DNA of 64,000 nt, taken from Candidatus Doudnabacteria bacterium. GTDB taxonomy: Bacteria > Patescibacteriota > Doudnabacteria > UBA920. Positions 1 to 64,000 of the stretch are shown piece after piece (positions within the stretch are counted from its first letter, which is position 1; the number at the start of each line of letters is the position of its first letter). The notes below the pieces were generated by a model. It did not search any database. It was not told the DNA's origin and worked only from the letters and a program-made list of their open reading frames with translations. The position numbers were made by a program, and so were the translations under genes. Location of the stretch: contig PLYC01000010.1 in NCBI GenBank assembly GCA_003151625.1, positions 4,283 to 68,282 on the forward strand, in the 5' to 3' direction.

Positions 1-2929
1 CAACCTTTTTGTGTTCCTCTTTAAAGCGGTCGAATTTAATTGTTTCCACCACCAGCCGCATAAGTTCTAAAAGTTCCTGTTTTAATTTTATTACATCATC
101 CGGGGTGGCTAGCTCTTCTTCCAAGAAGAGTTTTTGCTTTTCCTGCAAATACCAGTATTTAAGGCCCACAACTTTTTCTTTTAAATATTTCTGTGCCGCC
201 CACTGGTAAATATAGAGTTGGTCGATGTCCTTTTTTCCGGATTTCTTTGGAAGCTTTCCTGTTTTATAGTCATAAATTATAAGACCCTGGTCGTTCAAAT
301 CTGCGCGGTCAATTCTGCCGACTAGCCTGAATTTATCCAAAAATAAAATAAAAGACTGTTCAATATATTTTGGCCTCGGCATATTAGCAACGCATTCGTC
401 GTAGAATTGCTTTAGCATTTGTTTGCCCTGTTTAAAGTAATCTTCTTTTTGTTTTTTTGTCTGGTACCATTCGTCTACCCAGTTTTTTTCGTAGAGTTTT
501 TCCAAAGACTCAAAGCTGGGCAAAACCGGGACGGTTTTACTTTTGCCAAACAAATCTTGTTGGGCAAAAGTTGTTGAGTCTTTAAACTCCCGCAAGTACT
601 CTTCAAAAACTTTGTGGATGGTGTTGCCAAAACTTAAATATTGGCTGCCCTGCACCGGGAGCTTTAAATAATATTGATATTTATATTTTAGCGGGCAGGT
701 TTCAAAATCTTTTAGCTGCGAATACGAAAATTTTTCGGGTAAAGTTAAAAAAACCTGCTCTTTTTTTGAAGCTTGCTTGTTAAAAACAACTTTACCGGTG
801 GCTTTAGTAGCTTTTTCGCTTGGGATTAATCCGGACTCGACTAAAAATTGCGAAGGTTTTTTATTTAGTTTACCGCCGTAATCTTTTGACCAGGTTAAAA
901 ACAGATTTTGTTTAGCTCGGGTAATCGCAACATAAAATAGTCGCCTTTCTTCCTGTAAATGGAAATCGCCTTGCGGTAAAATGTCCTTTATAAGGTCTTT
1001 GGGGATTTCAATGGCATCTTTTTTACCCAGGGTCGGAAAGCGCTTGTCAACCAGGTTAATAACAAAAACATTTTCGAATTCAAGCCCTTTGGCGCTGTGG
1101 ACGGTTAAAACCTTCAGGCTCTCCGGGCCTGAATCGGGGTTAAAATTAATTTTGCCCTCGTCGCCGGCCTGTTCTTCCAGTTCCAGCGAACGTAAAAAGT
1201 TATGCACGCTTTTGTCTTTGGCCTGTCCTTCGTAATTTTCAATTTTTTTGTAGAATTGTTCTATTAATTCCCTGTTCTCGGCGTTCTCCTGAGTTTCGTC
1301 TTCCAGCCTTTCGGCCATCTTTAAATCTCGAATTATCTCTACGGTAGTTTCCGCGGCACTTTTTGTTTGAGAAAACGCGTGGTGTTTATGTAAATTTGAC
1401 GTGAGCAATTCCAACTTTTTTCTTGCCTGATCGGTGAGTAGGCTTCCAACTTTGAGTTGTTCTAAAGTTTCAAAGAGGGTCAGAGTTTTTTTGCGTGAAA
1501 ATTCTAAAATTGCCGCAATATCATTTACGCTTAATCGAAACAACGGAATGTTTAGGACGCGGTAAAGTGAAAAGGAGTCTTCGACATTGTCCAGTAATTT
1601 TAAGTAGGCAAGAAGATCTAAAATAATCGGCTTTTTATACAAACCGGTGTTGGCCAAAAAAGTGTGCGGTATTTGCGCGTTCTCCAGCGCCGGTAACAAT
1701 GATTCAGCCGCTCCGTTGCTTCTTATTAGGATAGCAAAATCATTCCAGGTATTCTTGGGTGATTTAAGTTTGATAATTTTTTTGACGACCTCATTTATTT
1801 CCGAATTTAAATCCGGAGCTTCTACAACTTCCACGGTTCCCTGGCTTTTCACGTTAGCCAAAAGTTCCTTATTGATTTTCAGTTTAATCTCCAGCCTGTC
1901 GGGGTTGTTCTGCTGGATAAATTTGTAGGCCAAATCCAAAATTTGTTTGCCGGAGCGGTAGTTTTCCACCAATGTTATTTCTTTTAATCCTGGATATTCG
2001 TCCTTAAACTTTAAAATATTGGAAACGCTGGCGCCGCGGAATTTGTAAATGGATTGGTCATCGTCCCCCACTACGGCCACATTTTGTTTGTCACCGGCCA
2101 GAAGTTTGACCAGCTGATATTGCGCGTAATTGGTGTCCTGGAACTCATCCACCATTAAATATTTAAATTTATTTTGGTAATATTTTAAAATTTGCGGGCG
2201 CTTTTGAAAAAGCAGAAGAGTGTAATTTATCAAGTCGCCAAAATCCAGGTAGTTATTATCCAGCAGAAGTTTTTGGTAGACGTGATAAGCGTTGGAGACT
2301 TCTTCCAGGCGGGAGATTTCGGTTTGATCAATTTCAGTGTAGTTAGCCGATTTATCGGCTGTTATTTGTGAGTCCATGAATGGGCTGGCTACAGCTTCCG
2401 CGCTGTCCGTCGATAATCTTAATCTCTCCGCGTACTCCAAATATTGCTCCGGGGTAATAAGTTCGTCTTTGCACTTGGAAAAATGCGAAAGCAAGCCGCC
2501 AATAAATTTGGCGGGGTTGCCAAGGGGTTTGTAGTAGTCCAAGTCAAATTTTTCAAAATTGTTGTAAATCAACACCCATTGTTTGGTTCCGTCGAGCAGT
2601 TCAAAATCGTTGGGCAGACCAATGTCCAAAGCATGAGTCTTTAAAATGCGCTCGCAAAAGCTGTGGAAAGTGGAAATCCAGGTATCTACGTAGCCAATGG
2701 GTAAAATTAAGTCGACCCGTTCCTGCATTTCCCCCGCGGCCTTATCGGTAAACGTTAACGCTAAAATTTCATCCGGTTTTGCCAATTTTTGTTCTATTAA
2801 ATAAGCAATTCGCCTCGTAATCACAGTTGTCTTCCCCGTCCCCGCACCAGCCACTATCAAAAGCGGCCCGTTTCCATGGGTAACGGCACTTTCTTGCTCT
2901 TTATTTAAATTTTTCAATAACTCTTTCAT
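1..2929 (-). CDS. UvrD/PcrA-type superfamily I DNA helicase fused to a C-terminal PD-(D/E)xK (RecB/Cas4-like) nuclease domain. The N-terminus is at 2929; the extreme C-terminus runs off the window start.
   Basis: My own translation of the minus strand from the ATG at 2927-2929: MKELLKNLNKEQESAVTHGNGPLLIVAGAGTGKTTVITRRIAYL (Walker A GAGTGKT), then helicase motifs continuing for >950 aa. Near the window start: RIDRADLNDQG..IYDYKTGK..QLYIYQWAA, i.e. D..D/EYK nuclease motifs plus QxxxY. It is absent from the ORF track because it is truncated by the window edge. Confidence 0.7.
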   Translation of the reverse strand, partial: MKELLKNLNKEQESAVTHGNGPLLIVAGAGTGKTTVITRRIAYLIEQKLAKPDEILALTFTDKAAGEMQERVDLILPIGYVDTWISTFHSFCERILKTHALDIGLPNDFELLDGTKQWVLIYNNFEKFDLDYYKPLGNPAKFIGGLLSHFSKCKDELITPEQYLEYAERLRLSTDSAEAVASPFMDSQITADKSANYTEIDQTEISRLEEVSNAYHVYQKLLLDNNYLDFGDLINYTLLLFQKRPQILKYYQNKFKYLMVDEFQDTNYAQYQLVKLLAGDKQNVAVVGDDDQSIYKFRGASVSNILKFKDEYPGLKEITLVENYRSGKQILDLAYKFIQQNNPDRLEIKLKINKELLANVKSQGTVEVVEAPDLNSEINEVVKKIIKLKSPKNTWNDFAILIRSNGAAESLLPALENAQIPHTFLANTGLYKKPIILDLLAYLKLLDNVEDSFSLYRVLNIPLFRLSVNDIAAILEFSRKKTLTLFETLEQLKVGSLLTDQARKKLELLTSNLHKHHAFSQTKSAAETTVEIIRDLKMAERLEDETQENAENRELIEQFYKKIENYEGQAKDKSVHNFLRSLELEEQAGDEGKINFNPDSGPESLKVLTVHSAKGLEFENVFVINLVDKRFPTLGKKDAIEIPKDLIKDILPQGDFHLQEERRLFYVAITRAKQNLFLTWSKDYGGKLNKKPSQFLVESGLIPSEKATKATGKVVFNKQASKKEQVFLTLPEKFSYSQLKDFETCPLKYKYQYYLKLPVQGSQYLSFGNTIHKVFEEYLREFKDSTTFAQQDLFGKSKTVPVLPSFESLEKLYEKNWVDEWYQTKKQKEDYFKQGKQMLKQFYDECVANMPRPKYIEQSFILFLDKFRLVGRIDRADLNDQGLIIYDYKTGKLPKKSGKKDIDQLYIYQWAAQKYLKEKVVGLKYWYLQEKQKLFLEEELATPDDVIKLKQELLELMRLVVETIKFDRFKEEHKKV

Positions 2930-2997
2930 CGACTTTTTTAAATTTATAACTTTTAATTAATAACCAACAACCCAAAACCGCTGTTATAAGTTATAAA

Positions 2998-3444
2998 TTA
3001 TTTCTTATTAGTTATAAACTTTGTCCACTGCTTCCACAAATCCATACCGTCGTCTTTATAATTCGCCCAAAATTGCGCGGGATTGGTGATTTTTACGCCG
3101 TGATAGTTTTCAATGCTTAATAATGCGTTATCAGATGTTACCAAATACTCAGCCTTGGCTTCCACGGCACTTTCCAAAATTTTATTATCTTCCGGATCCG
3201 ACACTACCCGAATTTGCCTACGATTAACAACCCAATTAATTTGGGCGAATAAATCGTTTAGCTCTTTTTGGTAAGCATCGTTGTTTATCAACTGACCGCT
3301 TATTAGTCTATTCTCCTGCAAGGTCTGCCTGTTGGCAAAAGCCTCAATTTCTCCGGCGATAACCGCGTCTATAATTTTTTTTTCGTAAGAATATTCGTCT
3401 TTAAACCCGTTTATTAATACATTGGTATCGAGGACTATTTTCAT
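2998..3444 (-). CDS. PIN-domain ribonuclease (VapC-like toxin)
   Basis: N-terminus MKIVLDTNVLI, with conserved acidic residues (DPEDNKILE, LVTSD) spaced as in PIN domains. 148 aa. Its start overlaps the stop of the upstream small ORF by 4 nt (ATGA). Confidence 0.65.
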   Translation of the reverse strand: MKIVLDTNVLINGFKDEYSYEKKIIDAVIAGEIEAFANRQTLQENRLISGQLINNDAYQKELNDLFAQINWVVNRRQIRVVSDPEDNKILESAVEAKAEYLVTSDNALLSIENYHGVKITNPAQFWANYKDDGMDLWKQWTKFITNKK

Positions 3445-3719
3445 TTTGTGATTCTATAATATATGGGGACGCCCGATGATAATTTATAAATAATTCTTCT
3501 TGCTAAAAGATGCCGAAGCAGCTCTCTTAAGTGCGAATGTGAGTGATGAAGCGGTATAGTCTCCACCTTAGCCCGCAATTCACTAAACGAAAATTCTGTA
3601 TCGGGAAATTCTTGGTTGATTATTTGCTCAAGAGCAACGATATCCGTTTCAAAATTATCCCTAGTTTCTGCTTTAAATGAACGGCCGTCTGGATTATTAT
3701 TTTTTTCTGTCATCTGCAA
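3441..3719 (-). CDS. Putative antitoxin or DNA-binding partner of the PIN toxin
   Basis: 92-aa ORF directly upstream of the PIN gene with a 4-nt overlap. C-terminal region LRELLRHLLARRIIYKL..GVPIYY looks like a winged-helix recognition helix. Confidence 0.4.
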   Translation of the reverse strand: MQMTEKNNNPDGRSFKAETRDNFETDIVALEQIINQEFPDTEFSFSELRAKVETIPLHHSHSHLRELLRHLLARRIIYKLSSGVPIYYRITK

Positions 3720-3729
3720 GAAAATTAAA

Positions 3730-4026
3730 TTACAATTTTGACTTGACCTTTTCGTATGAAAAAAAACCGGACTTTGGATCGTTTAGAAGAGAGCCTTTAA
3801 TCAGACCTTTGGCTAATAACGAGTCAATAATTTGTTTTAAGCCGCCTTTATTTTCGTTGTAGTCCTTTGAACTCACGATGAATCTGTCTTTCCTGATTTT
3901 TAAAAACTCTGATTCCTCAAAAGTCGGGTTTAAATCAATGCCCAATTTACCGGACTTGATGTCAAGTTGCTTAATTTGCTCTTCTGAAATTCCTCTATAT
4001 CTGCTTGGGTCTTGTTCGTCGGGCAT
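3730..4026 (-). CDS. Hypothetical 98-aa protein (possibly an OST-HTH-like partner of the NYN protein)
   Basis: ORF packed tightly between the NYN gene (3-nt gap) and the antitoxin-like ORF (11-nt gap). No recognised motif. Confidence 0.35.
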   Translation of the reverse strand: MPDEQDPSRYRGISEEQIKQLDIKSGKLGIDLNPTFEESEFLKIRKDRFIVSSKDYNENKGGLKQIIDSLLAKGLIKGSLLNDPKSGFFSYEKVKSKL

Positions 4027-4028
4027 AT

Positions 4029-4547
4029 TTATTTCCTCCCGGTCTTAATGGGCATTAAAAATTTGCGCGGATTTTCATCAAGGTCTATAAAATAATCTGT
4101 TAAAACTTTTATTTTACCGCTGCAACTTTTTCCGAAAGCTAAGGTTTCTGTAAACTGGCCGGACATTTGCAGATACTCTAAAAGCGGTGCGTAGTCCCCG
4201 TCGCCCGAAGCCAAAACCACCACATCCAATTTATTCATCAACTTTACAATATCCATAGCAATGCCCACGTCCCAATCCCCTTTTTGATGCCCTCCGGCAA
4301 AGGTTTGCAATTCTTTAACCTTTACTTCAAAACCAGCCTTTTCTAAAGCCTCAAAAAATGTATGTTCCTCGGGCATATCGGCCTTAACCACATAAGCAAT
4401 GGCGCGAATTAATTTTCGGCCTGCCACGGCCTCTTCTAAAACCTCGTTAAACTTAACTCTCGCGTTATACATATTGCGCGCAGAGTAGTACAAATTCTGC
4501 ACGTCCACGAACACTCCTACTCTTTGATCCGGGTTTCTTATAGACAT
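4029..4547 (-). CDS. NYN/LabA-like domain protein (predicted RNase)
   Basis: VGVFVDVQNLYYSARN ... VVVLASGDGDYAPLLEYL, with acidic residues placed as in the NYN (PF01936) fold. Confidence 0.6.
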   Translation of the reverse strand: MSIRNPDQRVGVFVDVQNLYYSARNMYNARVKFNEVLEEAVAGRKLIRAIAYVVKADMPEEHTFFEALEKAGFEVKVKELQTFAGGHQKGDWDVGIAMDIVKLMNKLDVVVLASGDGDYAPLLEYLQMSGQFTETLAFGKSCSGKIKVLTDYFIDLDENPRKFLMPIKTGRK

Positions 4548-4548
4548 A

Positions 4549-4791
4549 TTATTGGTTTTTATAATAAAATTTTATAGATAAAATTATTGCCGTAATCCAA
4601 ATCGCTAGCCAAACAAGCAATGTAGTTAAAAAAGATCGATCACTTTGCCAATTTCCCGCCACTCCTAAAGGCGCTATTAGTAAAGATGCCCCAATGATTA
4701 GCGAGGCAATGATTACTGCAATTACCGAAAAAATCTTTCTTGATGTTCTTTTTTCCGCATCAGTTGGTGGCGGAAACAATTTGCTTGTCAT
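4549..4791 (-). CDS. Small membrane protein
   Basis: 80 aa with two hydrophobic helices (IFSVIAVIIASLIIGASLLIA, LLVWLAIWITAIILSI). Stop lies 2 nt from the NYN gene start. Confidence 0.4.
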   Translation of the reverse strand: MTSKLFPPPTDAEKRTSRKIFSVIAVIIASLIIGASLLIAPLGVAGNWQSDRSFLTTLLVWLAIWITAIILSIKFYYKNQ

Positions 4792-4800
4792 AAGATTAAA

Positions 4801-5820
4801 TTACTCCAATGATTTTTGCTGGTCAGCCTCTTTAACCTCATCCAGCTTTAATGACGATGCATTGGTAATACTGGTTTTTAGTTTTGCAAAATCGTTGGTT
4901 ACCGTACCCATGGTGTTGCCTGCGTTTTTTATATGGTTGCCTAGGACGTCTAAGTTACGGCCGAATTTGTCGGATTCCTGTTTAATTCCCGCAATCATTG
5001 CAAGTATTTGCTGGGCGGCTTCGTTAACCTTTTGGCCGCGAAGCGATAGTAAAATAATTTGCAGGTGATGATAAAGCGTGTTTGGGCTTACAAAGTAAAC
5101 TTTCTTTTCACGGCCGTAGCCCAAAGTCGGTGTATCGTCCAGCACTTCGCTAAACACGCCCTCGCTGGGAATATACATCAGCGCAAAGTCAAAAGTGTTT
5201 TCCTGCGGTAAAATATATTTTTTGTGGATTTCGTCTACGCGTTTTTTCACGTCTTTTAAAAATGTTTTCTTTAAAGCCTCCTTGGCTTCATCCGTCGTGG
5301 CTTCTTTATAAAGTCGGAAGTTTTCCATACTAAATTTACTGTCTATGGGCAGAATTTTTTCGCCAACGTAAATAATGGCATCTACGACTTCGCCATTTTT
5401 GAACTTATACTGAATTTGATAGCCGCTTTTAGGCAAAGCCTGCGAGAGCATATTTTCCAGCATCTCTTCGCCAAAGTTGCCTCTTAATTTAGGTGAGGCA
5501 AGGGTTTCGGTAAGGCGACGGATATCTGGGCCTACTTGAGATATCCCTCCAAGCTCCTTGGTCAGCGCCGCAATAACGCGCCCTGCGTTATCCAGACGTT
5601 CGTTAATGGCCTTGTTGGTTTCATCTATGGATTTTTGCATCCCCACCCTGGTTTGATCCGTACCCTGCTTAATTTCCTTCATCCACTCCATCATAACCTT
5701 CATTCCCTGGTCGTCCGCGGGCTTTTGCGACTGTTTTTTTAAATCAACTAAAAAATTAAATAAAAAACCAAAACCCGCCAAAAGCACGAGGATTATTATG
5801 TAAAGAATGCCTGTTTGCAT
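4801..5820 (-). CDS. rmuC: DNA recombination protein RmuC
   Basis: N-terminal TM helix and coiled-coil, then the RmuC core (LPKSGYQIQYKF, PIDSKFSMENF, LMYIPSEGVF). Confidence 0.75.
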   Translation of the reverse strand: MQTGILYIIILVLLAGFGFLFNFLVDLKKQSQKPADDQGMKVMMEWMKEIKQGTDQTRVGMQKSIDETNKAINERLDNAGRVIAALTKELGGISQVGPDIRRLTETLASPKLRGNFGEEMLENMLSQALPKSGYQIQYKFKNGEVVDAIIYVGEKILPIDSKFSMENFRLYKEATTDEAKEALKKTFLKDVKKRVDEIHKKYILPQENTFDFALMYIPSEGVFSEVLDDTPTLGYGREKKVYFVSPNTLYHHLQIILLSLRGQKVNEAAQQILAMIAGIKQESDKFGRNLDVLGNHIKNAGNTMGTVTNDFAKLKTSITNASSLKLDEVKEADQQKSLE

Positions 5821-6062
5821 GAGTTTATTATACTATAACGGTTGGCCAAAAACAACCTCTTGACAAATTAGCAATCTTGGGTATAGAGTGATAATAGATG
5901 CAAAATCATAAGCGCCGCTTGGGGCTTGAAAGTTAGGAGAGGACGGGATTATCCCGGAATGAAGCCGGGAAAAAGAGAGCCCTCCCCTATCCTTTGGCCC
6001 TAATACGGCAAAGAATGAATAAACGTAAAGACCGCCTGTGTGGCGGTCTTTTAATATGTAAT

Positions 6063-6138
6063 GGCGGACTGAACGGGACTCGAACCCGCGACCTCTCCCG
6101 TGACAGGGGAGCGCTCTAACCAACTGAGCTACCAGTCC
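6063..6138 (-). tRNA. tRNA-Asp (GTC), CCA encoded
   Basis: Minus-sense ggactgg-ta-gctcagttggttagagc-g-ctccc-ctGTCac-gggag-aggtc-gcggg-ttcgagt-cccgt-tcagtcc-g-cca. All stems pair. Overlaps the spurious ORF 5833..6123. Confidence 0.8.
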
Positions 6139-6146
6139 GTATTTTT

Positions 6147-6223
6147 TGGTGTCGGAGAGAGGAATTGCACCTCTGACCTTGGGCTTATGAGTCCCACGCT
6201 CTAACTAACTGAGCTACTCCGAC
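6147..6223 (-). tRNA. tRNA-Met (CAT), probably initiator type, CCA encoded
   Basis: Minus-sense gtcggag-ta-gctc...agc-g-tggga-ctCATaa-gccca-aggtc-agagg-tgcaatt-cctct-ctccgac-a-cca. Three consecutive G-C pairs at the base of the anticodon stem (initiator hallmark). The T-loop has an unusual G at position 55. Confidence 0.65.
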
Positions 6224-6289
6224 TCGCCGCAACTTGCTCCAAGTTTCAGAATTTAACAGGCTAATTTAACAAAAATCCCTCGACAGAGG

Positions 6290-6665
6290 GTAAAATCTGT
6301 CACGATTTTAGAATTATAAGCACTTATTCGCCCCGTACCAGTCGTATGACTCCGGTGCAGGGCATAAACCAGTCGCCCATTCAGCACTCACAGTATCCAC
6401 TTAATTGGTTTGTGGCTGTGCCATAAACCGGAGCGAACACAGTGAGCGACTGGTTTATGGTTGCGGGACCCGGACTCGAACCGGGAACCTCAAGGTTATG
6501 CATACCACTACAACTTTAATTGCTTCGCAAAATTGCGAATTTGTGGTCTGGACTTTCTCTTTACCCCGACAAATTGTCTGGGTATCTACCATTAAGTCTC
6601 TACACCTTCTCCAAAAAATAAGCCGGAGCTTGGCTCGGGATTACCACCGCTAAGGGCTTCCCCGA
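6290..6665 (-). ncRNA. Candidate structured RNA upstream of and co-oriented with tRNA-Met/tRNA-Asp (possibly RNase P RNA; identity unresolved)
   Basis: No credible ORF; the track ORF 6405..6653 is low-complexity. Minus-sense contains AGAAAGUCCAGACC (resembles the RNase P CR-I/P4 5' strand GGAAAGUCCGG), a UGAAUG..CUGGUUUAU segment (resembles CR-IV/V ..GAUGAAUG..CCGGCUUAU), a 14-bp inverted repeat cataaaccagtcgc/gcgactggtttatg, and a tRNA-like T-arm + acceptor 3' strand + CCA (ggttcccggttcgagtccgggtcccgcaACCA, plus-strand 6451-6483) that lacks a matching 5' acceptor strand. Confidence 0.25.
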
Positions 6666-6937
6666 ATTTGATAGATTATCACGCTGGAATTACTCCCTGC
6701 GTAGCCCATTTAAAGATTAGTTACAAGCGGAGCTAAAAAAACTAACCATACTAACAACTTGAGCCTTGCGAGCTGCCAATTGCTCTATCCCGCAAATACA
6801 GTTTACAATAATTCAATAAAAAAAGCAACACCAAGCGGTTTTTTAGGTTTGTGAACATCAAAGTCCAAGTAAAAAGGCCTTATTTACACTAACGTTAAGC
6901 CGACATTAGTGTAAATGAATGATTTATTGCGAAATAA

Positions 6938-6968
6938 CAAAACCACCCTTATTTTGGGGGTGGTTTTG
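6938..6968. terminator. Rho-independent terminator-like hairpin (bidirectional)
   Basis: aaaaccaccc-ttatttt-gggggtggtttt, flanked by A and T runs. A second hairpin tctctcgc-ggag-cgagaga is adjacent at 6970-6990. Confidence 0.5.
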
Positions 6969-7004
6969 TTTCTCTCGCGGAGCGAGAGAAGAGAGGCGTA
7001 AAGA

Positions 7005-7070
7005 TTAAGCGCGCTTCTTTTTGGAAGCGGTCTTTTTCTTCTTTACAACTTTCTTTTTCTTAGCAGCCAT
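7005..7070 (-). CDS. Lysine-rich 21-aa small ORF (MAAKKKKVVKKKKTASKKKRA) with a canonical Shine-Dalgarno sequence
   Basis: GGGAGA lies 8 nt upstream of the ATG, and two hairpin terminators follow within 70 nt. Not in the ORF track because it is <60 aa. Confidence 0.3.
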   Translation of the reverse strand: MAAKKKKVVKKKKTASKKKRA

Positions 7071-7346
7071 TGTGCTAGTCTCCCTGGAAGCCAGACTAAT
7101 TTTGGCCTAGACTTCCTTAATTTTCTACCCTTATATCTTGAAGCTTTTTACTTCAAGCGGAGTAGTGTAACCGCAGATCATAACGCGGATCTGTGGCCCA
7201 GCCTTCGCTCAAGGCTACGGCGGGCACGGCTCGGATCAAACGCTGACTTTGTATTTCTATGTTAAAAAAATTTGCTTTCTTTTTTCTTTCTTTATTTCTG
7301 ATTTCGGAATTATTTTTAACCAATCATAATAATTGTAAAACTTTTC

Positions 7347-8057
7347 TTACTTAATGTCAAGTAAATTTTTATTATCAATCTCCCTTAAAACAGAATTTCT
7401 TTTTTTTATGTTTTTAATTTTATTTAATTCATTTTTAATTCTTGTGGCTGTCAAAGTTCCAATTAAATTTAAATATTTTTTAATGGCGTTTTCTGTTTGA
7501 ACATTCAATTTCAAATTATGCGTTTTGCTGAATCTTACCGCCCTTATAACCCTAAGAGGATCTTGTTTAATTCTAACTATTGGGTTGCCAATAAATTTGA
7601 GTTGGTTGGTCTTTAAATCGGCAAGACCTTTGTGATAGTCCAAAATTTTAGCAGATTTTGCGCTTAAGTATAGAGCATTTATGGTAAAATCGCGTCTTTT
7701 GCTGTCTTGCTTGGCTGTATTTACAAATGAGATTTTTGGGTATCGGCTCTTCCCATAATAATCCTTGCGGAAAGTTGTTATTTCAATGGAGAGGTTGTGC
7801 TCTGCGGCAATTATTACTCCAAATTGTTTGTTCCTTGCTTCGAATTTAATACCTGCCTGCTCAAGTATTTTAATAACTTGGTCAGGCGTGGCTTTGGTCG
7901 CGATATCAATATCTGTTATGGGTCTCTTTAATAATAAGTCCCTGACCATTCCGCCCACGTAAAAAGTTTGCGGAAAGTTGTCCACAAGTAAATTGTAAAT
8001 TTTTGTCCCAACTTTTTCTAATTCAGACCTTGGTCTATAATTTAGTTTTGCGTTCAT
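7347..8057 (-). CDS. cca: tRNA nucleotidyltransferase (CCA-adding enzyme, minimal class II form)
   Basis: Pol-beta nucleotidyltransferase head motif GGMVRDLLL..DIDIAT, plus RRDFTINALY. 236 aa. Confidence 0.7.
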   Translation of the reverse strand: MNAKLNYRPRSELEKVGTKIYNLLVDNFPQTFYVGGMVRDLLLKRPITDIDIATKATPDQVIKILEQAGIKFEARNKQFGVIIAAEHNLSIEITTFRKDYYGKSRYPKISFVNTAKQDSKRRDFTINALYLSAKSAKILDYHKGLADLKTNQLKFIGNPIVRIKQDPLRVIRAVRFSKTHNLKLNVQTENAIKKYLNLIGTLTATRIKNELNKIKNIKKRNSVLREIDNKNLLDIK

Positions 8058-8152
8058 AGAAGCAAAATTAAACGCGAAAGATTTGATTCGAGAAGATAAA
8101 TGCGAATTCGCGACAAGTTCGCGTTGATATTTCGCGTACTGCTTCGCTTCTA
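8057..8152. mobile_element. MITE-like ~95-nt element with terminal inverted repeats (copy A, cca-atpC spacer)
   Basis: tagaagcaaaattaaacgcgaaag...aatgcgaattcgcgacaagttcgcgtt...ctgcttcgcttcta; the ends tagaagc/gcttcta are inverted repeats. Confidence 0.55.
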
Positions 8153-8602
8153 TTCTTTAAACACACCCTCGCCGGTAATCGGCTGACGGCGATGGGAATG
8201 TTTGCGCGCGATGTTCAGCCGCGTTAAGCTCTGGTTTAAGCTGGCTGCGACTTTCGCGTATTCCTCGGAAGACATTTTTGTTTCTGATATGGCTTTTTGG
8301 GCGCGCTTAACCGCTTCTTCGGTTTTTTGGACGTCTATTTCGTAATGATGCTCTGCCGCGTCCGCCAAGGCCACGACCTGACTATTTGGTCGAACCTCTA
8401 TAAAACCGCCGGTAACATTAATAAAATGCTCTTTCCCGCCGGATTTTGCTACCAATTCCCCTGCTGTCAACGTCGCAACCAATGGAATATGCCCAGGCAG
8501 AATAGTGATCTGCCCCAAAGTCGTGGGGCACGATAAACTATCCAGTTCTTCTTTAAGAACGGTTCGTTCGGGGGTTACTAGTTGGAAATTTAACTTACTC
8601 AT
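8150..8602 (-). CDS. atpC: F1Fo ATP synthase epsilon subunit
   Basis: LVTPERTVL..ILPGHIPLVATL N-terminal beta-sandwich, then a C-terminal helical region. Last gene of the atp operon. Confidence 0.85.
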   Translation of the reverse strand: MSKLNFQLVTPERTVLKEELDSLSCPTTLGQITILPGHIPLVATLTAGELVAKSGGKEHFINVTGGFIEVRPNSQVVALADAAEHHYEIDVQKTEEAVKRAQKAISETKMSSEEYAKVAASLNQSLTRLNIARKHSHRRQPITGEGVFKE

Positions 8603-8607
8603 AGTTT

Positions 8608-8904
8608 TTATATCCCACTACCTTCGTTAAATTCTTGAACGTCAGTGGCTCCTAACTGCATCCAGATTCGCGTTATATCCGCGACGCTATTTATCCCCAG
8701 TTTTTTTCCAATGTTTAACCTGTGTGATTTTATGCCTTCAGGGCCCACCCTCAATATCTCTGCAATAGCTTCTCTTCCTTTACCGGCTGCTATCCATCTC
8801 ATTACTTGTTTTTCAAATGGAGTCAGTTCCTTAAAACCCTCTTCTTCGGTTTTAGAAACATACAAATCCGGCTTAACTTCTAAGTCCATTTTTACTCTAC
8901 CCAT
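8608..8904 (-). CDS. LuxR/GerE-family helix-turn-helix protein encoded between atpD and atpC
   Basis: LTPFEKQVMRWIAAGKGREAIAEILRVGPEGIKSHRLNIGKKLGINS matches the LuxR-type HTH. The track ORF begins at 8934 overlapping the atpD 3' end; the real start is probably the internal Met near 8904. Confidence 0.55.
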   Translation of the reverse strand: MGRVKMDLEVKPDLYVSKTEEEGFKELTPFEKQVMRWIAAGKGREAIAEILRVGPEGIKSHRLNIGKKLGINSVADITRIWMQLGATDVQEFNEGSGI

Positions 8905-8908
8905 AAAT

Positions 8909-10626
<1,718 letters not shown>

Positions 10627-10628
10627 AT

Positions 10629-11630
10629 TTACTCCAGCGCGATTTTGCCTGCTGTAATCTCAGCAAGCTCGGTCGTTATTTTGTTTTGCCTTAACTTATT
10701 GTAGGTCAAAGTCAAATCGCTAATAAGGTCCCCGGCAGCTTCGGTGGCGTTTTTCATCATAACCATTCGGGCGGATTGTTCGGAGGCTTCGCTTTCCAGG
10801 ATGGTTTGGTAGATTTGGGATTCTATAATGCGGGGCAGAAGGTGTTTTAGGACTTCGGCGGGATTTGGCTCAAATAAATAGTCTGCGGTTTTCAGTTCAG
10901 AGTCTTTAGTGGGGGCGGAATTACTTGCGAATGGCAACAGTTGTTTAACCATCGGTTTTTGGACCAAAGTAGAAACAAAACGGTTGTAAAAAATTAAAAC
11001 TTTTTGATATTTGCCGGAAGAATATAAATTTGTAATAAGTTCCGCTATTGGGAAAATATCTTCCGTGGTAATAGTGCGGTCAAATTTTTCAAAATCGGCC
11101 AACACTTCTTTGTGCGAACGTATCATTACGTCCCGCCCTTTGCGTCCGTAAGTGATGAAGTCGGCTTCAAGCCGATGGGCACCATCGGTCTTGGAATTGT
11201 CCGGCTCCGACGGTGCCCATCGGACTTCAGATTCAATAGTTTTTTGCACCAAATTAAGCAAATTGCTATTCAAACTCCCCACCATTCCCCTATTGGTCGT
11301 TAAAATTAAAACCGCGATTTTTGTGGCTTTGGGATAGGATGTCATAAGCTGTGTCATCCCGGGCAGTAGCATCCGAGAGCTGGGGTCCAGGTCGGCTGAT
11401 TCTTGCAAAACATCAACGGCGTCTTGGCCCGGCGTTGCAATAGCGGCGGTTGACCCGGCTTCTATATCCAAAATCAGCTCCCAAGCCAAACTGGCGTAAG
11501 TTCTGCTCCGCATAGTCGCGTCCTGGCTCTTGCGCATTTTGGCCGCGCTGACCATTTGCATAGCCCGCGTCACCTTGCGTGTGCCGCTAATGGACTTGAT
11601 TCGAGTTTTAAGTTCTTTAATTCCGGGCAT
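10629..11630 (-). CDS. atpG: F1Fo ATP synthase gamma subunit (longer than usual; contains an in-frame palindromic insert)
   Basis: N-terminus MPGIKELKTRIKSISGTRKVTRAMQMVSAAKMRKSQ. The C-terminus is a typical gamma helix. 333 aa versus ~290 typical. Confidence 0.85.
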   Translation of the reverse strand: MPGIKELKTRIKSISGTRKVTRAMQMVSAAKMRKSQDATMRSRTYASLAWELILDIEAGSTAAIATPGQDAVDVLQESADLDPSSRMLLPGMTQLMTSYPKATKIAVLILTTNRGMVGSLNSNLLNLVQKTIESEVRWAPSEPDNSKTDGAHRLEADFITYGRKGRDVMIRSHKEVLADFEKFDRTITTEDIFPIAELITNLYSSGKYQKVLIFYNRFVSTLVQKPMVKQLLPFASNSAPTKDSELKTADYLFEPNPAEVLKHLLPRIIESQIYQTILESEASEQSARMVMMKNATEAAGDLISDLTLTYNKLRQNKITTELAEITAGKIALE

Positions 11631-11642
11631 AGATTTTAAAAT

Positions 11643-11867
11643 TTATCCGCCTATACATAATGGGCTTGATGCCCCAAAGAGCTCTAAACATTGCCTTCCT
11701 GCGTCAAAGGCGGCTGTTATAAAGAGTGCGATTCCTAAAGCGATAAGTAATAGCAGTAATATTTTGTTAAATGTTGATTTGGGAAGGAATTTACTAGCTA
11801 CTTTTAGTTGTATCCTGGCTTCTTTTCCGAGATCTTTGTCTCTAGGACTATTTGTTGATGAATCCAT
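11643..11867 (-). CDS. Small hypothetical membrane ORF between atpA and atpG
   Basis: 74 aa, one hydrophobic helix. Lies next to a hairpin-rich intergenic repeat, so it could be spurious. Confidence 0.25.
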   Translation of the reverse strand: MDSSTNSPRDKDLGKEARIQLKVASKFLPKSTFNKILLLLLIALGIALFITAAFDAGRQCLELFGASSPLCIGG

Positions 11868-12023
11868 ATACTATTGTTATCATTTTTTTAAATTTGTCCA
11901 TCCCGGCCGAGTGCATCCGAGAGCCGGGATCCAGATATATGCTAAGGTTCTGGATCCCGGACATTTTTTGCGGCTAGTGATAATCATCTGCGCAAAAAAT
12001 TCCGGGATGACACGCAAAGCGTG

Positions 12024-13523
12024 TCATTTAACTGTTTGCACAAACTGTTCAATCGCGGTTTTTAATTTGGCTTCTGTGGAATCGGAAAGTTCTTTAGTGG
12101 TCGCTATCTCGGACAAGACATCCTTGGCTTGTGTGGCCATATATTGATGGAAGACTTTTTCGGTTTCGGCCATTTTTTCCACGGGGATAGGGTTTAGGTA
12201 GCCGTTGTTGACCGCGTATAATATTGTAACTTCTTTCTCCAGAGAAAATGGCGTGTATTGCGGTTGTTTTAGGACTTCTGTCATTCTGCGGCCAAGGTCT
12301 AGGGTGCGCTGGGTTTCGGCATCAAGATCGCTGCCAAACTGTGCAAAGGCTTCCAATTCTCGGAATTGCGCTAGTTGCAGTTTTAATTTACCGGCAACTT
12401 TTTTCATAGCTTTAGTCTGCGCCGCTGAACCTACGCGCGAAACCGAAATACCTACGTTTAACGCCGGACGGATGCCTTTATAAAACAAATCGGTTTCCAA
12501 AAATATCTGCCCGTCGGTAATGGAAATAACGTTGGTTGGAATGTAAGCGGTAACATCTCCGGCCTGGGTTTCCACAATCGGCAGGGCTGTTATGGAACCG
12601 CCGCCAAAATCCTGGTTTAACTTTGCCGAGCGCTCCAGCAAACGGCTGTGGAGATAAAATACATCGCCCGGATAAGCCTCGCGTCCCGGAGGGCGGCGGA
12701 GCAGCAAGGAAATTTCACGGTAGGCAACGGCCTGCTTGGACAAATCATCATAAATAATCAAAACGTCTTTGCCTTGGTCCATAAAATATTCGCCCATAGC
12801 GCAGCCGGAGTAAGGCGCAATGTAAGACATAGCGGCAGGCTCGGAAGCGCCGGCAACAACTACAATGGTATACTCCATTGCGCCGTTTTCTTCCAAAGTT
12901 TTTACAATTTTGGCAACCTTGCTTTCTTTTTGGCCAATGGCAACATAAACACAAATCATATTCTGGCCTTTTTGGTTTATGATGGTGTCTATGGCCACGG
13001 CTGTTTTACCGGTTTGACGATCTCCGATGATCAATTCACGCTGACCTCTACCAATCGGAATAAGAGCATCAATGGCCTTAATACCCGTTTGCACAGGCTG
13101 TCTTACGCCCTGGCGGGTTATAACTCCGGGAGCAATTTTTTCCACCGGGTAAAATTTGTCAGTTTTTACCGATCCTTTACCGTCAATTGGCACCCCAAGA
13201 GCATTAACTGTGCGGCCGATAACGGCTTCACCTGCGGGGACAGACAAAATTTTTCCGGTTAAACGGACAGTGTCGCCAACTTTAATGTGCGTGTAATCGC
13301 CCAAAATAACGCTGCCGATGACGCTTTCTTCCAAGTTCAGCGCCACGCCGAATATGTTATTCCCGAAGTCTAACATTTCCATGCTGGCGGCATCTTTAAG
13401 TCCTGAAACTCGTGCCACGCCATCCCCCACTTCCAAAACCGTCCCGACTTTTTCAACTTTTACATCAGTTTGGAAAGCGGCAATTTTATTCTTAAGTTGT
13501 TCTACAATATTAGTGTTGGCCAT
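12024..13523 (-). CDS. atpA: F1Fo ATP synthase alpha subunit
   Basis: [18 protein letters not shown] Walker A, 499 aa. Confidence 0.95.
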
Positions 13524-13551
13524 AAGAGATTTAAGACTAAGGATTTAAAAA

Positions 13552-13839
13552 TTAAGTGTTAATTTTGTTGGTGGTATCAATTTTTCGATTTCTTATTTTT
13601 AGTCTAATCAGTTTTATTGATAAAACAAGAGTAATCATTCCCAATATGAAAGTTGGTAAAAAAGTGGCAAAGTACCCGATAGAATATTGTAATGAACTCA
13701 ATGAATTATTTGGGGCATTCGTTAAACGATTAAAATTAATAATGGTGAGCACCGCGAATATAATTGTCAAAATTAGACTTACCAGCCATACATTATTCCA
13801 GGCAGATTTGAAAAATTGAATTAAGGATTGCGTCTTCAT
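13552..13839 (-). CDS. Small membrane protein between atpH and atpA
   Basis: 95 aa with two predicted TM helices. Confidence 0.35.
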   Translation of the reverse strand: MKTQSLIQFFKSAWNNVWLVSLILTIIFAVLTIINFNRLTNAPNNSLSSLQYSIGYFATFLPTFILGMITLVLSIKLIRLKIRNRKIDTTNKINT

Positions 13840-14247
13840 TTACAATTTTAATTGCTTATTTAAATTATTCAACTGTGTTTTTATGCTTGCGTCGATTAGT
13901 GTGTCGTCGACTCTTACTATTACTCCGCCGATTATGGATTCGTCAATTTTTTGCTTTATCTCGAGCTTGGAATGGAGGCCGGTGGCCTCCGCTACGGAAT
14001 TTAATTGTTCGATTAGGCTTCGATTTATCTCGGATTCTTTTGCTACTGTGACTTCCGCTTCTTTTATACCCTGTGATTCTAGTTTTAGTTTGCGGAATTC
14101 GGCGTCTATTTCGTCGTATTTCCCCAAATCCCCATTCTGCGCCAAAATTTTAACAAAATTATCCAGGACCTTGTCGTGGTCTTTAGGATTTGTTTCAGTC
14201 GTTGCTTCAAACAGCGCCTGGGCGTATTGTTGGGAGGTTAATTTCAT
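13840..14247 (-). CDS. atpH: F1Fo ATP synthase delta (OSCP) subunit, short form
   Basis: Position in the operon, and OSCP-like C-terminus GGVIVRVDDTLIDASIKTQL. Confidence 0.7.
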   Translation of the reverse strand: MKLTSQQYAQALFEATTETNPKDHDKVLDNFVKILAQNGDLGKYDEIDAEFRKLKLESQGIKEAEVTVAKESEINRSLIEQLNSVAEATGLHSKLEIKQKIDESIIGGVIVRVDDTLIDASIKTQLNNLNKQLKL

Positions 14248-14516
14248 AATAAGCGTATTAAATTTTCTGCTTGGGGGCGGTATTCGGGCCGTATGGTTCC
14301 AAAAAGCTCAACGAGGTGTTTTGATGAGTCAAGTTTAAGTTCAGGATCATATTTGGCCAAATATTCTTGGAGGGCTAAAAAAATTTGCCAGCTATTAGGC
14401 ATGCCACTAAGATCTAGAATCCTTTCCTTAATATCCTCACAAATTTTCTCCCGAGCTATGGACTCATTAGGGATTGGTTGCTCTCGTCCAAAAAATTTTC
14501 CAAAAAGGACGCCCAT
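14244..14516 (-). CDS. Hypothetical protein between atpF and atpH
   Basis: 90-aa ORF with protein-like composition, overlapping the atpH start by 4 nt. Confidence 0.4.
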   Translation of the reverse strand: MGVLFGKFFGREQPIPNESIAREKICEDIKERILDLSGMPNSWQIFLALQEYLAKYDPELKLDSSKHLVELFGTIRPEYRPQAENLIRLL

Positions 14517-14517
14517 A

Positions 14518-15081
14518 TTATTTTACCAACCCTAAGGACTCCTTAATATATTCCTGATCGACTTTTGAGTCCAATTTCTTCCTCAAAATCTTCTCCGTAG
14601 CATTGATAACCAAATCGGCCAGTTCGCCTTTGGCATCCTGTAGGGCTTTGTTCTTCTCCGATTCTATTTGAGTCTTGGCTTGGTCAACCAGTTTTTGCTG
14701 ATCTTGCTTGGTTTGATCCAGTATTGCCTGTTTTGCGTTGCCTGCTTCGGTTTGGGCGGCTGTTACTATAGAAGAAGCTTCTGTTCTGGCTTTGCCCATT
14801 TCGGCTTGGCGCCAAATATCGAATTCTTTTTTCTCTTTTTCTATCCGATCCGCGTCGGTTAAGGACTTTTCTATCCGTTCTGTCCTGGCCTGCATAGCCT
14901 TGGTTACGCCCGGCAGTATCCATTTCCAAAAAATAAGCAGTAAAATGCCAAAGTTAATTAACTGGGCAATAAAAAATTTAACGTTTAAACCTAACACGGC
15001 AATACCGCCGGAACTGGCAGCCGCCTCTTGCGCGTGGGCGACAGGGATAATAAGTTGTGAAATTTGGTTAAGATCAATCAT
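14518..15081 (-). CDS. atpF: F1Fo ATP synthase b subunit
   Basis: Single N-terminal TM helix followed by a long charged coiled-coil. Confidence 0.8.
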   Translation of the reverse strand: MIDLNQISQLIIPVAHAQEAAASSGGIAVLGLNVKFFIAQLINFGILLLIFWKWILPGVTKAMQARTERIEKSLTDADRIEKEKKEFDIWRQAEMGKARTEASSIVTAAQTEAGNAKQAILDQTKQDQQKLVDQAKTQIESEKNKALQDAKGELADLVINATEKILRKKLDSKVDQEYIKESLGLVK

Positions 15082-15124
15082 TGTGAATCTGATTAAGTTT
15101 CAAAAGCGGGGGTTGTAAGGATTA

Positions 15125-15248
15125 CCGCGGAGCTTCCCTCCCCTGCTGAGGGGAGGGTTAGGGAGAGGTTGTACCTTATATGACTGCGACCTCTCTGTCT
15201 CTCGGCTGCACTCGAGACATCTCCCCTCAAAGGGGAGAGCTCCGCGGT
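15125..15248. repeat. GC-rich compound palindrome in the atpE-atpF spacer
   Basis: ccgcggagcttccctcccctgctgaggggaggg ... tctcccctcaaaggggagagctccgcgg. The outer arms ccgcggagc/gctccgcgg enclose two perfect local hairpins. Confidence 0.7.
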
Positions 15249-15283
15249 GTTGCTGATAAATCTACAACCCGCCAATCTGAAAC

Positions 15284-15502
15284 CTAAAGAGTAAACGTAA
15301 CCACTAAAGCGTAAATCGCGATAGCTTCGGCAAAAGCCATACCAAGCAACAGCGGTACGAACAATTTGTCCGCGCTTTCAGGGTTGCGGCCAATGCTTTC
15401 CATGGCTTTGCTGGCCGTTCTGCCAATGGCAATGGCCGGAGCGGCGCCGCCGATGGCAATAGTCAGGGCTTTGGCCAAAACTGTCATAGTTTGGGCATCC
15501 AT
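15284..15502 (-). CDS. atpE: F1Fo ATP synthase c subunit
   Basis: Two-helix hairpin proteolipid ..GRNPE..LLLGMAFAEAIAIYALVV, 72 aa. Confidence 0.9.
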   Translation of the reverse strand: MDAQTMTVLAKALTIAIGGAAPAIAIGRTASKAMESIGRNPESADKLFVPLLLGMAFAEAIAIYALVVTFTL

Positions 15503-15668
15503 AGTGTTTTCCTTTTGTCACATTTGGTCGACAGTTTAAGTTTGGGTTTAATGTCGCCGAGTGTGAGAGTTAATTAATTGACACAAATGACAGGATTTAA
15601 ATGATTGACATTATTTAACCGCAGTTATTCCGTCAATTTTGTTCAATCTTGTCATTCTTGCCAATTCC

Positions 15669-16529
15669 CTAAATTGCTTCCACCTCGCTGACCTCAATTT
15701 CCTGATGGTTTTCTTCAACATGGCCGTGAATTTCCGATGTCGCTATGCTTAAGTATACCAAAGTAAGCATCGAAAACACGGTGGCCTGGACAATGCCCAC
15801 TATTAATTCCAGCAACATAAATGGAATTGGAATTAAAAACGCGCCATAGCCCGCAATTAAGGAAGCCAAAACAGTAAGCAGAACTTCGCCGGCAAAAATA
15901 TTGCCGAATAACCGCAAAGAAAGCGAAACCATTTTGGCGACTTCGGAAAAAACTTCTATAAGCCCGACAAAAAATTCAATAAAAGCCACCAAAATTTTAA
16001 TCGGGCTTAAGCTTTTAATTGCCTGATAAATATCGCCAAACTTAATGAACTTGTTGGCGTATTTAAAAAATCCGATGGTAAAAATCCCCAAAATGTGGCT
16101 GGCGACAACCGCAAATACGGCCATAGCCAAAGTTAAATTTAAGTCGGTATTGGCCGGCCGCAAAATCGGTAAAAATTCGCCGCCGCGATAAAGTCCAAAA
16201 CTGCCGGTGCCGGGAAGCAGGCCGACCCAGTTGGAAAATAAAATGAAAAAGAACATCCCGCCGACAATGGGCAAAAACTTCATGGTTTTTTTGCGGTCAT
16301 GGGTTACGCCGTCAATATAGCCTAAAACAAATTCTATGAGGTACTCAAAGAAGTTAACCAAGCCTTTGGGCGCGCCTGTCGCGTAATACTTCTTTGCGCT
16401 CCTATTCAAAAAGTAGGCAAACACCGCAAAAACGACCACGCCCAGTGTGGAGTTAATATAGGCGTTTGTAATCGGAAAAGATCCGATGTGGAATATAGGT
16501 TCTGCAGCTAACGGAGGGAGGGAAAGCAT
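15669..16529 (-). CDS. atpB: F1Fo ATP synthase a subunit
   Basis: LSLRLFGNIFAGEVLL, with the conserved Arg of the a subunit. Confidence 0.9.
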   Translation of the reverse strand: MLSLPPLAAEPIFHIGSFPITNAYINSTLGVVVFAVFAYFLNRSAKKYYATGAPKGLVNFFEYLIEFVLGYIDGVTHDRKKTMKFLPIVGGMFFFILFSNWVGLLPGTGSFGLYRGGEFLPILRPANTDLNLTLAMAVFAVVASHILGIFTIGFFKYANKFIKFGDIYQAIKSLSPIKILVAFIEFFVGLIEVFSEVAKMVSLSLRLFGNIFAGEVLLTVLASLIAGYGAFLIPIPFMLLELIVGIVQATVFSMLTLVYLSIATSEIHGHVEENHQEIEVSEVEAI

Positions 16530-16555
16530 TGAGAGATATTAGTTGATATTTTTGT

Positions 16556-16607
16556 CCAATAGGCACCATTGGCTTAGGAAATTCCGATGACCAATGGTGC
16601 CTATTGG
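16556..16607. promoter_or_regulatory. Perfect 17-bp inverted repeat with 18-nt spacer between atpZ-like and atpB
   Basis: ccaataggcaccattgg-N18-ccaatggtgcctattgg. Confidence 0.5.
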
Positions 16608-16619
16608 CTGATGACAAAA

Positions 16620-16877
16620 TCACTTCATCAAATCTTTTACTTCCTTAATCTTTTTAAAAATTAAGTACCAGCTTAAGCCCAAAGCGAGAAAAATTCCTAT
16701 TAAAACAAAAAATTTATGGTGATATTTGGCATCGAGCCATTCCCCACCGTAAATAAAAGCAAACAATGGGATAGCCAGGTACAGAGCAAAGTCCAGTCCA
16801 ATTCCGACTAATTGTGACCAAAGTTGGGCTTTTCGGGCTTTACTTTCTTGGCTTTCCTTATTTTCCTGGTTTTCCAT
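16620..16877 (-). CDS. AtpZ/AtpI-like small membrane protein preceding the atp operon
   Basis: 85 aa with two TM helices, immediately upstream of atpB. Confidence 0.45.
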   Translation of the reverse strand: MENQENKESQESKARKAQLWSQLVGIGLDFALYLAIPLFAFIYGGEWLDAKYHHKFFVLIGIFLALGLSWYLIFKKIKEVKDLMK

Positions 16878-17044
16878 TGGAACGCGATTAGATTAACAAA
16901 ATTAGGCAGTTTTGGCAAGAGTGGCGATTTTTCGGGGGGTTGACAAAATGAGATTTGTCACGGCTGGCTTCAATTATCGTGGGTGGTCGTAGCCCTTTAG
17001 GGCGCAGACCACGAGCGGATCCCGCCTTGGCGGGACGAGTCGAG

Positions 17045-17120
17045 TGGAGCCGGCTGTCGGACTTGAACCGACCACCTGCGGTTTACGATACCGCTGCTCT
17101 ACCAGATGAGCTAAGCCGGC
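17045..17120 (-). tRNA. tRNA-Thr (CGT), CCA encoded
   Basis: Minus-sense gccggct-ta-gctcatctggtagagc-a-gcggt-atCGTaa-accgc-aggtg-gtcgg-ttcaagt-ccgac-agccggc-t-cca. Overlaps the spurious track ORF 16955..17149. Confidence 0.8.
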
Positions 17121-17145
17121 TTGATTTTGAATTAAATTGCAGAAA

Positions 17146-18027
17146 TTAAAAGGGCACTACTTCAAACTTTAGCTTCCGCCCAAACAACCTTTTTGCCACT
17201 TCGCCGAACTCGCGGTTGTACTTGGTTACTAAAAAAGTCCGTTGATGATGCTTGGAAAGCTTTTTGCTAATTTCGGGATGACGCTTAAGGTAGTTAGACA
17301 ACTTCCCGGGCAAAAAATCTGTTTGGGAAACAACTTTGATATTTTTACCAACAAGCTTTTTTATCTGCTGTTCTAAAATTGGATAATGGGTACAACCCAA
17401 AATTAGCGCTTCAATATTGTGTTTAAGAAGCGGCTGTAAGTATAATCCTAGCGTTTTTTCGGCTAATTGTAAAGAATTCCTTTCAATTAGAGGCACCAGT
17501 TTAGGCGCTGCCACTTCAAAAATTTTTGCTTTAGCGTCAATTTTAATTAGCTCTTTTTTGTAAATATGCGACCGAATAGTCGCGCTCGTGCCAATAACCC
17601 CAATTATTTTACGCTTATGATTTTTATCCGCCTCTTCCAAAGTCGGAATCACGACTCCCAAAACGCGTTTGCCCGGATAAAATTTTGGCAAATACTCCTG
17701 TTGGATTTTGCGTAAAGCCAAAGCCGAGGCCGTATTACAGGCCAGAATTACTAGTTGGCAATCCTGGTCAAACAGGTATTTTATCGCACGACTTGTATAC
17801 TTGTATACTTGCCCGGCCGACTTATTTCCATAAGGGAGCCATTTTGTGTCGCCCAAGTATACGTAGTCGTAACTGGACAAATTTTTTCCGCCAGAGGCGG
17901 GTCCGCCCGCTTCGCTCTCGCGAATGCGAGGCGAGCCTTTGGCGGAAAAAATCGCTTTGGCAATAACCAAACCTCCAAGACCGGAATCAAAAATTCCGAT
18001 TTTTCCTTCTGATATTATGTTTTTCAT
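17146..18027 (-). CDS. murI: Glutamate racemase (contains an in-frame palindromic insert)
   Basis: GIFDSGLGGL, YLGDTKWLPYG, ILACNTAS, LGCTHYP. An extra segment SAKGSPRIRESEAGGPASGGKNL is encoded by a GC-rich palindrome. Confidence 0.85.
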   Translation of the reverse strand: MKNIISEGKIGIFDSGLGGLVIAKAIFSAKGSPRIRESEAGGPASGGKNLSSYDYVYLGDTKWLPYGNKSAGQVYKYTSRAIKYLFDQDCQLVILACNTASALALRKIQQEYLPKFYPGKRVLGVVIPTLEEADKNHKRKIIGVIGTSATIRSHIYKKELIKIDAKAKIFEVAAPKLVPLIERNSLQLAEKTLGLYLQPLLKHNIEALILGCTHYPILEQQIKKLVGKNIKVVSQTDFLPGKLSNYLKRHPEISKKLSKHHQRTFLVTKYNREFGEVAKRLFGRKLKFEVVPF

Positions 18028-18045
18028 GTTTAGAGAAATTACAGG

Positions 18046-19800
18046 TTACTGCACTAAAGTTTTAGCCGTAGGATTAGTTGGGAAAAAACTTCCAAGAAGC
18101 CCCTCTAACATTTGCATTAAATCAATCGGATTTTCCGGCGCGGTCAAAGTTTGTGTCTTTCCAAAATTGTAAACTGTTTCATCTATTACAAGCGGGGAAT
18201 TAAATTTTAAGCTGTCAATTTTGGCCTGAATGTTTTTGGCACCAGCGAGTTTGCTGTTTACGCATAAATTCGGGGTCGCGGGGCAAGCGACATTTCCCGC
18301 TATCCCGGAAGGCGTTGCCATGCCAATTCCGGCTCCAAATCCGCCTGTAGCCTCTCCCAAACAAAAAGTTAAAGTAAAAGATGTATAAAGTTTCATGCCG
18401 TTTTTGGTAAATTGAGTGCCTTTATTTTTGTACCAATAGCCGTTAAAATAGTCTGTACAGGTTCCGTCTAGCGGAGTCGGAGCGACAGGCCAGGATGCAA
18501 TGTAAGTCGGTATTAATCCTTGAGGAATTCCCATTTTTCCTTCTGGGTAACCGCCGTGATCGTTGTAATACAGTTGTAGCGCCTGATTTAACTGTCTGGC
18601 ATCGGTTAGCCTCGTGGCGTCACGCTGTTTTGCTAAGGACCCGTCTAAAGCGGGAATAGAACTGTAAAAATTTGGGTCGCTTAAGTCCTGCACCGACGGG
18701 ACATTGAACGACAAGTGTATTTGATAAAGTTCGGAATCTTTTTGGCCAATCCAAATGTCGCCTTCTTTTAGAGTCAATTTTCCCAGCAGAGAATTAACTT
18801 CATTTTTTTGGGCATCGCTAACTTTCTCGCCTGTAAAACCGGGGTCATTTTGAATTAAGTCAACGGCCTGCCCAACGGTTTTTATCAGAGCCTGGTTGTC
18901 TAAGGTCAATTTTAAGTGGTATGTCGGTATGCCTTTAATGGACTCTTTTGCAAAAAAGTTTGTTGGGTAAATAATTTTCGCATTTACAATTAAATCATGG
19001 AGCTTGGTTTTAAGCTCCTGATTTTCCCACAAATTGTTAAGCGACTGGTCGGTAGTAGTGGAGTGGGCGCTTAAATATTTTTGCATTTGGCCCAAATCCA
19101 ACTTAACCCAATCGGAGCCAAGGCTTTTTAACATACTGACTTTACTAATGTTAAAGTACAAAATGTTATTTAATAATAAATATTGCAAATTTACGCTGGC
19201 GCTGCCGGCGGCGGATTTCATCCCCAAAGTAAAGGCGTTGCCCGATTCACTACTGCTGGCATTTTGGCCGTTGTAATAGGCGCTCCCACTTAAGGTCAAA
19301 GCCGTTGCTTCGGTGGAAGAAGCTTCAGTGTATGAATAAGTCAGCGAGTAGTCGGATTGATAAACCGCCGGGGGCTTAACAGCTAAAAATTTATTAAAAA
19401 TTGAGGCCGGGGTTAAATATACAAACTTATAATAGCCGAAGGCTGAACTTCCAAGAACTAAAAGTATCACAACAACCAGCCAAAGAACCTTATTTTTCAA
19501 AAATGATTTTCTGACCGGCTTATTTTCAATACTCTGTTCATTGACGGCAACAGTGGTGTGGGTATTTTGAAAAGCGGACGGTTGCGGCCTAAAGTCCGGT
19601 CTTTGCGAACTGGGATAGCCGGCTACCTGCGGAGACGAGCCGCCACTTCCCGAATGCGTATCGGCAGCTTTGGACATTACAAAACCTTGTTCAACCACTC
19701 CCGCGTCCCAGCCGGCATTAAGTAAATTTTGTTTAATTTCAAAATCTGCCAATCCGTGCTTTTGCGCTTGTAAAATATAATCCACAATTTCTTTATCCAT
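18046..19800 (-). CDS. Large membrane-anchored protein with a C-terminal pseudopilin (GspG)-like domain
   Basis: One TM helix (VLWLVVVILLVLGSSAFGYY). The C-terminal TDARQLNQALQLYYNDHGGYPEG resembles the post-helix region of type II secretion pseudopilins. 584 aa. Confidence 0.4.
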   Translation of the reverse strand: MDKEIVDYILQAQKHGLADFEIKQNLLNAGWDAGVVEQGFVMSKAADTHSGSGGSSPQVAGYPSSQRPDFRPQPSAFQNTHTTVAVNEQSIENKPVRKSFLKNKVLWLVVVILLVLGSSAFGYYKFVYLTPASIFNKFLAVKPPAVYQSDYSLTYSYTEASSTEATALTLSGSAYYNGQNASSSESGNAFTLGMKSAAGSASVNLQYLLLNNILYFNISKVSMLKSLGSDWVKLDLGQMQKYLSAHSTTTDQSLNNLWENQELKTKLHDLIVNAKIIYPTNFFAKESIKGIPTYHLKLTLDNQALIKTVGQAVDLIQNDPGFTGEKVSDAQKNEVNSLLGKLTLKEGDIWIGQKDSELYQIHLSFNVPSVQDLSDPNFYSSIPALDGSLAKQRDATRLTDARQLNQALQLYYNDHGGYPEGKMGIPQGLIPTYIASWPVAPTPLDGTCTDYFNGYWYKNKGTQFTKNGMKLYTSFTLTFCLGEATGGFGAGIGMATPSGIAGNVACPATPNLCVNSKLAGAKNIQAKIDSLKFNSPLVIDETVYNFGKTQTLTAPENPIDLMQMLEGLLGSFFPTNPTAKTLVQ

Positions 19801-20044
19801 AAGTTTTGATTTTAGAACTCATATTAAAAATAATTTGTAGGCGAAATTCCAGGATTTTAAGCGGGTTGGCTCTTAATAAATTTTGTCGTACCAGAGGTAG
19901 ATCCGCCTCCGGCGAAACGTTTAGCCGAAGCTAAGCGGCCGTTCGAGGCTCTGAGGAGCCCTCAGACTCCCGAAGAGATAAATTTTTAAGGCCAAGGCGC
20001 CAAAATGCTGGAATTGCAGCCCGAAGTATTTTTAAAATGGGTTC

Positions 20045-20893
20045 CTAGTTAAATTTTAAAAAGTTAATAATATTAAAATTTTTAATTTGAGACTCAAGCC
20101 AATCGTTAAAATTAGCCGTCGGTAAGAATATTTCTCTTAGGTGCAATGAATTCCCCGTTTGTTCTTCCAGTATAATCAGGTAAAGCCCCTTGAGACCCGG
20201 AATAATTTTTGTCTCGCCGGGTTTTAATTCGCTCACGCTTTCACGCAGTTCCGGAGAGATGTCGGTAATTTGGACAAAGCCCATATCCCCTTCTGAACCT
20301 TTATCCGTTAAATTTTGGGCGTATTTGCCTGCTAACACCGCCATATCCTGGCCGCCGTTTATTTGAGTAATCAGATCGTTGGCCAAAGCGTAAGCGTTGG
20401 GGTTTAAATTCGGCTGTGAATTAAACCAAATTTGTAAGTGTTGTAAAAGCAAATTTGGTTTAATAACATCATTTTTAAAGCTGTTTGGGTCAAAGCCAAA
20501 ATTTTGCAACGACGGTTGAAAATTTGACTGGCTTTGCAAAGCGGAATATTCAAAGTCAATTTGTGCCCGATTAACCGAAATATCTTTTTGTGACGCCGTC
20601 TGAGCGACTACTGCTTCTTTAATTAATTGATTATAAATGCTAATTTTGAGTTGTGGATTAACGCTTCCGTTTGATGACAGTTGCGCAACGTTGTAACGCG
20701 TTAGAAAAGCGCTCATAAGGAGAGGTTGTCCATTAACCAACGCCATTGGTAAAGGAACTTTTTGAAATATTTTTACCTTTGCGGTGGACAAGCTCCCCGT
20801 ATATAGCCAAACTAACATTGCAACTGCAACTATTACAGCAAAAAGAAGTGCCCAAATAAGTGGTTTTAAAAAATTTATCCGCAGTTTTGGCAT
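20045..20893 (-). CDS. PpiC/parvulin-type peptidyl-prolyl isomerase (SurA/PrsA-like), membrane anchored
   Basis: N-terminal TM helix, then parvulin-like GDMGFV...GLYLIIL. Confidence 0.55.
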   Translation of the reverse strand: MPKLRINFLKPLIWALLFAVIVAVAMLVWLYTGSLSTAKVKIFQKVPLPMALVNGQPLLMSAFLTRYNVAQLSSNGSVNPQLKISIYNQLIKEAVVAQTASQKDISVNRAQIDFEYSALQSQSNFQPSLQNFGFDPNSFKNDVIKPNLLLQHLQIWFNSQPNLNPNAYALANDLITQINGGQDMAVLAGKYAQNLTDKGSEGDMGFVQITDISPELRESVSELKPGETKIIPGLKGLYLIILEEQTGNSLHLREIFLPTANFNDWLESQIKNFNIINFLKFN

Positions 20894-20899
20894 TAGTAT

Positions 20900-21268
20900 T
20901 TAATTTGCAAAAAAGTAATCTAGCCATTTTTTTGCGTTGTTTGTTGAATTTTGTGGCCCGGATGTTAAAGCCTGGGAATCCTGCGGCGCGTCTACAAAAG
21001 TATAGACTTGCTCCCCGGGTTTTTTTAAATTCAGCTGTTGTCTGGCCACACTCTCTTTAAAAGTATCGGAATTTAAATATTGCAGAGATTGGCTTAGCTC
21101 GTTATTCTTTTGTTGCAGTACATCAGCTTCCTGCTGTAAGTCCAACTTTTGTTTTTGAATTAATTTTTCACTTAACCACTGTTTGTATTTCCAATCCGCC
21201 AAAAAGGCCAGAAGGATTACCAGGCCAACTATCGTAATTTTGGATGACAAAGTTTGTTTGCTCATCAT
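20900..21268 (-). CDS. FtsB/DivIC-like septum formation initiator
   Basis: 122 aa: N-terminal TM helix, leucine-zipper coiled coil, and GEQVY-type C-terminus. Confidence 0.5.
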   Translation of the reverse strand: MMSKQTLSSKITIVGLVILLAFLADWKYKQWLSEKLIQKQKLDLQQEADVLQQKNNELSQSLQYLNSDTFKESVARQQLNLKKPGEQVYTFVDAPQDSQALTSGPQNSTNNAKKWLDYFFAN

Positions 21269-21292
21269 GTTGCTTGCTAAAAAAATTGCAAA

Positions 21293-21838
21293 TTAAAATT
21301 TTGTCGTATTTGATAAAGTCTGATGTTTGATTTCTAAATTTTCTGTCAAAGTTCCGATTACTGCGTGCTGATTATGTATTTTCCATAAAAAATCCTTAAC
21401 TTTGTCGGGGTGGCTGACATTTTTTAACGTTAAAGGGTAGGAAAGTCCGGCGGCCTGAACCTCAACGGATCCAAAACTAAACAACGATTGCCAAAAACCC
21501 TTAATTTGAAAACTGACATTTAAAATTCTCTCTAACGGGGTTTCAATAACCTTTTTGTTTAACAAATTTTTATGCACGACATTAATTAAACGCTTATCGG
21601 TTACAATATAGGCGTTTAACAACCACACAAAATAAATATGAACGCCGTAAATCAACACCAAGACTGTCCAAAAAAACAATAAACGGTCGTAGCTTCCTAC
21701 CAGCTCATATTTAATTAAAAAAAACCAGGGAAAATATATGAGTACGAAAATAATAATCACGGGTTTAAACAAAACCGCTTCGGTTTGCCGATATATAGTA
21801 ACCACTTTTTCTTTTTCCAATAAATTGAATTTAAACAT
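21293..21838 (-). CDS. Membrane protein with a bacterial PH (YdbT-like) domain
   Basis: Two TM helices, then a PH-like segment ..YIVTDKRLINV. Confidence 0.4.
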   Translation of the reverse strand: MFKFNLLEKEKVVTIYRQTEAVLFKPVIIIFVLIYFPWFFLIKYELVGSYDRLLFFWTVLVLIYGVHIYFVWLLNAYIVTDKRLINVVHKNLLNKKVIETPLERILNVSFQIKGFWQSLFSFGSVEVQAAGLSYPLTLKNVSHPDKVKDFLWKIHNQHAVIGTLTENLEIKHQTLSNTTKF

Positions 21839-22157
21839 TTTATTAGCGACGTAGAGTGAGTGAAAGTTATATTCAGATAACTTTCCGAGCCGAGGAGCTA
21901 ATACAGGTTCATCACCTGGTCAGCTCTTCGGAGAGCGAACCTTTATTTTGTGCCGATAAATGATCCGGCAAATAACGCGCCAACCATACTTAACACGACA
22001 ATAATCATAATTACTGCCATAATTTTATTTAGGTGTTTACGATTTTTGAACATGTGAAATTAAGTGATAATTAATTATAAGTAAAGGGAAGTTTTCATTT
22101 GACTCTTTTTGCATACCCGTAACTCAATACATTTTACCATATTTTAGAGAAAAACAA

Positions 22158-22186
22158 AAAGCCCTTACAATTATAAGGGCTTTTTT
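22158..22186. terminator. Rho-independent terminator hairpin
   Basis: aaaaagcccttacaattataagggcttttttag. Confidence 0.55.
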
Positions 22187-22369
22187 AGAGTGGCGCGGTT
22201 AAAAACTTGATAGCCACTCTCTTGTAATTTTTCCTTTAGCCACGGAAACCAATTTTCCTCGGGGTATCCTGCTGTGCCATGAAAAATGAACGCGTTTAAT
22301 CCCATAAAATATAATCAAAAATTATGCCAATTTAAAATTGGTTTATTGTTCTTTGCTGCGCCAAATAAA

Positions 22370-22633
22370 TTATGCCTGTACAAACACCGGGTCGTGTTCA
22401 TGCAATGTTTGTCCGACATGAATTCCCACATAATCACCCGGGTAGGCAACATGCATTGTTTGGTTGGCCACCTGCATTTCGTCAATAGTTTGGAAAAAAT
22501 CGCCATCGGGATCTTTAAAATGCAAAGTCTGGCCGGCCACAAGCCGACCCGAAAGTTTTAGATAGGCCATGCCCTTGTCATTATAATAGTGGAAGACTTC
22601 GCCTACTAACTCTTCGCTGGACATATTTATCAC
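22370..22633 (-). CDS. Hypothetical small protein
   Basis: 87-aa ORF with balanced composition. The overlapping plus-strand ORF 22286..22561 is judged spurious. Confidence 0.4.
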   Translation of the reverse strand: MINMSSEELVGEVFHYYNDKGMAYLKLSGRLVAGQTLHFKDPDGDFFQTIDEMQVANQTMHVAYPGDYVGIHVGQTLHEHDPVFVQA

Positions 22634-22682
22634 CCCCTTTACTTAAAGTATATACCTTTTTGGGAATTTGCAAATAATTAAC

Positions 22683-23189
22683 CTATCTTATACCACTGTC
22701 AAAGGTTATGGTGATTTGGGTGTATTTATTGCTCTGTACCGTGACGGCTTGTTCAACGCCGCGAGGATATTTATTGGTGCTTGCTGGCGCCAAAAGATAT
22801 GTGCCGGGAGAAAGGTCGGCGCTAAATTTCCCGTCCGTGCCGGAGGTAAAGCTGGAAATTTGTTTTGTGCCGTCTGCCGATTTTACATTTATTGTTGCCT
22901 GATACGGCTTGTCCGCGCAGTTTGGATCTGGAGGGATTTTTTGTACCGGGCAAGTTGGCCCGATTACAACAACACCCGCGATGCCGCTATGCATTGCGGC
23001 TGGTGTTGGGCAGGCGGCAAACTCACAGTTAGTCCCTGTCCTCCCCACATAACTGCCATCCGGGCAAAGCTTGGCTTCCTGGGTACAAGCTACGGGAGGA
23101 ATCACGCTCGGCGGTTGCCTTGTCCCGGGCGAATTGATGCCGCACCCTGCCGCAAGCAGTATCACGGAAAATAGAAATATTTTTTTCAT
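22683..23189 (-). CDS. Cys-rich secreted lipoprotein
   Basis: Signal peptide MKKIFLFSVILLAAGC with lipobox LAAGC, and many Cys pairs. The antisense track ORF 22668..23174 is spurious. Confidence 0.55.
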   Translation of the reverse strand: MKKIFLFSVILLAAGCGINSPGTRQPPSVIPPVACTQEAKLCPDGSYVGRTGTNCEFAACPTPAAMHSGIAGVVVIGPTCPVQKIPPDPNCADKPYQATINVKSADGTKQISSFTSGTDGKFSADLSPGTYLLAPASTNKYPRGVEQAVTVQSNKYTQITITFDSGIR

Positions 23190-23244
23190 AGTTTAGCAAA
23201 TAGTTGCAAGTTTAAAGTGGCCGCAGCAGCTAAGCAGTAAAGTC

Positions 23245-23310
23245 TCGGCGCCGTCCGAGCAAAACTTAAAAGGACCATGGCAATAGTCTCGCCTGGTCCT
23301 TGTTTTTTAT
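23245..23310. repeat. Island repeat unit R1 (copy 1)
   Basis: ..ccgagcaaaacttaaaaggaccatggcaatagtctcgcctggtccttgtttttta. Paired with 23796-23856. Confidence 0.7.
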
Positions 23311-23435
23311 ATTAAATTATTTTTCGGAAATTTCATCTTTTTCCCGTATTTCTTTCGCCGTATTGATAATTAGCCTATTTACAGACTCGTCTATAACGGT
23401 AGAGGCGGGGTCAAACGGCAAATAAATAAAAGGTT

Positions 23436-23471
23436 CCTGACACCTTTTCTGATCCTGACACCTTTTCTGAT
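23436..23471. repeat. 18-nt tandem duplication cctgacaccttttctgat x2, part of the motif aaaaggttcctgacacctttt that recurs at 23878-23898
   Basis: Direct reading of the sequence. Confidence 0.7.
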
Positions 23472-23518
23472 CAATCCCAGCCCTACGGGCAAAGACCGGC
23501 GCGACCTACAGTTTAAAT

Positions 23519-23548
23519 ATTGACTGTAAATAAAATTAGGCGTAATAT
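23519..23548 (+). promoter_or_regulatory. Strong sigma70-like promoter (TTGACT-N17-TAATAT) inside a repeat-flanked island
   Basis: ttgactgtaaataaaattaggcgtaatat, followed 7 nt later by ATG. See findings. Confidence 0.35.
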
Positions 23549-23795
23549 TTGCGTTATGGCAGACAATGAGAATCGAGGAAATTTCTGCAGCGGGCAACTC
23601 CCGGCGGGGGGTTTGGAGCCGGCTTCCAAAGGCAAGCACGGCTTCGATATCCCTGTTACCGAGGCCAAAGCGAGAGCTTCCATAAAAGTGACGGCGTATG
23701 TGCCGGCGCAATTAGAGCCGGTGGATTATATCGTCGCCACAGATCCGTCACACAAAGACGGCACTCGCGGCAGCTAATCAACAACCGCTCGATGT

Positions 23796-23856
23796 CGTTC
23801 GAGCAACTTAAAAGGACCGGCAAAAATCTCGCCCGGTCCTTGTTCTTTTATAAAAA
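23796..23856. repeat. Island repeat unit R1 (copy 2)
   Basis: ..cgagcaacttaaaaggaccggcaaaaatctcgcccggtccttgttctttta. Confidence 0.7.
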
Positions 23857-23912
23857 GGCACCTGGCACTTTAATGATTAAAAGGTTCCTGACACCTTTTT
23901 TGTCTTCTTTTT

Positions 23913-24710
23913 CTAAATTCTTTCGACCTTTTTAAATTTTAAATAATATAGTTTGTTTCGTTTTTCAATTTTTATAATTTCTTGCTTCGTTTTATCCTCC
24001 AAATCCGTTAAGCTTTTTAATAGCTTTTCATGCCAATAGTAAACACCACTTATATTTTTATTATCATCTCCAATCAATTGAAAATGTAAGACGAACTGAT
24101 ATCTGAGAAGCTGTTCGGCAAATAGTCTTTCTTCATCATCCAAAACATCAAGGTAGCTCGTCAAACCTTTGGTTTCTTTCAACTTTTTTGTTAGTATTAA
24201 ATTTTTATAAGCATCTCTTGAAAATTTAAACGCCCTTATTTCCGATAAAAAAGAATTAAAACTAGTAAGAGCCTGGTTTAATTCGGCAATTTCTTCTAGT
24301 ATACCGTCAGAAAAATATTTGACTGCAGGAAGAGTTGTTATGGCGTGAAGTGCAGTACTCTCTATTTCAAAAACTTGCATGAACGGCATCGCCCTGGTGT
24401 AATTATTTTCATACCAATTTTTTTCGAATTCTTTTTTATCTATTTCTTTAGGAATAGAATAATTCGGGTGTGTGCCAGTCCAGCCACGCATTGTTAATAG
24501 TTGTGATTTGATTGAATTAATACCCTGGAGGATCTCTCCCTGTTTTCCAAGCTCTTTATCCTTTTTCCTATTTAGATACTCGACTCCAGCAAGGAGGAAT
24601 ACAAACACTCCTAAAGGCACTCCGATAATGGTAGCCCAATTCGAAAGATGTGCTATAAAATTTGGTGACTTGGGTACACAGGCTAAGTGATATAAGTGTC
24701 TACACCACAT
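23913..24710 (-). CDS. Hypothetical membrane-anchored protein (AT-rich gene)
   Basis: 265-aa ORF, one TM helix (IIGVPLGVFVFLLAGV), no recognised motif. Confidence 0.4.
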   Translation of the reverse strand: MWCRHLYHLACVPKSPNFIAHLSNWATIIGVPLGVFVFLLAGVEYLNRKKDKELGKQGEILQGINSIKSQLLTMRGWTGTHPNYSIPKEIDKKEFEKNWYENNYTRAMPFMQVFEIESTALHAITTLPAVKYFSDGILEEIAELNQALTSFNSFLSEIRAFKFSRDAYKNLILTKKLKETKGLTSYLDVLDDEERLFAEQLLRYQFVLHFQLIGDDNKNISGVYYWHEKLLKSLTDLEDKTKQEIIKIEKRNKLYYLKFKKVERI

Positions 24711-24726
24711 TAAGTTTAGATGTTAA

Positions 24727-26592
24727 TTATTTTTTTAAAACAGCCAAAAACGCTTCCTGGGGAATGTCCACGCGGCCGATTTTTTTCATTCGCTTTTTGC
24801 CGCGCTTTTGTTTGTTGAGGAGTTTCATTTTGCGGGTAACGTCGCCGCCGTAGAGATAGCCGGTAACGTCTTTACGTAATGCCGATATAGTTTCGCGGGC
24901 AATTACTTTTCCTCCGATGACGGCTTGGATAGCGACTTCAAATTGATGGCGAGGAATTAGGGTTTTTAGGCGTTCAACAAGACTTTTTCCGTCTACGGCA
25001 GCGTTGGAGCGGTGCATTATCGCGGAGAGTGCAACAACCGGTTCGCCCGCCACTAAAATATCAACTTTAACTAAATCCCCTATCCGCTCGTCAATTAAAT
25101 CGTAATTTAAGGAAGCGTAGCCGCTGGAAACGGATTTTAGCTTGTCGTAAAAATCGGAAATAATATTGGCAAGCGGCATTTCAAAATGCATATCAACTCG
25201 GTCCTTACCAAGGTATTTTATGTCTTTAGATATGGCCCGGCGCTGGGTGGCAATTTCCATAATCGGGCCAATGTAGGTTTGAGGCACTAAAATATTTACG
25301 GACATCCAAGGTTCGTACAATTCCTTGATGATGGAGGGATCCGGAAACTCCGCAGGGTTGTGGATGTACAAATCTTTTCCGGCGCTGGTAACTACATGAT
25401 AAGCGACCGACGGCGCTGTTAAAATTAAATCCAGATTATATTCCCGAGTCAACCGTTCCTGCACAATGTCCATGTGGAGCAAGCCAAGAAAACCAGTGCG
25501 GAATCCAAAACCGATTGACGGGATATTAATCGGCTCAAACTCCAGGGCGGCATCTGACAGTTTTAGTTTGCCCATAGCATCCCGAAGTATGGGGTAATCA
25601 TCCCCGCTTACAGGGAAGATTGTGGCATAAACCATGGGTTTTACGTGTTTATAACCAGGAAGCTGCTGTACGTCGGTTTTACGCTCAAAGAGGGTTATTG
25701 TGTCGCCGACCCTGGCCTTGCTAACGTCACGCAAGCCGGTAACTATGTATCCGACTTCGCCGGTTTTTATACCGCCGCTTTTTTCCATTTTTGGATGGAA
25801 ATAGCCAACCTCCAAACTTTCAAACTGCGTCTGACTACCAATGGCAAATATTTTTTCGCGGTTTTTTAGCTCGCCTTCAAAACAGCGGACAAATACAATA
25901 ACGCCGCGGTGGATGTCGTAAGATGAATCGAATATTAAACCTCTTAACGGTTTTTGTTCGTCGCCGGTTGGAGCCGGAACTTTTTCTATTACCCGTTTAA
26001 TAATTTCTTTTACGCCTTCACCGGTTTTGCCGGAAGCATACAAAATTTCCTCATCTGTAAACCCAAACGCAACCTTAAGTTCGTCCGCGGTTTTTTGGCG
26101 GTCGGAGTTGGGCAGGTCAATTTTATTTACAACAGGAATTAAAACTAAATTGTGCTCAAGTGCCAAATGAACATTGGCCAGGGTTTGAGCTTCTATGCCT
26201 TGGGTAGAATCAACTACTAAAATCGCGCCTTCACAGCAGGCCAGCGAGCGGGAAACTTCGTAACTAAAGTCAACGTGCCCCGGAGTGTCAATCAGATTTA
26301 AGATGTAAGTTGTAGGGGCTGGCTTTAGCCGCCCGTCATCAGTAAGCGGGCGGGCAAGCTCGGCCCCTACAGCTAACTGATATTCCATCCTAACGGGTTG
26401 CAATTTAATCGTTATCCCCCGTTCGCGTTCCAAATCCATTTGGTCGAGTAACTGATCCTTCATGTTCCGCTGTTCCACCGTGTGGGTAATTTCCAAAAGC
26501 CGGTCGGCAAGCGTGGACTTGCCGTGGTCTATATGGGCGATAATACAAAAATTTCTAATATTTTTCTGGTTCATATATATTAACGGCGTCAT
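24727..26592 (-). CDS. lepA: Elongation factor 4 (LepA), carrying an in-frame palindromic insert in the G domain
   Basis: NFCIIAHIDHGKSTLADRLL, DTPGHVDF, NKIDL. 621 aa. Confidence 0.95.
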   Translation of the reverse strand: MTPLIYMNQKNIRNFCIIAHIDHGKSTLADRLLEITHTVEQRNMKDQLLDQMDLERERGITIKLQPVRMEYQLAVGAELARPLTDDGRLKPAPTTYILNLIDTPGHVDFSYEVSRSLACCEGAILVVDSTQGIEAQTLANVHLALEHNLVLIPVVNKIDLPNSDRQKTADELKVAFGFTDEEILYASGKTGEGVKEIIKRVIEKVPAPTGDEQKPLRGLIFDSSYDIHRGVIVFVRCFEGELKNREKIFAIGSQTQFESLEVGYFHPKMEKSGGIKTGEVGYIVTGLRDVSKARVGDTITLFERKTDVQQLPGYKHVKPMVYATIFPVSGDDYPILRDAMGKLKLSDAALEFEPINIPSIGFGFRTGFLGLLHMDIVQERLTREYNLDLILTAPSVAYHVVTSAGKDLYIHNPAEFPDPSIIKELYEPWMSVNILVPQTYIGPIMEIATQRRAISKDIKYLGKDRVDMHFEMPLANIISDFYDKLKSVSSGYASLNYDLIDERIGDLVKVDILVAGEPVVALSAIMHRSNAAVDGKSLVERLKTLIPRHQFEVAIQAVIGGKVIARETISALRKDVTGYLYGGDVTRKMKLLNKQKRGKKRMKKIGRVDIPQEAFLAVLKK

Positions 26593-26699
26593 TCTGAGGA
26601 GTGCATAAGGCGAAGAGTCTCTTAATTTCGATTGAGCTCCTTCGCCCGCTTAATTAGTCCTTTTGACGGGCTCAGGATGACGCCAAAGGGTGTTTCTGA

Positions 26700-28286
26700 T
26701 TAAAAAATCCTTTTTACCACATCCATAACCTGCCGGGACTGGCGTATGCCAAGTTTATAGGAAACAAACAAAAAAGCGAGGAGGGCAGCGCCTACCGAAA
26801 GGCCGGATTGGATTATTATCCCCAAAGTGGTATGGGTATTTACCAAAGGGGCAAAAATATAAATCGCGCAATAACCAACCAAACCCATTACCGTGCTTGA
26901 AGCTAAAATTTTAAAAATAAACGCTCCAACTTCAGAGTCAAACTCCGCTAGCTCGGCATTGTCTTTATGCAAAAACTGCCGCAAAAAAATAAACATTAGT
27001 ATTGCATCTAAAGTGCAGGCAATGGCAAAACCCGAAGCAATCCCAATAAGACCAAAGTTTACGCCTAAAACGTAAGCTAAAATAATATCCACAACAATGG
27101 AGCATAAATTAACAATGACCGGAATAATAGTATTTTGACGGGCATAAAAACTGCGGGAAAACAAAGGCGAAAGGCTTTGGCCAATAAGCGACAGCGATAA
27201 AATTCCGAAAGTCGTAAACATCAGCACGGTATCGCTCCAGTTGAATTTTCCGTGGCCATATATTATGCGAACAATATAAGCCCTGAAAATTATCATTAAA
27301 ATGGAAATGGGAATGATAAAAAACAGCACCATCATAACATTTTGCCCTAAAGTTTTTACAAAAGCTTTATTGTCTCTTTTGGCGTAGTGCTCCGAAAGCA
27401 AAGGAAAAGAAGCGGCAGATATGGACAGCGCAAAAACGCCCAAAGGAGCGGCCTGCAAATTATTGGCAAGATTAAAAATGGTTACAGAGCCGGCGGCCAA
27501 AATCGAACCGACCGTGGTGCCGACAATGAGGCTAATTTGGGAAATGTCCATGCCAATAATCCGGGGAATAAAAAGTTTGGCGATTTTTTTGAGCGCCGGT
27601 TCGCGCCAGTCAATAACCGCGTGCCAGCGCCAGCCGAAACGAATGGCTTCGGGAATTTGCACCAGCATATGGCAAAGGGCGCCTAAAATTACGCCATAAC
27701 CCAAACCCATAAGCCCAAAATGCGGGTAAAAAAAGAACAGCCCGAAAATTATGCCTAAATTGTACATAATCGGCGCAATGCTCAAAACCAGGAACTTTTT
27801 GCTGGCTGTTAAGTAGCTGGTAAAAATATTGGATGCCGTAAAAATTATGGGCGAAAGCAAAAACAGCCGCATAAGCTGTACGGTCCTCTCGAGTTTTTCT
27901 CCACTAAAACCGGGCACTAAAAATTTCGTTAGCGGGGTGGAAAGCATAAACATAACCAAACAGACCAAACCCATACCCAAGACCGAAATATTCAGCACCG
28001 AGCCGGCAATCCGGTTGGCGCGGTCTTTGTCTTTTGTCAGCCATTCCGTAAAAATCGGAATTAAGGCCACCGACAGCGTGCCCAGTATCAGTAGGTTGAA
28101 AATGAAGTCCGGGATACGAAAAGCCGCGTAATAAATATCCAGGGTGTTGCCGACCCCGATTTTGCCGGCAAGCAAAGGATCGCGAACCAATCCCACAAGT
28201 TTTGACAGCAGCGTAAAAAAGCCCACAATAATTGCGGCTTTGGAGACACTAAAATTTTGTTCGAGATTTTTAAGTTTATTGAACAT
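26700..28286 (-). CDS. murJ: Lipid II flippase MurJ (MviN)
   Basis: 528-aa polytopic membrane protein with the MurJ N-terminal signature SKLVGLVRDPLLAGKIGVGNTLDIYYAAFRIPDF. Confidence 0.85.
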   Translation of the reverse strand: MFNKLKNLEQNFSVSKAAIIVGFFTLLSKLVGLVRDPLLAGKIGVGNTLDIYYAAFRIPDFIFNLLILGTLSVALIPIFTEWLTKDKDRANRIAGSVLNISVLGMGLVCLVMFMLSTPLTKFLVPGFSGEKLERTVQLMRLFLLSPIIFTASNIFTSYLTASKKFLVLSIAPIMYNLGIIFGLFFFYPHFGLMGLGYGVILGALCHMLVQIPEAIRFGWRWHAVIDWREPALKKIAKLFIPRIIGMDISQISLIVGTTVGSILAAGSVTIFNLANNLQAAPLGVFALSISAASFPLLSEHYAKRDNKAFVKTLGQNVMMVLFFIIPISILMIIFRAYIVRIIYGHGKFNWSDTVLMFTTFGILSLSLIGQSLSPLFSRSFYARQNTIIPVIVNLCSIVVDIILAYVLGVNFGLIGIASGFAIACTLDAILMFIFLRQFLHKDNAELAEFDSEVGAFIFKILASSTVMGLVGYCAIYIFAPLVNTHTTLGIIIQSGLSVGAALLAFLFVSYKLGIRQSRQVMDVVKRIF

Positions 28287-28297
28287 TTAAAAATTGT

Positions 28298-28378
28298 CTA
28301 CTAAATACTAATCGTTCTAAAAATACTAAACTCCCATGAGGCCCTTTAGTACTTTTAGAGTCTTTAGTATTTAGTAGA
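28298..28378. repeat. CTACTAAATACTAA-family long inverted repeat (copy 1)
   Basis: gtctactaaatactaatcgttctaaaaatactaaactc...gagtctttagtatttagtagag: ~36-bp arms, near-perfect. Confidence 0.8.
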
Positions 28379-28380
28379 GG

Positions 28381-30612
28381 CTATCGTTTGGACAACACCA
28401 GACCCAAAAAGTAGTCTTTATCCAGTATTATATCAGAGTTTAGGCTGTCTGTGTTAAGGGTTTGGGTTTGAAAATTTTTCCAGGCAATCTGGCGACCGGT
28501 AAAATTTACAGTCCAGTTAAAATCCAAATTTGTACTGCCGATTTGTTTTTGCAGAAGCAGGCTGTATTTATCAACATCGCTTAATTTAAAGGGTAGTTGG
28601 TAAATTAGCTTGACCGTACGGCTTTGGCCGGCATTAACATTTAGCCAATTGCCGTAAAAAGTTTTTCCGCTTTCTTGGCCAATATATGTCCCGGTGACCA
28701 CATCTTTCACGGAATTTTTTTCCCAATTGTAAACGTCTGGGTCTACCTGGTAATTTTGGCCGACCGGATAATTTAAAATTTGGTAATCAAATCCTATATT
28801 GCTGACAAGTTTGCTTCCGAGCGGCACATAAATTCTCATAAAACTGTTATTAAAGGTCCCGGGTAAATTCGGCATTTTATTAGTTCGGGTTATGTCCACT
28901 TCATTGGTTATAGTTCCATCGTCCCCGATTGTAGTAGCCAGATTAATTTTCTGGTCAATGTAAAGATCAGTTTTTGTCGCGCCAAGGTTGCTGGTTACCA
29001 CAGACAAATAGTCGCGGTCAGTATTGTTAACCGAACCAGCCCAATTAAATTCCTTAAACTGGTTTTCCAAACCGGTGTCGCGGGAATAGGCAACTATCTG
29101 CTTGTTATTCAAATTATCCTGCAGGCTTTGGATAATTTGCGGCCATGCCGAAGAAGGGCTTTGGCTAATTTTTTGCAAAAGTATTGGTACCAAATCGGCC
29201 AAAAGTTGTTTGGGGGCATTAGTCGGTAAATCGTTGCTCATAGTGGTCACCGCCTGGGTCTCTTCTACAAAATTATCCGAGGACAATGTCACACCGTAAT
29301 TGGGAAGTTTAATTGAGCCGGTAATTTTTAGCCAGTCTACAATTATATTCGGGGTCATAGCAATCACCACATCCGGGGTTTCTCCTCCCTCCATCTCATA
29401 AAAGTCGCTGATTTTAGAAGCCGATAATGGAAAATCCGCGAACCAATTAGCGTCTCTCATATACCAGTTGCCGCTGACTTTCAGCAATGGTGTTGGCGGT
29501 TGGATATTTTGGGCCAGTTGATTATCTATATCATATATACTGCTAACATTGATTCTACTTATTTGTCCGTTATTGATTTTTAAATTTCCAAAAGTGCCTA
29601 TAAACCCTCCGCCTGCCCGAAGTTCGTTATTATTTTCAAACAAAACTAAAATGTTTTTGTCCCCTTTTAGCAAATTTTCGGCCAGCCCAAACACCATACT
29701 AAAATTGCTCAGGGTAAATTGGGCAATTTGCAGCTTAGTTTTCAAATCCACAAAGTTTTCGCGGACGGATGCGGGCAGTAAGCCCGGATCAATTTTATTC
29801 ACAAGAGTGTTGGCTCGAGAAATTTTATTGGAAATCCTTCCAATGCCGGCATCTATATTATCCAAAGCCTGACCTGTCGGCCTGCTACTGCTACTAAGGC
29901 CGCTGGGCCCAATTTGCAACTGTTTAATTTGATTCTGTAATGCAATAAAATCCTGCCCGCTTGAAGAAACCAGTGAGGCGGCTTCCAATAAACCATCAGC
30001 AGTTTGCTTTTGCGGCAAAATTGACATTAACTGATTTAATAACAGTCCGGAAGCGGCCAACTCGTTTTGACCTTGATTAAAGGCCTGAAAAGCCAGGGCA
30101 AAACGATTATTAGCAGTTGTAAAATCCTGACCGGCCAATGCGTCTTTTGCTTGGGACAAATAAGTGTTGCCCAGGGCGGCCGTTTGCATTACCTGATTTT
30201 TAACCTCGAGGCCGTTTGCAATTAAATGTAAAGACGCAATGCCACAATACCCTAAAACCGAAATGCAACAAAAGATCAATAAAGTTCTGGCAAAATTTTT
30301 TTGTACCACGAGTTTTAATCGCTCGGGAAAAGTTTTTTTTGTGGTTTTAATATCCCGAATTAACGCCCGGTAGGTTTTTTGCGGCGGAGTGATTATCAAA
30401 AATAAAGTTTTTTGGTAAAGAGCAACGATTTTATTACCGACAAACTTCAGCACCGATATAATAGCCAGCCCGGTAAAATAAAAAATATTCAATAAAAAAT
30501 CCAAAACTTTTGACAAAAACCGCACTGGCCAAGGTTTATTTTTGGCTTTTACAGTTAAAAAACTTCTGTGATGCGTATACAATATGAATTTTTTTGGAGC
30601 TTTGGTTTTCAT
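28381..30612 (-). CDS. DUF4012-family membrane protein
   Basis: N-terminal TM segment plus ELRAGGGFIGTFGNLKINNGQI (DUF4012 GGGF signature). 743 aa. Confidence 0.55.
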   Translation of the reverse strand: MKTKAPKKFILYTHHRSFLTVKAKNKPWPVRFLSKVLDFLLNIFYFTGLAIISVLKFVGNKIVALYQKTLFLIITPPQKTYRALIRDIKTTKKTFPERLKLVVQKNFARTLLIFCCISVLGYCGIASLHLIANGLEVKNQVMQTAALGNTYLSQAKDALAGQDFTTANNRFALAFQAFNQGQNELAASGLLLNQLMSILPQKQTADGLLEAASLVSSSGQDFIALQNQIKQLQIGPSGLSSSSRPTGQALDNIDAGIGRISNKISRANTLVNKIDPGLLPASVRENFVDLKTKLQIAQFTLSNFSMVFGLAENLLKGDKNILVLFENNNELRAGGGFIGTFGNLKINNGQISRINVSSIYDIDNQLAQNIQPPTPLLKVSGNWYMRDANWFADFPLSASKISDFYEMEGGETPDVVIAMTPNIIVDWLKITGSIKLPNYGVTLSSDNFVEETQAVTTMSNDLPTNAPKQLLADLVPILLQKISQSPSSAWPQIIQSLQDNLNNKQIVAYSRDTGLENQFKEFNWAGSVNNTDRDYLSVVTSNLGATKTDLYIDQKINLATTIGDDGTITNEVDITRTNKMPNLPGTFNNSFMRIYVPLGSKLVSNIGFDYQILNYPVGQNYQVDPDVYNWEKNSVKDVVTGTYIGQESGKTFYGNWLNVNAGQSRTVKLIYQLPFKLSDVDKYSLLLQKQIGSTNLDFNWTVNFTGRQIAWKNFQTQTLNTDSLNSDIILDKDYFLGLVLSKR

Positions 30613-30653
30613 TTAACTGCGCGTTAATTGGCGTAAAAAAATTAAATTATTCA

Positions 30654-31769
30654 TTACGCTCTTACGGTTTTGTGCCCGTATCTTGAAATATTTAACAATA
30701 TCCCAACGGCCGCTAAATTTGCCATTAAGGAAGTACTGCCATAACTAAAAAAAGGCAATGGGATCCCGGTTAAGGGCAATAAATTTAAAATGGCCGCGAC
30801 GTTAATTAAAGCTTGGAGAGTAATCCACGATGTAATCCCCAAGGCCACCATTTTGCCAAAGGTATCGGGAGCATTCCGAGCAATTTGAAAACCCTTTAAA
30901 GCAAACAGGGCAAATAATACTAAGGCCGCGAGCACTCTAAAAAATCCCAATTCTTCGGCGAAAACCGCGAAAACGGAATCGTTTATTACCGCCGGAAGGT
31001 AATTATGTTTTTGCCTGGACAACCCGTAGCCAAAACCCCACAAGCCGCCGGAACCAATGGCCAACAGCGCCTGATTAATTTGGTAGCTAATGCCTTTGGG
31101 GTCTAAAGCCGGGTTTAAAAAAGTAGCCAGACGCTTTACACGATAAGGTTCAATTTTAATGAACACATAAAGGGCTAAAATGCCGCCGATAAAACTGTAA
31201 AAAAAATATTTCCAATTTATTCCGGCCGCGAATAACATAAAAAAAGAGACCAATAACAGAACTAGCATTGTGCCAAAATCCGGCTGCCACAAAATGAGCG
31301 CTCCAAACAGAGCAATGATGCACAAAGACGGCAAGAGCCCGTAATAAAAATCGTTTAACGCGCCCTGTTTTTTTTCTACCCAGCTGGCCAAATACAAAAT
31401 TATTACCAACTTAGCAAGCTCGGCCGGCTGAAATGTAGCGGGGCCAAGACGTACCCATCTTGCGGCACCGCCCGCGGCAACTCCAAGACCGGGTATTTTA
31501 ACCAGCATTAACAAAAAAAGTGAAATAAAAATTAAATAAGGTAAATATTTTTGCCAAAAATGATAACCCAATTTACTGCAAACATACATCGCAATTAAGC
31601 CAACGACTGCCCCATATAGAACTTGATGAACAATATAGTAGCTGGTGTTCCCGAAAACCGCAAACGATTGAACGGCAGAAGCAGAATAAAGTACCGCTAA
31701 TCCATACGCTAAAAGCCCCAGTGTAATGAGCAAGAGAGTGTAGTCGAGTTGTTGATTTTTTTTTAACAT
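30654..31769 (-). CDS. ftsW: SEDS-family peptidoglycan glycosyltransferase FtsW/RodA
   Basis: 10-TM SEDS architecture with the conserved C-terminal region ..LPLTGIPLPFFSYGSTSL. Confidence 0.85.
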   Translation of the reverse strand: MLKKNQQLDYTLLLITLGLLAYGLAVLYSASAVQSFAVFGNTSYYIVHQVLYGAVVGLIAMYVCSKLGYHFWQKYLPYLIFISLFLLMLVKIPGLGVAAGGAARWVRLGPATFQPAELAKLVIILYLASWVEKKQGALNDFYYGLLPSLCIIALFGALILWQPDFGTMLVLLLVSFFMLFAAGINWKYFFYSFIGGILALYVFIKIEPYRVKRLATFLNPALDPKGISYQINQALLAIGSGGLWGFGYGLSRQKHNYLPAVINDSVFAVFAEELGFFRVLAALVLFALFALKGFQIARNAPDTFGKMVALGITSWITLQALINVAAILNLLPLTGIPLPFFSYGSTSLMANLAAVGILLNISRYGHKTVRA

Positions 31770-33208
31770 TTAGAATAATTTTTAACCCCCTGCTTAAACT
31801 GGTCACCGCGGTCAACGTAACTTTTAAACATGTCAAAGCTGGCGCAAGCGGGACTAAGCACAACTACGTCTCCTGATTCCGCGACCGATTCAATTTGTTT
31901 AAAAATTTCTTCAATATTTTTTGCACCCTCAATAATCCTATTTGTATCTTCTCCTAAAGATTGTTTTATGCGGCCGGCTTCTTGGCCAATTAAAATTATC
32001 TTTTTGATATTTTTCCTCGAATTGACAGCTCTGCCAAGTTCCGTAAAGTTGGAATTTTTAGAGGAGCCTCCCAAAATAATAATCAATGGCTCGGTAAAAG
32101 ATTGCATTGCGGCAATGGCTGTTTCCGGAGTAGTCGAAAAAGAATCATTATAAAATTTAACGCCGCTTTTTTTAGCCACGAACTCCAAGCGATGCTCGAG
32201 GCCTTTAAAATTTAGGGCGGCTTTTTTTATAGATTCTAAATCTGCTCCTGCCGAGCGGGTAGCCAAAATTGCAGCCATAACATTGTCAAAATTATGCTCG
32301 CCTCGCAAGTGCAACTGACTAACCGGTAAATGAAAGTTTCCCGTAAAAATTTCTTTATTTTCAACGAATGCTGCGACAATTTTTCCGCGTTCTTGGTTTT
32401 GACGGCCGTCAAAACCAAGAACGTATTTTTTTCGACTGAAATAAAGTTTTTTGCCTTTACTCTGTTCTCCAATCAGAACTGAATTTTCAAAGTCTGCGTT
32501 AATTATCGCAAAATCATCAAGCGTTTGAAATTTGGTAATAGATGATTTGGCGTCAACATAATCTTTTTGATTAGTATGATAATCAAGGTGTTCGCTTGTA
32601 ACCATTAAAACTACGGCAATGTGTGGGCTTTTTTCCAAATCTTGAAGTTGAAAACTCGACAGTTCGTAAACGACATAATCATCAGCACCTAAATTATCAA
32701 GAATCTCCAGGGGTTGAGTTTTGCCAATGTTGCCTGTTAAGTAGCATTTAGCGTTTAGCTTATAGCTCTTAGCCAGCAGAATCTCATATATAAGGCTCGA
32801 TGTAGTCCCTTTACCTTTTGTCCCAGTAATCCCAATAATTTTAGCCGGACAATGTTCAAAAAACCATCTGGTCTGGCTGGTTATCACGAGTCTCCCTCTC
32901 CCTTTGGGGGAGGGCTGGGGTGAGGGTTCTGTCCACCGATTAATATCCGGATTATTTAGCTTAATACCCGGACTCCTAAACGCAATATCAAACCCGGCCA
33001 ATTCTTTAAATGCATGCGCCCCAAAAATAAAATTTAGTCCCAATTTCTCAATTTTCAATTTCTCAATTTCGCTCCAACTCTCCCACGGTCTTTGGTCAAA
33101 CAGCACCGGTTTGATTTTATGTTTCAATAAATAAGCTGTTACAGCTTTCCCCTCTTGCCCATAACCTAAAACACCCACAAGTTTTCCTTTTAAATCTTGC
33201 AAATTCAT
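31763..33208 (-). CDS. murD: UDP-N-acetylmuramoylalanine--D-glutamate ligase (contains an in-frame palindromic insert)
   Basis: VLGYGQEGKA N-terminus, GITGTKGKGTTSSLI P-loop. An extra PSPQPSPKGRGR segment is encoded by a G/C-rich palindrome. Confidence 0.9.
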   Translation of the reverse strand: MNLQDLKGKLVGVLGYGQEGKAVTAYLLKHKIKPVLFDQRPWESWSEIEKLKIEKLGLNFIFGAHAFKELAGFDIAFRSPGIKLNNPDINRWTEPSPQPSPKGRGRLVITSQTRWFFEHCPAKIIGITGTKGKGTTSSLIYEILLAKSYKLNAKCYLTGNIGKTQPLEILDNLGADDYVVYELSSFQLQDLEKSPHIAVVLMVTSEHLDYHTNQKDYVDAKSSITKFQTLDDFAIINADFENSVLIGEQSKGKKLYFSRKKYVLGFDGRQNQERGKIVAAFVENKEIFTGNFHLPVSQLHLRGEHNFDNVMAAILATRSAGADLESIKKAALNFKGLEHRLEFVAKKSGVKFYNDSFSTTPETAIAAMQSFTEPLIIILGGSSKNSNFTELGRAVNSRKNIKKIILIGQEAGRIKQSLGEDTNRIIEGAKNIEEIFKQIESVAESGDVVVLSPACASFDMFKSYVDRGDQFKQGVKNYSKC

Positions 33209-33285
33209 GCACTTATTTTACCATAATTTACCCAATAATAAAAATCGGCTCGAAATGAACCGATTGGGTATATATAGAAAAAAGA

Positions 33286-33531
33286 TTATAAGCTACTAAG
33301 CGAAATTACATAATAGAATTTTCCTTCTTTTCCATAGTCAAACTCTACTCTTGCTGAATGTTCGTCCCTCTTGACAATTTTGCCCTTCAAACTCGCGGCC
33401 TTTGGTTTGGGGTCATATGACAAAATTGGATCGGCTTCAATAGCAGCTGTAATAATTCTTGCCGGTACAATTACCTCATTACCTATTTGTAAATCCTGCC
33501 TTTCAAATTTTTTAATATCGGGAGACGGCAT
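33286..33531 (-). CDS. Hypothetical small protein
   Basis: 81-aa ORF, no motif recognised. Confidence 0.35.
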   Translation of the reverse strand: MPSPDIKKFERQDLQIGNEVIVPARIITAAIEADPILSYDPKPKAASLKGKIVKRDEHSARVEFDYGKEGKFYYVISLSSL

Positions 33532-33544
33532 AATTGGTAAAAAA

Positions 33545-34174
33545 TTAATTAATGCTAAATTTTATCAGCGCCTTTTTTATGACCGAATCCCTTGTTTCAA
33601 ACCCAGGCAGAAATTCTACCTGCTCCTTATAGCTGATATCATCAAAATAACCCAATTGCGACCTGAAAAGTTTTTCGTTAAACTGACCTCCAAATTCTTT
33701 TTTTCCGGTCTCCGATATTTCCTGTAACGAATAATAATCTTTAAGAATAAAATACATATCAACGTAATCTTTCCACTTGCTTCCCTGCCCTATGGCAAAT
33801 GCCTTCATTGCGGCCAACGTCAGCAGGTTGGGCATTTTTATCACGCCACCAAAATTTTCAGGGTAAGCAATATTATAAGGAAAGCGAAAAAAAGTAAATT
33901 TTACCCCATTAAGAACTAGCGTCAATTCGCCAAGTTTGTTGACTATAATTTCGTTTGGAACCTTAAAATCTAAAATTTGATTTAATAAACTTTGGTTGCC
34001 GAATTTTGCCGGGGAAAAAAGATCAAAATCAACAGATCGGCGATGGCCTATTTGCAAAGCCACGGCCGTACCCCCCACTAAGCCAAAGTTTTTTGAAAAC
34101 TTTCCAATTAATGGCAGAAGTTTTACCTGCTCTTTTGTTAAAACTTCTTTATGCAGACTTGACATATTTATCAA
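33545..34174 (-). CDS. AbiEii/AbiGii-family nucleotidyltransferase (type IV toxin-antitoxin toxin)
   Basis: GLVGGTAVALQIGHRRSVDFDLF: a Gly-rich loop plus hDhD nucleotidyltransferase motif typical of PF08843. Confidence 0.55.
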   Translation of the reverse strand: MINMSSLHKEVLTKEQVKLLPLIGKFSKNFGLVGGTAVALQIGHRRSVDFDLFSPAKFGNQSLLNQILDFKVPNEIIVNKLGELTLVLNGVKFTFFRFPYNIAYPENFGGVIKMPNLLTLAAMKAFAIGQGSKWKDYVDMYFILKDYYSLQEISETGKKEFGGQFNEKLFRSQLGYFDDISYKEQVEFLPGFETRDSVIKKALIKFSIN

Positions 34175-34421
34175 AATATAAATTAAAATAATGTTTAATC
34201 TCCGGACGGTAATTTTGCCTCCCGAATTTATCGGGTGTAGATTTTTCGCGGAAAATTTTCGCGGTTTTTTTTATTCCCAGGATTTTTATCATTCCTTGGA
34301 CATCGTCCCAATCGCCGCAATTTAAAACATGCTCCACGATAGACGCCTCGTCGAGCTTGTTTAAGTCTTTAACATACCACACCAGATATGGCCTTTTTTT
34401 GATAAATTCGTGGATACCCAT
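34149..34421 (-). CDS. Small ORF overlapping the AbiEii gene start (possible cognate antitoxin)
   Basis: 90 aa with a 26-nt overlap onto the toxin gene. No motif recognised; shorter than typical AbiEi. Confidence 0.3.
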   Translation of the reverse strand: MGIHEFIKKRPYLVWYVKDLNKLDEASIVEHVLNCGDWDDVQGMIKILGIKKTAKIFREKSTPDKFGRQNYRPEIKHYFNLYFDKYVKSA

Positions 34422-34441
34422 ACCTGTATTAAAGCAAATTT

Positions 34442-36010
34442 TCAGCTTTTTCTCAATGCGTATCCCGGCAATTTTTCTGTCAATTTACCTTCAGCCAACG
34501 CGGCTTTGCCATTAACAAACACATAGTCTATGCCTTCGCTGTATAAATAAGGATTTTCGTAAGTTGCTTTGTCTACAATTTTTTGTGGATCGAAAATTAC
34601 CAAATCCGCGAAATTTCCGATTTTTATTTCTCCACGCTTTTTTAATCCCATTTTTTTTGCCGGGCCGCCAGTAAGTTTTTTTATGGCCGTTTCAAGAGGT
34701 AGGGTACCCTTTTTTATAACATCGCTTAAAAATTTCGGGGCTGTGCCAAAAGATCTCGGATGTACCAAACCGGCGCCTACCGGCTGGTTGTTAAACCCGG
34801 ATCCGTCCGTGCTAATAAAGGACAGAGGATGGAGCATAAGTTCGTCCACCTGTGACATATCCAAATTTTTTTCAAATACCAAAACCTCACTGCCCCCGTT
34901 TTGAATCAGGTGTAGCACCGCCTGTTCGCTGGAGCACTCCAAATTTTTTGCAATTTGGCCAATAGTTTTCCCGGAAAAATTAAGCCGATTTGCCGTTGAG
35001 GCGACACGAACTTCGGAAAACTTAATCTCCAGATTATTTAAATACATTAATATTTTATTTTTTTGCACCGGGTCGGCAAAATGTTTTAACATAATTGTGC
35101 GCCCCCCCTCTATGGCCCACTTTGGCAGATAACTGTACAAAGGTTGCCACATTATGTCGTAGGGGTAAAGATCAAAATGAACCTGCGTGCCTTGGTGGAA
35201 AGCGGAGTCTATTAAATTTATCACTTCGGGAAATTTTTCCCAATTTTGTTCGTTCCTAACTTTTAAATGGGAAATTTTTAAATTAACCTCGGTGCTTTTT
35301 GCAATGTCCAAAGCTTCATCGAGTGCTTCTATAATTTCTCCGCCCTCACTGCGCAAGTGAATGGAAAACAAACCGTTATAGCTTTTAACAATTTTTGCCA
35401 ACTCAAAAAGTTCGAGCTCGGAAATTATAATTTCGTGCGCGTAGGAAAGTCCGCTGGAAAGACCAAACGCTCCGGCTTCCAGGCTTTCAGAAAGAGCGGT
35501 TTTTAAAGCTTCAAGCTCCTGTTTTTCCAGGCTTCTGATTTGGTCACCGACAATAGCGCGGCGCAGGGTCGAATAGCCGACTAAGCTTGCAATGTTACAG
35601 GCAAAACGCTTGCGCGACAACTCTTCTATAAATTCGCTGTAAGAAGTCCAGTTTACGTTTACTCCTTCCAAACTGTGCCACTTTTGCAGAGAAAATAGAG
35701 CTTCATGCGTTAGCAGAGGAGCCACGCTGGCGCCGCAGTTACCAACTAATATTGTAGTAAAGCCCTGAGTTATCAAACTTTGCAATCCAGGGTTGTCGAA
35801 TATCTTCCAATAACTGTCACTGTGATTTTGTAAATCTACAAAACCAGGCGTTAAAATTTTTCCTTTAGCATCAATGGTAATTTCGGCTGAGGAATCAATT
35901 TTTGCCGCAATATTTGCGATTTCATCGCCCTGGATAGCCACATCCAAAATCTCCCCGGGCTTTCCGGTGCCATCGATTAGCGTAGCATTTTTTATCAGTA
36001 GGCTATACAT
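34442..36010 (-). CDS. Amidohydrolase-superfamily D-aminoacylase (N-acyl-D-amino-acid deacylase-like)
   Basis: N-terminal LIKNATLIDGTG..ILTPGFVDLQNHSD metal-binding motif. 522 aa. Confidence 0.7.
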   Translation of the reverse strand: MYSLLIKNATLIDGTGKPGEILDVAIQGDEIANIAAKIDSSAEITIDAKGKILTPGFVDLQNHSDSYWKIFDNPGLQSLITQGFTTILVGNCGASVAPLLTHEALFSLQKWHSLEGVNVNWTSYSEFIEELSRKRFACNIASLVGYSTLRRAIVGDQIRSLEKQELEALKTALSESLEAGAFGLSSGLSYAHEIIISELELFELAKIVKSYNGLFSIHLRSEGGEIIEALDEALDIAKSTEVNLKISHLKVRNEQNWEKFPEVINLIDSAFHQGTQVHFDLYPYDIMWQPLYSYLPKWAIEGGRTIMLKHFADPVQKNKILMYLNNLEIKFSEVRVASTANRLNFSGKTIGQIAKNLECSSEQAVLHLIQNGGSEVLVFEKNLDMSQVDELMLHPLSFISTDGSGFNNQPVGAGLVHPRSFGTAPKFLSDVIKKGTLPLETAIKKLTGGPAKKMGLKKRGEIKIGNFADLVIFDPQKIVDKATYENPYLYSEGIDYVFVNGKAALAEGKLTEKLPGYALRKS

Positions 36011-36092
36011 ACAATCTTCTACTAAATACTAAACTTTCTAAATGTACTAAATTGCGTAATTGAAGTTTAGTATTTTTAGACACTTTAGTATT
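36007..36092. repeat. CTACTAAATACTAA-family long inverted repeat (copy 2)
   Basis: cttctactaaatactaaactttctaaatgtactaaa...tttagtatttttagacactttagtatttagcagaa. Confidence 0.8.
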
Positions 36093-36110
36093 TAGCAGAA
36101 ACTTTTTAGT

Positions 36111-37229
36111 TTATCCCAAAAAATATATCACCACTCCCATTATGCTCGTGACTGCGGCGATTATCCAAAAACGCATAGTGACTTTGGCTTCCGGCCAGCC
36201 GAGAGCTTCAAAATGATGGTGAAGCGGCGCGGACAAAAAAACTTTCTTTTTTAAAAACTTTTTTGAAAATAACTGGATTATGGTAGACACAGCTTCCATT
36301 AAAAATACAAAGCCCACAACGGGCAAAATAAATACGGAATTTGTCAAAAATGCCACTATGGCCAAAAGAACTCCTAGCCCCATTGACCCTGTGTCTCCCA
36401 TAATAAACCTTGCCGGGAAAACATTAAACCACAAAAATGCCAAAAGACTGCCGCAAATTACTCCTATAAAGGTCGCTAAGTCGTGTTTGCCCTGTAAAAA
36501 TGCAATTAGCCCAAAAGCAAAAAATGAAATCATTAAAGTGCCGCCCGCAAGCCCGTCTAAACCGTCTGTCTGATTCACGGAAAAACTGGTGGCAATTACG
36601 ACGAAAATAAAAAATGGAATAAATAGCCAGCCCAAATGCAGATTCCCCGCAAATGGGATGTGCACAAAATCAAAACCCAGTTTGAAATAAAACCACCACG
36701 CGCCAATTGCCGCTACGATTGAATACAGCACGAGCTTAAACCTAAACCGCAATCCCCTGCCATTGTGGCCACGATGGTTAATATCCAGCCAATCGTCTAT
36801 TAACCCAACCAGCGATGCGCCAAGTAAAGCTCCCAATGGTAAAAGAGTCTCTTTGCGGGAATAAAAGTCAAAATCATTAAAAACATCGACATGTAAAACC
36901 CGGTCAAAAAACCAAAATACAAACATTAAAATTACCAGCGTGCCCCAGACTAGTATCCCGCCCATAGTTGGCGTTCCTGCTTTGTGCTTATGCATTTCCG
37001 TAAATAAGGGAGTGCTCCCGTCGTTGCGGATTTGTTTACCAAGCTTATTTCTGTATAAAAATCTTGTAAAAAGCGGGGTAACCGCAAGAGCAAAAATAAA
37101 ACCCAGAGACGTTAAAGCAAAAATTTTAGTCAAAACCGAAAATCCCATCATATTACGTTTATTGTACCATAAAAAAGCTGGTCTGGAAAATGTCAGCCTG
37201 ATGTCTAAGGTGCTCTTTGGCATTGCCAT
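36111..37229 (-). CDS. mraY: Phospho-N-acetylmuramoyl-pentapeptide transferase (true start probably the Met at ~37151)
   Basis: KAGTPTMGGI, DDWLDI, and a polytopic membrane profile. Confidence 0.85.
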   Translation of the reverse strand: MAMPKSTLDIRLTFSRPAFLWYNKRNMMGFSVLTKIFALTSLGFIFALAVTPLFTRFLYRNKLGKQIRNDGSTPLFTEMHKHKAGTPTMGGILVWGTLVILMFVFWFFDRVLHVDVFNDFDFYSRKETLLPLGALLGASLVGLIDDWLDINHRGHNGRGLRFRFKLVLYSIVAAIGAWWFYFKLGFDFVHIPFAGNLHLGWLFIPFFIFVVIATSFSVNQTDGLDGLAGGTLMISFFAFGLIAFLQGKHDLATFIGVICGSLLAFLWFNVFPARFIMGDTGSMGLGVLLAIVAFLTNSVFILPVVGFVFLMEAVSTIIQLFSKKFLKKKVFLSAPLHHHFEALGWPEAKVTMRFWIIAAVTSIMGVVIYFLG

Positions 37230-37271
37230 ATCTAAATGTCAAAGAGCACTTTTGACATTTTTACGACAGAG

Positions 37272-38234
37272 CTATTCCCAATTAAAACTGGTTTCTACAG
37301 CCGACTTGAGCTTTAAAGTATCTCCTTCCCGGTTTTGGCTGTCCAAAACTAAAATAATTATTTGATGCCCGCCTATGGCTACTTTAGTCGCCATTGCGCC
37401 ATTGGCTTCGTTAGTAAAGCCGGTTTTAACAGCTTGGATATCGGGATGATTTTTTATAAGCAAATTGGTGGCAGTTGCGGAATAAATTTTCCCCAAAGCC
37501 CCGCTGAATTTATAGCCGGTCATCCGGCCTAAATCGGTAAAATCTGTAAAATGCTGGGTATTGGTGATCAAAAGTTTCAAATCCTCGGCCGTGGAATAAT
37601 TGTCGCTGTTGTCAAAACCCATTGGGTTGCTAAAACTACTGTTGACCATTCCTAAAACAGCCGCCTGACCATTCATAAGATCGACAAAATTACTTCCAGA
37701 CGATTGTGAAGTAAAATCCGCAAGCGCTTTTGCCGCGTCGTTGCAAGAGCCGATTAACATAGAGTTAAAAACGTCCAAAGCCTTAACTTCGTCCCCGATA
37801 GCGAGGCCTAAATCTGGCTTAACATTTAAAATATTCTTACTCGTAATTGCAAAAGTTTTGTTGAGATTGGAGTTATTATAAGCCGCTAAGGCTGTCATCA
37901 ACTTTGTTAAACTGGCTATAGCCAATTTCTGGGTAGGATTTTTGCTTAACAATTCCTGGCCGCTGTCTAAATCAAAAACCAGAAAACTTTGGGCGCTTAC
38001 ATCGGAAAGGTCCGGATTCTTTGTCTGAATTATGGAAGTTTGGGGATTATCTTTAGGCTTATTTATTATTGGTGCGGGGACCGCCGTGCTTGCCCCCAAA
38101 ACTTCCGGCTTATACGTTTGGCTAAGAGCAATATCTTGTGTTGATAAAATCGCTGTTGTTTGAATTAAAACAAGCAACAGCACAAACATTAGCCAATAAG
38201 GAAGAATTTTAAATAGTTTTGTTTTTACGGGCAA
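37272..38234 (-). CDS. Serine-type D-Ala-D-Ala carboxypeptidase (S11, DacA-like)
   Basis: SxxK active site in ASLTKLMT, SGN-like motif, signal/TM N-terminus. Confidence 0.7.
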   Translation of the reverse strand: MPVKTKLFKILPYWLMFVLLLVLIQTTAILSTQDIALSQTYKPEVLGASTAVPAPIINKPKDNPQTSIIQTKNPDLSDVSAQSFLVFDLDSGQELLSKNPTQKLAIASLTKLMTALAAYNNSNLNKTFAITSKNILNVKPDLGLAIGDEVKALDVFNSMLIGSCNDAAKALADFTSQSSGSNFVDLMNGQAAVLGMVNSSFSNPMGFDNSDNYSTAEDLKLLITNTQHFTDFTDLGRMTGYKFSGALGKIYSATATNLLIKNHPDIQAVKTGFTNEANGAMATKVAIGGHQIIILVLDSQNREGDTLKLKSAVETSFNWE

Positions 38235-38381
38235 TCTTTAAAATTTTATTAGTTTCTATAATTATACCTCATTGACAAAACTTTTAACTGTGGATAAAAT
38301 GATTAAGCGTTAATAATTAATAGCTCATAATACTTAACTGTTAGTCAGTTATAAATTATTTGTTATAGGCTACTTCAATAT

Positions 38382-38702
38382 ATGGCGGAAATAATTCTGA
38401 ACGAACAAAATTTTGATTCTGAAGTCTTAAAGTCAGACTTACCGGTAATGATAGACTTTTGGGCGGTTTGGTGCGGCCCCTGTAAGGTGCTTAGCCCGAT
38501 TGTTGAGGAAATTGCCAAAGAATACGAAGGCAAACTTAAAGTTGGCAAAGTAAATGTGGACGAAAACAATGCTTTGGCCGCCAAATACGGCGTAATGAGC
38601 ATCCCGACATTAAAATTCTTTAAAAAAGGCAAGCTTGTAGGAGAAATGATTGGTGCCGCTCCTAAAACCAGTGTAGAGGCCGAAGTTAAAAAACATATTT
38701 AG
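38382..38702 (+). CDS. trxA: Thioredoxin
   Basis: WAVWCGPCK active site, 106 aa. One of only two clear plus-strand genes in the window. Confidence 0.9.
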   Translation: MAEIILNEQNFDSEVLKSDLPVMIDFWAVWCGPCKVLSPIVEEIAKEYEGKLKVGKVNVDENNALAAKYGVMSIPTLKFFKKGKLVGEMIGAAPKTSVEAEVKKHI

Positions 38703-38891
38703 TAGGACTTACGCGTTTGAGGCAAAAATGAACAAAAATTATATCTTGCTGCCTCAAACCGCAAGGGCTTGGCCGATTACTTCGTTATTTTGCTGCGGTT
38801 TTTGTCGACGTAGTCAAACTACGTCTCCAAAAATCCTCACAAAATGCCTCGTACTCGGCCAAGCGCGTAAGTCCTATTTAGAACCAAATTT

Positions 38892-38925
38892 AAAAGAATC
38901 CTCTCACGAAAGAGAGGATTCTTTT
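38892..38925. terminator. Perfect bidirectional terminator hairpin between the convergent trxA and ATPase genes
   Basis: aaaagaatcctctc-acgaaa-gagaggattctttt. Confidence 0.6.
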
Positions 38926-40843
38926 AAATTTGATGCGATTCACCTGGGTTTAAAACTGTTTTTTGCATTTCGACTGCTTTATTTGGGATAACCGCCGCTG
39001 CCACAGGGGCAGCATGAGTCTGAATTTGATTTTTGTATTCCGTTTCAGGAGCCATTGCCGGAGGATTTGCTTTTGAGGGCTGGCTAAAGATTTGGCTAAC
39101 CGCTTCACTTGTCTGGCGGTTTGCCTGGTAAATTTTTTCCTGATGAAGGCTGGCAATCTGATCCCAGATCGGATTTTCCTTCTTTTGCTGTCCGCGGTCT
39201 TGCCCAAAGTTCTTGTTTGACTGCCTGGGTTGGTGGTTGGAATTTTGTTGCGGCGGCCTGTTAAAACGATCTTTTGATTTTTGGGGTCTGTCCGTATTTC
39301 TGTGCTCCTGATGTTTTTTTTCGAAGTTTTGCTTTGGAGCAGCGGACATATTGGCTTGTTGCGACAATTTTTGGGGTACGGGAATTTTTTGAACAATTAC
39401 TTCCGGTGCTGGTTCAGGTTTTTCTTCTTGAGGCTCCGCCTGGGATTGTCCTTGAGACGTAACCGGCTGATTTTGGTCGGCGGTCGCTGTTTGATCTTCC
39501 GTTTGCGGTGTCCCAATTAGCACCGCGGCTTCCTGATGATATTCCGCGCCCATCCAACGGGAAATTTTTTCTTCAACCTCCGCCACCGGGTTGGCATAAC
39601 GTTCCCGGGAAACTTTTAGAACTTTTTCCGAGTTGCCCGTTAAGTGTGCGGGGTTCGGCGAAAGTGTAATCGCGGAAAAAGGGTCGGAAGCGACACCGTT
39701 AATCATCAATTTTAAAATAATCGAATATTTTGGTAAATTAACCAGGTCGCTGGGGGTAAAAATCGGCTCAAACTCGGTTTCCAAAAATTCCGCGTCCACA
39801 GCGCCGATTCTAAATACGACAATTGTCCCGACGTTGCCAAAAATCGCGTCCCTAACCTTCGTACTCTTGTCTTCTTCCAACTGGGCAATGTACTGATGCC
39901 CGACAATTAAATTTAAACGGTATTTGCGGGCTTCGCTTAAAATAGTGGCAAAACTTTCCGTGGCAAAATTTTGGAATTCATCCACGTACAAATAAAAATC
40001 TTTTCTCTCTTTTTCCTCGATATCGGTTCGAGACATGGCAGCCAGCTGAATTTTGGTAACCAGCATCGCGCCGAGCAAAGCCGAATTATCTTCACCGACT
40101 TTGCCCTTTGACAAATCCATAATCAGGATTTTTCGATTATCCATTATTTCGCGCAAATCGATTGTACTTTTGGGCTGACCAACTATATTACGAATAATCC
40201 CCGAACTTAAAAACTGTCCGACTTTATTTTGAATCGGGGCTATGGCTTCGGTGCGATACTTTTCATTATAATTTGCAAACTCATCGACCCAAAAAGCCCG
40301 AACCATAGGGTCTTTAATATTATCAACAATTTTCTTCCGGTATTTTTTATCCACATACATCCTGGTAATACCCAATAAAGTATTCCCCGGACTGTCCAGC
40401 AAAGCTAAGATAGTATTGTTCAAAATATATTCCATTCTGGCCGACCACAGATTGGCCCAGATTTTTGTAAACACACCCATCAAGCCAGATGCCACCAAAT
40501 GCTTAAATTTGGGGTCTACAGACTCTAAAATGTTAAAGGCCACCGGATGCTCCAAATCCGCGGGATTAAAGTAAACCACGTCGTTAATACGGCTAGCCGG
40601 GACACAATCCAGTATTCTTTGTACCGAATCCCCATGAGGGTCTAAAAAAGCAATCCCATGGCCATTTTGGATGTCCTGAATAACCATATTCTCCATAAGG
40701 GTCGTTTTCCCCATTCCGGTTTTTCCTATTAAATACATGTGCCGGCGGCGGTCATCGGTTTTAATACCAAAAGGCACTTCCTTGTTTCGGAAGTTAGTTT
40801 TGGCAAATACGGTAATTAAATTTTCATTGTTTTTGTTTTCCAT
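38924..40843 (-). CDS. VirD4/TraD/TrwB-like (type IV secretion coupling protein-like) P-loop ATPase with a Q/P-rich low-complexity C-terminal tail
   Basis: LIGKTGMGKTTLM Walker A, FLDPHGD (compare VirD4 DPKGE), YLYVDEFQNF Walker B. No N-terminal TM helices. 639 aa, with ~200 aa of Q/P/N-rich tail. Confidence 0.5.
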   Translation of the reverse strand: MENKNNENLITVFAKTNFRNKEVPFGIKTDDRRRHMYLIGKTGMGKTTLMENMVIQDIQNGHGIAFLDPHGDSVQRILDCVPASRINDVVYFNPADLEHPVAFNILESVDPKFKHLVASGLMGVFTKIWANLWSARMEYILNNTILALLDSPGNTLLGITRMYVDKKYRKKIVDNIKDPMVRAFWVDEFANYNEKYRTEAIAPIQNKVGQFLSSGIIRNIVGQPKSTIDLREIMDNRKILIMDLSKGKVGEDNSALLGAMLVTKIQLAAMSRTDIEEKERKDFYLYVDEFQNFATESFATILSEARKYRLNLIVGHQYIAQLEEDKSTKVRDAIFGNVGTIVVFRIGAVDAEFLETEFEPIFTPSDLVNLPKYSIILKLMINGVASDPFSAITLSPNPAHLTGNSEKVLKVSRERYANPVAEVEEKISRWMGAEYHQEAAVLIGTPQTEDQTATADQNQPVTSQGQSQAEPQEEKPEPAPEVIVQKIPVPQKLSQQANMSAAPKQNFEKKHQEHRNTDRPQKSKDRFNRPPQQNSNHQPRQSNKNFGQDRGQQKKENPIWDQIASLHQEKIYQANRQTSEAVSQIFSQPSKANPPAMAPETEYKNQIQTHAAPVAAAVIPNKAVEMQKTVLNPGESHQI

Positions 40844-40932
40844 CGTTCAAAATATCCCCTGTCTTTACAACTACTGATTGGCGGCTACTTTACTAATTTA
40901 AGATAACGCACATTAGTATATTAGTAAAGCAA

Positions 40933-42288
40933 TTATAAAACTTCTGCCGTTGGCAGGTTCGAAGGGGCCCTGCCCTTTTTGCTTTCTACAGTGTGTACGC
41001 CAGCAGGCACCAAAGTTGTTTCGGTTGTTATTGGGAAGTGATACAAAGTGGCGATTTCCTCTACGCTCAGCAAAAACTTAGGACTACCAACATACATACT
41101 GCGGTTTTTGTAACCTCTTAAAAACCAATACTTACGGCGTTTGGTTTCTCTTTCTAAAAATGATTTTTCTAAAGTATCCGAAACCAAAGCATTTACTTTT
41201 GTCCAATTCGCGCGGTCTATTTTTAAAGTATTATGCACGCCGGCGCCACCGCCCGGGCTAAGATGCCTCATTGAGCCAATAATTTCAGTGCGCTTAGTTT
41301 TATCAAATTGGTCTTTAGGCGCTATATAAATGGTTCTAATTTTTGCATTGAAACTGGCTTTGTTGAGCTTTTGCTCAATTAAAGCGACTTTTTCTTTTTC
41401 GCCTTCAGTCATACTTATCCAATTATTTCTGGGCTTGTTTTCAGGTTCGGCATGTCCATGTCCGCCGCCAAAAAAAGTCTCAGAGTAGCTGAATTTGGCA
41501 AACCATTCAAACGGCAAAAGTAAAATACTGCTTAATGTTATTTTGTGCGGCATTTCTTCCCCGGTCAGATCCTTTATTTTTCTTTCAGCCCTTTCCGCCC
41601 ACTCGTTATTTTGGATTGGCTGAATCATAAGCTGAATAGCCAATACTTCATCGGGGTTTATTCTTTCCATTGTTTCGATAGTGCTGGTTAGAGAATCAAT
41701 GACTTTTTCTTCCGCAGAAGGGTGCTCAAAATCCTTATAAGTTTTTATTGGGATAACGCTGTCCTGAACCATTTTCCATTCGGTGCCAAAAAAATCATAG
41801 AGACCATCTTCGTTATGGTGTACGTTTATATGAAATTTTTCCATATAGTCATCGACAACGGAAATTTCGGCGGATGGATACTGGGAATAAAACGCCGACT
41901 CAACCAAATGCTGATATCTTTTTGGCGTTCTTATCACAAATGAGACGTGCCCACCCAGGCTGATAATTTCCAAAGAGTACCAAAGCTGAAAGCGGCCCTG
42001 CATATATTTTTGTTCAAAGGTAATACTGGCGTGCAGAGCGTGCATTTGGGCAAAAATATTTTCAACCGCCATGGTGCTGGCTCTGTTTTCTTTTGGTACG
42101 CGGATTTCTAAAAATACCCATTCGGTGCCTCTGACAAATTGCCCCTGAATTTCTTCCAAGTATTCAAAATAAAGCATGTAAATCAGGCCTAAAACAAAAA
42201 GCACCCATCCGTAATAGGTAACTACTACCAAAAAGGCTATATGGAAAACATCGTTAAAATTTGGAAATATGCTTGTTAAAACTTCCAT
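40933..42288 (-). CDS. Hypothetical membrane protein (two N-terminal TM helices) co-located with the VirD4-like ATPase
   Basis: 451-aa ORF with a hydrophobic N-terminus; no known motif recognised. Confidence 0.4.
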   Translation of the reverse strand: MEVLTSIFPNFNDVFHIAFLVVVTYYGWVLFVLGLIYMLYFEYLEEIQGQFVRGTEWVFLEIRVPKENRASTMAVENIFAQMHALHASITFEQKYMQGRFQLWYSLEIISLGGHVSFVIRTPKRYQHLVESAFYSQYPSAEISVVDDYMEKFHINVHHNEDGLYDFFGTEWKMVQDSVIPIKTYKDFEHPSAEEKVIDSLTSTIETMERINPDEVLAIQLMIQPIQNNEWAERAERKIKDLTGEEMPHKITLSSILLLPFEWFAKFSYSETFFGGGHGHAEPENKPRNNWISMTEGEKEKVALIEQKLNKASFNAKIRTIYIAPKDQFDKTKRTEIIGSMRHLSPGGGAGVHNTLKIDRANWTKVNALVSDTLEKSFLERETKRRKYWFLRGYKNRSMYVGSPKFLLSVEEIATLYHFPITTETTLVPAGVHTVESKKGRAPSNLPTAEVL

Positions 42289-42307
42289 TTTTTATTTCAT
42301 TACTTCA

Positions 42308-42377
42308 CTTCTACTAAATACTAACCTTTAAAATTTCTGCTTTAGCATTTTTAACTTCATTAGTATTTAGTAGACGC
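42308..42377. repeat. CTACTAAATACTAA-family inverted repeat (copy 3, shorter)
   Basis: cttctactaaatactaacc...cattagtatttagtagacgc. Confidence 0.7.
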
Positions 42378-43459
42378 TACACTAGTGCGTATGAGTTCTT
42401 GCCGACTTTAGCAAAAAGTTTTTTATTGGATAGGCCGACTAAAATTGTATTCTTTTTAACCATTCGGCGTTTTAATACTTCTTCGATAATCCTTTCTTTT
42501 TTTAAAGGCTGCGGAGATTGCTTTAAAATTTCTACGATGACATCGGCGACCACACCAGGTTTATAACCCCATTCAGAAAGCGCGTAAATACCGCGCCCGA
42601 TTAAAATAAACCGTTGGTCCTTAATTAATTCATTATGAACGGTTTCTTTATAGGCTTTGCGGTCATCAAAACCGGCTTTGTTGATCATGTCCGTAATAAC
42701 GGAATAGTGTTCTGGTTTCTGATGGTGCTTCATAACCAAATAAGCTTTATCGCCAACGTCTTTTGGTTTAACTTCTTTCCATAAACTCAAACCCCAGTGT
42801 CCAAAGACATTTTTTTCAATTTCCACCGTTAGCTCTAGATAATTTAAAATAATTCGGTCATTAAGTTCGGCCTGGTTTTGCCTATAAAATTCAGTTTGTT
42901 TAAAGTGTTCTAAAAATTCTTCCGCCGCAACAGGGGTATTTTTTTCACCGATGATTTTCTTGCTTTCGGCTACAAATCCGGCGAGTAAATCTTCCCGGAA
43001 TAAAACCGAAACCCAGGCTTTTTTGTAGTTTTGATGGATAAAATGATCCAACTCCTCAACTAAATGCAAAATAAAAATTAAGGCGTTCTTTTCTTTGTCA
43101 TCAGTAATATTTAAGTGCATTAATAAACTCTCTTCGGCAATTATCCGGCCGTGTTCCGTAACGATATCAAGCAAAAAATTCTTTGCCGAAGCGAAGCTTT
43201 CCTTTTGGATGCTAGTCTTTTTTAAATGTTTTAACAAGTCTTTTTCTATTTGCCTGACTCTTTCTCTGGTTAGGCTATGCTCCTGGCCAATGGCGGCCAA
43301 AGTCTTGCTCTGGGCTCCTTCCAGTCCGTAGCGATGAATTAAAATACGCCGATCTCGCTCTTTAAGTGAATCTAAAATTTCTTTGACCACCTCTGAAGGC
43401 TTAAACTGGCTCAAAGATTCGTTCTGCTTGGTATGAATTATAGTATCAAGAATGCCCAT
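42377..43459 (-). CDS. Protein with an N-terminal sigma-70 region 4 HTH fused to an unknown ~260-aa domain
   Basis: RRILIHRYGLEGAQSKTLAAIGQEHSLTRERVRQIEKDLLKHLKK matches sigma-70 region 4. Confidence 0.5.
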   Translation of the reverse strand: MGILDTIIHTKQNESLSQFKPSEVVKEILDSLKERDRRILIHRYGLEGAQSKTLAAIGQEHSLTRERVRQIEKDLLKHLKKTSIQKESFASAKNFLLDIVTEHGRIIAEESLLMHLNITDDKEKNALIFILHLVEELDHFIHQNYKKAWVSVLFREDLLAGFVAESKKIIGEKNTPVAAEEFLEHFKQTEFYRQNQAELNDRIILNYLELTVEIEKNVFGHWGLSLWKEVKPKDVGDKAYLVMKHHQKPEHYSVITDMINKAGFDDRKAYKETVHNELIKDQRFILIGRGIYALSEWGYKPGVVADVIVEILKQSPQPLKKERIIEEVLKRRMVKKNTILVGLSNKKLFAKVGKNSYALV

Positions 43460-43641
43460 GAATTTATTTTTAGAAATTCAGCCTAACCGGAGTACCGGCT
43501 TATTGGAACAAAGTCCAAGGGTAGATCGACAACGATAGAAATTAATTTGTAAAAGACTAACAACTCTTCTAACGGCTAGCAATTATTTCCAATAGTATAG
43601 CATAAAATTAGCTTAATTGTCAAATACCCCTACATAAAATA

Positions 43642-43665
43642 AATCCCCCTTATTTGAGAGGGATT
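43642..43665 (-). terminator. Terminator hairpin downstream of secF
   Basis: Minus-sense aatccctc-tcaaata-agggggatt followed by a T-rich run. Confidence 0.45.
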
Positions 43666-43707
43666 CAATATCCTAATATCTTAATTTCCAAATATCGGTA
43701 ATATCTT

Positions 43708-44601
43708 TTATACTTGCTTTGTTTTCCACTTTTGCCAGAGGACTAAGACAGGGCTGGCAATAAATATTGAGGAATAAGTACCAACAATAATACCAATAAA
43801 CAAGGCAAAAACAAAGTATCTGATAGTGTCGCCGCCAAATAAGAGGAGGCTTAACAAAACAAACAACACGGTTAAGCTGGTGTTTAAAGACCTGACCAGT
43901 GTTTGGCTAATGCTGTGGTTAACAACAAACTCAATGCTTTGGCCGGCGTAAACTCTTAAATTTTCCCGAATTCTGTCAAAAACGACAATTGTATCGTGAA
44001 CCGAGAAGCCTAAAACCGTAAGCATGGCGGTAACAAACAAACTGTCAATTTCCACACCTTTAAAATGTCCTAAAATTGAAAATGCGCCAAGTACAAATAG
44101 CAGATCGTGAATTAACGCAATTACAGCCGCCCAGCCAAAACGCCAGGATGTTACCGGCTTTGTAACTTTGCGAAAAGCGTAGCCGATATAAATAACAATG
44201 CCTAACGAAACGAATAAAAGCTGTAAAAATGCATCTTGCGTTAACTGCTTGCCAATTACCGGTCCAATTGAGTTATACTCGGTTTCTGTAAAATTTCCGG
44301 CTGCGGCCTGAATTTTGGCCAGCAACTGATCGTGCTGGTCTTTGCTCAAACTCTGGCTTTCAATAATTAAGCCGTTATTAGATGCCGTCTGAATTTGAAA
44401 ATTTCCAAGATTTTGTGACCTTACGGCATCCTGTACCTTGGCCACATCAACCGGCTGTTTAAACTGTAGTTGAACCTGGCTACCACCTTTGAAATCAATA
44501 CCCAATTTTAGATGATAAACGGAAAGTGAGACTATCCCAAAAATCAGAATAATCCCTGAAACACAAAAGAAAAATTTGTAATATTTTAAAATATTAAACA
44601 T
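43708..44601 (-). CDS. secF: Protein translocase subunit SecF
   Basis: 297 aa, SecF N-terminal TM plus periplasmic domain plus C-terminal TM bundle. Confidence 0.9.
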   Translation of the reverse strand: MFNILKYYKFFFCVSGIILIFGIVSLSVYHLKLGIDFKGGSQVQLQFKQPVDVAKVQDAVRSQNLGNFQIQTASNNGLIIESQSLSKDQHDQLLAKIQAAAGNFTETEYNSIGPVIGKQLTQDAFLQLLFVSLGIVIYIGYAFRKVTKPVTSWRFGWAAVIALIHDLLFVLGAFSILGHFKGVEIDSLFVTAMLTVLGFSVHDTIVVFDRIRENLRVYAGQSIEFVVNHSISQTLVRSLNTSLTVLFVLLSLLLFGGDTIRYFVFALFIGIIVGTYSSIFIASPVLVLWQKWKTKQV

Positions 44602-44617
44602 ATTTTTTAGAAGCGAA

Positions 44618-44704
44618 GTTAAATGCGAAAAAATTAATCGAGCGAAACAAACGCGAATTCGCGTTTAAATTCGCGTTGCAGAAGCGGCATTTTTTTCGCT
44701 TCTA
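44618..44704. mobile_element. MITE-like element (copy B, secF-secD spacer)
   Basis: tagaagcgaagttaaatgcgaaaa...acgcgaattcgcgtttaaattcgcgtt...cgcttcta. It shares the ends, the internal GCGAATTCGCG palindrome and the ttcgcgtt segment with copy A. Confidence 0.55.
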
Positions 44705-46161
44705 CTAATTCCAAATAACCACGGATGCGTGGCAATGTTATTACCAACGAATACCCGCAAAAACGTCCTGGTTACGGTAATGGCTGTAAACATAGAAATT
44801 AATATGCCGACACCGAGAGTAACCGCAAAGCCTTTAATTGACGGGGTTCCAAAAATATACAGGATGGTTGTGGTAATAAGGCTGGAAACATTGGAATCAC
44901 GAATGGACAGCCATGCCCGGTTAAAGCCTTCTTCCACGGCTTTATGGATTTCTTTGCCCGAGCGGATTTCTTCCTTAAGCCTTTCAAAAATTAAAATGTT
45001 CGCGTCAACGGCCATGCCAATGGACAAAATAAATCCCGCGATGCCGGCCAAAGTTAAAGTTACCGGAGCAAGGCCGTTTAAAAATATTAACAGTACGTAG
45101 CTTAACAGGGCCAAAATTCCGAACCAGAAGCTGACTGTTAATCCCAAAAAGAAAAACAGACCGACCAAAACAACTGCCGTAAATGAAATCCCAATTTTAA
45201 AAATAGCAAACGAGACTACGGCATAAACTAACAAAGCCAGAGTAGCCAAAATTCCCGGGAACCGGTAATAAACAATCATAAACAGGGCTATCATAACAAG
45301 TCCAATTAGACCTGCTTCCACGGATTTTTGCACTGACTCTTTACCCAAAGTCGCACCGACAGTTTCCTGAGAGATAAGTTTAATAGGCACAGGCAATGCG
45401 CCGCTGTTTAGTCTGGTGGCCAAATCTTTGGCCTGCTGAACAGTAAAATTGCCAGTTATTACGGCTGTGCCGTCAGTAATGGCATTTTGCACGGTCGGAG
45501 CGGAAAGCAGTTGGCCATCAAGAAAAATAGCAATAGGTTTGCCAATGTTGGCGGAAGTAATTTGCGAAAAAATCTTGGCCCCGTCGCCGTCAAATTGCAA
45601 ACGAACCACAACCTGATTGCTTAAACTTTGGCCCTGTTGGAAATCAACCGTAGCTTTTTGCAACTGTTTGCCGGATAACCCTGTAGACAACCACTGACTC
45701 CCGGCGTCCAGAGTTAGCGCGTTTGTGCTGGAAGCGGTTATTTGTTGAGGATTCGGATTTTGTACCTTAAATTCAAGGGTTGGGGTTTGGCCAATTTGGT
45801 TAATGGCGTCATTTATATCCTTAATTCCCGGGAGCTCAATAATTATTTGATTACTGCCCGAGACTTGAACCAAAGGTTCGCTGACACCAAAACTATTTAC
45901 GCGTCTTTCAATCGTGTCACGGATGGCATTTAAAGCATCTGCCTGGTCAGCCGGGGCAATACCGCTAAAATCCGCCTGGTAAACCAAATGGCTTCCGCCT
46001 TGTAAATCTAGACCCAAATGGACTTTAAAGCTTTGGCTATAAGGGATTTTTAGAGCTTTTAGGCTGATTCTACTGCCCTGCGGTAATACTATCCATACGG
46101 CTGCCGCGGCAATAAGTAAAATCGCGAAAAGTGAGGAAAAAAGTTTAAGTTTTGGGTGCAT
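44665..46161 (-). CDS. secD: Protein translocase subunit SecD
   Basis: 498 aa with a large periplasmic domain then the C-terminal 5-TM bundle. Confidence 0.9.
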   Translation of the reverse strand: MHPKLKLFSSLFAILLIAAAAVWIVLPQGSRISLKALKIPYSQSFKVHLGLDLQGGSHLVYQADFSGIAPADQADALNAIRDTIERRVNSFGVSEPLVQVSGSNQIIIELPGIKDINDAINQIGQTPTLEFKVQNPNPQQITASSTNALTLDAGSQWLSTGLSGKQLQKATVDFQQGQSLSNQVVVRLQFDGDGAKIFSQITSANIGKPIAIFLDGQLLSAPTVQNAITDGTAVITGNFTVQQAKDLATRLNSGALPVPIKLISQETVGATLGKESVQKSVEAGLIGLVMIALFMIVYYRFPGILATLALLVYAVVSFAIFKIGISFTAVVLVGLFFFLGLTVSFWFGILALLSYVLLIFLNGLAPVTLTLAGIAGFILSIGMAVDANILIFERLKEEIRSGKEIHKAVEEGFNRAWLSIRDSNVSSLITTTILYIFGTPSIKGFAVTLGVGILISMFTAITVTRTFLRVFVGNNIATHPWLFGISRSEKNAASATRI

Positions 46162-46232
46162 AAAAAGAAATGAGCAAAATTGACAAAAATGACAATATTG
46201 GCCTTAAATTTATGAAATTGTTACTTTGGATA

Positions 46233-47006
46233 TTATAGCAAATTTAGAGATTTTGGCAATGGGTTCTTAATAAGCCCTATATACGCAATCATCGCCTCAA
46301 TATTAGTTGGCTTGTCGCGACGAAAGGAAAAATATTTTTCTTTTTGGCAAAAAGTACATTCACCGCAACTTTCAATGTTCTTAGCAATTAGGCCGGATGT
46401 AACGAGTTGTTTGCTGATTATTTTTGGAAGGTCAACAAAAATTTTACCGCCTTGTTTACTTATCGCTTCCGGGTATCCGGAAAACTTTTCCAAAATATCA
46501 TTTTTAATTTCAAAATGGCAGCACTGTATACCGGGCCCAATACCGGCAATTATGCTTTTAGGGTAGCCGGCAATAGCTTTTACTGCCTGCCCTGCGATAT
46601 TGTTCACAGTGCCCCGCCAACCGGAGTGGGCAAGCCCAATGGTATTTGAACTCTGCTGATAAAAATAAACCGGAAAACAGTCGGCAACGGTGACGGTTAA
46701 AAATAACCCGAAGGTGCTTGTAACCAAACCATCCGTTTCGGAAATTATTTCCCCACGTTTTTTCGCATCCACCCTCAAAACAGAAGCCGAATGAGTCAGC
46801 TTAGGGGTTACGATATATTTTAAATTAATTCCCTGCTTTAAAAAAAATTTCCGGCGGTTGTCGGCAAAAGCCAAATTCCCGCCCGCCAATTCCATAGCCC
46901 CATCTGATTTTACAGACATGCCGTATTTAAGCTTAGAGATTTTTTTAAATTTTTTAAATTCCATCGGATCCCACCAGGAGTGATTCTTAAATTTGACGGC
47001 CGTCAA
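46233..47006 (-). CDS. YfiH/PgeF-family (DUF152, laccase-domain) protein
   Basis: VADCFPV, HSGWRG, and a Cys-His cluster. Confidence 0.7.
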   Translation of the reverse strand: MTAVKFKNHSWWDPMEFKKFKKISKLKYGMSVKSDGAMELAGGNLAFADNRRKFFLKQGINLKYIVTPKLTHSASVLRVDAKKRGEIISETDGLVTSTFGLFLTVTVADCFPVYFYQQSSNTIGLAHSGWRGTVNNIAGQAVKAIAGYPKSIIAGIGPGIQCCHFEIKNDILEKFSGYPEAISKQGGKIFVDLPKIISKQLVTSGLIAKNIESCGECTFCQKEKYFSFRRDKPTNIEAMIAYIGLIKNPLPKSLNLL

Positions 47007-47008
47007 AT

Positions 47009-49588
47009 TTAAGAATGCCCCTTACTTAACCAATTCTCCAGATGTTTCAAGTCACGCTTAAGCCAAGCGTCGTTGGAATTAATTTTTTCCAGGACCTGTA
47101 AAATAGCGCGCTCGGCTCCGGGGGCTTTGCGCTTTTTAAAGAACTCGGCCACCTCTTTTGCGTCTCTTGCTGAAACGAAACCCGACGCCGGTTTAATGAA
47201 TCTGTTTAAAATGTGGCCGGAAGCCGGATATCTTTTTTGCAAGATGCTCCAATTCTTTTTAGTAAACTCCCAAGCCAATTTTTTCCCTGAAGGATTTGCC
47301 CAAACCGATGTAAAAATTTGCGCCGTGTCCTGAATACGAACGTCTTTAGACATTGCAAACTCCAAACTTTTTTTTAGAAGCGCCGGGTTGCTAAATTGCC
47401 CGAGCGCTCGGCCAATCCGGTTTTGTTCTTCATTTAGAGTCTCGGTTTTATATCGCTTGATAAAATCGTCTTGATGTTTTTTGTCTCCCTCTTGTGCCAA
47501 TATGTGATAAATAACGCTGCGGATATCTGCAGGGACTTGTTTGGATTTTTTTGCCAAGTTTATTCCCTCATTTAATGTCGGCCTGTGCTTAAAAGCGATC
47601 ATCTGGTGCAAAACCAGGCTTCGCAGCAAACCTTGAGTATGACTCTCCCCTGTTCTGGCCTGCCAGCTGACTTGTTTGGTAATTTTGGCTAAAACTTGTT
47701 GGCAATATTTTTCAAATTCTAAATAAAACTTTTGCCCATGCAGTAAGTTCCGAAGTCCTACCAAACCGCCGCAAAGCTCTACCCAAACAGTATAATCGGT
47801 CTCGTTCTCGAAAGCCGGAAGCAGGTTAAGCGCCTGCACAGTCGGAAGTTGTCCTGCTTCGGCCAGGGCAAACGCGTCCCTGACTATAGCCAAACGATCG
47901 ATTGCGGAAAGTTGTTTGCTTTTAATTGGCGCCTTCAAAGCCTCCAGCATTTGAGCGGGATAATCGACCCGATAAAACCCTGTTTCGCCTGGATTAAGTT
48001 TAATTGAATGCGTAGTCTTGTAATTGAACTTTTTGCTTGAAAATAAAAATCTATGCTTTGCATTTGTTTTAAAATTCTTAATACCCACTGGGATATCCCA
48101 AATAGTTGCATCGGCCGAATTTGATTTGGATAATGGCGATGAAAAAAAACGTGTTTGATGTAATTCCAAACCATTATTTTTTTGCACAACTCTTACAAGC
48201 GGATAGCCGGACTTTCCCGTCCAATTCCCCATAATTTTTCTAACTGGTTTTTTGGAAATTTTTTCGAAGGCGCTCCATAAATCGGTTGTGGACGCGTTTT
48301 GGTAAGAATGTTTTTTTAAGTAATAACGAAGGCCGTCCCGAAAATCTTTTTCACCCAAATATCCGGCCAACATTCTTATAACGCTCGCGCCTTTGCTATA
48401 ACTAATTTCGTCAAAAATTTCTCCAATTTCGTCGGGATGGTGAACTTCCACTTCTATTGGGTGGGTATTTTTTAAACTGTCCAATTTTAACGCAATTCCT
48501 AAATCATTAAAGGCGAACTGCGTCCAAACATCCCATTTTGGGAAAAGATTGTCGGTAGCTAAATATTCAATGTAGGAGGCAAAGCCTTCGTTAAGCCACA
48601 AATGCGTCCACCACTCCATGGTAACCAGGTTGCCAAACCACTGGTGAGCCAATTCGTGGGCAATAACCAAAGCTACCCATTGTTTGTTGGAGGCCGATGA
48701 ATTTGCGGAATCAACCAGCAAAGCCGACTCCCGATAAGTTACCGCGCCCCAGTTTTCCATGGCGCCGTGAGAAAAATCGGGAATGGCAATTAAATCCAAA
48801 ACCGGCAGCGGATAAGGTATATCAAAATATTTATTGTAAAATTCCAAACATTTTATAGCTGTGTCCAAAGCAAACTTTGCCTGATGCTTTTTGCCCGGCG
48901 TAACAAACACGCGAACCAGAGTCTTAGTGTAGCATGCCGATTTATCGGCTGTCTTAACTGGCTTTGTATATCCCTCGATGTATTCAAAATCCCCCACAAT
49001 AAACGCTACCAAATAAGTAGACATTTTGGGTGTTGGCTCAAACTTTACGGTTTTATATCCCGCGCTGTGTTCCAAAACTTGGCTCTCGATGGTGTTTGAA
49101 ATTACAGCCAGTCCTTTTGGCACAATCATGGTAATGTCAAAAATTGCCTTGTGGGCCGGTTCGTCAAAACAGGGAAACGCCATGCGGGCATCCGTCGCTT
49201 CGAACTGTGTGGTTGCCATATGCTTTACTTTGCCATTGTGCATATATTGGCTCCGATAAAACCCGCGCATCTTGTCGTTTAAAATTCCGGTAAATTTCAG
49301 CTTTAACTCTCCGTTGCCCTTTGGCAAACTTTTCTCAAACCCAAGCGTTGCCGTCTCCGCCTTTCGGTCGTATTTGATGGTTTTTACTTTCCACTCGTGA
49401 CCCGCCACCCGGAACTGAACTTCCGATATCTTTAACCCCTTACTGTGCAACGTAATTTCCGATGCCGCTTTTTCCAAATTCAAAAAAATTACCTCTTCAC
49501 CCTCAAAAACAAAACCCTCCAAATCGGGCTTTATGGTTAACTGATATCTTTCCGGTTTTATGTATGATGGCAGTCTAACATTTTTCAT
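47009..49588 (-). CDS. pepN: Aminopeptidase N (M1 family)
   Basis: GAMENWG, HELAHQWFGNLVTMEWW...LWLNEGFA (HEXXH-E zinc site). 859 aa. Confidence 0.9.
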   Translation of the reverse strand: MKNVRLPSYIKPERYQLTIKPDLEGFVFEGEEVIFLNLEKAASEITLHSKGLKISEVQFRVAGHEWKVKTIKYDRKAETATLGFEKSLPKGNGELKLKFTGILNDKMRGFYRSQYMHNGKVKHMATTQFEATDARMAFPCFDEPAHKAIFDITMIVPKGLAVISNTIESQVLEHSAGYKTVKFEPTPKMSTYLVAFIVGDFEYIEGYTKPVKTADKSACYTKTLVRVFVTPGKKHQAKFALDTAIKCLEFYNKYFDIPYPLPVLDLIAIPDFSHGAMENWGAVTYRESALLVDSANSSASNKQWVALVIAHELAHQWFGNLVTMEWWTHLWLNEGFASYIEYLATDNLFPKWDVWTQFAFNDLGIALKLDSLKNTHPIEVEVHHPDEIGEIFDEISYSKGASVIRMLAGYLGEKDFRDGLRYYLKKHSYQNASTTDLWSAFEKISKKPVRKIMGNWTGKSGYPLVRVVQKNNGLELHQTRFFSSPLSKSNSADATIWDIPVGIKNFKTNAKHRFLFSSKKFNYKTTHSIKLNPGETGFYRVDYPAQMLEALKAPIKSKQLSAIDRLAIVRDAFALAEAGQLPTVQALNLLPAFENETDYTVWVELCGGLVGLRNLLHGQKFYLEFEKYCQQVLAKITKQVSWQARTGESHTQGLLRSLVLHQMIAFKHRPTLNEGINLAKKSKQVPADIRSVIYHILAQEGDKKHQDDFIKRYKTETLNEEQNRIGRALGQFSNPALLKKSLEFAMSKDVRIQDTAQIFTSVWANPSGKKLAWEFTKKNWSILQKRYPASGHILNRFIKPASGFVSARDAKEVAEFFKKRKAPGAERAILQVLEKINSNDAWLKRDLKHLENWLSKGHS

Positions 49589-49640
49589 AGTTCAAGAATC
49601 TTAAAAACCTTGCGACCTATAAAATTCACGGCCGTGAATT

Positions 49641-50192
49641 TTATAGGTCATTTTGCAATAGATAATTTTTTAGTTTTTTTGTAACAATCCCACGGGAGTC
49701 AAATCCAAAGTTACCTGCGGCTTTCAACTCCGCAAAAGTCTTGTTGCTTTTTTTTGGCTTAAAGATTAGGTCAAACCCAAATCCTCCCTTACCCTTAGGC
49801 TTTACGATGTTTCCTTTGACATCACTTTCAAAAAAAATAATTTCTTTGGGGCTTTTTGCGTAACCAATTATCACTTTTAATACCACATTACTATTACCCA
49901 TTTTTTGGGTCAATTTTAATAAGCCGGCATTGCCTATAGTATCGTTAAACCAACGTATAAAAGGTCCGGGTAATTGCCCATTTAGACAATCTAAATAGAG
50001 GGAGTCGTCCTCCACAATAAAATGACCTTTATGCTTCTTAAAAACCTGATTAAGCTTATGGGAAATCACTTTATGAGGATCCAGGTCTTGGATTTCGTCC
50101 AATGGCAAGTTAATCTGCTCAACCTTAAGCGGTTTCAGATTTTTTTTAACTTCCAGGAACTTATTTTTATTTCCGGTAATAAATTTAAGCAT
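49641..50192 (-). CDS. rdgB: Non-canonical purine NTP pyrophosphatase (Ham1/RdgB)
   Basis: FITGNKNKFLE, and GFGFD motifs. Confidence 0.75.
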   Translation of the reverse strand: MLKFITGNKNKFLEVKKNLKPLKVEQINLPLDEIQDLDPHKVISHKLNQVFKKHKGHFIVEDDSLYLDCLNGQLPGPFIRWFNDTIGNAGLLKLTQKMGNSNVVLKVIIGYAKSPKEIIFFESDVKGNIVKPKGKGGFGFDLIFKPKKSNKTFAELKAAGNFGFDSRGIVTKKLKNYLLQNDL

Positions 50193-50193
50193 A

Positions 50194-50781
50194 TTAAGAA
50201 TTTATAAAATATTCAACCTTCATTGCTATTTCTCCAGTTGTCTCCTCAAGCTTTCCTTCTTTATTTTCTATAATTAAATCTATGCCCCTTGCTGTTTCAG
50301 CCGTTTCCTTTACTATATCATGGTCAATGCGGTATCTGGGAATCTCTGAAAATAGCCAACTCTCCCTAAGCTGCCCTCTAAAAACCCGTTCTTCTTCATC
50401 TGCCCAAACAAAAATTGAAAAACACTCTCCGCCGTTCTGTTTGGCCAGCTCCTTCAGTTTTTCCACAAATTGGGCGGCTATATTAACCAAGACTATCTCA
50501 TTTTTGAAACATTCATTTTTAGCTGTGCCAACCTGGTAATTATCATTTTCCCCAAAAAAAGCAAAATCGCCTCTCTGTTTCTTCTCATCAAATTCTTCCG
50601 AGGTAAGAAAATACTCATCCCTAACCTCACCCGGCCTCATTACTTTACGTGTCGTATAGTAATGGCTTTTATAAACCTTTCCTGGATGTTCGCCCTGAAG
50701 CCGGAGATAAAGCTCGTTGACAATAGTATCCTTACCGGCATTTGAAGGACCAGAAATTGAAATGATTTTAAATTTTCCCAT
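50194..50781 (-). CDS. gmk: Guanylate kinase-like P-loop kinase (start probably the internal Met; the track ORF extends to 50853)
   Basis: ISISGPSNAGKDTI P-loop, YYTTRKVMRPGEVRDEYF (compare TTRxxRxGExxGxDYxF of Gmk). Confidence 0.55.
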   Translation of the reverse strand: MGKFKIISISGPSNAGKDTIVNELYLRLQGEHPGKVYKSHYYTTRKVMRPGEVRDEYFLTSEEFDEKKQRGDFAFFGENDNYQVGTAKNECFKNEIVLVNIAAQFVEKLKELAKQNGGECFSIFVWADEEERVFRGQLRESWLFSEIPRYRIDHDIVKETAETARGIDLIIENKEGKLEETTGEIAMKVEYFINS

Positions 50782-51229
50782 GGCAGTCATTAAACTTTTT
50801 CCCGCTTCGGCACAGGCATGGCGGGTTATTTTTAAAAAAGTTTTTTGGGGCAAGTAGCATTGGCTGGGGCAGGTCGTTTAAATTAAACCAACCAACTTTT
50901 TCGCACTTGTGAGGCTCCATAATTTTTGGTATGCCCTTAAAGCTTTTAACCAAAAAATCAAGGTTAACATAATGGCTCAACTGCCCTTGAGGCTGGCTGA
51001 TGTTATTGTTTACCGCCCAAAGCTCAGCGTCGTTGATCTTCAAACCGGTCTCCTCCCTAACCTCTCTTTTAACACAGTCAATAAACGCCTCATCAAATTC
51101 CAAATGACCCCCGGGCGGCGCCCAAGTTCCGCCACTGTCGGCTCGATATTCAAACAACATCAAAACCTGATTTTTATTGTTGACAATATATACCCCAATT
51201 CCAACTTTTGGACGTGTTTTCTCCACCAT
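50768..51229 (-). CDS. Nudix hydrolase with a C-terminal SEC-C zinc-binding motif
   Basis: Nudix box GGHLEFDEAFIDCVKREVREETGL. The C-terminus CLCRSGKKFNDCHGKI closely mirrors the SecA C-terminal CPCGSGKKFKKCHGKNI (SEC-C motif). Confidence 0.7.
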   Translation of the reverse strand: MVEKTRPKVGIGVYIVNNKNQVLMLFEYRADSGGTWAPPGGHLEFDEAFIDCVKREVREETGLKINDAELWAVNNNISQPQGQLSHYVNLDFLVKSFKGIPKIMEPHKCEKVGWFNLNDLPQPMLLAPKNFFKNNPPCLCRSGKKFNDCHGKI

Positions 51230-51235
51230 AAAAAT

Positions 51236-51511
51236 TTATTTAACTTCTTCAACTTTTGGCATTTCGTCTTTTGTGGGTCTAAGCTTTTCAATGGCCGCGT
51301 TTATGCTTTTGCCGAATTCCTTGATTTTTTCCTCGTCGGTTGTCAAAAACTTGGCAATTTTTTCGGCATCGGCTCCCATAGCCAAAGCCACGGCCAAAAC
51401 CGTCATGGAATTGGAGAAAGTTTGGTTTTCCAATTGCTGTTGATGCATAGCTAATTCATACATAAACTTTTCTGTCTTTGTTGGCTCTTTCTTAACGTAA
51501 TCGTGTGGCAT
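51236..51511 (-). CDS. Hypothetical protein
   Basis: 91-aa ORF, helical composition. Confidence 0.35.
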   Translation of the reverse strand: MPHDYVKKEPTKTEKFMYELAMHQQQLENQTFSNSMTVLAVALAMGADAEKIAKFLTTDEEKIKEFGKSINAAIEKLRPTKDEMPKVEEVK

Positions 51512-51570
51512 TTTGTTAGTAGATAGTAATTAGTTATTAGTAATTAATACTTAGAAAATTGTAACTGCTT

Positions 51571-52010
51571 TCACTCTTTAAACTCATCATAATGCTTGCC
51601 GGTTTTTAAAGCTTGTAGTGCCATTTTTACCGGGGCAAACAAGGGCTTTGGCATTTTATCCAGTGGAAACCACGCAACTTCTTCAACTGCATCCGGCTCC
51701 ATTGATTTTGGTTCCCCTGAAATAATGTCGGCCAGAAAAATAAAATCTGCATATTGCTTACCGTCAAGCCACTGTTCATCCAAACAGACTAAAAATCTTA
51801 GGTTGCCAACTTCAATACCCAGCTCTTCCCGGTCTCACGGACTGCCGCCTGCGCCGGTGTTTCTCCCAATTCCACATGGCCACCGGCAGAACCCCACTGA
51901 CTACCTCCCAAAGCTTTTTTGCTTTTGCGCTTGGCAAGTAGGGTTTTACCTTCTTTGATAATAATTACCCCAGCGCCCACTTTAATTAGTTCATTAAATA
52001 TTTTTTCCAT
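51571..52010 (-). pseudogene. Nudix hydrolase interrupted by a 1-nt frameshift near 51836-51842 (pseudogene or sequencing error)
   Basis: The upstream ORF has the first half of a Nudix box, GGHVELGETPAQAAVRE. Shifting frame by one nucleotide restores ..RETREELGIEVGNLRFLVCLDEQWLDGKQYADFIFLADIISGEP..., which continues in-frame into the downstream ORF 51571..51783. Confidence 0.55.
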
Positions 52011-54753
52011 GGCATTTTTTAAACTTCTTTCCGCTGCCACAGGGGCAACGGTCGTTACGGCCAACGCCTTCGTATTTGGGGTCGCCCGATGGGTTTGACG
52101 AAGAAGAGACCGAACCGTCCGACAAATTTGTCATTAAATTCTTGGGTAAACTTTGGACGGGGCGAGGTTGGACGTTTACGGAAATGTGGAAAATACTACT
52201 GACAATTTGCTTGTTAATTTCTTTAAGCAACGTCTGGAACATTTGGTAGCCTTCTTTTTTATATTCCACCAGCGGGTCGCGCTGGCCGTAGCCGCGCAAA
52301 CGAACACTGTCGCGTAAATGATCCATAGTATCTAAATGATCCATCCACAAATTGTCTAACGCCTGCAAAGCCACATAGCGCTGGGCGCCTTCGAATATTT
52401 CCTTGCCTAATTCTTTTTCCCTGGCTTCCCAAATATCACTGGCCGATTTGTATAAACAATCAGCCACGGCAAAATCCTGGTCAGCGGCATTCTCGTATTC
52501 GACCTTGGCCTTTTTTTGCAACTCCGGGGTTACAGGAATTATGGCCTGCACCGATTTAAACAAATTGTCCCAATCGCGCTTTTCATTGCCGTTTTCATCG
52601 ACAATGTTTAAATTAAATTCCACCAACTCGGAAAGTTCGTCACGGACTAGATTTAAGATTTCGGATTTAAGATTTAAGGGCTTTTTTACCGTTTTTTCCA
52701 AATCGCCATCGTCATCACCGGTTTTTACATCCGATTCCAAAACAGGCTCCGTGCCTAAATAGACCCTACGTTTTTTGTAAATATGATTGCGCTGGTGGTT
52801 TAAGACATCATCAAATTCCAAAACGTGCTTTCTGGTGTCAAAGTTTAAGCCTTCAATCTTTTTTTGCGCCGACTCAATGCTTCTGGAAACCATTTTGGCT
52901 TCTATAGGCTGTTCATCGGGCAAGCCTAAAGACGTCATAAGGCTTTTCATGCGCTCGCCGCCAAAAAGACGCATAAGGTCGTCTTCCATACTGACAAAAA
53001 ATTGGGATGATCCCGGGTCGCCCTGGCGCCCGGCACGACCTCTTAACTGGTTGTCTATACGGCGCGATTCATGCCGTTCCGTTCCCAGAATATGCAAACC
53101 TCCTGCCGCCAAAACCAGTTTAGCTTCCTCGGGATCTACCGGGTTGCCGCCCAAAAGAATGTCAACTCCGCGCCCGGCAATGTTGGTGGCCAGTGTAATT
53201 TGTTTTAACCGGCCAGCCTGGGAAATAATGTGCGCTTCTCTCTCGTGGTTCTTGGCGTTTAAAATTTCAAATTGCAGTCCCTCTTTTTTTAGCACTTCAG
53301 CCAGCATTTCGTTTTTGGCAATGCTAACTGTGCCGATTAATATCGGCTGGCCTCTTTTGTTCCGCTCTTTTACTTCCAGCGCAATAGCGTTAAACTTGGC
53401 GGTTTCGGTTTTATAAACCACGTCCGGCTTGTCTTCCCTAACCATGGGTTTGTTGGTGGGAATTTGTTCAACGGTTAACTGATAAATTTTAAAGAATTCC
53501 TCTTCTTCGGTTTTGGCCGTTCCGGTCATGCCGGACAAAAATTTATACAAACGAAATAAATTTTGAAATGTGATGGTGGCTAAAGTTTTGCTTTCGGCCT
53601 GAATTTTAACGCCTTCTTTGGCTTCTATGGCCTGGTGCAAACCCTCGCTATAGCGCCGACCGAACATTAGCCGGCCGGTGAATTCGTCCACAATAATTAT
53701 TTCACCGTCGCGCACCACATAGTCTCGGTCTTTTTTAAACAAACCTCGGGCGCGCACAGCCTGTTCAATATGATGGATGGTGGTTACGCCTTTGGAAGTA
53801 TCATAAATATTCGGCACTTTTAAAATGGCCTCGATTTTATTTATGCCTTCATCGGTTAAGCTGGCGGCTTTGTGTTTTTCGTCAACCGTATAATCCTTTT
53901 CTTCTTCCAACCCGTCCACCATTCTGGCAAATTCATAATACTTGCTGGTAGGTTCGGTGTCGGGCATGCTAATAATAAGAGGCGTACGGGCTTCATCTAT
54001 TAAAATGCTGTCTACCTCGTCCACAATCGCGTAAAACAAATCCCGTTGGACAAGCTGGTTGGTACTCTGCACCATGTTGTCGCGCAAATAATCAAAACCG
54101 TATTCGTTATTGGTGCCATAAGTAATATCCGCGGCGTAAGCCTCGCGCCTGGAAATCGGACGCATATGCTTAACGTCTAAAACTAGTCCTTGGGTCTCGT
54201 CCTCTAATTTATCGATTTCTTCCTGTTCGGGCTTGTACTCCGGATCATATAAAAAAGAAGCCTCGTGCTGAATGGAAGCTACCGATAATCCCAAATAATG
54301 ATAAATTGGCCCCATTAAACTGGCCTGCCACCGTGCCAAATAATCGTTTACGGTGACCAAATGCGCGCCTTTACCGGCCAAAGCGTACAGAACCAGGGCT
54401 AAGGTAGCAGTGTTGGTTTTTCCTTCACCGGTCTTCATTTCCGCGATTTTATTGTTTGCCAAAGCCGCGCCGCCGATAATTTGCACGTCAAAATTAAATT
54501 TATCGATTGTCCGTTTGGCCGTCTCGCGAGTTAAGGCAAATACCCGAGGCTGAATTTTTTCCAATTCCTTTTTGATTTCGTTTTTTTCCGTTAAATCCTT
54601 AAGCTGAATTTTGAAATCTGAAATTTCTTTTTTGATTTGCTCCTGGCTCAAAGCCGCAACCTCGTCTTTAAAATCATTAACCGCCTCCAGTTGTGAACTG
54701 TAAGTCTCCAGGGCGCTTTTTTGCAATCCAAATATTTTTGATATAAATGACAT
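51994..54753 (-). CDS. secA: Preprotein translocase ATPase SecA
   Basis: 919 aa, DEAD-like motor motifs, and the C-terminal zinc finger RCPCGSGKKFKKCHGKNI. Confidence 0.95.
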   Translation of the reverse strand: MSFISKIFGLQKSALETYSSQLEAVNDFKDEVAALSQEQIKKEISDFKIQLKDLTEKNEIKKELEKIQPRVFALTRETAKRTIDKFNFDVQIIGGAALANNKIAEMKTGEGKTNTATLALVLYALAGKGAHLVTVNDYLARWQASLMGPIYHYLGLSVASIQHEASFLYDPEYKPEQEEIDKLEDETQGLVLDVKHMRPISRREAYAADITYGTNNEYGFDYLRDNMVQSTNQLVQRDLFYAIVDEVDSILIDEARTPLIISMPDTEPTSKYYEFARMVDGLEEEKDYTVDEKHKAASLTDEGINKIEAILKVPNIYDTSKGVTTIHHIEQAVRARGLFKKDRDYVVRDGEIIIVDEFTGRLMFGRRYSEGLHQAIEAKEGVKIQAESKTLATITFQNLFRLYKFLSGMTGTAKTEEEEFFKIYQLTVEQIPTNKPMVREDKPDVVYKTETAKFNAIALEVKERNKRGQPILIGTVSIAKNEMLAEVLKKEGLQFEILNAKNHEREAHIISQAGRLKQITLATNIAGRGVDILLGGNPVDPEEAKLVLAAGGLHILGTERHESRRIDNQLRGRAGRQGDPGSSQFFVSMEDDLMRLFGGERMKSLMTSLGLPDEQPIEAKMVSRSIESAQKKIEGLNFDTRKHVLEFDDVLNHQRNHIYKKRRVYLGTEPVLESDVKTGDDDGDLEKTVKKPLNLKSEILNLVRDELSELVEFNLNIVDENGNEKRDWDNLFKSVQAIIPVTPELQKKAKVEYENAADQDFAVADCLYKSASDIWEAREKELGKEIFEGAQRYVALQALDNLWMDHLDTMDHLRDSVRLRGYGQRDPLVEYKKEGYQMFQTLLKEINKQIVSSIFHISVNVQPRPVQSLPKNLMTNLSDGSVSSSSNPSGDPKYEGVGRNDRCPCGSGKKFKKCHGKNI

Positions 54754-54973
54754 TAAAATTAGTGCTTAGTAATTAAGGAATAGTGCTTAGAGTAAAGCAG
54801 ATACAAAGTATTATAACAGAATAGGCGATAAATAAAAAGGGGTTCGAAGCATAATAAATGTCTTTCAATTTTGATAAAATTTTGGCAAATTGAAGGCGGG
54901 GTTGGAATAAAATTAATATCTTTTATTACTTTACCCCGCCGCTTTGCCTTCTCGCTTCCAAGTGCATCGGCGC

Positions 54974-55249
54974 TTAGACAACGCTTTCAGCGACTGCCTT
55001 CGCTTCCGGTCTGCATAACAGCAGGTTCAGCGATACAACCATTGAAGGTTTGTTGCATGTTGCGCAACGGGTTGTGTGGCCGGCTCCGGTCAGGTGTAGG
55101 CAGTCCTCGAACAACCACACAATACCAGGCGCGCCGCCTTTGAGCTTATCCAGCAAGCTCTGTTGGTTTCTGTCGAGGACGACAAGAGCCTCCAGCCTTT
55201 GGACAACTTCTAAGTACTTTACCGCTTGTTGCTGCGTAGCAGGTGACAT
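54974..55249 (-). CDS. Small ORF X3 in the GC-rich cassette (91 aa, perfect AAGGAG Shine-Dalgarno)
   Basis: ccttAAGGAGaaacgATG; the protein has a Cys/His cluster HTTRCATCNKP. Compositionally distinct from flanking genes. Confidence 0.3.
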   Translation of the reverse strand: MSPATQQQAVKYLEVVQRLEALVVLDRNQQSLLDKLKGGAPGIVWLFEDCLHLTGAGHTTRCATCNKPSMVVSLNLLLCRPEAKAVAESVV

Positions 55250-55509
55250 CGTTTCTCCTTAAGGATGTAATTGCCGGGATTAGCCGACTCAAACTAAAAA
55301 ACTTCCGCCTTCGTTAAGGTCGGAAGTTCGGAGTCGATGAGGGTTTTACGCTTTGTTTATCAACTCAAAATTTCCAAGCTCAACGCCCAGCGTAAAATAA
55401 AAATAGAAATTTTGAGTTAAATTATGCATTTCCATTATTTTAGCAGGTTTGTATATATTGTCAAATTATGTACTGTTGTCAAATTATTAAAGAGGAAGCC
55501 GCCCGCCTC

Positions 55510-55698
55510 CTATGTTCCGGATTTGGGCGGCTTTTGCTTGCGAGGTTTGAACCCGAATCTCTTCCTAAAGGAAGAAACGGTCATTTTCTCCGACGTGAGA
55601 TCCGTGGAAGCCCCTGCGTACAGGGTTTTCCTCCGGTAAGTTACGGTCAAACTGCCGCTTGGCAGCCATTCGTAGTTATGAAGTTCGCAGCTATTCAT
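55510..55698 (-). CDS. Small ORF X2 in the GC-rich cassette (62 aa, GGAGGG Shine-Dalgarno)
   Basis: ctGGAGGGtctATGaat; basic C-terminus RKRFGFKPRKQKPPKSGT. Confidence 0.25.
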   Translation of the reverse strand: MNSCELHNYEWLPSGSLTVTYRRKTLYAGASTDLTSEKMTVSSFRKRFGFKPRKQKPPKSGT

Positions 55699-55928
55699 AG
55701 ACCCTCCAGTCCGTGCGACAAGCCAGCACTCTTGTTCGCGATGTAAATTTGTGCTGGTGATTAAGCAATTAAGTGCCCAATCATCAAAACAAATCTTGGG
55801 GGTGAAGAAGGTCACCCCGGCCTTTGACTACAGTGCAAAGCACGAATTGATGAAATCAGTCGTTTGTGCGTCATTTATTTTTCGTTGAAGGCCCTCTACG
55901 CATCGGAGGCAAGACATTTTCCCTGTTG

Positions 55929-56088
55929 TCAAACAGTCCATTGAATATTCACGGCCTTTTCTGCTCTACTTGACTGCCGATTACGATTTGCGTAGTTACC
56001 ATATGTTTTTCGGTATTGTCGGCTCATTGCCGTAAATCGAAACTGCTCTTGTTCGAATTGTGTTTTAAGCTGTGCCAATGTAGACATC
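55929..56088 (-). CDS. Small ORF X1 in the GC-rich cassette (52 aa, AAGGAG Shine-Dalgarno)
   Basis: ccAAGGAGaacagATG; preceded by the palindrome tgcaaatatttgca at 56221-56234. Confidence 0.25.
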
Positions 56089-56340
56089 TGTTCTCCTTGG
56101 GCGAGCGGCTGCCAGCGCGCAATAATCCGCTCTGTAGTGTTTGCGCTGGCGAGGCATCCCAAATAAAAAGGAGGCGGCGTCAGTGCAAATAAAAAACACC
56201 CTTGGGCAAAACCCGCGGGTGCAAATATTTGCACTTTTGAAGGGCTTGCCTAGGAGGCCACCCACCAAACTAAGTTAATACTTTGTGACAAAATCTTCAT
56301 ATCTGTATACTATACCAATGTGGATCCTTTGTCAACTACT

Positions 56341-56352
56341 GTACTAGTACAC
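56341..56352. promoter_or_regulatory. TrpR-type operator palindrome TGTACTAGTACA (distal copy)
   Basis: A perfect 12-bp palindrome embedded in the 23-nt direct repeat ctactgtactagtacactaatac. It contains the CTAG core of the Escherichia coli trp operator half-site GTACTAGT. Confidence 0.5.
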
Positions 56353-56433
56353 TAATACATACGATTTAGGCGACTTTTGATCCAACCAACAGGTTGTCCA
56401 CAGCCCTTGAAACAAAACCCGCAACGTGCTACT

Positions 56434-56445
56434 GTACTAGTACAT
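56434..56445. promoter_or_regulatory. TrpR-type operator palindrome TGTACTAGTACA (proximal copy, 14 nt upstream of the ATG)
   Basis: Second copy of the same 23-nt repeat, ctactgtactagtacattaatgc. Confidence 0.5.
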
Positions 56446-56458
56446 TAATGCTACGAAT

Positions 56459-56746
56459 ATGAAATATGTACATGAGTATGGAGTGGAGTTGGAGGAGTTG
56501 ATTAAAAAAGCTTCTAAAAGCCAAGCGTTGTTACATGAATTTTTGTTCGATTTGCTGTCCCCCGCCGAATACAAAGACTTGGCAGTTAGGTGGCAAATTG
56601 TCAAACAGCTACAGAAAGGGCTTTCCCAAAGAGACATCGCCAAAAACCTCAAAGTAAGTATTTCAACAGTTACAAGAGGCTCCAGGGAAATGCTAAACAA
56701 AAAAGGCGGATTTTCCCAACTACTAAACAAACATTATTCAAAGTAA
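56459..56746 (+). CDS. TrpR/YerC/YecD-family transcriptional regulator
   Basis: LLSPAEYKDLAVRWQIVKQLQKGLSQRDIAKNLKVSISTVTRGSRE matches the Trp-repressor-like HTH fold family. Confidence 0.65.
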   Translation: MKYVHEYGVELEELIKKASKSQALLHEFLFDLLSPAEYKDLAVRWQIVKQLQKGLSQRDIAKNLKVSISTVTRGSREMLNKKGGFSQLLNKHYSK

Positions 56747-56852
56747 ACAAATTAACACAAATTAGGAACTAGTATGCACAAAACACGAATCTAATGTGAT
56801 TCGTGTTTATTAGTGCAGTATTAGTGTTAATTTGTATCCTTTAATTTGTATC

Positions 56853-57173
56853 TTAATGTATTTTTGACCTTCTGCGCCTAAGACTAACCTGCTTGTCTTT
56901 GTGGCGGGTTAGCTGTTCCTTAATTTTAGGCATTACCAAGTCAAAGGCCGCGTAAATATCCAGCCCCCGGGCTTCGGCAAAATGTCCTTTGGGCTGGATG
57001 TCTATTTCCGCTCGAAACGGCGGTTCGTTTTTGCGTTTTTTCTCAACTTCTATTTCCACGCGAATTTTATCTTCCGAGCGGAAGAACACTTCCAGTGTTT
57101 TAAGCTTATCTTCAATATAGTTTTTTATTGACGGCGTTAAGGTGGTGTTGGTGGCTTTTATATTTATGTTCAT
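56853..57173 (-). CDS. hpf: Ribosome hibernation promoting factor (HPF/RaiA family, short form)
   Basis: [42 protein letters not shown], typical of S30AE. Confidence 0.8.
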
Positions 57174-57300
57174 AGTACCGCGAATTTCTCGCGGATCTGC
57201 TACGCGGATATTAACGCAGATCTTTAACTTTTAAATTATACCACACTTGAGTAACAATGGGCACCAGTGTGCAGTACAATGATGCCCATTGTTACGTTTT

Positions 57301-58401
57301 TTAAAAACCAATCAATTCCGGCTCAAATTGTAATTCAATGCCGGTTTTAGCCAAAACGGTTTGCCTTACAATGTTGGCTAAATTTAGGACATCTCTGGCT
57401 GTGGCCTGACCGGTTTGGTTAATAATTACCAATGGCTGATTTGGATTTATACCCGCTCCTCCGCTTTGCAGGTTTTTTAATCCGCACAAATCTATCAGGA
57501 AGGCCGCCGGCACCTTGACCAAATTGAGTTGATTTTCTTTTAGCACGATTTTAACGGCCGTTAAAATCGTGCTATCTAAAAATTTCTTTTTTTCAAGTTC
57601 GTCGACTTTTTCTTTTCCAAATTCACCCAATACCCTATCCTTTAAAGCCTGATAGGCCTCCGGACTTAAAATCGGGTTCTTAAAAAAGGATCCTGCGTTT
57701 CCCAGCTTAGCTTCTTTGGGAAACGGAAATTTCTTATCCCTTATGGCTATTATCTCTTGCCTAATTTGGTCCGGTTTCGGGCTCTGCCCTTGAAACTTCA
57801 TTTTTAAATCCCGGTAATCCAAATTGGGCTTGCCGTTTTTTTCCAGCTTAAAAACAATATTAAAAATTATGTGCTTGCCTTTATCGGCCGAGTTAAAAAT
57901 ACTTTGGCGGTAAGCAAAGCCGCAATTGGCAGCGGGTAAGTTTAAAATTTGATGGGTTTCTTTGTTAAACACCGCTACCGATTCAATAACCTTAGAAGCT
58001 TCCTGACCGTAAGCGCCAACGTTTTGCACGGCAATAGCGCCGGTGGAACCAGGGATGCGAGATAAATTTTCAATTCCCCACCAGTTATTTTTCACGGCAA
58101 ACTTGACCACCTCGTCCCAAACCTCTCCAGACGCGACTTTTAGCAAAACATCATTATCATTATTATTTATTACTTCAATCCCCTTATTTACAACTTTAAT
58201 AACGAGTCCGTTAAAACCTTCATCGCTAACCAAAATATTGCTTCCCCCGCCCAATACAAAAGTTTTTAGCTGATGATTTTTGGCAAACTCATAAGCCTCT
58301 AAAGCGTCAAACTGATCTCCCACCACGCAAAACCACCTGGCCACCCCGCCAATTTTGAACGAGGTATATGGAGCTAATAAAACACTTTCCTGGATTTGCA
58401 T
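57301..58401 (-). CDS. murB: UDP-N-acetylenolpyruvoylglucosamine reductase
   Basis: FKIGG, LGGGSNIL FAD-binding motifs, and a C-terminal MurB domain with an extension. Confidence 0.8.
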   Translation of the reverse strand: MQIQESVLLAPYTSFKIGGVARWFCVVGDQFDALEAYEFAKNHQLKTFVLGGGSNILVSDEGFNGLVIKVVNKGIEVINNNDNDVLLKVASGEVWDEVVKFAVKNNWWGIENLSRIPGSTGAIAVQNVGAYGQEASKVIESVAVFNKETHQILNLPAANCGFAYRQSIFNSADKGKHIIFNIVFKLEKNGKPNLDYRDLKMKFQGQSPKPDQIRQEIIAIRDKKFPFPKEAKLGNAGSFFKNPILSPEAYQALKDRVLGEFGKEKVDELEKKKFLDSTILTAVKIVLKENQLNLVKVPAAFLIDLCGLKNLQSGGAGINPNQPLVIINQTGQATARDVLNLANIVRQTVLAKTGIELQFEPELIGF

Positions 58402-58403
58402 AG

Positions 58404-59258
58404 TTAAATTAATTTTAATTTACCATTCTTCATAAAATCTTTCGCCGTTTCAATCCCAATTTTAACATTTTTTGACAGTTTTGAAGCATCCTTCTCCAGC
58501 CAGTCTCCTGGCAATACAAATTCCGGCTGGATAACAAGTAAATTTTTATCTTTTTCAATTTTATTCAAAATACCGTTGCACAATCGGGGCGTCATGGCCA
58601 CCATCTTTTTAAGCTTTGGTTCCTTTAAAAGCACTTTGGAGCCTAACTCCCAAGCCCAATTTTTTAAACGATACCCTTTGGGGTATGTAAGCAAAACGAC
58701 TTTGGTTAAATAATTTTTTAATTCCGGGTGGTTAATTGGCGGCTGGGCGGTAAAACCTCCGTCATAATAAACTTCTCCATTAAGACAAACATCTTTCGTA
58801 AGAATTGGGGCGCTTACAGAAGCTATCAGAGTGTCAATAACGTTATCGGACTTCGTAAGGTCAATAAAGTACGCCTTACTGGCCCCGGGCTTAGTTAAGC
58901 TAACAACCAACTGCGATTTAGCATTCTTTAACTTTTTTAGGTTCAAAGGCTCAATCTTTGTTATAACCTTGCGTAAATAATCCAAATCGTAATAAGGATG
59001 AAAATTTTTCCAAACTATAAAACCTTTAGGCAAATGTTTTTCCCATATCCGCAGCCCCTCTTTGATTTGGCCTGTTAAAAAATAAGCCAAACAAAATGCA
59101 CCCGCGGATGTCCCGACGCATAAATCAAAATATCCGTCTTTTATATCGTTCTCAACAAATCCTTTTAACACTCCGGCCATAAACGACCCTTGCATGCCTC
59201 CGCCATCGCAAATTAAAGCTCTTTTTTCCCTTAAGCTTTTTGCTGATTTTTTAACCAT
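58404..59258 (-). CDS. Patatin-like phospholipase (paralog 1)
   Basis: ICDGGGMQGSF (GGGxxG oxyanion loop), GTSAG (GxSxG nucleophile), and an aspartate-containing C-terminal motif. Confidence 0.7.
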   Translation of the reverse strand: MVKKSAKSLREKRALICDGGGMQGSFMAGVLKGFVENDIKDGYFDLCVGTSAGAFCLAYFLTGQIKEGLRIWEKHLPKGFIVWKNFHPYYDLDYLRKVITKIEPLNLKKLKNAKSQLVVSLTKPGASKAYFIDLTKSDNVIDTLIASVSAPILTKDVCLNGEVYYDGGFTAQPPINHPELKNYLTKVVLLTYPKGYRLKNWAWELGSKVLLKEPKLKKMVAMTPRLCNGILNKIEKDKNLLVIQPEFVLPGDWLEKDASKLSKNVKIGIETAKDFMKNGKLKLI

Positions 59259-59440
59259 AAATATTTATACTGCTTAGTATTGGTAAAAGAAAAGCCGAGT
59301 GAAATTATGAATCTTTGTGTTGTTAGCGGCAGCTTTCTGTCTCATTATGGCCTACATTCTCATAGGCCTAATCATAGCCGCGGAATGCTGCAAGAGCATC
59401 AAACGGATTCAAGAATTATCTTCATCGTCATTTGTAAAAA

Positions 59441-60319
59441 TTAAAGCAACTTGATAGGCTCCGAGGATCCGAACAAATTTTTAACCTGGCCAGCGAACAT
59501 TTGGCAGTCGTTTTTTAAAACAGCGCTTCGGGTTTCAAATCTTTCCATCTTTTGCCAAAATTCGCTTTTTATAGTATCAAAGTCCGGGCTGACTTCGCAA
59601 ACTTTTTGGTTGTCCAGTTTGGAAAAGTTTTCTCTAATGTAGTCTGTTTGCCAAGAATAATTATAAATTACCAATACGTCCGTGGCTCCGGAATTTAAAA
59701 CGTGCTCAAAAAAATCGGCAACCGCCCGGTCCGCCACAATATCCCGGTAATAACTGCCCCTGATTTTTATTTTTCCGCCCGCGATATATTTTAGGCACAA
59801 AGACGCCTCCAGCAAAGAGCGGTATTCGGCTTCCCTAAAATCGTGAACTTCCAAATATTCGGTTCGGCCGTCTTTAGAAAGGTTGATAAACATATTTTGA
59901 AGTTTTGTTTTACCCTGGAGGATGGTTTTAAAATCAAGTTTTTCCTCATCAACCACCTTTAACAGATACTCCATATCGGCAATCTTCCAAAGCCGAAAAA
60001 AGTTTAAAAATTTTCTCCCGGAAAGCTTTTTGTAATAGGTCTCGGCCGCTTTTTTTATTTGGCCGCCCAAAAAAGCCGAAGCGTTTATAAACCCGGAAGA
60101 CATGGTATAAATTTCGTCAAAAGCCCTCGACAAGCCAAGCTCCTCAAGCGCCACCAAAGCCCCCGCGCCTCTGACGCCGACCATTACCCCGCCAAATAAG
60201 ACCAGAGAAATTTTCCTCCCGTCGCCAATAGGTACAGACTTATTTTTTCTGGCCAACAGATGTTCAACAACCAAAGGCATTTTATCTTGGATCATATATT
60301 TAAGAGTGCTTGCCGCCAA
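59441..60319 (-). CDS. Patatin-like phospholipase (paralog 2, divergent)
   Basis: LFGGVMVGVRGAG, and YTMSSGF (a GxSxG variant). Confidence 0.55.
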   Translation of the reverse strand: MAASTLKYMIQDKMPLVVEHLLARKNKSVPIGDGRKISLVLFGGVMVGVRGAGALVALEELGLSRAFDEIYTMSSGFINASAFLGGQIKKAAETYYKKLSGRKFLNFFRLWKIADMEYLLKVVDEEKLDFKTILQGKTKLQNMFINLSKDGRTEYLEVHDFREAEYRSLLEASLCLKYIAGGKIKIRGSYYRDIVADRAVADFFEHVLNSGATDVLVIYNYSWQTDYIRENFSKLDNQKVCEVSPDFDTIKSEFWQKMERFETRSAVLKNDCQMFAGQVKNLFGSSEPIKLL

Positions 60320-61016
60320 ACGTTTTTTTAACTAATAACGTCGCGTCCGGAACGTTGGTAATTATTGCCTTTATAGCTTTGTTTTGACTGTATTCGGTAA
60401 TTTTTTTTGGGCTGTCTATCGTCCAAGCCCAAATTGGCAGGCTATTTTGTTCGGCTTTTTTTATGAATTTTGGTTTAAGAAGTCTAAAATTTGGGGCAAT
60501 AAAATCCGCTTTTGCCAAAATGGCTTTTTTAAATGGCCCCCCGATTTTGGTTGTAACCCTAAAATAATCGCAAAGTAATCCGCAGATAATTTTTTTGTCG
60601 TAAGCTTTTACGGCCTTAATAGCAGAATCGTAAAACGAAGTAATAACAAAATCCTTATACGATAAACTGCCTTTTAAAACATTAGTCACTTTTGATTCAT
60701 AACCCTTTTCTTTTAATTCAATATCCAGCTTTATTTTACCTTTAACCGGCTTGATTAAATCGTGCAGCGTAGGGATATCAAAATTTCTTTTTTGCGCTGC
60801 TTTACGCAAGTCCCAATATTTTGTTTTTTTGATTCTTAGTCTTCCTACCGTACTATCGTGATGCAAAATCAAAACTCCATCCGCTGTTTTCCTGACATCG
60901 GTCTCTATATAATCCGCGCCCAGCTCAATTGCCTTAGCAAAGGCTTTTAATGTATTTTCGTGTTCAAAATTGGAAGCGCCTCTGTGGGCAATTATAAACG
61001 GTTGTCCCAATTTCAT
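60300..61016 (-). CDS. Glycerophosphodiester phosphodiesterase (GDPD)
   Basis: IIAHRGASNFEHENTLKAFAKAIELGADYIETDVRKTADGVLILHHD. Confidence 0.8.
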   Translation of the reverse strand: MKLGQPFIIAHRGASNFEHENTLKAFAKAIELGADYIETDVRKTADGVLILHHDSTVGRLRIKKTKYWDLRKAAQKRNFDIPTLHDLIKPVKGKIKLDIELKEKGYESKVTNVLKGSLSYKDFVITSFYDSAIKAVKAYDKKIICGLLCDYFRVTTKIGGPFKKAILAKADFIAPNFRLLKPKFIKKAEQNSLPIWAWTIDSPKKITEYSQNKAIKAIITNVPDATLLVKKTFGGKHS

Positions 61017-62473
61017 AATATTTCTTTTAACTCATAGGCCAAGCGGTTAAAGCTACCCACGGCCATAACAATAATTACATCGGTTGCTTTTGCCTCAGCT
61101 TTTATAATATTTAACGCCTGTTCTTTATTTTCAATAAGCCTGATTGAGTTGTCAGTTGCGAGTTGCGAGTTATAAGCCTTAATTGCCTCAATTACGTCCA
61201 AGGATTTAATTGTTGCTTCGGAGGCTTTCTCGCGGGCTGGATAAATTTCGGATATGAGTACCTCATTGGCATCGCCAAATGACGTGGCAAGATCGGCCAG
61301 GGTTGCTTTGGTGCGGGAAAAGGTGTGGGGCTCGAATACAGCCCAAATTTTGCCTTTAGGATAGCGCAGACGCGCGGCAGAAAGGGTTTCGCGGACTGCT
61401 GTGGCGTGGTGGGCGTAGTCGTCTATTATAGTAACGCCGTTTTTTACGCCAACCAGTTCAAAACGCCTTTTAACTCCCTGGTAAGTTATTAAGTCAAGCG
61501 CAATTTGATCCTGCGCAAACCCTAACGATCGTAAAGTTGCAATAGCGGCTAACGCATTGTAAACGTTTATTTTCCCGGGCAGCTGGATTTTGTACTGCTC
61601 CGTTTGCCCAAGCAGTTTGCTGGAAACGCTCTTGGAGAATTTATTAATAACTTCAAGGGTGGTAAATTCCCCATATTGCACCTGCTCTACTCTAAAATCC
61701 GCTTCATTGTCTATGCCAAAACTGACGCTACTTATGTTAGACTCGTTAACAAGCTTGGTAAGCGAGGCGTCATCGGCGTTATAAATAATTAAACCGTCAT
61801 CGGGCATTTTTTCAATCAGTAGGCGAAATTCTTGCTCTAACGCTTCAAGATTCGGGAATAGATCCGGATGGTCGTATTCAAGGTTTGTTAAAACCAAAAT
61901 GTCCGGTTTGTAATACTGAAATTTTGGCGTTGGGTCGTCGAACTCTTCTTTATATTCATCCCCTTCAAATACAAAATAGTTTCCGTCTCCCAAGTAAAAA
62001 TTACTCTGGTAATTTTGCAAAACCGCGCCGGCCATAAAAGAACTATCATCAAGATTTTTAAATAAGTGCCCGAGCAGTCCGGTGGTAGTAGACTTGCCAT
62101 GAGTGCCGGCCACAACAATCCTTAGTTTTTCTTTTGACAGATGATGCAAAAGTTCCGCAAAGCCGCAATGCGGCAAATTTTGTTCATAAATATATTTAAC
62201 TTCCGGGTTTTCTTCACTCTCCCCTGCCGACAAAATAAATAAGTCAGCGCCAGAAGATTTAATTTGCTCCTGATTATAACCCAAAAAATATTTTATTTTG
62301 GACTTTTCCAAAACGTCTTTGGCCGGCGAATAAACTTCTTTGCTATCCGAACCCAATACATCAAACTCGAGCTCCATGGCAATGCTGGCCACCGCGGACA
62401 TGGCAATGCCGCCTATACCCACAAAATACAGCCGGGCGTTTGGCTTTATGATATTTTCCAAATCGTTGTTCAT
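61013..62473 (-). CDS. murC: UDP-N-acetylmuramate--L-alanine ligase
   Basis: FVGIGGIAMSAVA, and VAGTHGKSTTTGLL P-loop. Confidence 0.75.
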   Translation of the reverse strand: MNNDLENIIKPNARLYFVGIGGIAMSAVASIAMELEFDVLGSDSKEVYSPAKDVLEKSKIKYFLGYNQEQIKSSGADLFILSAGESEENPEVKYIYEQNLPHCGFAELLHHLSKEKLRIVVAGTHGKSTTTGLLGHLFKNLDDSSFMAGAVLQNYQSNFYLGDGNYFVFEGDEYKEEFDDPTPKFQYYKPDILVLTNLEYDHPDLFPNLEALEQEFRLLIEKMPDDGLIIYNADDASLTKLVNESNISSVSFGIDNEADFRVEQVQYGEFTTLEVINKFSKSVSSKLLGQTEQYKIQLPGKINVYNALAAIATLRSLGFAQDQIALDLITYQGVKRRFELVGVKNGVTIIDDYAHHATAVRETLSAARLRYPKGKIWAVFEPHTFSRTKATLADLATSFGDANEVLISEIYPAREKASEATIKSLDVIEAIKAYNSQLATDNSIRLIENKEQALNIIKAEAKATDVIIVMAVGSFNRLAYELKEIL

Positions 62474-62482
62474 AAATTGTGA

Positions 62483-63412
62483 TTAAACTACTGATTTTGC
62501 TTTAAGCAACTGCTTAATTTTCGGCAAATTTTGGGCAGCCGAGACTCTGCCAAGTTCATAAAGTTTTTTTAAATTTTCCGGTTCCATTTTTATTTTATTG
62601 GCTTTTGCAACTTTCATTTTTATGACAAGGTCGCACGCCGAGTCGCCCAAGTCAATTTTACTGTTTGCCTGTATTGCCAAATCCATACTCCTGCCAAGTG
62701 TGGTGAATAAATTTGGAATTTCAATTCTATCGTCTAAATTCTTCGGATAAAAATTACTTGCAAATAATTTGATCTCCTTAACAAAAAGCGACTTTTTAAA
62801 AAAATCCAAAAATTTCTTCACACTTAGAAAACCCGGAGCAAAAATATGACTGGTTCCCCCTGTACTTATTCCTACTATTACGTCCGCCCCAAAATTCTTT
62901 AAAGGTTTAACCGGTAAAAACATTAAAAGCCCTCCGTCAACCAAGGTTCTGTTGCCCCATTTTACCGGCTCGAAAATTCCCGGAACTGTACAGGATATTC
63001 TAGCCGCGCTGGCTATTTCACCAATACACAAATCTACAGATTCACCGCTTTCTATGTCAACCGCGGAAAAACTCATTAATGTTTTAACTTCATCAAAATG
63101 AAGCCCTCTTGTAACTTTATCCCTTAATAATTCTTCCAAAACTTCCAGAGAATAAAGGCCGCCGTTGCCGCGCTTTTGGGTTAATATAGCCATAAGCTCC
63201 TTGCGGCTCATATCAAAAACAATTTGTTTAAATTCCTTTAAAGTTCCGCAAGCGTAAGCCGCTGCAACCAAAGACCCGCCGCTGCAGGCGGAAATGTAGT
63301 CTGCTTTAACACCGGCTTCGCTTAAAACTTCCAAAAAGCCAATATAAAAAGTGGTGCGGTTGCCGCTGCCGCTAAAGGCCAAACCCAAAGTTGGTGAAGT
63401 TGATTTTTCCAT
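62483..63412 (-). CDS. Patatin-like phospholipase (paralog 3)
   Basis: FSGSGNRTTF (GxGxR), and ACSGGS (GxSxG). Confidence 0.7.
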   Translation of the reverse strand: MEKSTSPTLGLAFSGSGNRTTFYIGFLEVLSEAGVKADYISACSGGSLVAAAYACGTLKEFKQIVFDMSRKELMAILTQKRGNGGLYSLEVLEELLRDKVTRGLHFDEVKTLMSFSAVDIESGESVDLCIGEIASAARISCTVPGIFEPVKWGNRTLVDGGLLMFLPVKPLKNFGADVIVGISTGGTSHIFAPGFLSVKKFLDFFKKSLFVKEIKLFASNFYPKNLDDRIEIPNLFTTLGRSMDLAIQANSKIDLGDSACDLVIKMKVAKANKIKMEPENLKKLYELGRVSAAQNLPKIKQLLKAKSVV

Positions 63413-64000
63413 TACATGCTTTCCGTTAGCTTATAAATTATTTCGCTAATTTTTTCGTTGGCTTCGTGAGGCATTATTTGCCCAATGTTGTGCTTCAAAA
63501 TATTTTGCGCCTCCTGAGCAAACAACAGCTTCCTAATGAGCGCGACAAAACCGGCCGGGGTAATTCGTTTTTGGTTAAGGACAATTGCCGCTTCGGAGTG
63601 TATTAATAACAGCCCATTTAGCTCCTGATGGCTTTGCGGCATGGGGACAATTATACTTAATTTCCTTAAATTAGACAACTCGGTAAGGGTGGAAAGCCCG
63701 GCTCTTGCCAGAACAATATCGGCCGCTGCATAAGCGCCGGCCATATTCTGTATAAAATCGTAACTATGATAATTTTCATAAATAGACGGCTGTATTTTTC
63801 CGCGGCCGCCGGTGGAATGGATTATTTGTACCGTTTTAGTAAGTTGCGGCAGGCAGTCCAAAATTAAAGTATTAAAAAATTCGGCTCCCGTGCCGCCGCC
63901 TAAAACCAGCAATGTAGGCAAGTCCGTTTTTAAATGAAAAAATTTTTGAGCCTCTCCTTTATCCGCGGCTCTTAGCTCTTCCCGAAACGGATTACCGGTT
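63412..64000 (-). CDS. murG: UDP-GlcNAc:undecaprenyl-PP-MurNAc-pentapeptide GlcNAc transferase, C-terminal half only (the N-terminus lies beyond the window end)
   Basis: LLVLGGGTGAEFFN, and a GT28 C-terminal domain. The reading frame stays open in-frame to position 64000, so the track start at 63921 (a TTG) is an artefact of truncation. Confidence 0.7.
   Translation of the reverse strand, partial: TGNPFREELRAADKGEAQKFFHLKTDLPTLLVLGGGTGAEFFNTLILDCLPQLTKTVQIIHSTGGRGKIQPSIYENYHSYDFIQNMAGAYAAADIVLARAGLSTLTELSNLRKLSIIVPMPQSHQELNGLLLIHSEAAIVLNQKRITPAGFVALIRKLLFAQEAQNILKHNIGQIMPHEANEKISEIIYKLTESM

Follow-up and report, generated by a model that had tools for sequence, protein, structure and literature searches.

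A conserved row of nuclease genes with insertion-tolerant slots and an apparently solitary PIN protein in Candidatus Doudnabacteria

Two nuclease genes of Candidatus Doudnabacteria, one for a NYN protein and the other for a PIN protein, quite probably belong to a co-directional and probably co-transcribed housekeeping row, in which four vertically inherited backbone genes at a fixed chromosomal position are separated by three insertion-tolerant slots, and in which both nucleases are intact and the PIN protein has no cognate antitoxin. On this CPR/Patescibacteria chromosome, the row reads RmuC, slot 1, NYN, slot 2, PIN_3, slot 3, and a UvrD/PD-(D/E)XK helicase-nuclease, and its junctions are tolerant to insertion, being empty in some genomes and occupied by unrelated small genes in others. 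The NYN protein is a LabA/COG1432-type metal-dependent nuclease with intact catalytic residues and most likely serves as a housekeeping endoribonuclease. For the PIN protein, a constitutive activity, with RNA or intermediates of DNA repair as substrate, is the most likely role, and not that of a growth-arresting toxin. A sequence-only reading of the window, i.e., the whole 64-kb stretch of DNA analyzed here, had instead seen a five-gene operon coupling a PIN toxin pair to the NYN protein, with the look of a defence or stress-RNase island. If true, this would have added to the catalogue a module for defence or stress composed of two RNases. What the evidence gives is an ordinary vertically inherited row, and thus the label 'PIN family toxin' that automated annotation puts on these genes of Doudnabacteria probably misleads. 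Since the three small genes are strain-specific and only NYN and PIN are conserved, we do not regard the locus as a toxin-antitoxin (TA) or defence island.

Gene organization of the locus

All the genes of the row lie on the minus strand, and the domains that had been assigned to RmuC, NYN, PIN and the UvrD-nuclease from the letters alone are borne out by Pfam. The upstream end of the backbone is a gene for an RmuC-family protein that has a membrane anchor at its N-terminus (4801..5820; PF02646, 1.2e-52). It is followed in the RmuC-NYN slot by an ORF for an orphan 80-aa protein, mem80 (4549..4791), whose two hydrophobic stretches, presumably helices, agree with its earlier designation as a membrane protein. 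Then come the gene for the 172-aa single-domain NYN nuclease of the LabA/COG1432 type (4029..4547; PF01936) and two ORFs that fill the NYN-PIN slot, p98 (3730..4026; a 98-aa protein of unknown fold) and the orphan p92 (3441..3719), which has 92 aa from a TTG, or 90 aa if it begins at the ATG at 3713, the start used by the public annotation. The 148-aa PIN_3-family nuclease (2998..3444; PF13470 and TIGR00305) is separated by an empty slot 3 from the gene that closes the conserved backbone downstream. Translation, Pfam and synteny agree in making this last gene (2..2929) a UvrD/PcrA-type SF1 helicase with a C-terminal PD-(D/E)XK (PDDEXK_1) nuclease (UvrD-helicase 4e-83, UvrD_C 3e-57, PDDEXK_1 3.5e-27); it starts at 2929, and its C-terminus lies beyond the left edge of the window.

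The five minus-strand ORFs between 2998 and 4791 are thus all present and tightly packed, as had been described: counted from the PIN side, there are a 4-nt overlap (PIN/p92) and then gaps of 10, 2 and 1 nt. However, RmuC ends only 9 nt upstream of mem80 and UvrD begins 68 nt downstream of PIN, so that the boundary of five genes is arbitrary and at least six genes are tightly packed. Nor does such packing stand out here. According to a crude ORF call over the 64-kb window, the minus strand carries 60 of 70 ORFs, and among 58 pairs of same-strand neighbours, 19 are at most 11 nt apart; co-directional tight packing is the norm in the window.

Where does transcription of the row start and end? 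Between 2700 and 6300, a promoter scan gave counts at chance level and a terminator scan found no convincing internal terminator. The 68-nt PIN-UvrD spacer contains an AU-rich hairpin with a 16-nt inverted repeat (2941..2999, minus strand; −12.6 kcal/mol, z = −2.2 by RNA folding after an inverted-repeat scan), which is not a canonical terminator because it has no U-tract. On the other side, the terminator scan picked up a terminator-like minus-strand hairpin of 10 pairs, 6 of them G-C (6027..6051), directly downstream of tRNA-Asp in a tRNA-Met/tRNA-Asp cluster (two tRNAs, 6062-6138 and 6147-6223), and this hairpin is the probable upstream limit of a transcription unit beginning with RmuC. The surroundings also include a CCA/poly(A)-polymerase-type enzyme and an ATP synthase operon.

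A conserved backbone with variable slots

The row RmuC-NYN-PIN-UvrD was followed across 76 Doudnabacteria genome loci, and all the four genes are found in 61 of them. When only assessable loci are counted, RmuC is upstream of NYN in all 69, PIN is present in 62 of 65 and UvrD in 63 of 65. Thus, the association of NYN with PIN that had been noticed in the window is retained in relatives (neighbours in 62 of the 65 assessable loci), but the three other genes that had been grouped with them are not conserved. The tRNA-Met/tRNA-Asp cluster lies upstream of the block in 34 of 41 relatives scanned. Even in a deeper lineage (L095), where NYN is 59% and PIN 46% identical, the order is kept. NYN, PIN and UvrD diverge in parallel, their pairwise identities being correlated (Spearman 0.59-0.66), as is expected under co-inheritance. 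RmuC has been swapped for a class only about 30% identical, discordant with the other backbone genes. It is to be noted that the synteny is that of a single class-level lineage and could have been kept for historical and not for functional reasons.

The three junctions RmuC-NYN, NYN-PIN and PIN-UvrD vary in length from about 0 to 2.1 kb. Their contents, 253 filler sequences when the 250 plus-strand slot ORFs of at least 30 aa are taken together with the three small proteins of the window, fall into 193 BLAST clusters, of which 166 are singletons. In relatives, the fillers are PDDEXK_3/DUF559 mini-nucleases, pilin-like proteins, HepT/MNT pairs and orphans; among 126 fillers searched against Pfam, there were PDDEXK_3 (14), DUF559 (5), N_methyl (5) and HepT (2), among others. 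Identical filler families recur in different slots, and one family without a Pfam match occurs in all three. In the nearest relative (L164), whose UvrD and PIN genes are 95% and 91% identical to those of the window at the nucleotide level, all three slots hold different ORFs. Mem80, p98 and p92, that is, three of the five genes of the supposed operon, are strain-specific and absent from this close relative, which argues against the five genes as a functional unit.

How may such small genes have come between the backbone genes? Some of the insertions (L164, L014 and L021) are flanked by a repeated piece of the 5′ part of the downstream gene, and the flanking genes diverge in a mosaic manner. 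The three junctions might thus be recombination hot spots for the exchange of small cassettes, with PDDEXK_3 and DUF559 mini-nucleases among them, leaving scars of duplicated gene starts and mosaic flanks. In this respect, the junctions of the relatives resemble selfish mini-nuclease cassettes (PDDEXK_3, DUF559/Vsr-like, GIY-YIG), with PDDEXK_3 and DUF559 members in varying slots and the same duplicated gene starts and mosaic flanks, while mem80, p98 and p92 contain no nuclease or other recognizable domain, and the cassettes are presumed to be mobile. The locus clearly exemplifies how, in streamlined genomes, conserved genes come to be interspersed with selfish mini-nucleases and with orphan ORFs peculiar to a strain, and it warns us that tight packing or 4-nt overlaps in these genomes are not evidence for functional coupling.

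The NYN protein and its orthologues between rpsO and pnp

The NYN protein is the most conserved member of the block, with a median pairwise identity of 84% among Doudnabacteria. PF01936 covers its residues 9-157 (3.2e-31, 109.2 bits against a cut-off of 24.2), and it matches PDB 2qip (VPA0982 of Vibrio parahaemolyticus) with E = 4e-24. D15, D91, D93, D99, D116 and D118 are invariant, all of them except D99 even in distant orthologues, and the motifs DVQN, GDWDVG and SGDGD are conserved. In the full-length domain and in these motifs, it is a typical LabA-like NYN protein (PF01936, COG1432). Unlike many of this family, it is a single domain of 172 aa without an OST-HTH/LOTUS fusion, which is common but not obligatory; of the profiles suggested earlier, PF01936 found its target and PF12872 gave no match at E ≤ 1. 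It also differs from the family in that its orthologous group is unusually well conserved and in that the usual context of the group is rpsO-NYN-pnp. An exact look-up of the NYN and p98 proteins in a contig index returned no record.

Outside Doudnabacteria, orthologues of this NYN protein sit between rpsO, the gene of ribosomal protein S15, and pnp, that of PNPase. Among metagenome loci, to which no taxonomy is attached, S15 is beside the NYN orthologue in 38 of 66 assessable cases and PNPase in 33 of 62, and the order rpsO-NYN-pnp is also found in three genome loci (L077, L078 and L080). Orthology of these rpsO-pnp-linked proteins is judged from 52-63% identity over the full length. In four further loci, the NYN orthologue adjoins L15-SecY. 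No S15 or PNPase gene was found in the 64-kb window, and in no Doudnabacteria locus does NYN lie between the two. A 188-aa ORF between S15 and PNPase in L077 was considered as a divergent PIN protein and rejected, the hhalign probability being 0.2%.

The position of the orthologues between rpsO and pnp points to a housekeeping role in RNA processing or RNA decay, and by this context the NYN protein is most likely a housekeeping endoribonuclease of that kind. One may go a step further, although only tentatively and with more doubt than belief: the orthologous group would be widely conserved, mostly in CPR-type lineages, with its usual place within the rpsO-pnp operon, and it could be an unrecognized housekeeping endoribonuclease, either a companion of PNPase in the decay or processing of RNA or a regulator of the rpsO-pnp transcript, and the gene would have moved in Doudnabacteria to the side of a solitary, antitoxin-less PIN_3 nuclease. 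The LabA/COG1432 NYN family was listed as 'function unknown' in the 2017 classification of the PIN superfamily (PMC5499597). A literature search returned no paper with both NYN and rpsO, and the rpsO-NYN-pnp association was not found described in it; the terms NYN, PNPase and PIN are absent from the main text of a paper on Patescibacteria genetics (PMC10633639). The link of NYN with rpsO and pnp is the most interesting lead of this analysis, since it suggests what the LabA/COG1432 NYN family may do, in a form concrete enough to be tested: its members would be RNases whose genes are linked to those of S15 and PNPase in many ultra-small bacteria.

The PIN protein and the question of its partner

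The PIN protein matches PF13470 (PIN_3) over the whole profile (positions 1-115 of 115; 5.5e-18, 66.3 bits against a cut-off of 27) and TIGR00305 (7.6e-13, 48.8 bits against 29.15). D6, E44, D86, E91, D105 and D131 are invariant in alignments of 65 and 44 orthologues. The sequence-only reading had staked its nuclease calls on the acidic residues of PIN and NYN, and on alignment they hold in both proteins. With full-domain matches above both cut-offs, it belongs with the PIN_3 family (PF13470 / TIGR00305 / COG1569; PIN_3 clusters, Matelska et al., 2017, PMC5499597), but its conserved C-terminal helix of 40 residues, in which F125, W126, K130, D131, G133 and D135-K138 are invariant, lies outside the profile, and its context is RmuC/NYN/UvrD, not a transcription-factor-like antitoxin. 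An AF2 model (pLDDT 84) folds as a PIN domain and is closest to FitB, VapC and HARP. Foldseek with this model gave no match at E ≤ 1e-3, the best structural matches being FitB (2bsq), VapC (5ecw, 3zvk) and archaeal VapC-like proteins with TM of 0.5-0.6, and a sequence search of the PDB with the PIN protein gave no match.

Do the four backbone genes form one operon of DNA repair or recombination, whose products act jointly on DNA ends or flaps, NYN and PIN being DNA- or structure-specific nucleases and not RNases? RmuC and the UvrD-PDDEXK_1 protein are indeed proteins of DNA metabolism, the order is kept in 61 of the 76 loci despite frequent insertions and again in L095, and the PIN-like superfamily takes in FEN-type DNA nucleases (PMC5499597). 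However, NYN orthologues elsewhere are in RNA or ribosome contexts (rpsO-pnp, L15-SecY), PIN is missing in three loci in which NYN abuts UvrD, RmuC has been replaced by the discordant class described above, and the fold matches of PIN are the RNases VapC, FitB and HARP, not FEN, which makes such a common DNA-repair task unlikely.

It may also be imagined that PIN is a real toxin with a rapidly exchanged antitoxin, so that each lineage has its own fast-evolving upstream protein, in this case p92. Antitoxins of type II TA systems are modular and diverge fast, which would suit this idea. Moreover, the start of PIN is abutted or overlapped by some ORF in about 40 of 68 loci, and by eye, the final motifs of several slot ORFs seem to resemble a winged helix. 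But the abutting ORF is a different one in every genome, 33 to 684 aa long (in L003, it is a homologue of p98), and such ORFs include PDDEXK_3 nucleases, 266-aa proteins and the single protein of 684 aa, while 4-nt overlaps with PIN occur whatever gene is upstream. Furthermore, the filler families are shared with the RmuC-NYN and PIN-UvrD slots, and iterative profile searches link neither p92 nor p98 to other slot ORFs. In seven loci, each from a different genome, there are at most 60 nt on both sides of PIN, which leaves no space for an antitoxin, and even in these loci without a partner on either side, the active site of PIN is kept. Continuous replacement of an antitoxin is thus quite improbable.

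Hardly any credence can be given to p92 and PIN as a type II, VapBC-like TA pair co-transcribed with an NYN RNase, p98 and a membrane protein in a defence or stress-RNase island: the annotation of the PIN_3 family, the 4-nt overlap of p92 with PIN, intact catalytic residues of both nucleases and the landing of true TA modules (HepT/MNT) and small nucleases in the same slots elsewhere speak for it, but p92 is without homologues among 1.84 billion representatives and in the syntenic loci, mem80, p98 and p92 are all missing from the close relative L164 with its 95% identical UvrD gene, PIN is syntenic and vertically inherited with seven genomes lacking partner space, and the search of defence models is negative in housekeeping surroundings of tRNAs and ATP synthase at a position fixed in 34 of 41 relatives. 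In that search, the PADLOC-DB v2 models gave only a partial match of a generic NYN profile (6.7e-9, profile positions 200-297 of 310) and noise. VapBC and FitAB share with our locus the PIN fold, the acidic residues and a small upstream ORF overlapping PIN by 4 nt. Of the features of a type II system, a PIN protein with an acidic active site is present, but an adjacent and co-conserved antitoxin is lacking, since p92 is in no syntenic locus and the upstream ORF varies from genome to genome, and the distribution is not patchy or mobile, with PIN in the same position in 62 of 65 loci. Because p92 is an orphan and seven genomes have no space for an antitoxin, PIN appears to be a solitary, vertically inherited PIN_3 nuclease, catalytically intact as judged from its conserved residues, and not a VapBC-type toxin.

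The small genes filling the slots

As for p92, a search among 5.8 billion proteins and a full HMMER search among the 1.84 billion representatives each returned only p92 itself, and it is absent from all 80 genome loci examined and from L164. The sequence-only reading had called this protein wHTH-like; its best Pfam match, DUF7347, is not significant (E = 0.14), and a single-sequence AF2 model gives three helices with pLDDT of 59.5, too low for a fold search. GC3 is 0.32 in p92 and 0.27 in mem80, against 0.44-0.48 in the backbone genes. Mem80 has no tblastn match in any locus, that of L164 included, and forms a singleton cluster in the protein collection, yet it is annotated in the source genome; its hydrophobic stretches were read from the sequence, and its Pfam matches are all sub-threshold.

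p98 is a real but lineage-restricted gene. It has one homologue, in L003, 61% identical, in the same slot and immediately next to PIN; pN is 0.23 against pS of 0.89, and a GGGAGG Shine-Dalgarno sequence precedes it. No match to p98 was found in Pfam, NCBIfam, PADLOC or PHROG, and PADLOC and PHROGs gave nothing for p92 and mem80 either. When the three proteins served as seeds of iterative profile searches through 4,068 ORFs of related loci, no new member was gained, while a profile search seeded with a slot ORF of L164 assembled a family of 14 members, outside which the ORFs of the window fall (p92, E = 25). By these comparisons, mem80, p98 and p92 are best described as strain-specific fillers without a conserved link to the nucleases.

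A 13-mer, GTAATTTAAT(T/C)TT, is common to the junctions upstream of mem80 and p92 and was considered as a signature of insertion. It was rejected as being at chance level: it matches 4 times in the window where 1.6 matches are expected, a count that is also reached in 8 of 100 shuffles. The ATP synthase operon of the window is also broken up by small ORFs, and thus this genome habitually has small genes between others.

The conserved gene row

The domain calls of the sequence-only reading were right, and its five minus-strand ORFs were found in place: the nuclease gene PIN (2998-3444; 148 aa; Pfam PIN_3, PF13470, 5.5e-18; NCBIfam TIGR00305, 7.6e-13), p92 (3441-3719; 92 aa), p98 (3730-4026; 98 aa), the second nuclease gene NYN (4029-4547; 172 aa; Pfam NYN, PF01936, 3.2e-31) and mem80 (4549-4791; 80 aa), the three small ORFs having no significant match in Pfam. 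They are separated by a 4-nt overlap and then by 10, 2 and 1 nt. Upstream, only 9 nt separate the end of RmuC (4801-5820; Pfam RmuC) from mem80, and 68 nt after PIN starts a UvrD helicase-PDDEXK_1 nuclease fusion, which runs from 2929 down to the window edge, so the limits of the five genes are arbitrary. A scan found no convincing terminator or promoter between the hairpin after tRNA-Asp (6051-6027) and UvrD. By a crude ORF call, the minus strand holds 60 of the 70 ORFs of the window, and a third of same-strand neighbours lie at most 11 nt apart; tight packing is unremarkable for this genome.

What, then, is conserved? A scan of a genome collection with the NYN protein gave 80 loci, 76 of which are Candidatus Doudnabacteria or Patescibacteria MAGs (some under the depositors' label Saccharibacteria) with NYN 65-98% identical to that of the window. 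When the seven proteins of the window were compared with these loci by tblastn, the row RmuC-NYN-PIN-UvrD was found to be kept: RmuC lies upstream in 69/69 assessable loci, PIN downstream in 62/65 and UvrD in 63/65, and 61 loci have the complete set. Thus, the proposed linkage of NYN and PIN is borne out within the Doudnabacteria lineage. The tRNA-Met/tRNA-Asp cluster upstream of the block, present in the window, recurs in 34 of 41 loci scanned. This neighbourhood and the conserved row show that the block belongs to the stable chromosome rather than to a mobile island. As a whole it is an unexceptional row of conserved genes with fillers that differ between strains; its PIN and NYN proteins add new members to families already known.

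It is improbable that the row is a single DNA-repair operon. The order is kept even in a deeper lineage (L095; NYN 59% and PIN 46% identical), which could reflect functional coupling, within an operon for DNA repair or nucleic-acid processing, or mere inheritance. Obligate coupling is made less likely by three results: PIN is missing from three genomes, where NYN abuts UvrD, NYN has other partners elsewhere (rpsO-pnp, L15-SecY), and RmuC falls into two classes only about 30% identical and discordant with the other genes (Spearman 0.34-0.41, versus 0.59-0.66 among NYN, PIN and UvrD). The two RmuC classes, discordant also with the UvrD identity classes, share one syntenic position (L011, L017, L018, L026, L029, L031-L034 and others).

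NYN and the rpsO-pnp neighbourhood

NYN is a single-domain protein of the LabA/COG1432 type, matching the structural-genomics entry 2qip (E = 4e-24), and no other gene of the block is so well conserved (median pairwise identity 84%). Its motifs DVQN, GDWDVG and SGDGD are invariant, including in orthologues at 44-55% identity. Outside Doudnabacteria, its orthologues stand in another, very consistent context: NYN-S15-x-PNPase in Kerfeldbacteria (L077), and S15-NYN-PNPase in Spechtbacteria (L078, 5717-8753) and Kapaibacterium (L080). In a metagenome set of 71 loci (within L091-L163; NYN 52-63% identical to that of the window), S15 (rpsO) immediately precedes NYN in the same orientation in 38/66 assessable loci and PNPase (pnp) lies downstream in 33/62, as at 3692-6804 of L100; in four further loci NYN precedes L15-SecY. 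From the rpsO/pnp neighbourhood, we infer that NYN is probably a housekeeping endoribonuclease that may serve PNPase-dependent RNA decay, processing or control of the rpsO-pnp transcript. A 2017 classification listed the function of the NYN family as unknown (PMC5499597), and our search of the available literature found no paper with both NYN and rpsO. In Doudnabacteria, NYN is placed between RmuC and PIN instead, and the 64-kb window contains no S15 or PNPase gene. The rpsO-NYN-pnp linkage is the single lead worth following.

Slots and their fillers

The junctions RmuC-NYN, NYN-PIN and PIN-UvrD (slots 1 to 3) have median lengths of 329, 386 and 119 nt and vary between about 0 and 2.1 kb. Plus-strand junction ORFs of at least 30 aa (250 in all), together with the three small proteins of the window, fell into 193 BLAST clusters, 166 of them singletons. 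By tblastn, p92 and mem80 have no relative in any of the 80 loci, and a p98 homologue was found only in L003 (61% identity). Among 5.8 billion clustered proteins p92 and p98 matched only themselves, as did p92 when 1.84 billion representatives were scanned with full HMMER; in the protein collection mem80 forms a singleton cluster. Nevertheless p98 is a real gene, because its comparison with the L003 homologue gives pN 0.23 against pS 0.89. The low GC3 of mem80 (0.27) and p92 (0.32), against 0.44-0.48 in the backbone genes, is consistent with either recent acquisition or an origin de novo. With small ORFs that are strain-specific fillers and limits that are arbitrary, the five genes do not make a unit.

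Most of the 126 slot ORFs of at least 60 aa have no family; the others match PDDEXK_3 (14), DUF559/Vsr-like (5), a pilin N-methylation motif (5), HepT (2) and, among further families, the nucleotidyltransferase domains Polbeta (2) and NTP_transf_2 (2), 23S-rRNA-IVP, NUDIX and MazG. The slot varies between genomes for the PDDEXK_3 and DUF559 clusters, and also for a Pfam-less family of 14 members recovered by iterative search. This fast-evolving family, found in any of the three slots, is 15-28% identical to L164 5313-6014 and has a conserved core of about Y-x4-LE-x2-FDLR-x2-EGL; further members include L044 6523-7122 and 7185-7493, L004 670-1185, L040 3601-4155 and L045 7424-7912.

The closest relative found, L164, has a NYN protein 98% identical to that of the window, and none of its slot ORFs resembles the small ORFs of the window: there is nothing in slot 1, ORFs of 91 and 234 aa lie in slot 2, and one of 145 aa in slot 3. 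Nucleotide identity is 95% for UvrD, 91% for PIN, 83% for NYN and 74% for RmuC, and this stepwise drop across the block (window 1-6000) suggests recombination breakpoints at the slots. Next to inserted slot ORFs in L164, L014 and L021 stands a second copy of the 5′ end of the backbone gene downstream, covering its first 19-22 codons (PIN at L164 5220-5285 and L021 5261-5317, NYN at L014 1887-1946), which looks like a recombination scar of cassette insertion. In the window, the first codons of p98 (ATATGCCCGACGAACA, MPDEQ; 4013-4028) equal an internal NYN segment (ATATGCCCGAGGAACA, DMPEEH; 4363-4378) at 15 of 16 nt; this match, of borderline significance, may be what is left of a duplicated gene start.

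PIN and its proposed antitoxin

The acidic residues of both nucleases are retained, those of PIN (D6, E44, D86, E91, D105 and D131) being invariant in the orthologue alignment. The structure model of PIN, built on a 44-sequence alignment, is a confident PIN domain (pLDDT 84). A structure search with it gave no match at E <= 1e-3; the solved structures closest to it are FitB, VapC and the protein-only RNase P HARP (TM 0.5-0.6), so that in its fold PIN resembles a VapC. What defines a toxin-antitoxin module, a conserved cognate antitoxin, is missing here. The ORF abutting the start of PIN, of 33 to 684 aa, differs from locus to locus (the p98 homologue in L003; PDDEXK_3 nucleases occupy the slot in other loci), the 4-nt overlap is seen regardless of the upstream gene, and seven genomes leave at most 60 nt on each side of an intact PIN. 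With p92 an orphan, the proposed p92-PIN toxin-antitoxin pair finds no support. Pairwise identity in PIN is correlated with that in NYN and in UvrD (Spearman 0.59-0.65), and PIN diverges at about the rate of UvrD (median identity 66% and 59%), which is the behaviour expected of a vertically inherited gene. Given such inheritance, the label "typically toxins" attached to PIN_3-type families (PMC5499597) and automated names are an unsafe guide for this PIN.

The C-terminal helix of PIN (window 2998-3120, residues 109-148) is strongly conserved outside the Pfam PIN_3 profile, with P122, F125, W126, K130, D131, G133, D135, L136, W137 and K138 invariant. Modelled at low confidence, it may serve in interactions or in autoinhibition.

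Genomic neighbourhood

A defence or stress-RNase island is not supported, since on the block PADLOC gave, apart from noise, just a partial match to a generic NYN model, PHROGs gave nothing informative, and the genes around the block are those of tRNAs, a CCA-adding/poly(A)-polymerase-type enzyme and ATP synthase (as an operon). In other genomes the slots hold selfish-looking mini-nucleases and occasional true toxin-antitoxin pairs; it is the junctions, rather than the NYN-PIN pair, that collect them. Intercalated small genes are a habit of this genome, as small ORFs also split the ATP synthase operon: a GerE/LuxR-type HTH protein of 108 aa (8608-8934, minus strand) lies between atpD and atpC and overlaps the atpD end, and a 108-aa ORF without known family (10300-10626, minus strand) lies between atpG and atpD. 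A tRNA-Leu(CAA) gene (6458-6794, minus strand), which stands just ahead of tRNA-Met and tRNA-Asp and is matched by ARAGORN only with introns allowed, is split in the anticodon loop by a group I intron of 261 nt (Rfam RF00028, 66.9 bits, at 6526-6728).

Follow-up and report, generated by a model that had tools for sequence, protein, structure and literature searches.

Why do essential proteins of a tiny, uncultured Candidatus Doudnabacteria bacterium (Patescibacteria; GC 41.5%) carry extra peptide segments encoded by palindromic DNA? A first-pass annotation of the window (the whole stretch of 64,000 nucleotides analysed here) had proposed that short palindromes are inserted in-frame in atpG, murI, lepA and murD, in the manner of Rickettsia palindromic elements (RPEs). 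We scored folding from single-stranded DNA energies against 200 dinucleotide shuffles (z-scores) and compared the window with 1.4 Mb of related DNA, whose loci are labelled L001 and so on; L001 is a genome ~95% identical to the window across 19 kb. All the sequences quoted in the annotation are present in the window and most of its coordinates hold, except that the lepA palindrome starts at 26312 and not 26322, and that the atpG string lies at 11355-11388.

Solved homologues of the four proteins lack the extra segments, as had been claimed, and each segment is an insertion that maps onto hairpin-forming G+C-rich DNA: ~20 residues in MurI (aa 28-50), 17 in LepA (aa 73-93), ~10 in MurD (aa ~95-105) and, in AtpG, ~27 residues at insert 1 (aa 60-102) and 14-16 at insert 2 (aa 136-151). 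AtpG insert 2 had gone unnoticed in the annotation. The hairpin-forming repeats are short (30-120 nt), dispersed and mostly G+C-rich, and they occur both between genes and in-frame within essential genes (Table 1). They do not form a single family, as had been supposed, and the inserts belong to at least five unrelated ones.

Table 1. Palindromic features of the window (z, fold z-score)
Feature	Position	Strand	Remarks
atpG insert 2, VRWAPSEPDNSKTDGA; doublet hairpin CCGATGGGCACCGTCGG-loop-CCGATGGTGCCCATCGG	11172..11223	-	z = -5.79 (0/200 shuffles)
atpG insert 1, decayed TGTCAT...ATGACA MITE-like copy	11334..11450	-	best-preserved stretch 11352-11390, LDPSSRMLLPGMT
Intact MITE-like palindrome, ~118 nt, atpA-atpG spacer	11895..12012	-	ends TGTCATCCCGG / CCGGGATGGACA; ~88% identical to L224
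Hairpin ATGACACGC-AAA-GCGTGTCAT	12007..12027	.	overlaps end of ~118-nt element, abuts atpA stop
Composite palindrome, atpE-atpF spacer	15113..15259	.	z = -6.58
BoxC-type triplet, atpE-atpF spacer	15136-15168		within composite palindrome
Hairpin with CTCTCGGCTGCACTCG loop, atpE-atpF spacer	15193-15219		within composite palindrome
TCTCCCCTCAAAGGGGAGA, atpE-atpF spacer	15222-15240		within composite palindrome
Intergenic copy of atpG-insert-2 family, upstream of atpB	16556..16607	.	
murI in-frame insert, SAKGSPRIRESEAGGPASGG	17884..17949	-	z = -5.97 (0/200 shuffles)
Younger 30-nt hairpin nested mid murI doublet, GGCTCGCCTCGCATTCGCGAGAGCGAAGCG	17908..17937	-	missing in L001, L003
Two intergenic G+C-rich hairpin segments (19886-19916, 19939-19977)	19886..19977	.	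flank conserved TTAGCTTCGGCTAA hairpin; missing in L001
lepA in-frame GTAG...CTAC-tagged REP-like hairpin, AVGAELARPLTDDGRLKPAP	26312..26370	-	z = -4.73 (0/200 shuffles)
Perfect spacer-less palindrome centred on ACGGCCGT, in murD (FDGRQNQ)	32388..32423	-	z = -6.66; also in L001
murD in-frame BoxC/PIT/TM intrastrand-triplex repeat, PSPQPSPKGRGR	32890..32926	-	92.3% identity to E. coli BoxC (PMC4666352, Table 1)
Looser intergenic relative of atpG-insert-2 family	57251..57295	.	CAATGGGCACC arms
Perfect palindrome centred on ACGGCCGT, in murB	57541..57574	-	

At murI and lepA the inserts fold as strong hairpins, in agreement with the annotation, and in both genes the two arms are new compared with the empty site. 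The outer murI unit is a 36-nt doublet of two CCGCC-NNN-GGCGG hairpins, which is shared with L001, L003 and L025 and missing in most other MurI orthologues. The lepA insert sits in the loop joining two G-domain strands and is found in neither L001 nor L003; L001 also lacks the inner murI hairpin and the two intergenic hairpins, so that presence and absence vary between close relatives. The LepA loop is a hot spot, filled by different, mostly palindromic inserts in 31/78 loci and empty in the other 47, as it is in 72/121 close LepA proteins. Most of these inserts are unique palindromic sequences centred on the native loop; for most of them, as for the inner murI hairpin, no second copy was found in the 1.4 Mb of related loci, and their mobility is therefore an assumption on our part. 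In addition, the lepA insert marks the exact point where LepA of the window and of L001 drop from 95% to 84% identity, and it may therefore have come in with a diverged allele through homologous recombination rather than by local transposition. Apart from LepA itself, L043 AtpH and the region downstream of L045 lepA also carry GTAG-tagged hairpins, and nesting is seen in murI and in the L020 and L071 lepA hairpins, which carry an ORF.

The murD insert and atpG 11351-11395, for which palindromes had also been claimed, do not stand out as simple hairpins (z = -1.23, 27/200 shuffles, and z = -0.57, respectively, folding being no longer significant in the latter), but both are non-random as copies of repeats. 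Over 37 nt the murD insert is 92.3% identical to BoxC repeats of E. coli, and it matches a motif in the atpE-atpF spacer (15150-15168; 2 hits vs 0.01 expected). Among 54 Doudnabacteria orthologues it is present in that of the window alone, and further BoxC copies lie at another site of MurD in L003 and, in the opposite orientation, in L043 MurI. A GGG(G)TGAGG tail lies within a few bases in 28/35 exact-hairpin matches in viral contigs. As for atpG, positions 11355-11390 are 81% identical to 11899-11934 (0/100 shuffles), and insert 1 is a decayed copy of a MITE-like family whose ends may also be given as TGTCATCCCGG...CCGGGATGACA. An intact member of this family is found in the atpA-atpG spacer (z = -6.79); as the annotation stated, related copies sit in this spacer and in the atpE-atpF spacer. 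The architecture of the ~118-nt element is repeated in L207, L142, L143, L188 and L212, the element is present in several Doudnabacteria loci and at least 10 metagenome contigs of low GC, and AtpG orthologues encode full-length in-frame copies (e.g. GVIPE...LDPGSRMHSAGMT). The motif ctctcgg(a/c)tgcactcg, reported from three elements, has two exact copies (11908-11923, minus strand; 15199-15214, plus strand), the atpG copy having three mismatches.

The doublet family of AtpG insert 2 comprises copies in atpG, two spacers of the window and L043 AtpA. Across its stems, 7/17 pairs are changed on both sides and none on one side only, and 98% remain paired, so that arm changes are compensatory. Overall, families recur across genes, sites, spacers, both orientations and genomes (the unique LepA and inner murI inserts excepted), which upholds the RPE-like in-frame insertion into housekeeping genes. 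The AtpG orthologues are 272 to 403 aa long and vary at three sites, and AlphaFold models predict both AtpG inserts (aa 61-99 and 138-154) and the LepA insert (aa 74-93) as low-confidence coil between secondary-structure elements, consistent with the suggested placement in loops.

The pattern of hairpin inserts is general in the clade. In 18 core-gene families, 34% of lineage-specific inserts have z < -2, vs 6.8% in random coding DNA, and 22% have z < -3, vs 1% (Mann-Whitney p = 3e-9). Perfect hairpins with a stem of at least 9 bp number 569, vs 124 in a block-shuffled control, and the G+C-rich ones 103 vs 13, about half of them inside ORFs. Some inserts consist of A+T-rich heptamer repeats. 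The ACGGCCGT-centred murD palindrome belongs to another class of in-frame palindrome. Palindromes centred on ACGGCCGT or ACTATTCGCGCGAATAGT combine a conserved centre with arms that are locus-specific but perfectly complementary, a pattern more in keeping with formation in situ than with transposition. Rfam gave no family match for the palindromes, none of the 10 unassigned ORFs of the window was recognised as a transposase, RAYT or integrase, and the hairpin inserts showed neither a target-site duplication nor a common target sequence.

Altogether, we consider it probable that the elements are dispersed non-autonomous palindromes, of which selection leaves the in-frame, stop-free insertions at permissive loops. 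New copies would arise in trans, most likely through a single-strand DNA transposase that recognises hairpins and is of the HUH/Y1 type (RAYT / IS200-IS605) or a comparable hairpin-dependent process, and would land in intergenic and intragenic sites alike. Selection would purge intragenic copies that cause a frameshift, a stop codon or fold disruption; the survivors would be in-frame, stop-free copies at a few permissive surface loops, aided by the rarity of stop codons in G+C-rich hairpins. The inserts, presumably translated, would form disordered or hairpin-like extensions and may be neutral or selfish to their host; the labels 'selfish' and 'transposing' for the palindromes are likewise our inference. 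Hairpins already present would draw further insertions, leading to nesting and tandem stacking, and concerted change would maintain arm complementarity as old copies decay.

Alternatively, the palindromes could form in place and with no mobile element: template switches or fold-back synthesis during replication (quasi-palindrome 'correction'), together with slippage where loops are tolerant, would create and lengthen inverted repeats locally, and likeness between copies would be due to convergence or recombination. The unique LepA palindromes centred on the native loop, the locus-specific yet complementary arms of the ACGGCCGT- and ACTATTCGCGCGAATAGT-centred palindromes, the exclusively two-sided stem changes and the heptamer repeats of several inserts all argue for such a process, and part of the palindromy may indeed arise or persist in situ. 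Yet both arms are new in murI and lepA, and near-identical sequences of 35-120 nt recur at unrelated genes and sites, in different orientations and even in different phyla, which local synthesis cannot produce. An in situ process probably helps to maintain the arms but leaves the families unexplained; as an account of the whole we judge it unlikely. We regard as distinctly improbable that the hairpins are nucleic-acid signals under selection (mRNA stabilisers, RNase or terminator-like sites, translational pause sites, DNA triplex or gyrase sites) whose intragenic presence is adaptive. Compensatory stem changes, conserved loops (e.g. CTCTCGGATGCACTCG) and the many copies just downstream of genes are consistent with this proposal, as are the roles of this kind already put forward for REPs and BoxC (PMC3733652, PMC4666352); however, presence varies between ~95%-identical genomes, one site is held by different families in different genomes, the atpG copy is decayed and no Rfam family matches.

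The peptides themselves might be adaptive lineage-specific loops, for instance in interactions of an epibiotic lifestyle, with DNA palindromy incidental. The central DG/NG turn frequent in LepA inserts, consistent with an extended beta-hairpin, and the reuse of insertion sites throughout the clade would agree with this. However, insert sequences are unrelated in close relatives and often missing, non-coding spacers contain the same DNA, which is also found in both orientations, the predicted models show low-confidence coil, and across the clade no insert peptide is conserved without its DNA palindrome, which makes this reading very improbable. Finally, the sequences come from metagenome-assembled genomes, in which errors of assembly or binning (chimeric joins at repeats, for example) might mimic inserts; we give this next to no credence, since different projects have produced many independent assemblies with like inserts, the reading frame is kept in all of them and a recorded 425-kb contig encodes an identical AtpG.

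RPEs are about 100-150 bp long; at 30-66 nt, the majority of the inserts described here fall well short of this, and the ~118-nt TGTCAT...ATGACA element falls in the RPE/MITE size class. In what PMC3733652 relates of RPEs (Ogata et al. 2000), these are dispersed palindromic repeats, intergenic and in-frame in housekeeping genes, which add peptide segments, leave the host protein intact and inhabit small, reduced genomes, all of which applies to the elements of the window. Unlike RPEs, at least five unrelated families stand side by side here, hot-spot sites are reused by different families, elements nest and the host belongs to the Patescibacteria rather than the alphaproteobacteria. Intragenic bacterial MITEs (Delihas 2007, PMC2759123; MITE review, PMC10969869) are likewise short and non-autonomous, with terminal inverted repeats, long hairpin folding and possible peptide segments; here, we saw no target-site duplication and identified no parent insertion sequence for the TGTCAT element.

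The BoxC/PIT/TM triplex repeat, a family described earlier and tied to local sequence instability (Holder et al. 2015, PMC4666352), shares its three blocks with the murD insert and with the motif in the atpE-atpF spacer (CCCTCTCCC - loop - GGGAGAGGG - 2-4 nt - GGGGTGAGGG). Its mobilisation mechanism is not known and in E. coli it is reported to be always intergenic (PMC4666352), whereas the copies in the window's murD, L003 MurD and L043 MurI lie in-frame within essential genes, and the present host, at 41.5% GC, comes from a distant phylum. The annotation's view that such elements were uncharacterised in a genome like this one agrees with our literature searches, which found no in-frame palindromic elements of this kind in Patescibacteria. 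REP/REPIN elements carry a GTAG tag and are mobilised by RAYT transposases (Di Nocera et al. 2013, PMC3733652; Bertels & Rainey 2011, PMC3116915). Our elements differ in that no RAYT was found in the window, copy number per genome looks low and the intragenic share of copies seems much larger than in REP-rich proteobacteria. They resemble REPs as G+C-rich imperfect palindromes of 20-40 nt, in the GTAG start and CTAC end of the lepA element and its relatives, in compensatory arm variation and in their in-frame intragenic copies, which are reported for REPs in several species outside Rickettsia (PMC3733652), and REPINs in the two doublet families, with two self-complementary units separated by a spacer. 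The elements are thus both RPE-like and intragenic-REP-like, the likeness to RPEs being one of behaviour, with no sequence relationship seen, and they extend to a phylum for which we found no description a behaviour already known from Rickettsia and REP elements.

The atp operon, murI, lepA, murJ, ftsW and murD all lie on the minus strand of the window, whose GC content is 41.5%. The first-pass annotation had described G/C-rich palindromes lying in frame in atpG, murI, lepA and murD and likened them to the palindromic elements of Rickettsia (RPEs); every sequence it quoted was found in the window, at slightly shifted coordinates. Compared with homologues, as that annotation had proposed, all four proteins carry residues absent from solved structures: ~20 between helix 1 and strand 2 in MurI, 17 in the loop preceding the DTPGH motif in LepA, ~10 between the N-terminal and central domains in MurD and ~27 following the N-terminal helix in AtpG. 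AtpG carries a second extra segment at residues 136-151, which had been overlooked. Peptides predicted to span the inserts include PSPQPSPKGRGR and LARPLTDDGRLK. The nearest LepA and AtpG proteins come from metagenome-assembled Candidatus Doudnabacteria or Patescibacteria genomes. One recorded AtpG, encoded by a 425-kb contig, is identical to the window protein; for the window MurI an exact look-up gave no match. That annotation had also proposed checking predicted structures for outward folding on surface loops: the AtpG model (pLDDT 82.8, core confident) shows its two inserts as coil of low confidence lying between elements of secondary structure, and in the weaker LepA model (pLDDT 64.8) the insert is coil between strands 67-73 and 94-101. 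Since every insert keeps the reading frame and is free of stop codons, removal at the RNA or protein level was rejected; inteins were also discarded, the inserts being too short and showing no intein motifs by eye.

Coordinates of the inserts, repeats and other features, in the window unless a related locus (L number) is named
Feature	Locus	Position	Strand	Detail
atpG insert 2	window	11172-11223	-	
Relative of atpG insert 2, spacer	window	16556-16607		
Looser relative of atpG insert 2	window	57251-57295		
atpG insert 1	window	11334-11450	-	
atpA-atpG spacer element	window	11895-12012		
atpE-atpF spacer element	window	15113-15259		
BoxC copy, atpE-atpF spacer	window	15136-15168		CCCTCCCCTGCTGAGGGGAGGGTTAGGGAGAGG
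murI insert	window	17884-17949	-	
lepA insert	window	26312-26370	-	
lepA identity break	window; L001	26308-26380; 10195-10213		
murD insert	window	32890-32926	-	
BoxC copy, murD	window	32893-32926		CCCTCTCCCTTTGGGGGAGGGCTGGGGTGAGGGT
Spacer-less perfect palindromes centred on (A)CGGCCG(T)	window	32388-32423, 46983-47016, 49614-49649, 57541-57574		16-17-nt arms differing by locus
Intergenic A+T-rich palindromes	window	28292-28383, 36001-36116, 42308-42379		TCTACTAAATACTAA...TTTAGTATTTAGTAGA
Intergenic insertion relative to L001	window	21845-21947		103 nt
Indel-rich region relative to L001	window	23391-23900		
Repeated sequence in indel-rich region	window	23421-23451, 23872-23902		AAAAGGTTCCTGACACCTTTT
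A+T-rich heptamer repeats, MurD linker	L001; L003	~3650-3700; ~3560-3600		
A+T-rich heptamer repeats, LepA inserts	L015, L048, L057			
GxxExxY PD-(D/E)XK domain (PF13366)	L020; L071	10172-10693; 10154-10663		complete, in LepA loop
RmuC-family protein	window	4801-5820	-	Pfam E = 1e-52
tRNA gene apparently split by group I intron	window	6455-6795	-	RF00028, 66.9 bits, 6526-6728
Region lacking a credible ORF	window	54760-56440		~1.7 kb, either strand
Small ORFs interleaved with atp genes	window	11643-11867, 10300-10626, 14244-14516, 13552-13839	-	74, 108, 90, 95 aa

We then folded the segments as single-stranded DNA against shuffles, modelling only duplex hairpins. The murI insert (z = -5.97), the lepA insert (z = -4.73), atpG insert 2 (z = -5.79) and the atpA-atpG and atpE-atpF spacers (z about -6.6 to -6.8) all folded far beyond shuffles. 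With z values of -1.23 and -0.57, respectively, the murD insert and the first segment in atpG are not significant as hairpins; what sets these two apart from random sequence is that they are repeat copies. The RPE-like reading is supported, in-frame and intergenic copies both being present, with the correction that the palindromes do not form one family. Altogether, the palindromic inserts and spacer elements of the window represent at least five families, and at the Rfam gathering threshold no family covered any hairpin in the window and four related loci. Perfect palindromes with a shared centre, ACGGCCGT, and arms peculiar to each locus make up a sixth class (4 matches in the window vs 0.14 expected); two lie in murD and murB and two at gene junctions. 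A comparable class, with centre ACTATTCGCGCGAATAGT, was seen in three related loci (L009, L011 and L030).

One layout, CCCTCTCCC-loop-GGGAGAGGG-NN-GGGGTGAGGG, is common to the insert in murD and the motif in the atpE-atpF spacer. Set against Table 1 of the paper on BoxC (also PIT or "TM"), an intrastrand-triplex repeat known from E. coli and over 260 genomes (PMC4666352), both show its three blocks, namely a pyrimidine block CCCTCNCCC, a short loop, a purine block GGGAGAGGG and, after 2-4 nt, GGG(G)TGAGGG; judged on these motifs, both are assigned to BoxC. The window copy is 92.3% identical to E. coli copies over 37 nt; a match occurs in 4468 of 5426 E. coli genomes (median, 5 places per genome), and no annotated feature lies beneath it. 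In viral contigs of 51-71% GC, a GGG(G)TGAGG tail lay within a few bases in 28 of the 35 exact-hairpin matches. E. coli copies are reported to be intergenic without exception (PMC4666352), whereas the window murD copy, a copy at a different MurD site in L003 (TLTPGPSPKGRGKG) and a copy in opposite orientation inside the MurI of L043 (LPLPLGEGRGEG) all lie in frame within ORFs; intergenic location is a trait of the E. coli copies, outside the motif definition. Among 54 MurD orthologues the insert is found in the window alone, and in L017 a palindromic insert of unrelated sequence occupies this position. L001, a close relative of the window, was rejected as an empty murD site as the entire linker is replaced there, and the 54-orthologue alignment was used instead. 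BoxC has no known mobiliser (PMC4666352); finding it in frame within essential genes of a phylum far from E. coli, and 92% identical to the copies there, bears on the spread of this long-puzzling repeat, and polymorphic filled and empty sites make the question testable.

An intact palindromic element of ~118 nt, containing three internal hairpins, lies in the atpA-atpG spacer, and the element's terminal inverted repeats (TGTCATCCCGG ... CCGGGATGACA) bound elements of 81-122 nt at seven loci. Elements of the same architecture occur in low-GC metagenome contigs (L224, ~88% identical, L207, L142, L143, L188 and L212), and the element is also present in several Doudnabacteria loci. When metagenomes were scanned with CTCTCGGMTGCACTCG, most matches were chance ones in high-GC coding DNA and the genuine element was recovered in only ~10 low-GC contigs. 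In frame, its ends encode VIPE/VIPA...AGMT, the TGA of the end sequence being met in only one of three frames. AtpG orthologues carry full-length in-frame copies (e.g. GVIPEDLSASENLSGIQKDGLDLDPGSRMHSAGMT), of which atpG insert 1 of the window (…LDPSSRMLLPGMT) is a decayed version. The element has terminal inverted repeats in common with MITEs but, unlike these, shows no target-site duplication (no direct repeat in the flanks of the seven copies) and no related autonomous insertion sequence that we could see as its parent. The 103-nt intergenic insertion relative to L001 is distinct in sequence from this element; it has AATAAA on both sides, a possible 6-bp target duplication, contains small hairpins and has 24-26-nt matches in L005 and L019.

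The second atpG insert is a doublet of two self-complementary 17-mers separated by 18 nt, with relatives in spacers and, in frame, in the AtpA of L043. Across three copies of this family, two-sided differences affect 7 of the 17 stem pairs and one-sided differences none. The murI insert is made of tandem CCGCC-NNN-GGCGG hairpins with a further 30-nt hairpin inserted at the centre. REPIN doublet architecture is seen in atpG insert 2, in its close spacer relative, in the L043 AtpA copy and in the outer murI unit. The lepA insert is a short imperfect palindrome (GTAGGGGCC...GCCCCTAC) that begins GTAG and finishes CTAC, as REPs do (PMC3733652). This GTAG-tagged hairpin is single-copy in the 64-kb window, with others in other genomes: hairpins of the TGTAGGGG...CCCCTACA type occur in the LepA of L006, L009 and L002, in frame in the AtpH of L043 and directly downstream of lepA in L045. 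For LepA inserts and the inner murI hairpin, a BLAST search of 1.4 Mb of related loci mostly found no second copies.

L001 matches the window at ~95% identity over 19 kb, but its lepA has no insert, its murI insert is missing the inner 30 nt, and two G+C-rich hairpins present between genes in the window are absent. LepA lacks an insert in 72 of 121 close proteins; the other 49 carry unrelated sequences of 7-36 residues, or ~150 in two cases, all of them precisely in one loop. Among 78 lepA loci compared as DNA, 31 have an insert at this loop, many being palindromes centred on it, of both G+C-rich (L006, with a perfect 25-bp stem) and A+T-rich heptamer-repeat kinds. Orthologues of AtpG are between 272 and 403 residues long and vary at three sites. 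The outer murI hairpin is common to the window, L001, L003 and L025 and missing from most other orthologues, and is older than the inner one. The inserts are lineage-specific and recent. A+T-rich tandem heptamers (TTACAAC, TTACAAG, GTCAAAG/GTCAAAT) fill the same variable loops in relatives, the MurD site of one genome sharing them with the LepA site of another; the intergenic A+T-rich palindromes of the window form one family with heptamer-like units and a copy in L001. The indel-rich region, with several G+C-rich indels of 20-39 nt, aligns poorly with L001 though the genomes are otherwise near-identical.

We surveyed 18 core-gene families across ~75 Doudnabacteria loci, comparing inserts of 8-60 residues with random coding segments. 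Lineage-specific inserts had z < -2 in 34% of cases vs 6.8% for random coding, and z < -3 in 22% vs 1% (p = 3e-9). A count of perfect hairpins whose stems reach 9 bp or more gave 569 in 1.26 Mb vs 124 in a block-shuffled control (G+C-rich ones, 103 vs 13); about half were within ORFs. The pattern of hairpin-forming inserts is general in the clade.

Dispersed, copied elements are probably the main explanation for the inserts and spacer elements, because near-identical sequences occur in unrelated genes, sites, orientations and genomes and near-identical genomes are polymorphic for the insertions. Stop codons are scarce in G+C-rich hairpins, which would help in-frame insertions to be tolerated, and purifying selection would leave in-frame, stop-free copies in a few loops. 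The GTAG tag, the doublet architecture and the concerted arm changes point to a candidate copying enzyme, a hairpin-recognising ssDNA transposase of the RAYT or IS200-IS605 kind; a Pfam search of 10 unassigned window ORFs found no transposase, the matches including PIN, NYN and RmuC. At lepA, the window and L001 are ~95% identical upstream and ~84% downstream, the break falling exactly at the insert, which suggests that the hairpin marks a recombination tract boundary and that the insert may have arrived with a recombined allele. Template switching in situ probably helps to create or maintain the palindrome arms, as suggested by the many LepA inserts of unique sequence, by some palindromes whose perfect arms differ from locus to locus and by the lack of one-sided stem changes, but it cannot account for the shared families. 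The window also encodes an RmuC-family protein; E. coli RmuC limits rearrangements at short inverted repeats, which could be relevant in a palindrome-rich genome.

In L020 and L071 an in-frame insert of 456-468 nt occupies the LepA loop where the window has its hairpin, and within it a GxxExxY domain lies in the loop of a long imperfect stem made of GTCCG-type heptamer repeats. The insert resembles in this respect ORF-carrying rRNA intervening sequences, whose ORF likewise sits in the loop of a long stem. This arrangement at the LepA hot spot suggests a hairpin cassette that carries a nuclease, with the short hairpins as possible ORF-less forms of it. GxxExxY homologues are nearly all free-standing ORFs of ~130 aa, which abut or overlap neighbour genes in the two cases inspected (inverted repeats flank one); the search gave just one more LepA fusion fragment, and no group I or II introns were found around the homologues. 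If the nuclease were to drive homing-like insertion into conserved loops of essential genes, this would explain the single LepA hot spot as well as the nesting and turnover of unrelated palindromes at one site, and the mobile element, tolerated through being translated, would follow a strategy unlike those of inteins, introns or RPEs. We consider it unlikely that the short hairpins are ORF-less forms or landing pads of such a site-seeking "in-frame intervening sequence".

Three other features of the window were noted. The exons of the apparently split tRNA gene are 5' GCGGGATAGAGCAATTGGCAGCTCGCAAGGCTC and 3' ...GGTTCCCGGTTCGAGTCCGGGTCCCGCAACCA, and ARAGORN made no call there. The ORF-free region stands out in a genome otherwise gene-dense; no Rfam match was obtained between 54.7 and 56.9 kb even at E = 0.1, and it could be a large RNA of a new kind or a decayed gene. 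The small ORFs interspersed in the atp cluster, including one that separates atpA from atpG, are not known to correspond to standard F-ATPase subunits.

Patescibacterial genomes are very small, and few mobile elements have been recognised in them. Here, hairpin repeats repeatedly remodel proteins as highly conserved as LepA, the F1 gamma subunit, MurD and MurI, and are a practical source of lineage-specific loops in reduced genomes; such inserts confound alignment, phylogeny and structure prediction of CPR marker proteins. A literature search for in-frame palindromic elements in Patescibacteria found nothing, in agreement with the earlier impression that they were uncharacterised for such a genome. 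In-frame palindromic repeats are established for Rickettsia RPEs, and intragenic GTAG/CGTC REPs for several proteobacteria and other phyla (PMC3733652). Like RPEs, the window repeats lie both in frame in protein-coding genes and in intergenic DNA; by eye, none ends in the RPE tag CGTC, and on this comparison they would work like RPEs without being classed as members. The finding is therefore real and well supported; it carries a known phenomenon into a new phylum without defining a new one, and what it adds is coexisting families, reused hot spots, nesting and BoxC in frame in essential genes.

Follow-up and report, generated by a model that had tools for sequence, protein, structure and literature searches.

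A conserved, probably leaderless small-protein gene in a seemingly non-coding, hairpin-bracketed island of a Patescibacteria genome

What occupies the 0.7 kb between a lipoprotein gene and an AT-rich hypothetical gene in this Candidatus Doudnabacteria contig? In the window (the whole 64-kb stretch of DNA that was analyzed), positions 23190 to 23912 carry a promoter, repeats, and hairpins, and an earlier note made from the letters alone saw "no convincing protein" there and preferred a small-RNA gene or the remnant of an integrated element. Its description holds, every listed feature being present within a few bases of the position given: the open reading frames 23520..23777 and, antisense, 23391..23711 both exist, and the antisense frame, dismissed in the note as junk, has no frame-specific codon signal. 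The best explanation of the whole, which we regard as likely, is that the region comprises one functional plus-strand transcription unit plus debris and that its repeats are the tail of a small gene, the relic of a second such tail, and REP-like hairpins (Table 1).

Table 1. Features of the locus, with positions in the window
Feature	Position	Strand	Basis
Copy A ("T1") of the ~65-nt repeat, what remains of the 3′ end of another small-gene copy	23221..23317	+	nhmmer profile match, alignment A6, folds
Relic of the 149-aa gene (last 34 codons plus stop)	23317..23421	-	tblastn with the L001 protein
Segment present in the window and absent from L001	23424..23925		blastn comparison with L001
H, REP-like hairpin (AAAAGGT/ACCTTTT stem, 7-nt loop) at 23428-23448, then partial reiteration to 23471	23428..23471	+	Exact 21-mer elsewhere, where it flanks Y1 transposases
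Sigma-70-type promoter (-35 TTGACT 23520-23525, 17-nt spacer, -10 TAATAT 23543-23548)	23520..23548	+	Layout common to six homologous loci
Small protein gene (73 aa, MADNENRGNFCSGQLPAGGLEPASKGKHGFDIPVTEAKARASIKVTAYVPAQLEPVDYIVATDPSHKDGTRGS)	23556..23777	+	Homologues, alignments A2 and A5, lepA synteny, codon score, dN/dS, hairpin covariation
Copy B ("T1′") of the ~65-nt repeat, last codons of the small gene with 3′UTR hp1 and intrinsic terminator	23766..23858	+	Conservation and folds across loci
Two further copies, one degenerate and H-like (23853-23871) and one exact (H′, 23879-23899), oriented as H	23853..23899	+	Repeat search

The evidence that the small open reading frame encodes a protein comes from its relatives. 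A word-indexed protein search returned the frame alone, and this orphan status was overturned by an exhaustive HMMER search that found four small homologues (E values of 2e-7 to 2e-4); a fifth came from a profile search. The resulting family (P0124, P0125, P0128, P0130, P0132, and the window protein; 70 to 76 aa) has six members among 5.8 billion proteins, and because it is so small, the statistics on the 73-aa gene rest on few sequences. Conservation follows a single frame, with an N-terminal motif RGNFCxGQLxAGGLxP..GYDIPxSEA and a C-terminal DGTRGS, and in each of the six lineages the frame stays open from a start codon whose position is fixed through to the conserved C terminus. Across the six loci, the indels in the coding region are all multiples of three (gaps of 3, 6, or 9 columns), while those in the 3′UTR are not. 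Mean pairwise identity at the three codon positions is 0.587, 0.628, and 0.476, so that the third position varies most, and NG86 dN/dS runs from 0.18 to 0.71 and lies below 1 in 15/15 pairs of homologues, with dS partly saturated. The codon-usage log-odds of the gene is 0.27 in frame versus -0.13 and -0.01 out of frame, a pattern like that of lepA and murJ; its G+C content is 56%, versus 41.5% for the window. A 21-nt block (GGRCAACTCNCGGCGGGGGGT) is near-invariant, synonymous sites included. On this comparative evidence, the frame at 23556-23777 is a real conserved protein gene that has a promoter and a terminator to itself. The earlier note had itself named conserved homologues under purifying selection as what would overturn its reading, and just such homologues, of the same size and at the same chromosomal position, were found.

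The 73-aa protein has no match in Pfam, NCBIfam, or PDB. Its AF2 model is of low confidence (pLDDT 59, pTM 0.15), and the protein looks largely disordered. Unique tryptic peptides of the product include GNFCSGQLPAGGLEPASK and VTAYVPAQLEPVDYIVATDPSHK. Four large proteins (P0126, P0127, P0129, and P0131), which are Ig-like, BACON, or Flg_new repeat proteins, gave weak matches over multiple stretches and were rejected as relatives; the likeness was set aside as compositional or coincidental because the small-protein family as a whole does not share C.G..P.GG.L....G.H.F.

The chromosomal neighborhood is also shared. The small gene is convergent with lepA-murJ in L243, L244, and L246, lies near lepA in L242, and adjoins a homologue of the window's 87-aa gene in L247 and L248, the relatives' arrangement being 87-aa gene homologue, small gene, and convergent lepA. 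LepA of the related loci is 85 to 93% identical to that of the window. In the relatives, the small gene and the convergent lepA have a common terminator, whose hairpin in L246 lies within the 61 nt between the two genes. Judged from this comparison of neighborhoods, the ancestor of this group of Patescibacteria already had the small gene. The relatives that carry it have no H.

Its expression signals are also conserved. The near-consensus promoter recognized in the earlier note is at 23520-23548, and the layout TTGAYY-17-TAnnAT-7-ATG recurs with identical spacing in 6/6 loci, with GTG as the start in L245. In the window, the start codon (ATG at 23556) stands 7 nt past the -10 element, which would put the start of transcription at, or within 1 to 2 bases of, the ATG and hence make the mRNA leaderless, to judge from the spacing. 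A transcript from this promoter would end at a 3′UTR of two hairpins. One of these, hp1 (23787-23804, GCUCGA-UGUCGU-UCGAGC), has a stem that is paired in 100% of cells, with three pairs changed on both sides, and a conserved loop CGYCGU. The other, at 23810-23841 with a U-run to 23849, is the intrinsic terminator; its arms vary among loci yet remain complementary, and a U-run follows in 5/6 loci, L245 stopping at the contig edge. Together the two hairpins fold in every locus, with totals of -18 to -30 kcal/mol. A further mRNA hairpin is conserved within the coding region (about 23617-23643) and covaries at synonymous sites (CCG..C-GG becomes CCA..T-GG in L242).

Across the six loci, 90% of hairpin cells are paired, against 83% in shuffles (0/500) and 20 to 45% in slid controls, and seven pairs have double changes (1/500 shuffles). 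RNAalifold returns local hairpins only, with a covariation term of -0.68 kcal/mol, and the fold z-score of the plus strand is -3.2. The conserved mRNA hairpins suggest that expression or stability of the small gene is under RNA-level control. As the alignments would have it, the RNA-level constraint is real and is superimposed on a coding gene rather than replacing it.

That distinction matters for the reading favored in the earlier note, a small RNA, which would here span about 295 nt (23556 to ~23849), code for nothing, and contain the frame by chance. Such an RNA would fit the G+C content, high relative to the genome, the fold z-score, the two covarying hairpins with their terminator, the synonymous-site invariance of the 21-nt block, and a product with a poor structure model and no protein family match. 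It would not explain why six lineages keep the frame from its fixed start to its conserved end, with indels in threes, a least-conserved third position, dN/dS below 1 throughout, and a frame-specific codon score; the RNAalifold result, local hairpins only, also speaks against it. No RNA family was recognized either. Rfam 15 (SRP RNA, 6S, tmRNA, and RNase P among its families) gave nothing relevant at gathering thresholds over the whole window and no match over 23100-24000, which includes the part where the note had proposed such scans, and relaxing the search of 23100-24000 to E values of up to 10 brought just weak terminator-like matches (10 to 26 bits versus thresholds of 39 to 376). An SRP-RNA-like interpretation of a GGAAGCA-type hairpin was dropped, its motif not being conserved among the homologues and having no Rfam match. 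We consider a purely non-coding RNA very improbable. A dual-function transcript, which would code for the small protein and in addition act as a regulatory RNA or carry, in its coding-region hairpin and hp1, an element for cis-regulation or autoregulation, seems to us doubtful. The synonymous-site covariation seen in L242, the invariant 21-nt block, and the fully paired, thrice doubly changed hp1 with its conserved loop point toward it; on the other side, there are six sequences only, mRNA and 3′UTR hairpins commonly serve just stability or termination, and the relatives' terminator is simply common to the convergent lepA. The locus resembles SgrS/SgrT, RNAIII/hld, and leaderless small-protein genes in placing a short open reading frame on a short transcript that is structured and has a strong promoter and terminator, with the -10 element 7 nt from the start codon. 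It differs in having no sequence relationship to any of them, and the evidence for the small gene is comparative only.

The reading of the region as a protein gene with debris also accounts for its ~65-nt repeat. Both copies are present, each with a small hairpin, a G+C-rich hairpin, and a T-run, and the unit is longer than was described (23221-23317 versus 23766-23858, about 76 to 80% identical). Copy A holds last codons ..R S S and a stop (23222-23233), a counterpart of hp1 (23244-23259), and a terminator hairpin (23268-23301) with a T-run to 23308. When alignment A4 of the six loci is made into an nhmmer profile, its positions 220-304 match 23221-23308 (E value of 4e-12), and the same relic is found in L001, a ~95%-identical strain, at 9969-9880 (E value of 2e-11). 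By these matches, the repeat is not mobile: copy B is the tail of the small gene, and copy A is what is left of a second, since destroyed small gene whose body lay where the G+C-rich lipoprotein gene now starts. Since the copies have diverged by about 20 to 24% and the strains by about 5%, the duplication predates the strain split. The halves of T1′ differ in their affinities. The terminator half is 81 to 88% identical to its own lineage's relic versus 58 to 68% to other loci, and the half with the coding end and hp1 is 80 to 84% identical to L242 and L246 versus 70 to 73% to the relic.

Copy A, on the minus strand, probably also terminates the 149-aa gene. The repeat resembles bidirectional intrinsic terminators between convergent genes, with an A-tract, a G+C-rich hairpin, and a T-tract, as in the 61 nt between the small gene and lepA in L246. 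It departs from them in the extra conserved upstream hp1 with its conserved loop, which termination does not need, and in copy A, a relic that persists and now probably serves to terminate another gene. A metagenome scan with the pattern CTTAAAAGGACC-N12-24-GGTCCTT, too short to be selective in so large a collection, returned at least 120 loci, and none of those listed is like the window. A diversity-generating retroelement was rejected: T1 and T1′ differ at bases of every kind, not at template adenines alone, and the repeat spans just 4 codons plus the 3′UTR.

The comparison with L001 exposes a polymorphism at this locus. L001 is without about 500 nt (23424 to ~23925) and carries instead 397 nt (9370-9766) that contain the 5′ part of a 149-aa gene, intact in that strain at 9424-9873. 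On the lipoprotein side, blastn aligns L001 9767-10990 with window 23423-22201 at 94% identity, and in tblastn the window relic matches the L001 protein over residues 116-149, with 27/34 aa identical. The left breakpoint (23423/23424) falls 4 to 5 nt from the foot of H, and the right one (about 23925) falls within the last codons of the minus-strand gene 23913-24710. Neither the window nor L001 contains a further copy of the island's core (23470-23765); an origin of that core as a decayed lipoprotein paralogue or decayed RAYT was rejected for lack of similarity in blastn, tblastx, and tblastn. The note's ideas of an integrated-element remnant and a presence/absence polymorphism find some support here: a ~500-nt segment bracketed by REP-like hairpins is missing from a close strain, and one of the "terminator-like repeats" derives from a lost second copy of the gene.

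The hairpins in question come from the shortest repeat of the locus. The 21-mer AAAAGGTTCCTGACACCTTTT has two exact occurrences, 23428-23448 and 23879-23899, where 0.00 would be expected by chance in the window, and a third, degenerate copy lies at 23853-23871; these are the only H-like sites in the 64 kb. The 18-nt tandem duplication (two copies of CCTGACACCTTTTCTGAT, 23436-23471) is exactly as was described. H is intergenic, with a 7-bp stem and 7-nt loop (-4.4/-6.4 kcal/mol). A genome scan with a 17-mer, which brought some chance matches and most of whose matches extend to the full 21-mer, found at least 107 exact 21-mers in at least 75 loci of metagenome-assembled genomes (MAGs) from many phyla, one of them labeled a DPANN archaeon. 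In other genomes, H lies on several contigs and often carries the same 3′ "stutter" as in the window; among the matches listed, 39 have an inverted partner within 120 nt, and the inverted doublets are 20 to 60 nt apart. Again among the matches listed, the sole recurrent protein family beside H is a 224-aa Y1_Tnp transposase (Pfam E value of 6e-18), flanked by inverted H in genomes that include L148, L159, and L240, the last a Patescibacteria MAG; one example of an H-flanked Y1 transposase is in a Minisyncoccia MAG. In L214, a similar H...H arrangement surrounds two small open reading frames. Searches of IMG/VR viral contigs and PLSDB plasmids found no H, and its exact sequence has no match in the literature searched.

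From its fold and its company, H is a REP-like hairpin. REP/RAYT systems consist of repetitive extragenic palindromes and REP-associated tyrosine transposases, with "REPtron" arrangements and REPIN doublets (PMC3116915, PMC3733652, and PMC6006769). H shares with them its form as a 21-nt extragenic hairpin, multicopy in other genomes and often in inverted doublets, and its position elsewhere as an inverted flank of a Y1 HUH transposase whose best NCBIfam match is "REP-associated tyrosine transposase." The match scores 60 to 63 bits, however, below the 80-bit equivalog cutoff. The two described REP superfamilies are tagged GTAG or CGTC (PMC3733652), whereas H has neither tag within or beside it on either strand. 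The copies in the window, moreover, are direct, where REPINs are typically inverted doublets; there are three only, and no RAYT gene was found in the window or L001. The REPs described so far are usually specific to a lineage, whereas the H 21-mer is identical across many phyla and its transposases are only about 45 to 54% identical. Compared with IS200/IS605 elements and PATEs (PMC6006769), the locus likewise has like-oriented subterminal hairpins at both ends of a short segment, of a kind on which a Y1 transposase acts. It differs in that no transposase and no tnpB/omega-RNA remnant was found in the segment, that the gene inside it belongs to the host and sits in its ancestral neighborhood, and that a second copy of the segment was not seen in the window or L001. 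An integron cassette was rejected: H and T1 have no GTTRRRY/RYYYAAC cores of an attC site, and no integrase-like gene appears in the neighborhood list of open reading frames (Pfam on five neighboring frames).

How did an intact small gene come to lie beside the relic of another? The difference between the strains could be either a gain in the window strain or a loss in L001, and the rearrangement, we infer, would most likely have used the H hairpins as break/join points, placing or retaining the intact small gene and removing the 5′ part of the 149-aa gene. One possible, if tentative, history begins with an ancestor of the two strains that had two tandem small-gene copies. One copy was destroyed near the lipoprotein gene; later the second was lost from L001 by deletion, as was the 5′ part of the 149-aa gene from the window strain, with H as a deletion hot spot. 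This history accommodates the affinity of the T1′ terminator half for its own relic, the ancestral position of the small gene beside lepA, and a divergence between copies that exceeds that between strains. It requires, however, two independent deletions sharing the breakpoint 23423/23424, where a single replacement is one event, and the coding-end half of T1′ is nearer to L242 and L246 than to the relic, though the relic evolves neutrally.

A different history, which we think unlikely, makes the H-bracketed segment of ~500 nt a non-autonomous, PATE-like mobile cassette, moved in trans by a RAYT-like Y1 transposase into the 149-aa gene and re-delivering the lost small gene. Two direct H copies at the ends reproduce IS200/IS605 end geometry, the left breakpoint nearly touches H, the segment is absent from the close strain and the 149-aa gene truncated exactly there, the older small-gene copy is a relic in both strains, relatives with the small gene are missing H, and L214 shows a comparable arrangement. 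Set against this are the want of any transposase in the 64 kb and of a second copy of the core in the window or L001, an event that was a replacement (397 nt lost) rather than a clean insertion, and a small gene that sits on the lepA side as in relatives and so may never have moved; to our knowledge, RAYTs have not been demonstrated to move cargo. A still bolder version, which we hold to be quite improbable, would make H and its diverged RAYT-like transposase a REP system with horizontal spread between phyla, Patescibacteria and the DPANN-labeled MAG included, with direct H pairs as the ends of the trans-mobilized cassette that re-delivered the lost gene.

A seemingly non-coding region of a reduced Patescibacteria genome thus appears to hold a conserved, probably leaderless small-protein gene from a family absent from Pfam and NCBIfam, and such small-protein genes are systematically under-annotated. 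The locus records a small gene that was destroyed, is present again intact, and is polymorphic between 95%-identical strains, and this turnover sits in a type of genome usually thought to be streamlined and static. Because REP sequences are normally confined to a lineage and H is the same across many phyla, H and its divergent REP-associated-type transposase merit study of their own. The prevailing view is that REP/RAYT systems are inherited mostly vertically and carry no cargo; if re-delivery by an H cassette were true, it would give them a role in gene shuffling.

The 73-aa ORF that starts at the ATG behind the predicted promoter is, by the comparative evidence, a real conserved small protein gene (see the table). 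A word-indexed protein search with this ORF returned only its self-match; an exhaustive HMMER search against 1.84 billion representatives found small homologues of 70 aa (P0124), 75 aa (P0125), 87 aa as called (P0128), and 75 aa (P0130); a profile search brought in one more, P0132 (73 aa, 62% identical). The family aligns end to end and shares an N-terminal motif, RGNFCxGQLxAGGLxP..GYDIPxSEAxA, and a C-terminal DGTRGS or GKSNxxS. In the nucleotide alignment, gap lengths within the coding region are without exception multiples of three, unlike those in the 3'UTR. Mean pairwise identity at codon positions 1, 2, and 3 is 0.587, 0.628, and 0.476, and NG86 dN/dS lies between 0.18 and 0.71 (15/15 pairs). 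The codon-usage log-odds score is 0.27 in frame versus -0.13 and -0.01 in the other frames, comparable to those of lepA and murJ; the same score gave no frame-specific signal for the antisense ORF. The features named in the earlier note are all present in the sequence, and its observation is confirmed; its reading of them as a small-RNA gene with no convincing protein is overturned by homologues that keep the frame with dN/dS below 1, the result it had itself set against that reading.

Features of the locus and example loci of the associated hairpin
Feature	Position	Strand	Basis or remark
Small protein gene	23556-23777	+	Homologues, in-frame indels, codon signal
Repeat copy A (T1)	23221-23317	+	Alignable to the corresponding part of every homologous locus
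Repeat copy B (T1')	23766-23858	+	Final codons, 3'UTR, and terminator of the small gene itself
Remnant of 149-aa gene, last 34 codons	23317-23421	-	27/34 residues identical to L001
Hairpin H with RAYT-like gene, examples	L148 2473-3195; L159 2841-3605; L240 3038-3772		Examples from loci L122-L241

Within the gene, the 21-nt block GGRCAACTCNCGGCGGGGGGT (23598-23618) codes G-Q-L-x-A-G-G; its synonymous sites do not vary in five of the six loci compared (the window and the matching positions in L242-L247), and no partner that covaries with it was found. The small gene (56% G+C) and the lipoprotein gene at 22683-23189 (-) (51.5% G+C, with codon positions alike in G+C) both contrast with the window's 41.5%.

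The small gene and lepA-murJ are convergently oriented in L243, L244, and L246, matching the arrangement in the window region; in L242 the small gene is in the vicinity of lepA, across intervening genes. In L247 and L248 its divergent neighbor is a homologue (82% amino acid identity) of the 87-aa gene found at 22370-22633 in the window. LepA at the homologous loci is 85-93% identical to that of the window, and the loci therefore belong to related Patescibacteria. Labels on the lipoprotein homologues are Doudnabacteria, Paceibacterota, and Minisyncoccia.

The near-consensus promoter described earlier (TTGACT-17-TAATAT) was found at 23520-23548, with the ATG (23556) 7 nt downstream. In all six loci TTGAYY and TAnnAT stand 17 nt apart, and exactly 7 nt separate TAnnAT from ATG (GTG in L245); because the latter space leaves no room for a Shine-Dalgarno sequence, we infer a leaderless mRNA. 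Past the stop codon, all loci carry a 6-bp hairpin, hp1 (GCUCGA-CGYCGU-UCGAGC, with stem variants GCUCGG/CCGAGC and GCCCAA/UUGGGC), and 3' of it a terminator hairpin, whose arms vary by locus yet remain complementary, and then, in all but L245, which ends at the contig edge, a U-run. A further hairpin within the coding region (window ~23617-23643) is maintained partly via paired synonymous changes. In the named structure, 90% of cells are paired; the figure for shuffles is 83% (0/500 as high as the real alignment) and for slid controls 20-45%. Seven pairs have changes on both sides (1/500 shuffles). RNAalifold gave no long-range architecture (covariation term, -0.68 kcal/mol), only local hairpins, so the constraint at the RNA level is real but local, which is what hairpins serving the stability or regulation of an mRNA would give, rather than a structured noncoding RNA. 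The scan for known RNA families that the earlier note had proposed yielded nothing relevant here: Rfam had no match at the locus at gathering thresholds, and at E values up to 10 over 23100-24000 gave only weak terminator-type look-alikes.

The small protein has no match in Pfam, NCBIfam, or PDB, and AF2 with the six-sequence alignment returned one short helix (pLDDT 59, pTM 0.15). Our best guess is a largely disordered protein that would act through partner binding, expressed from a conserved promoter near the sigma-70 consensus; hp1 and the hairpin in the coding region would stabilize or regulate its mRNA. Large Ig-like repeat proteins were considered as relatives and rejected, the matches being weak and the resemblance not retained across the family. 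Elsewhere in the window, at 6466-6795 (-), a group I intron (Rfam RF00028, 66.9 bits, 6526-6728) appears to interrupt the anticodon loop of a CAU-anticodon tRNA gene (Met/Ile2 type), which ARAGORN does not call and whose exons were read by eye.

The repeat described as ~65 nt exists but is longer than claimed, its two copies being about 76-80% identical over their full spans. Copy A matches the nhmmer family profile (E 4e-12; 2e-11 for its counterpart in L001, a JGI metagenome contig of a ~95%-identical sister strain), has an in-frame stop ahead of its initial ..CGC AGC AGC TAA (R S S stop), and is 32 nt away from where the G+C-rich lipoprotein gene starts. The profile match, the R S S stop end, and this distance thus identify it, on alignment evidence, as the relic of a second small-gene copy whose body was replaced. 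It probably survives because its opposite-strand reading terminates the 149-aa gene. The relics of the window and L001 are 87% identical within a blastn block of about 94%, and hp1 in the L001 relic has lost its folding, which fits neutral decay. Affinities of copy B appear mixed: its terminator half is nearest to this lineage's own relic (81-88%), and its coding-end and hp1 half is 80-84% identical to L242 and L246 versus 70-73% to the relic.

There are two exact copies of the 21-mer AAAAGGTTCCTGACACCTTTT, termed H, one at 23428-23448 and one (H') at 23879-23899; chance predicts zero matches in the 64-kb window. The only other H-like site in the window, at 23853-23871, is degenerate. The two 18-nt units in tandem at 23436-23471 are identical. 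L001, located through a near-identical relative of the neighboring lipoprotein, matches the window at 92-97% on both flanks (blastn; 22201-23423 to L001 10990-9767 and 23929-26308 to 9369-6991), and it lacks a counterpart of 23424-~23925, holding instead 397 nt that form the 5' part of the 149-aa gene (L001 9424-9873). The left breakpoint lies 4-5 nt from H and the right about 26 nt past H', within the last codons of gene 23913-24710, showing REP-like hairpins at both ends of the strain-specific ~500-nt segment. Its core (23470-23765) has no similarity elsewhere in the window or L001. The idea in the earlier note of a mobile-element remnant with a presence/absence difference is supported in part. 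The 265-aa hypothetical gene at 23913-24710 (-) is about 80-84% identical to L001 8612-9366, with flanks at about 95%; stop codons interrupt the L001 version (203 aa called), and the window version has a different C-terminal end, supplied by the strain-specific segment.

Scanning a 17-mer of H over a genome collection gave, among the matches listed, the full exact 21-mer at no fewer than 75 loci in at least 107 copies, where chance extension is expected in well under 1% of matches. The MAGs concerned, again among the matches listed, are labeled Planctomycetota (most), Alpha- and Betaproteobacteria, Nitrospirales, NC10, Acidobacteriota, Verrucomicrobia, Patescibacteria, and one Woesearchaeota. 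H was absent from IMG/VR and PLSDB, from L001, and from the relatives bearing the small gene. For at least 39 copies among the listed matches, an inverted H lies no more than 120 nt away, and partial reiterations of the 3' arm (CCTGACACCTTTT..) lie downstream of 16 copies versus upstream of 4, as decaying repeats (for example L240 3058-3000, L214 1548-1480, L162, and L236). The window's 18-nt duplication is this same 3' stutter, which could arise by slippage or by repeated cleavage and rejoining at the hairpin. The hairpin is weak (-4.4/-6.4 kcal/mol) and therefore unlikely to be a terminator by itself. Two exact copies (1242-1262 and 2914-2934) are on L224, a contig assigned by binning to a Woesearchaeota (DPANN) archaeon; this could reflect real cross-domain spread or a binning error. 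In L214, a Ca. Nealsonbacteria MAG, a direct H pair (1528-2264) surrounds a ~700-nt segment with two small opposite-strand ORFs that by eye resemble a toxin-antitoxin pair.

Clustering of ORFs within 400 nt of H gave a single clearly recurrent family, a ~224-aa protein at 10 or more loci. It matches Pfam Y1_Tnp (E 6e-18), its top NCBIfam match is "REP-associated tyrosine transposase" (RAYT; 60-63 bits, under the 80-bit cut-off), and it matches IS200 at only E 3.5e-4. One H, inverted, lies directly upstream of the transposase gene's promoter, and a second overlaps its stop codon (..AAA GGT TCC TGA, KGS stop within the hairpin) in L148, L159, and L240, a Minisyncoccia MAG. Such flanking of a Y1 transposase gene is the "REPtron" arrangement known for REP/RAYT systems (PMC3116915, PMC6006769). 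Neither tag of the described REP superfamilies, GTAG or CGTC (PMC3733652), occurs in H. No RAYT-like gene was found in the window or L001.

We infer that the H copies would have been break or join points in the rearrangement separating the two strains. Its direction may be read either way. Gain by the window strain through a single replacement, possibly with a Y1 transposase, is the more economical account, since loss in L001 requires two deletions with one common breakpoint; in favor of loss is the small gene's position beside lepA, which is ancestral. The RAYT-like transposases flanked by H are only about 45-54% identical, while the 21-mer does not vary across phyla, a constancy that is the most unusual by-product of the analysis.
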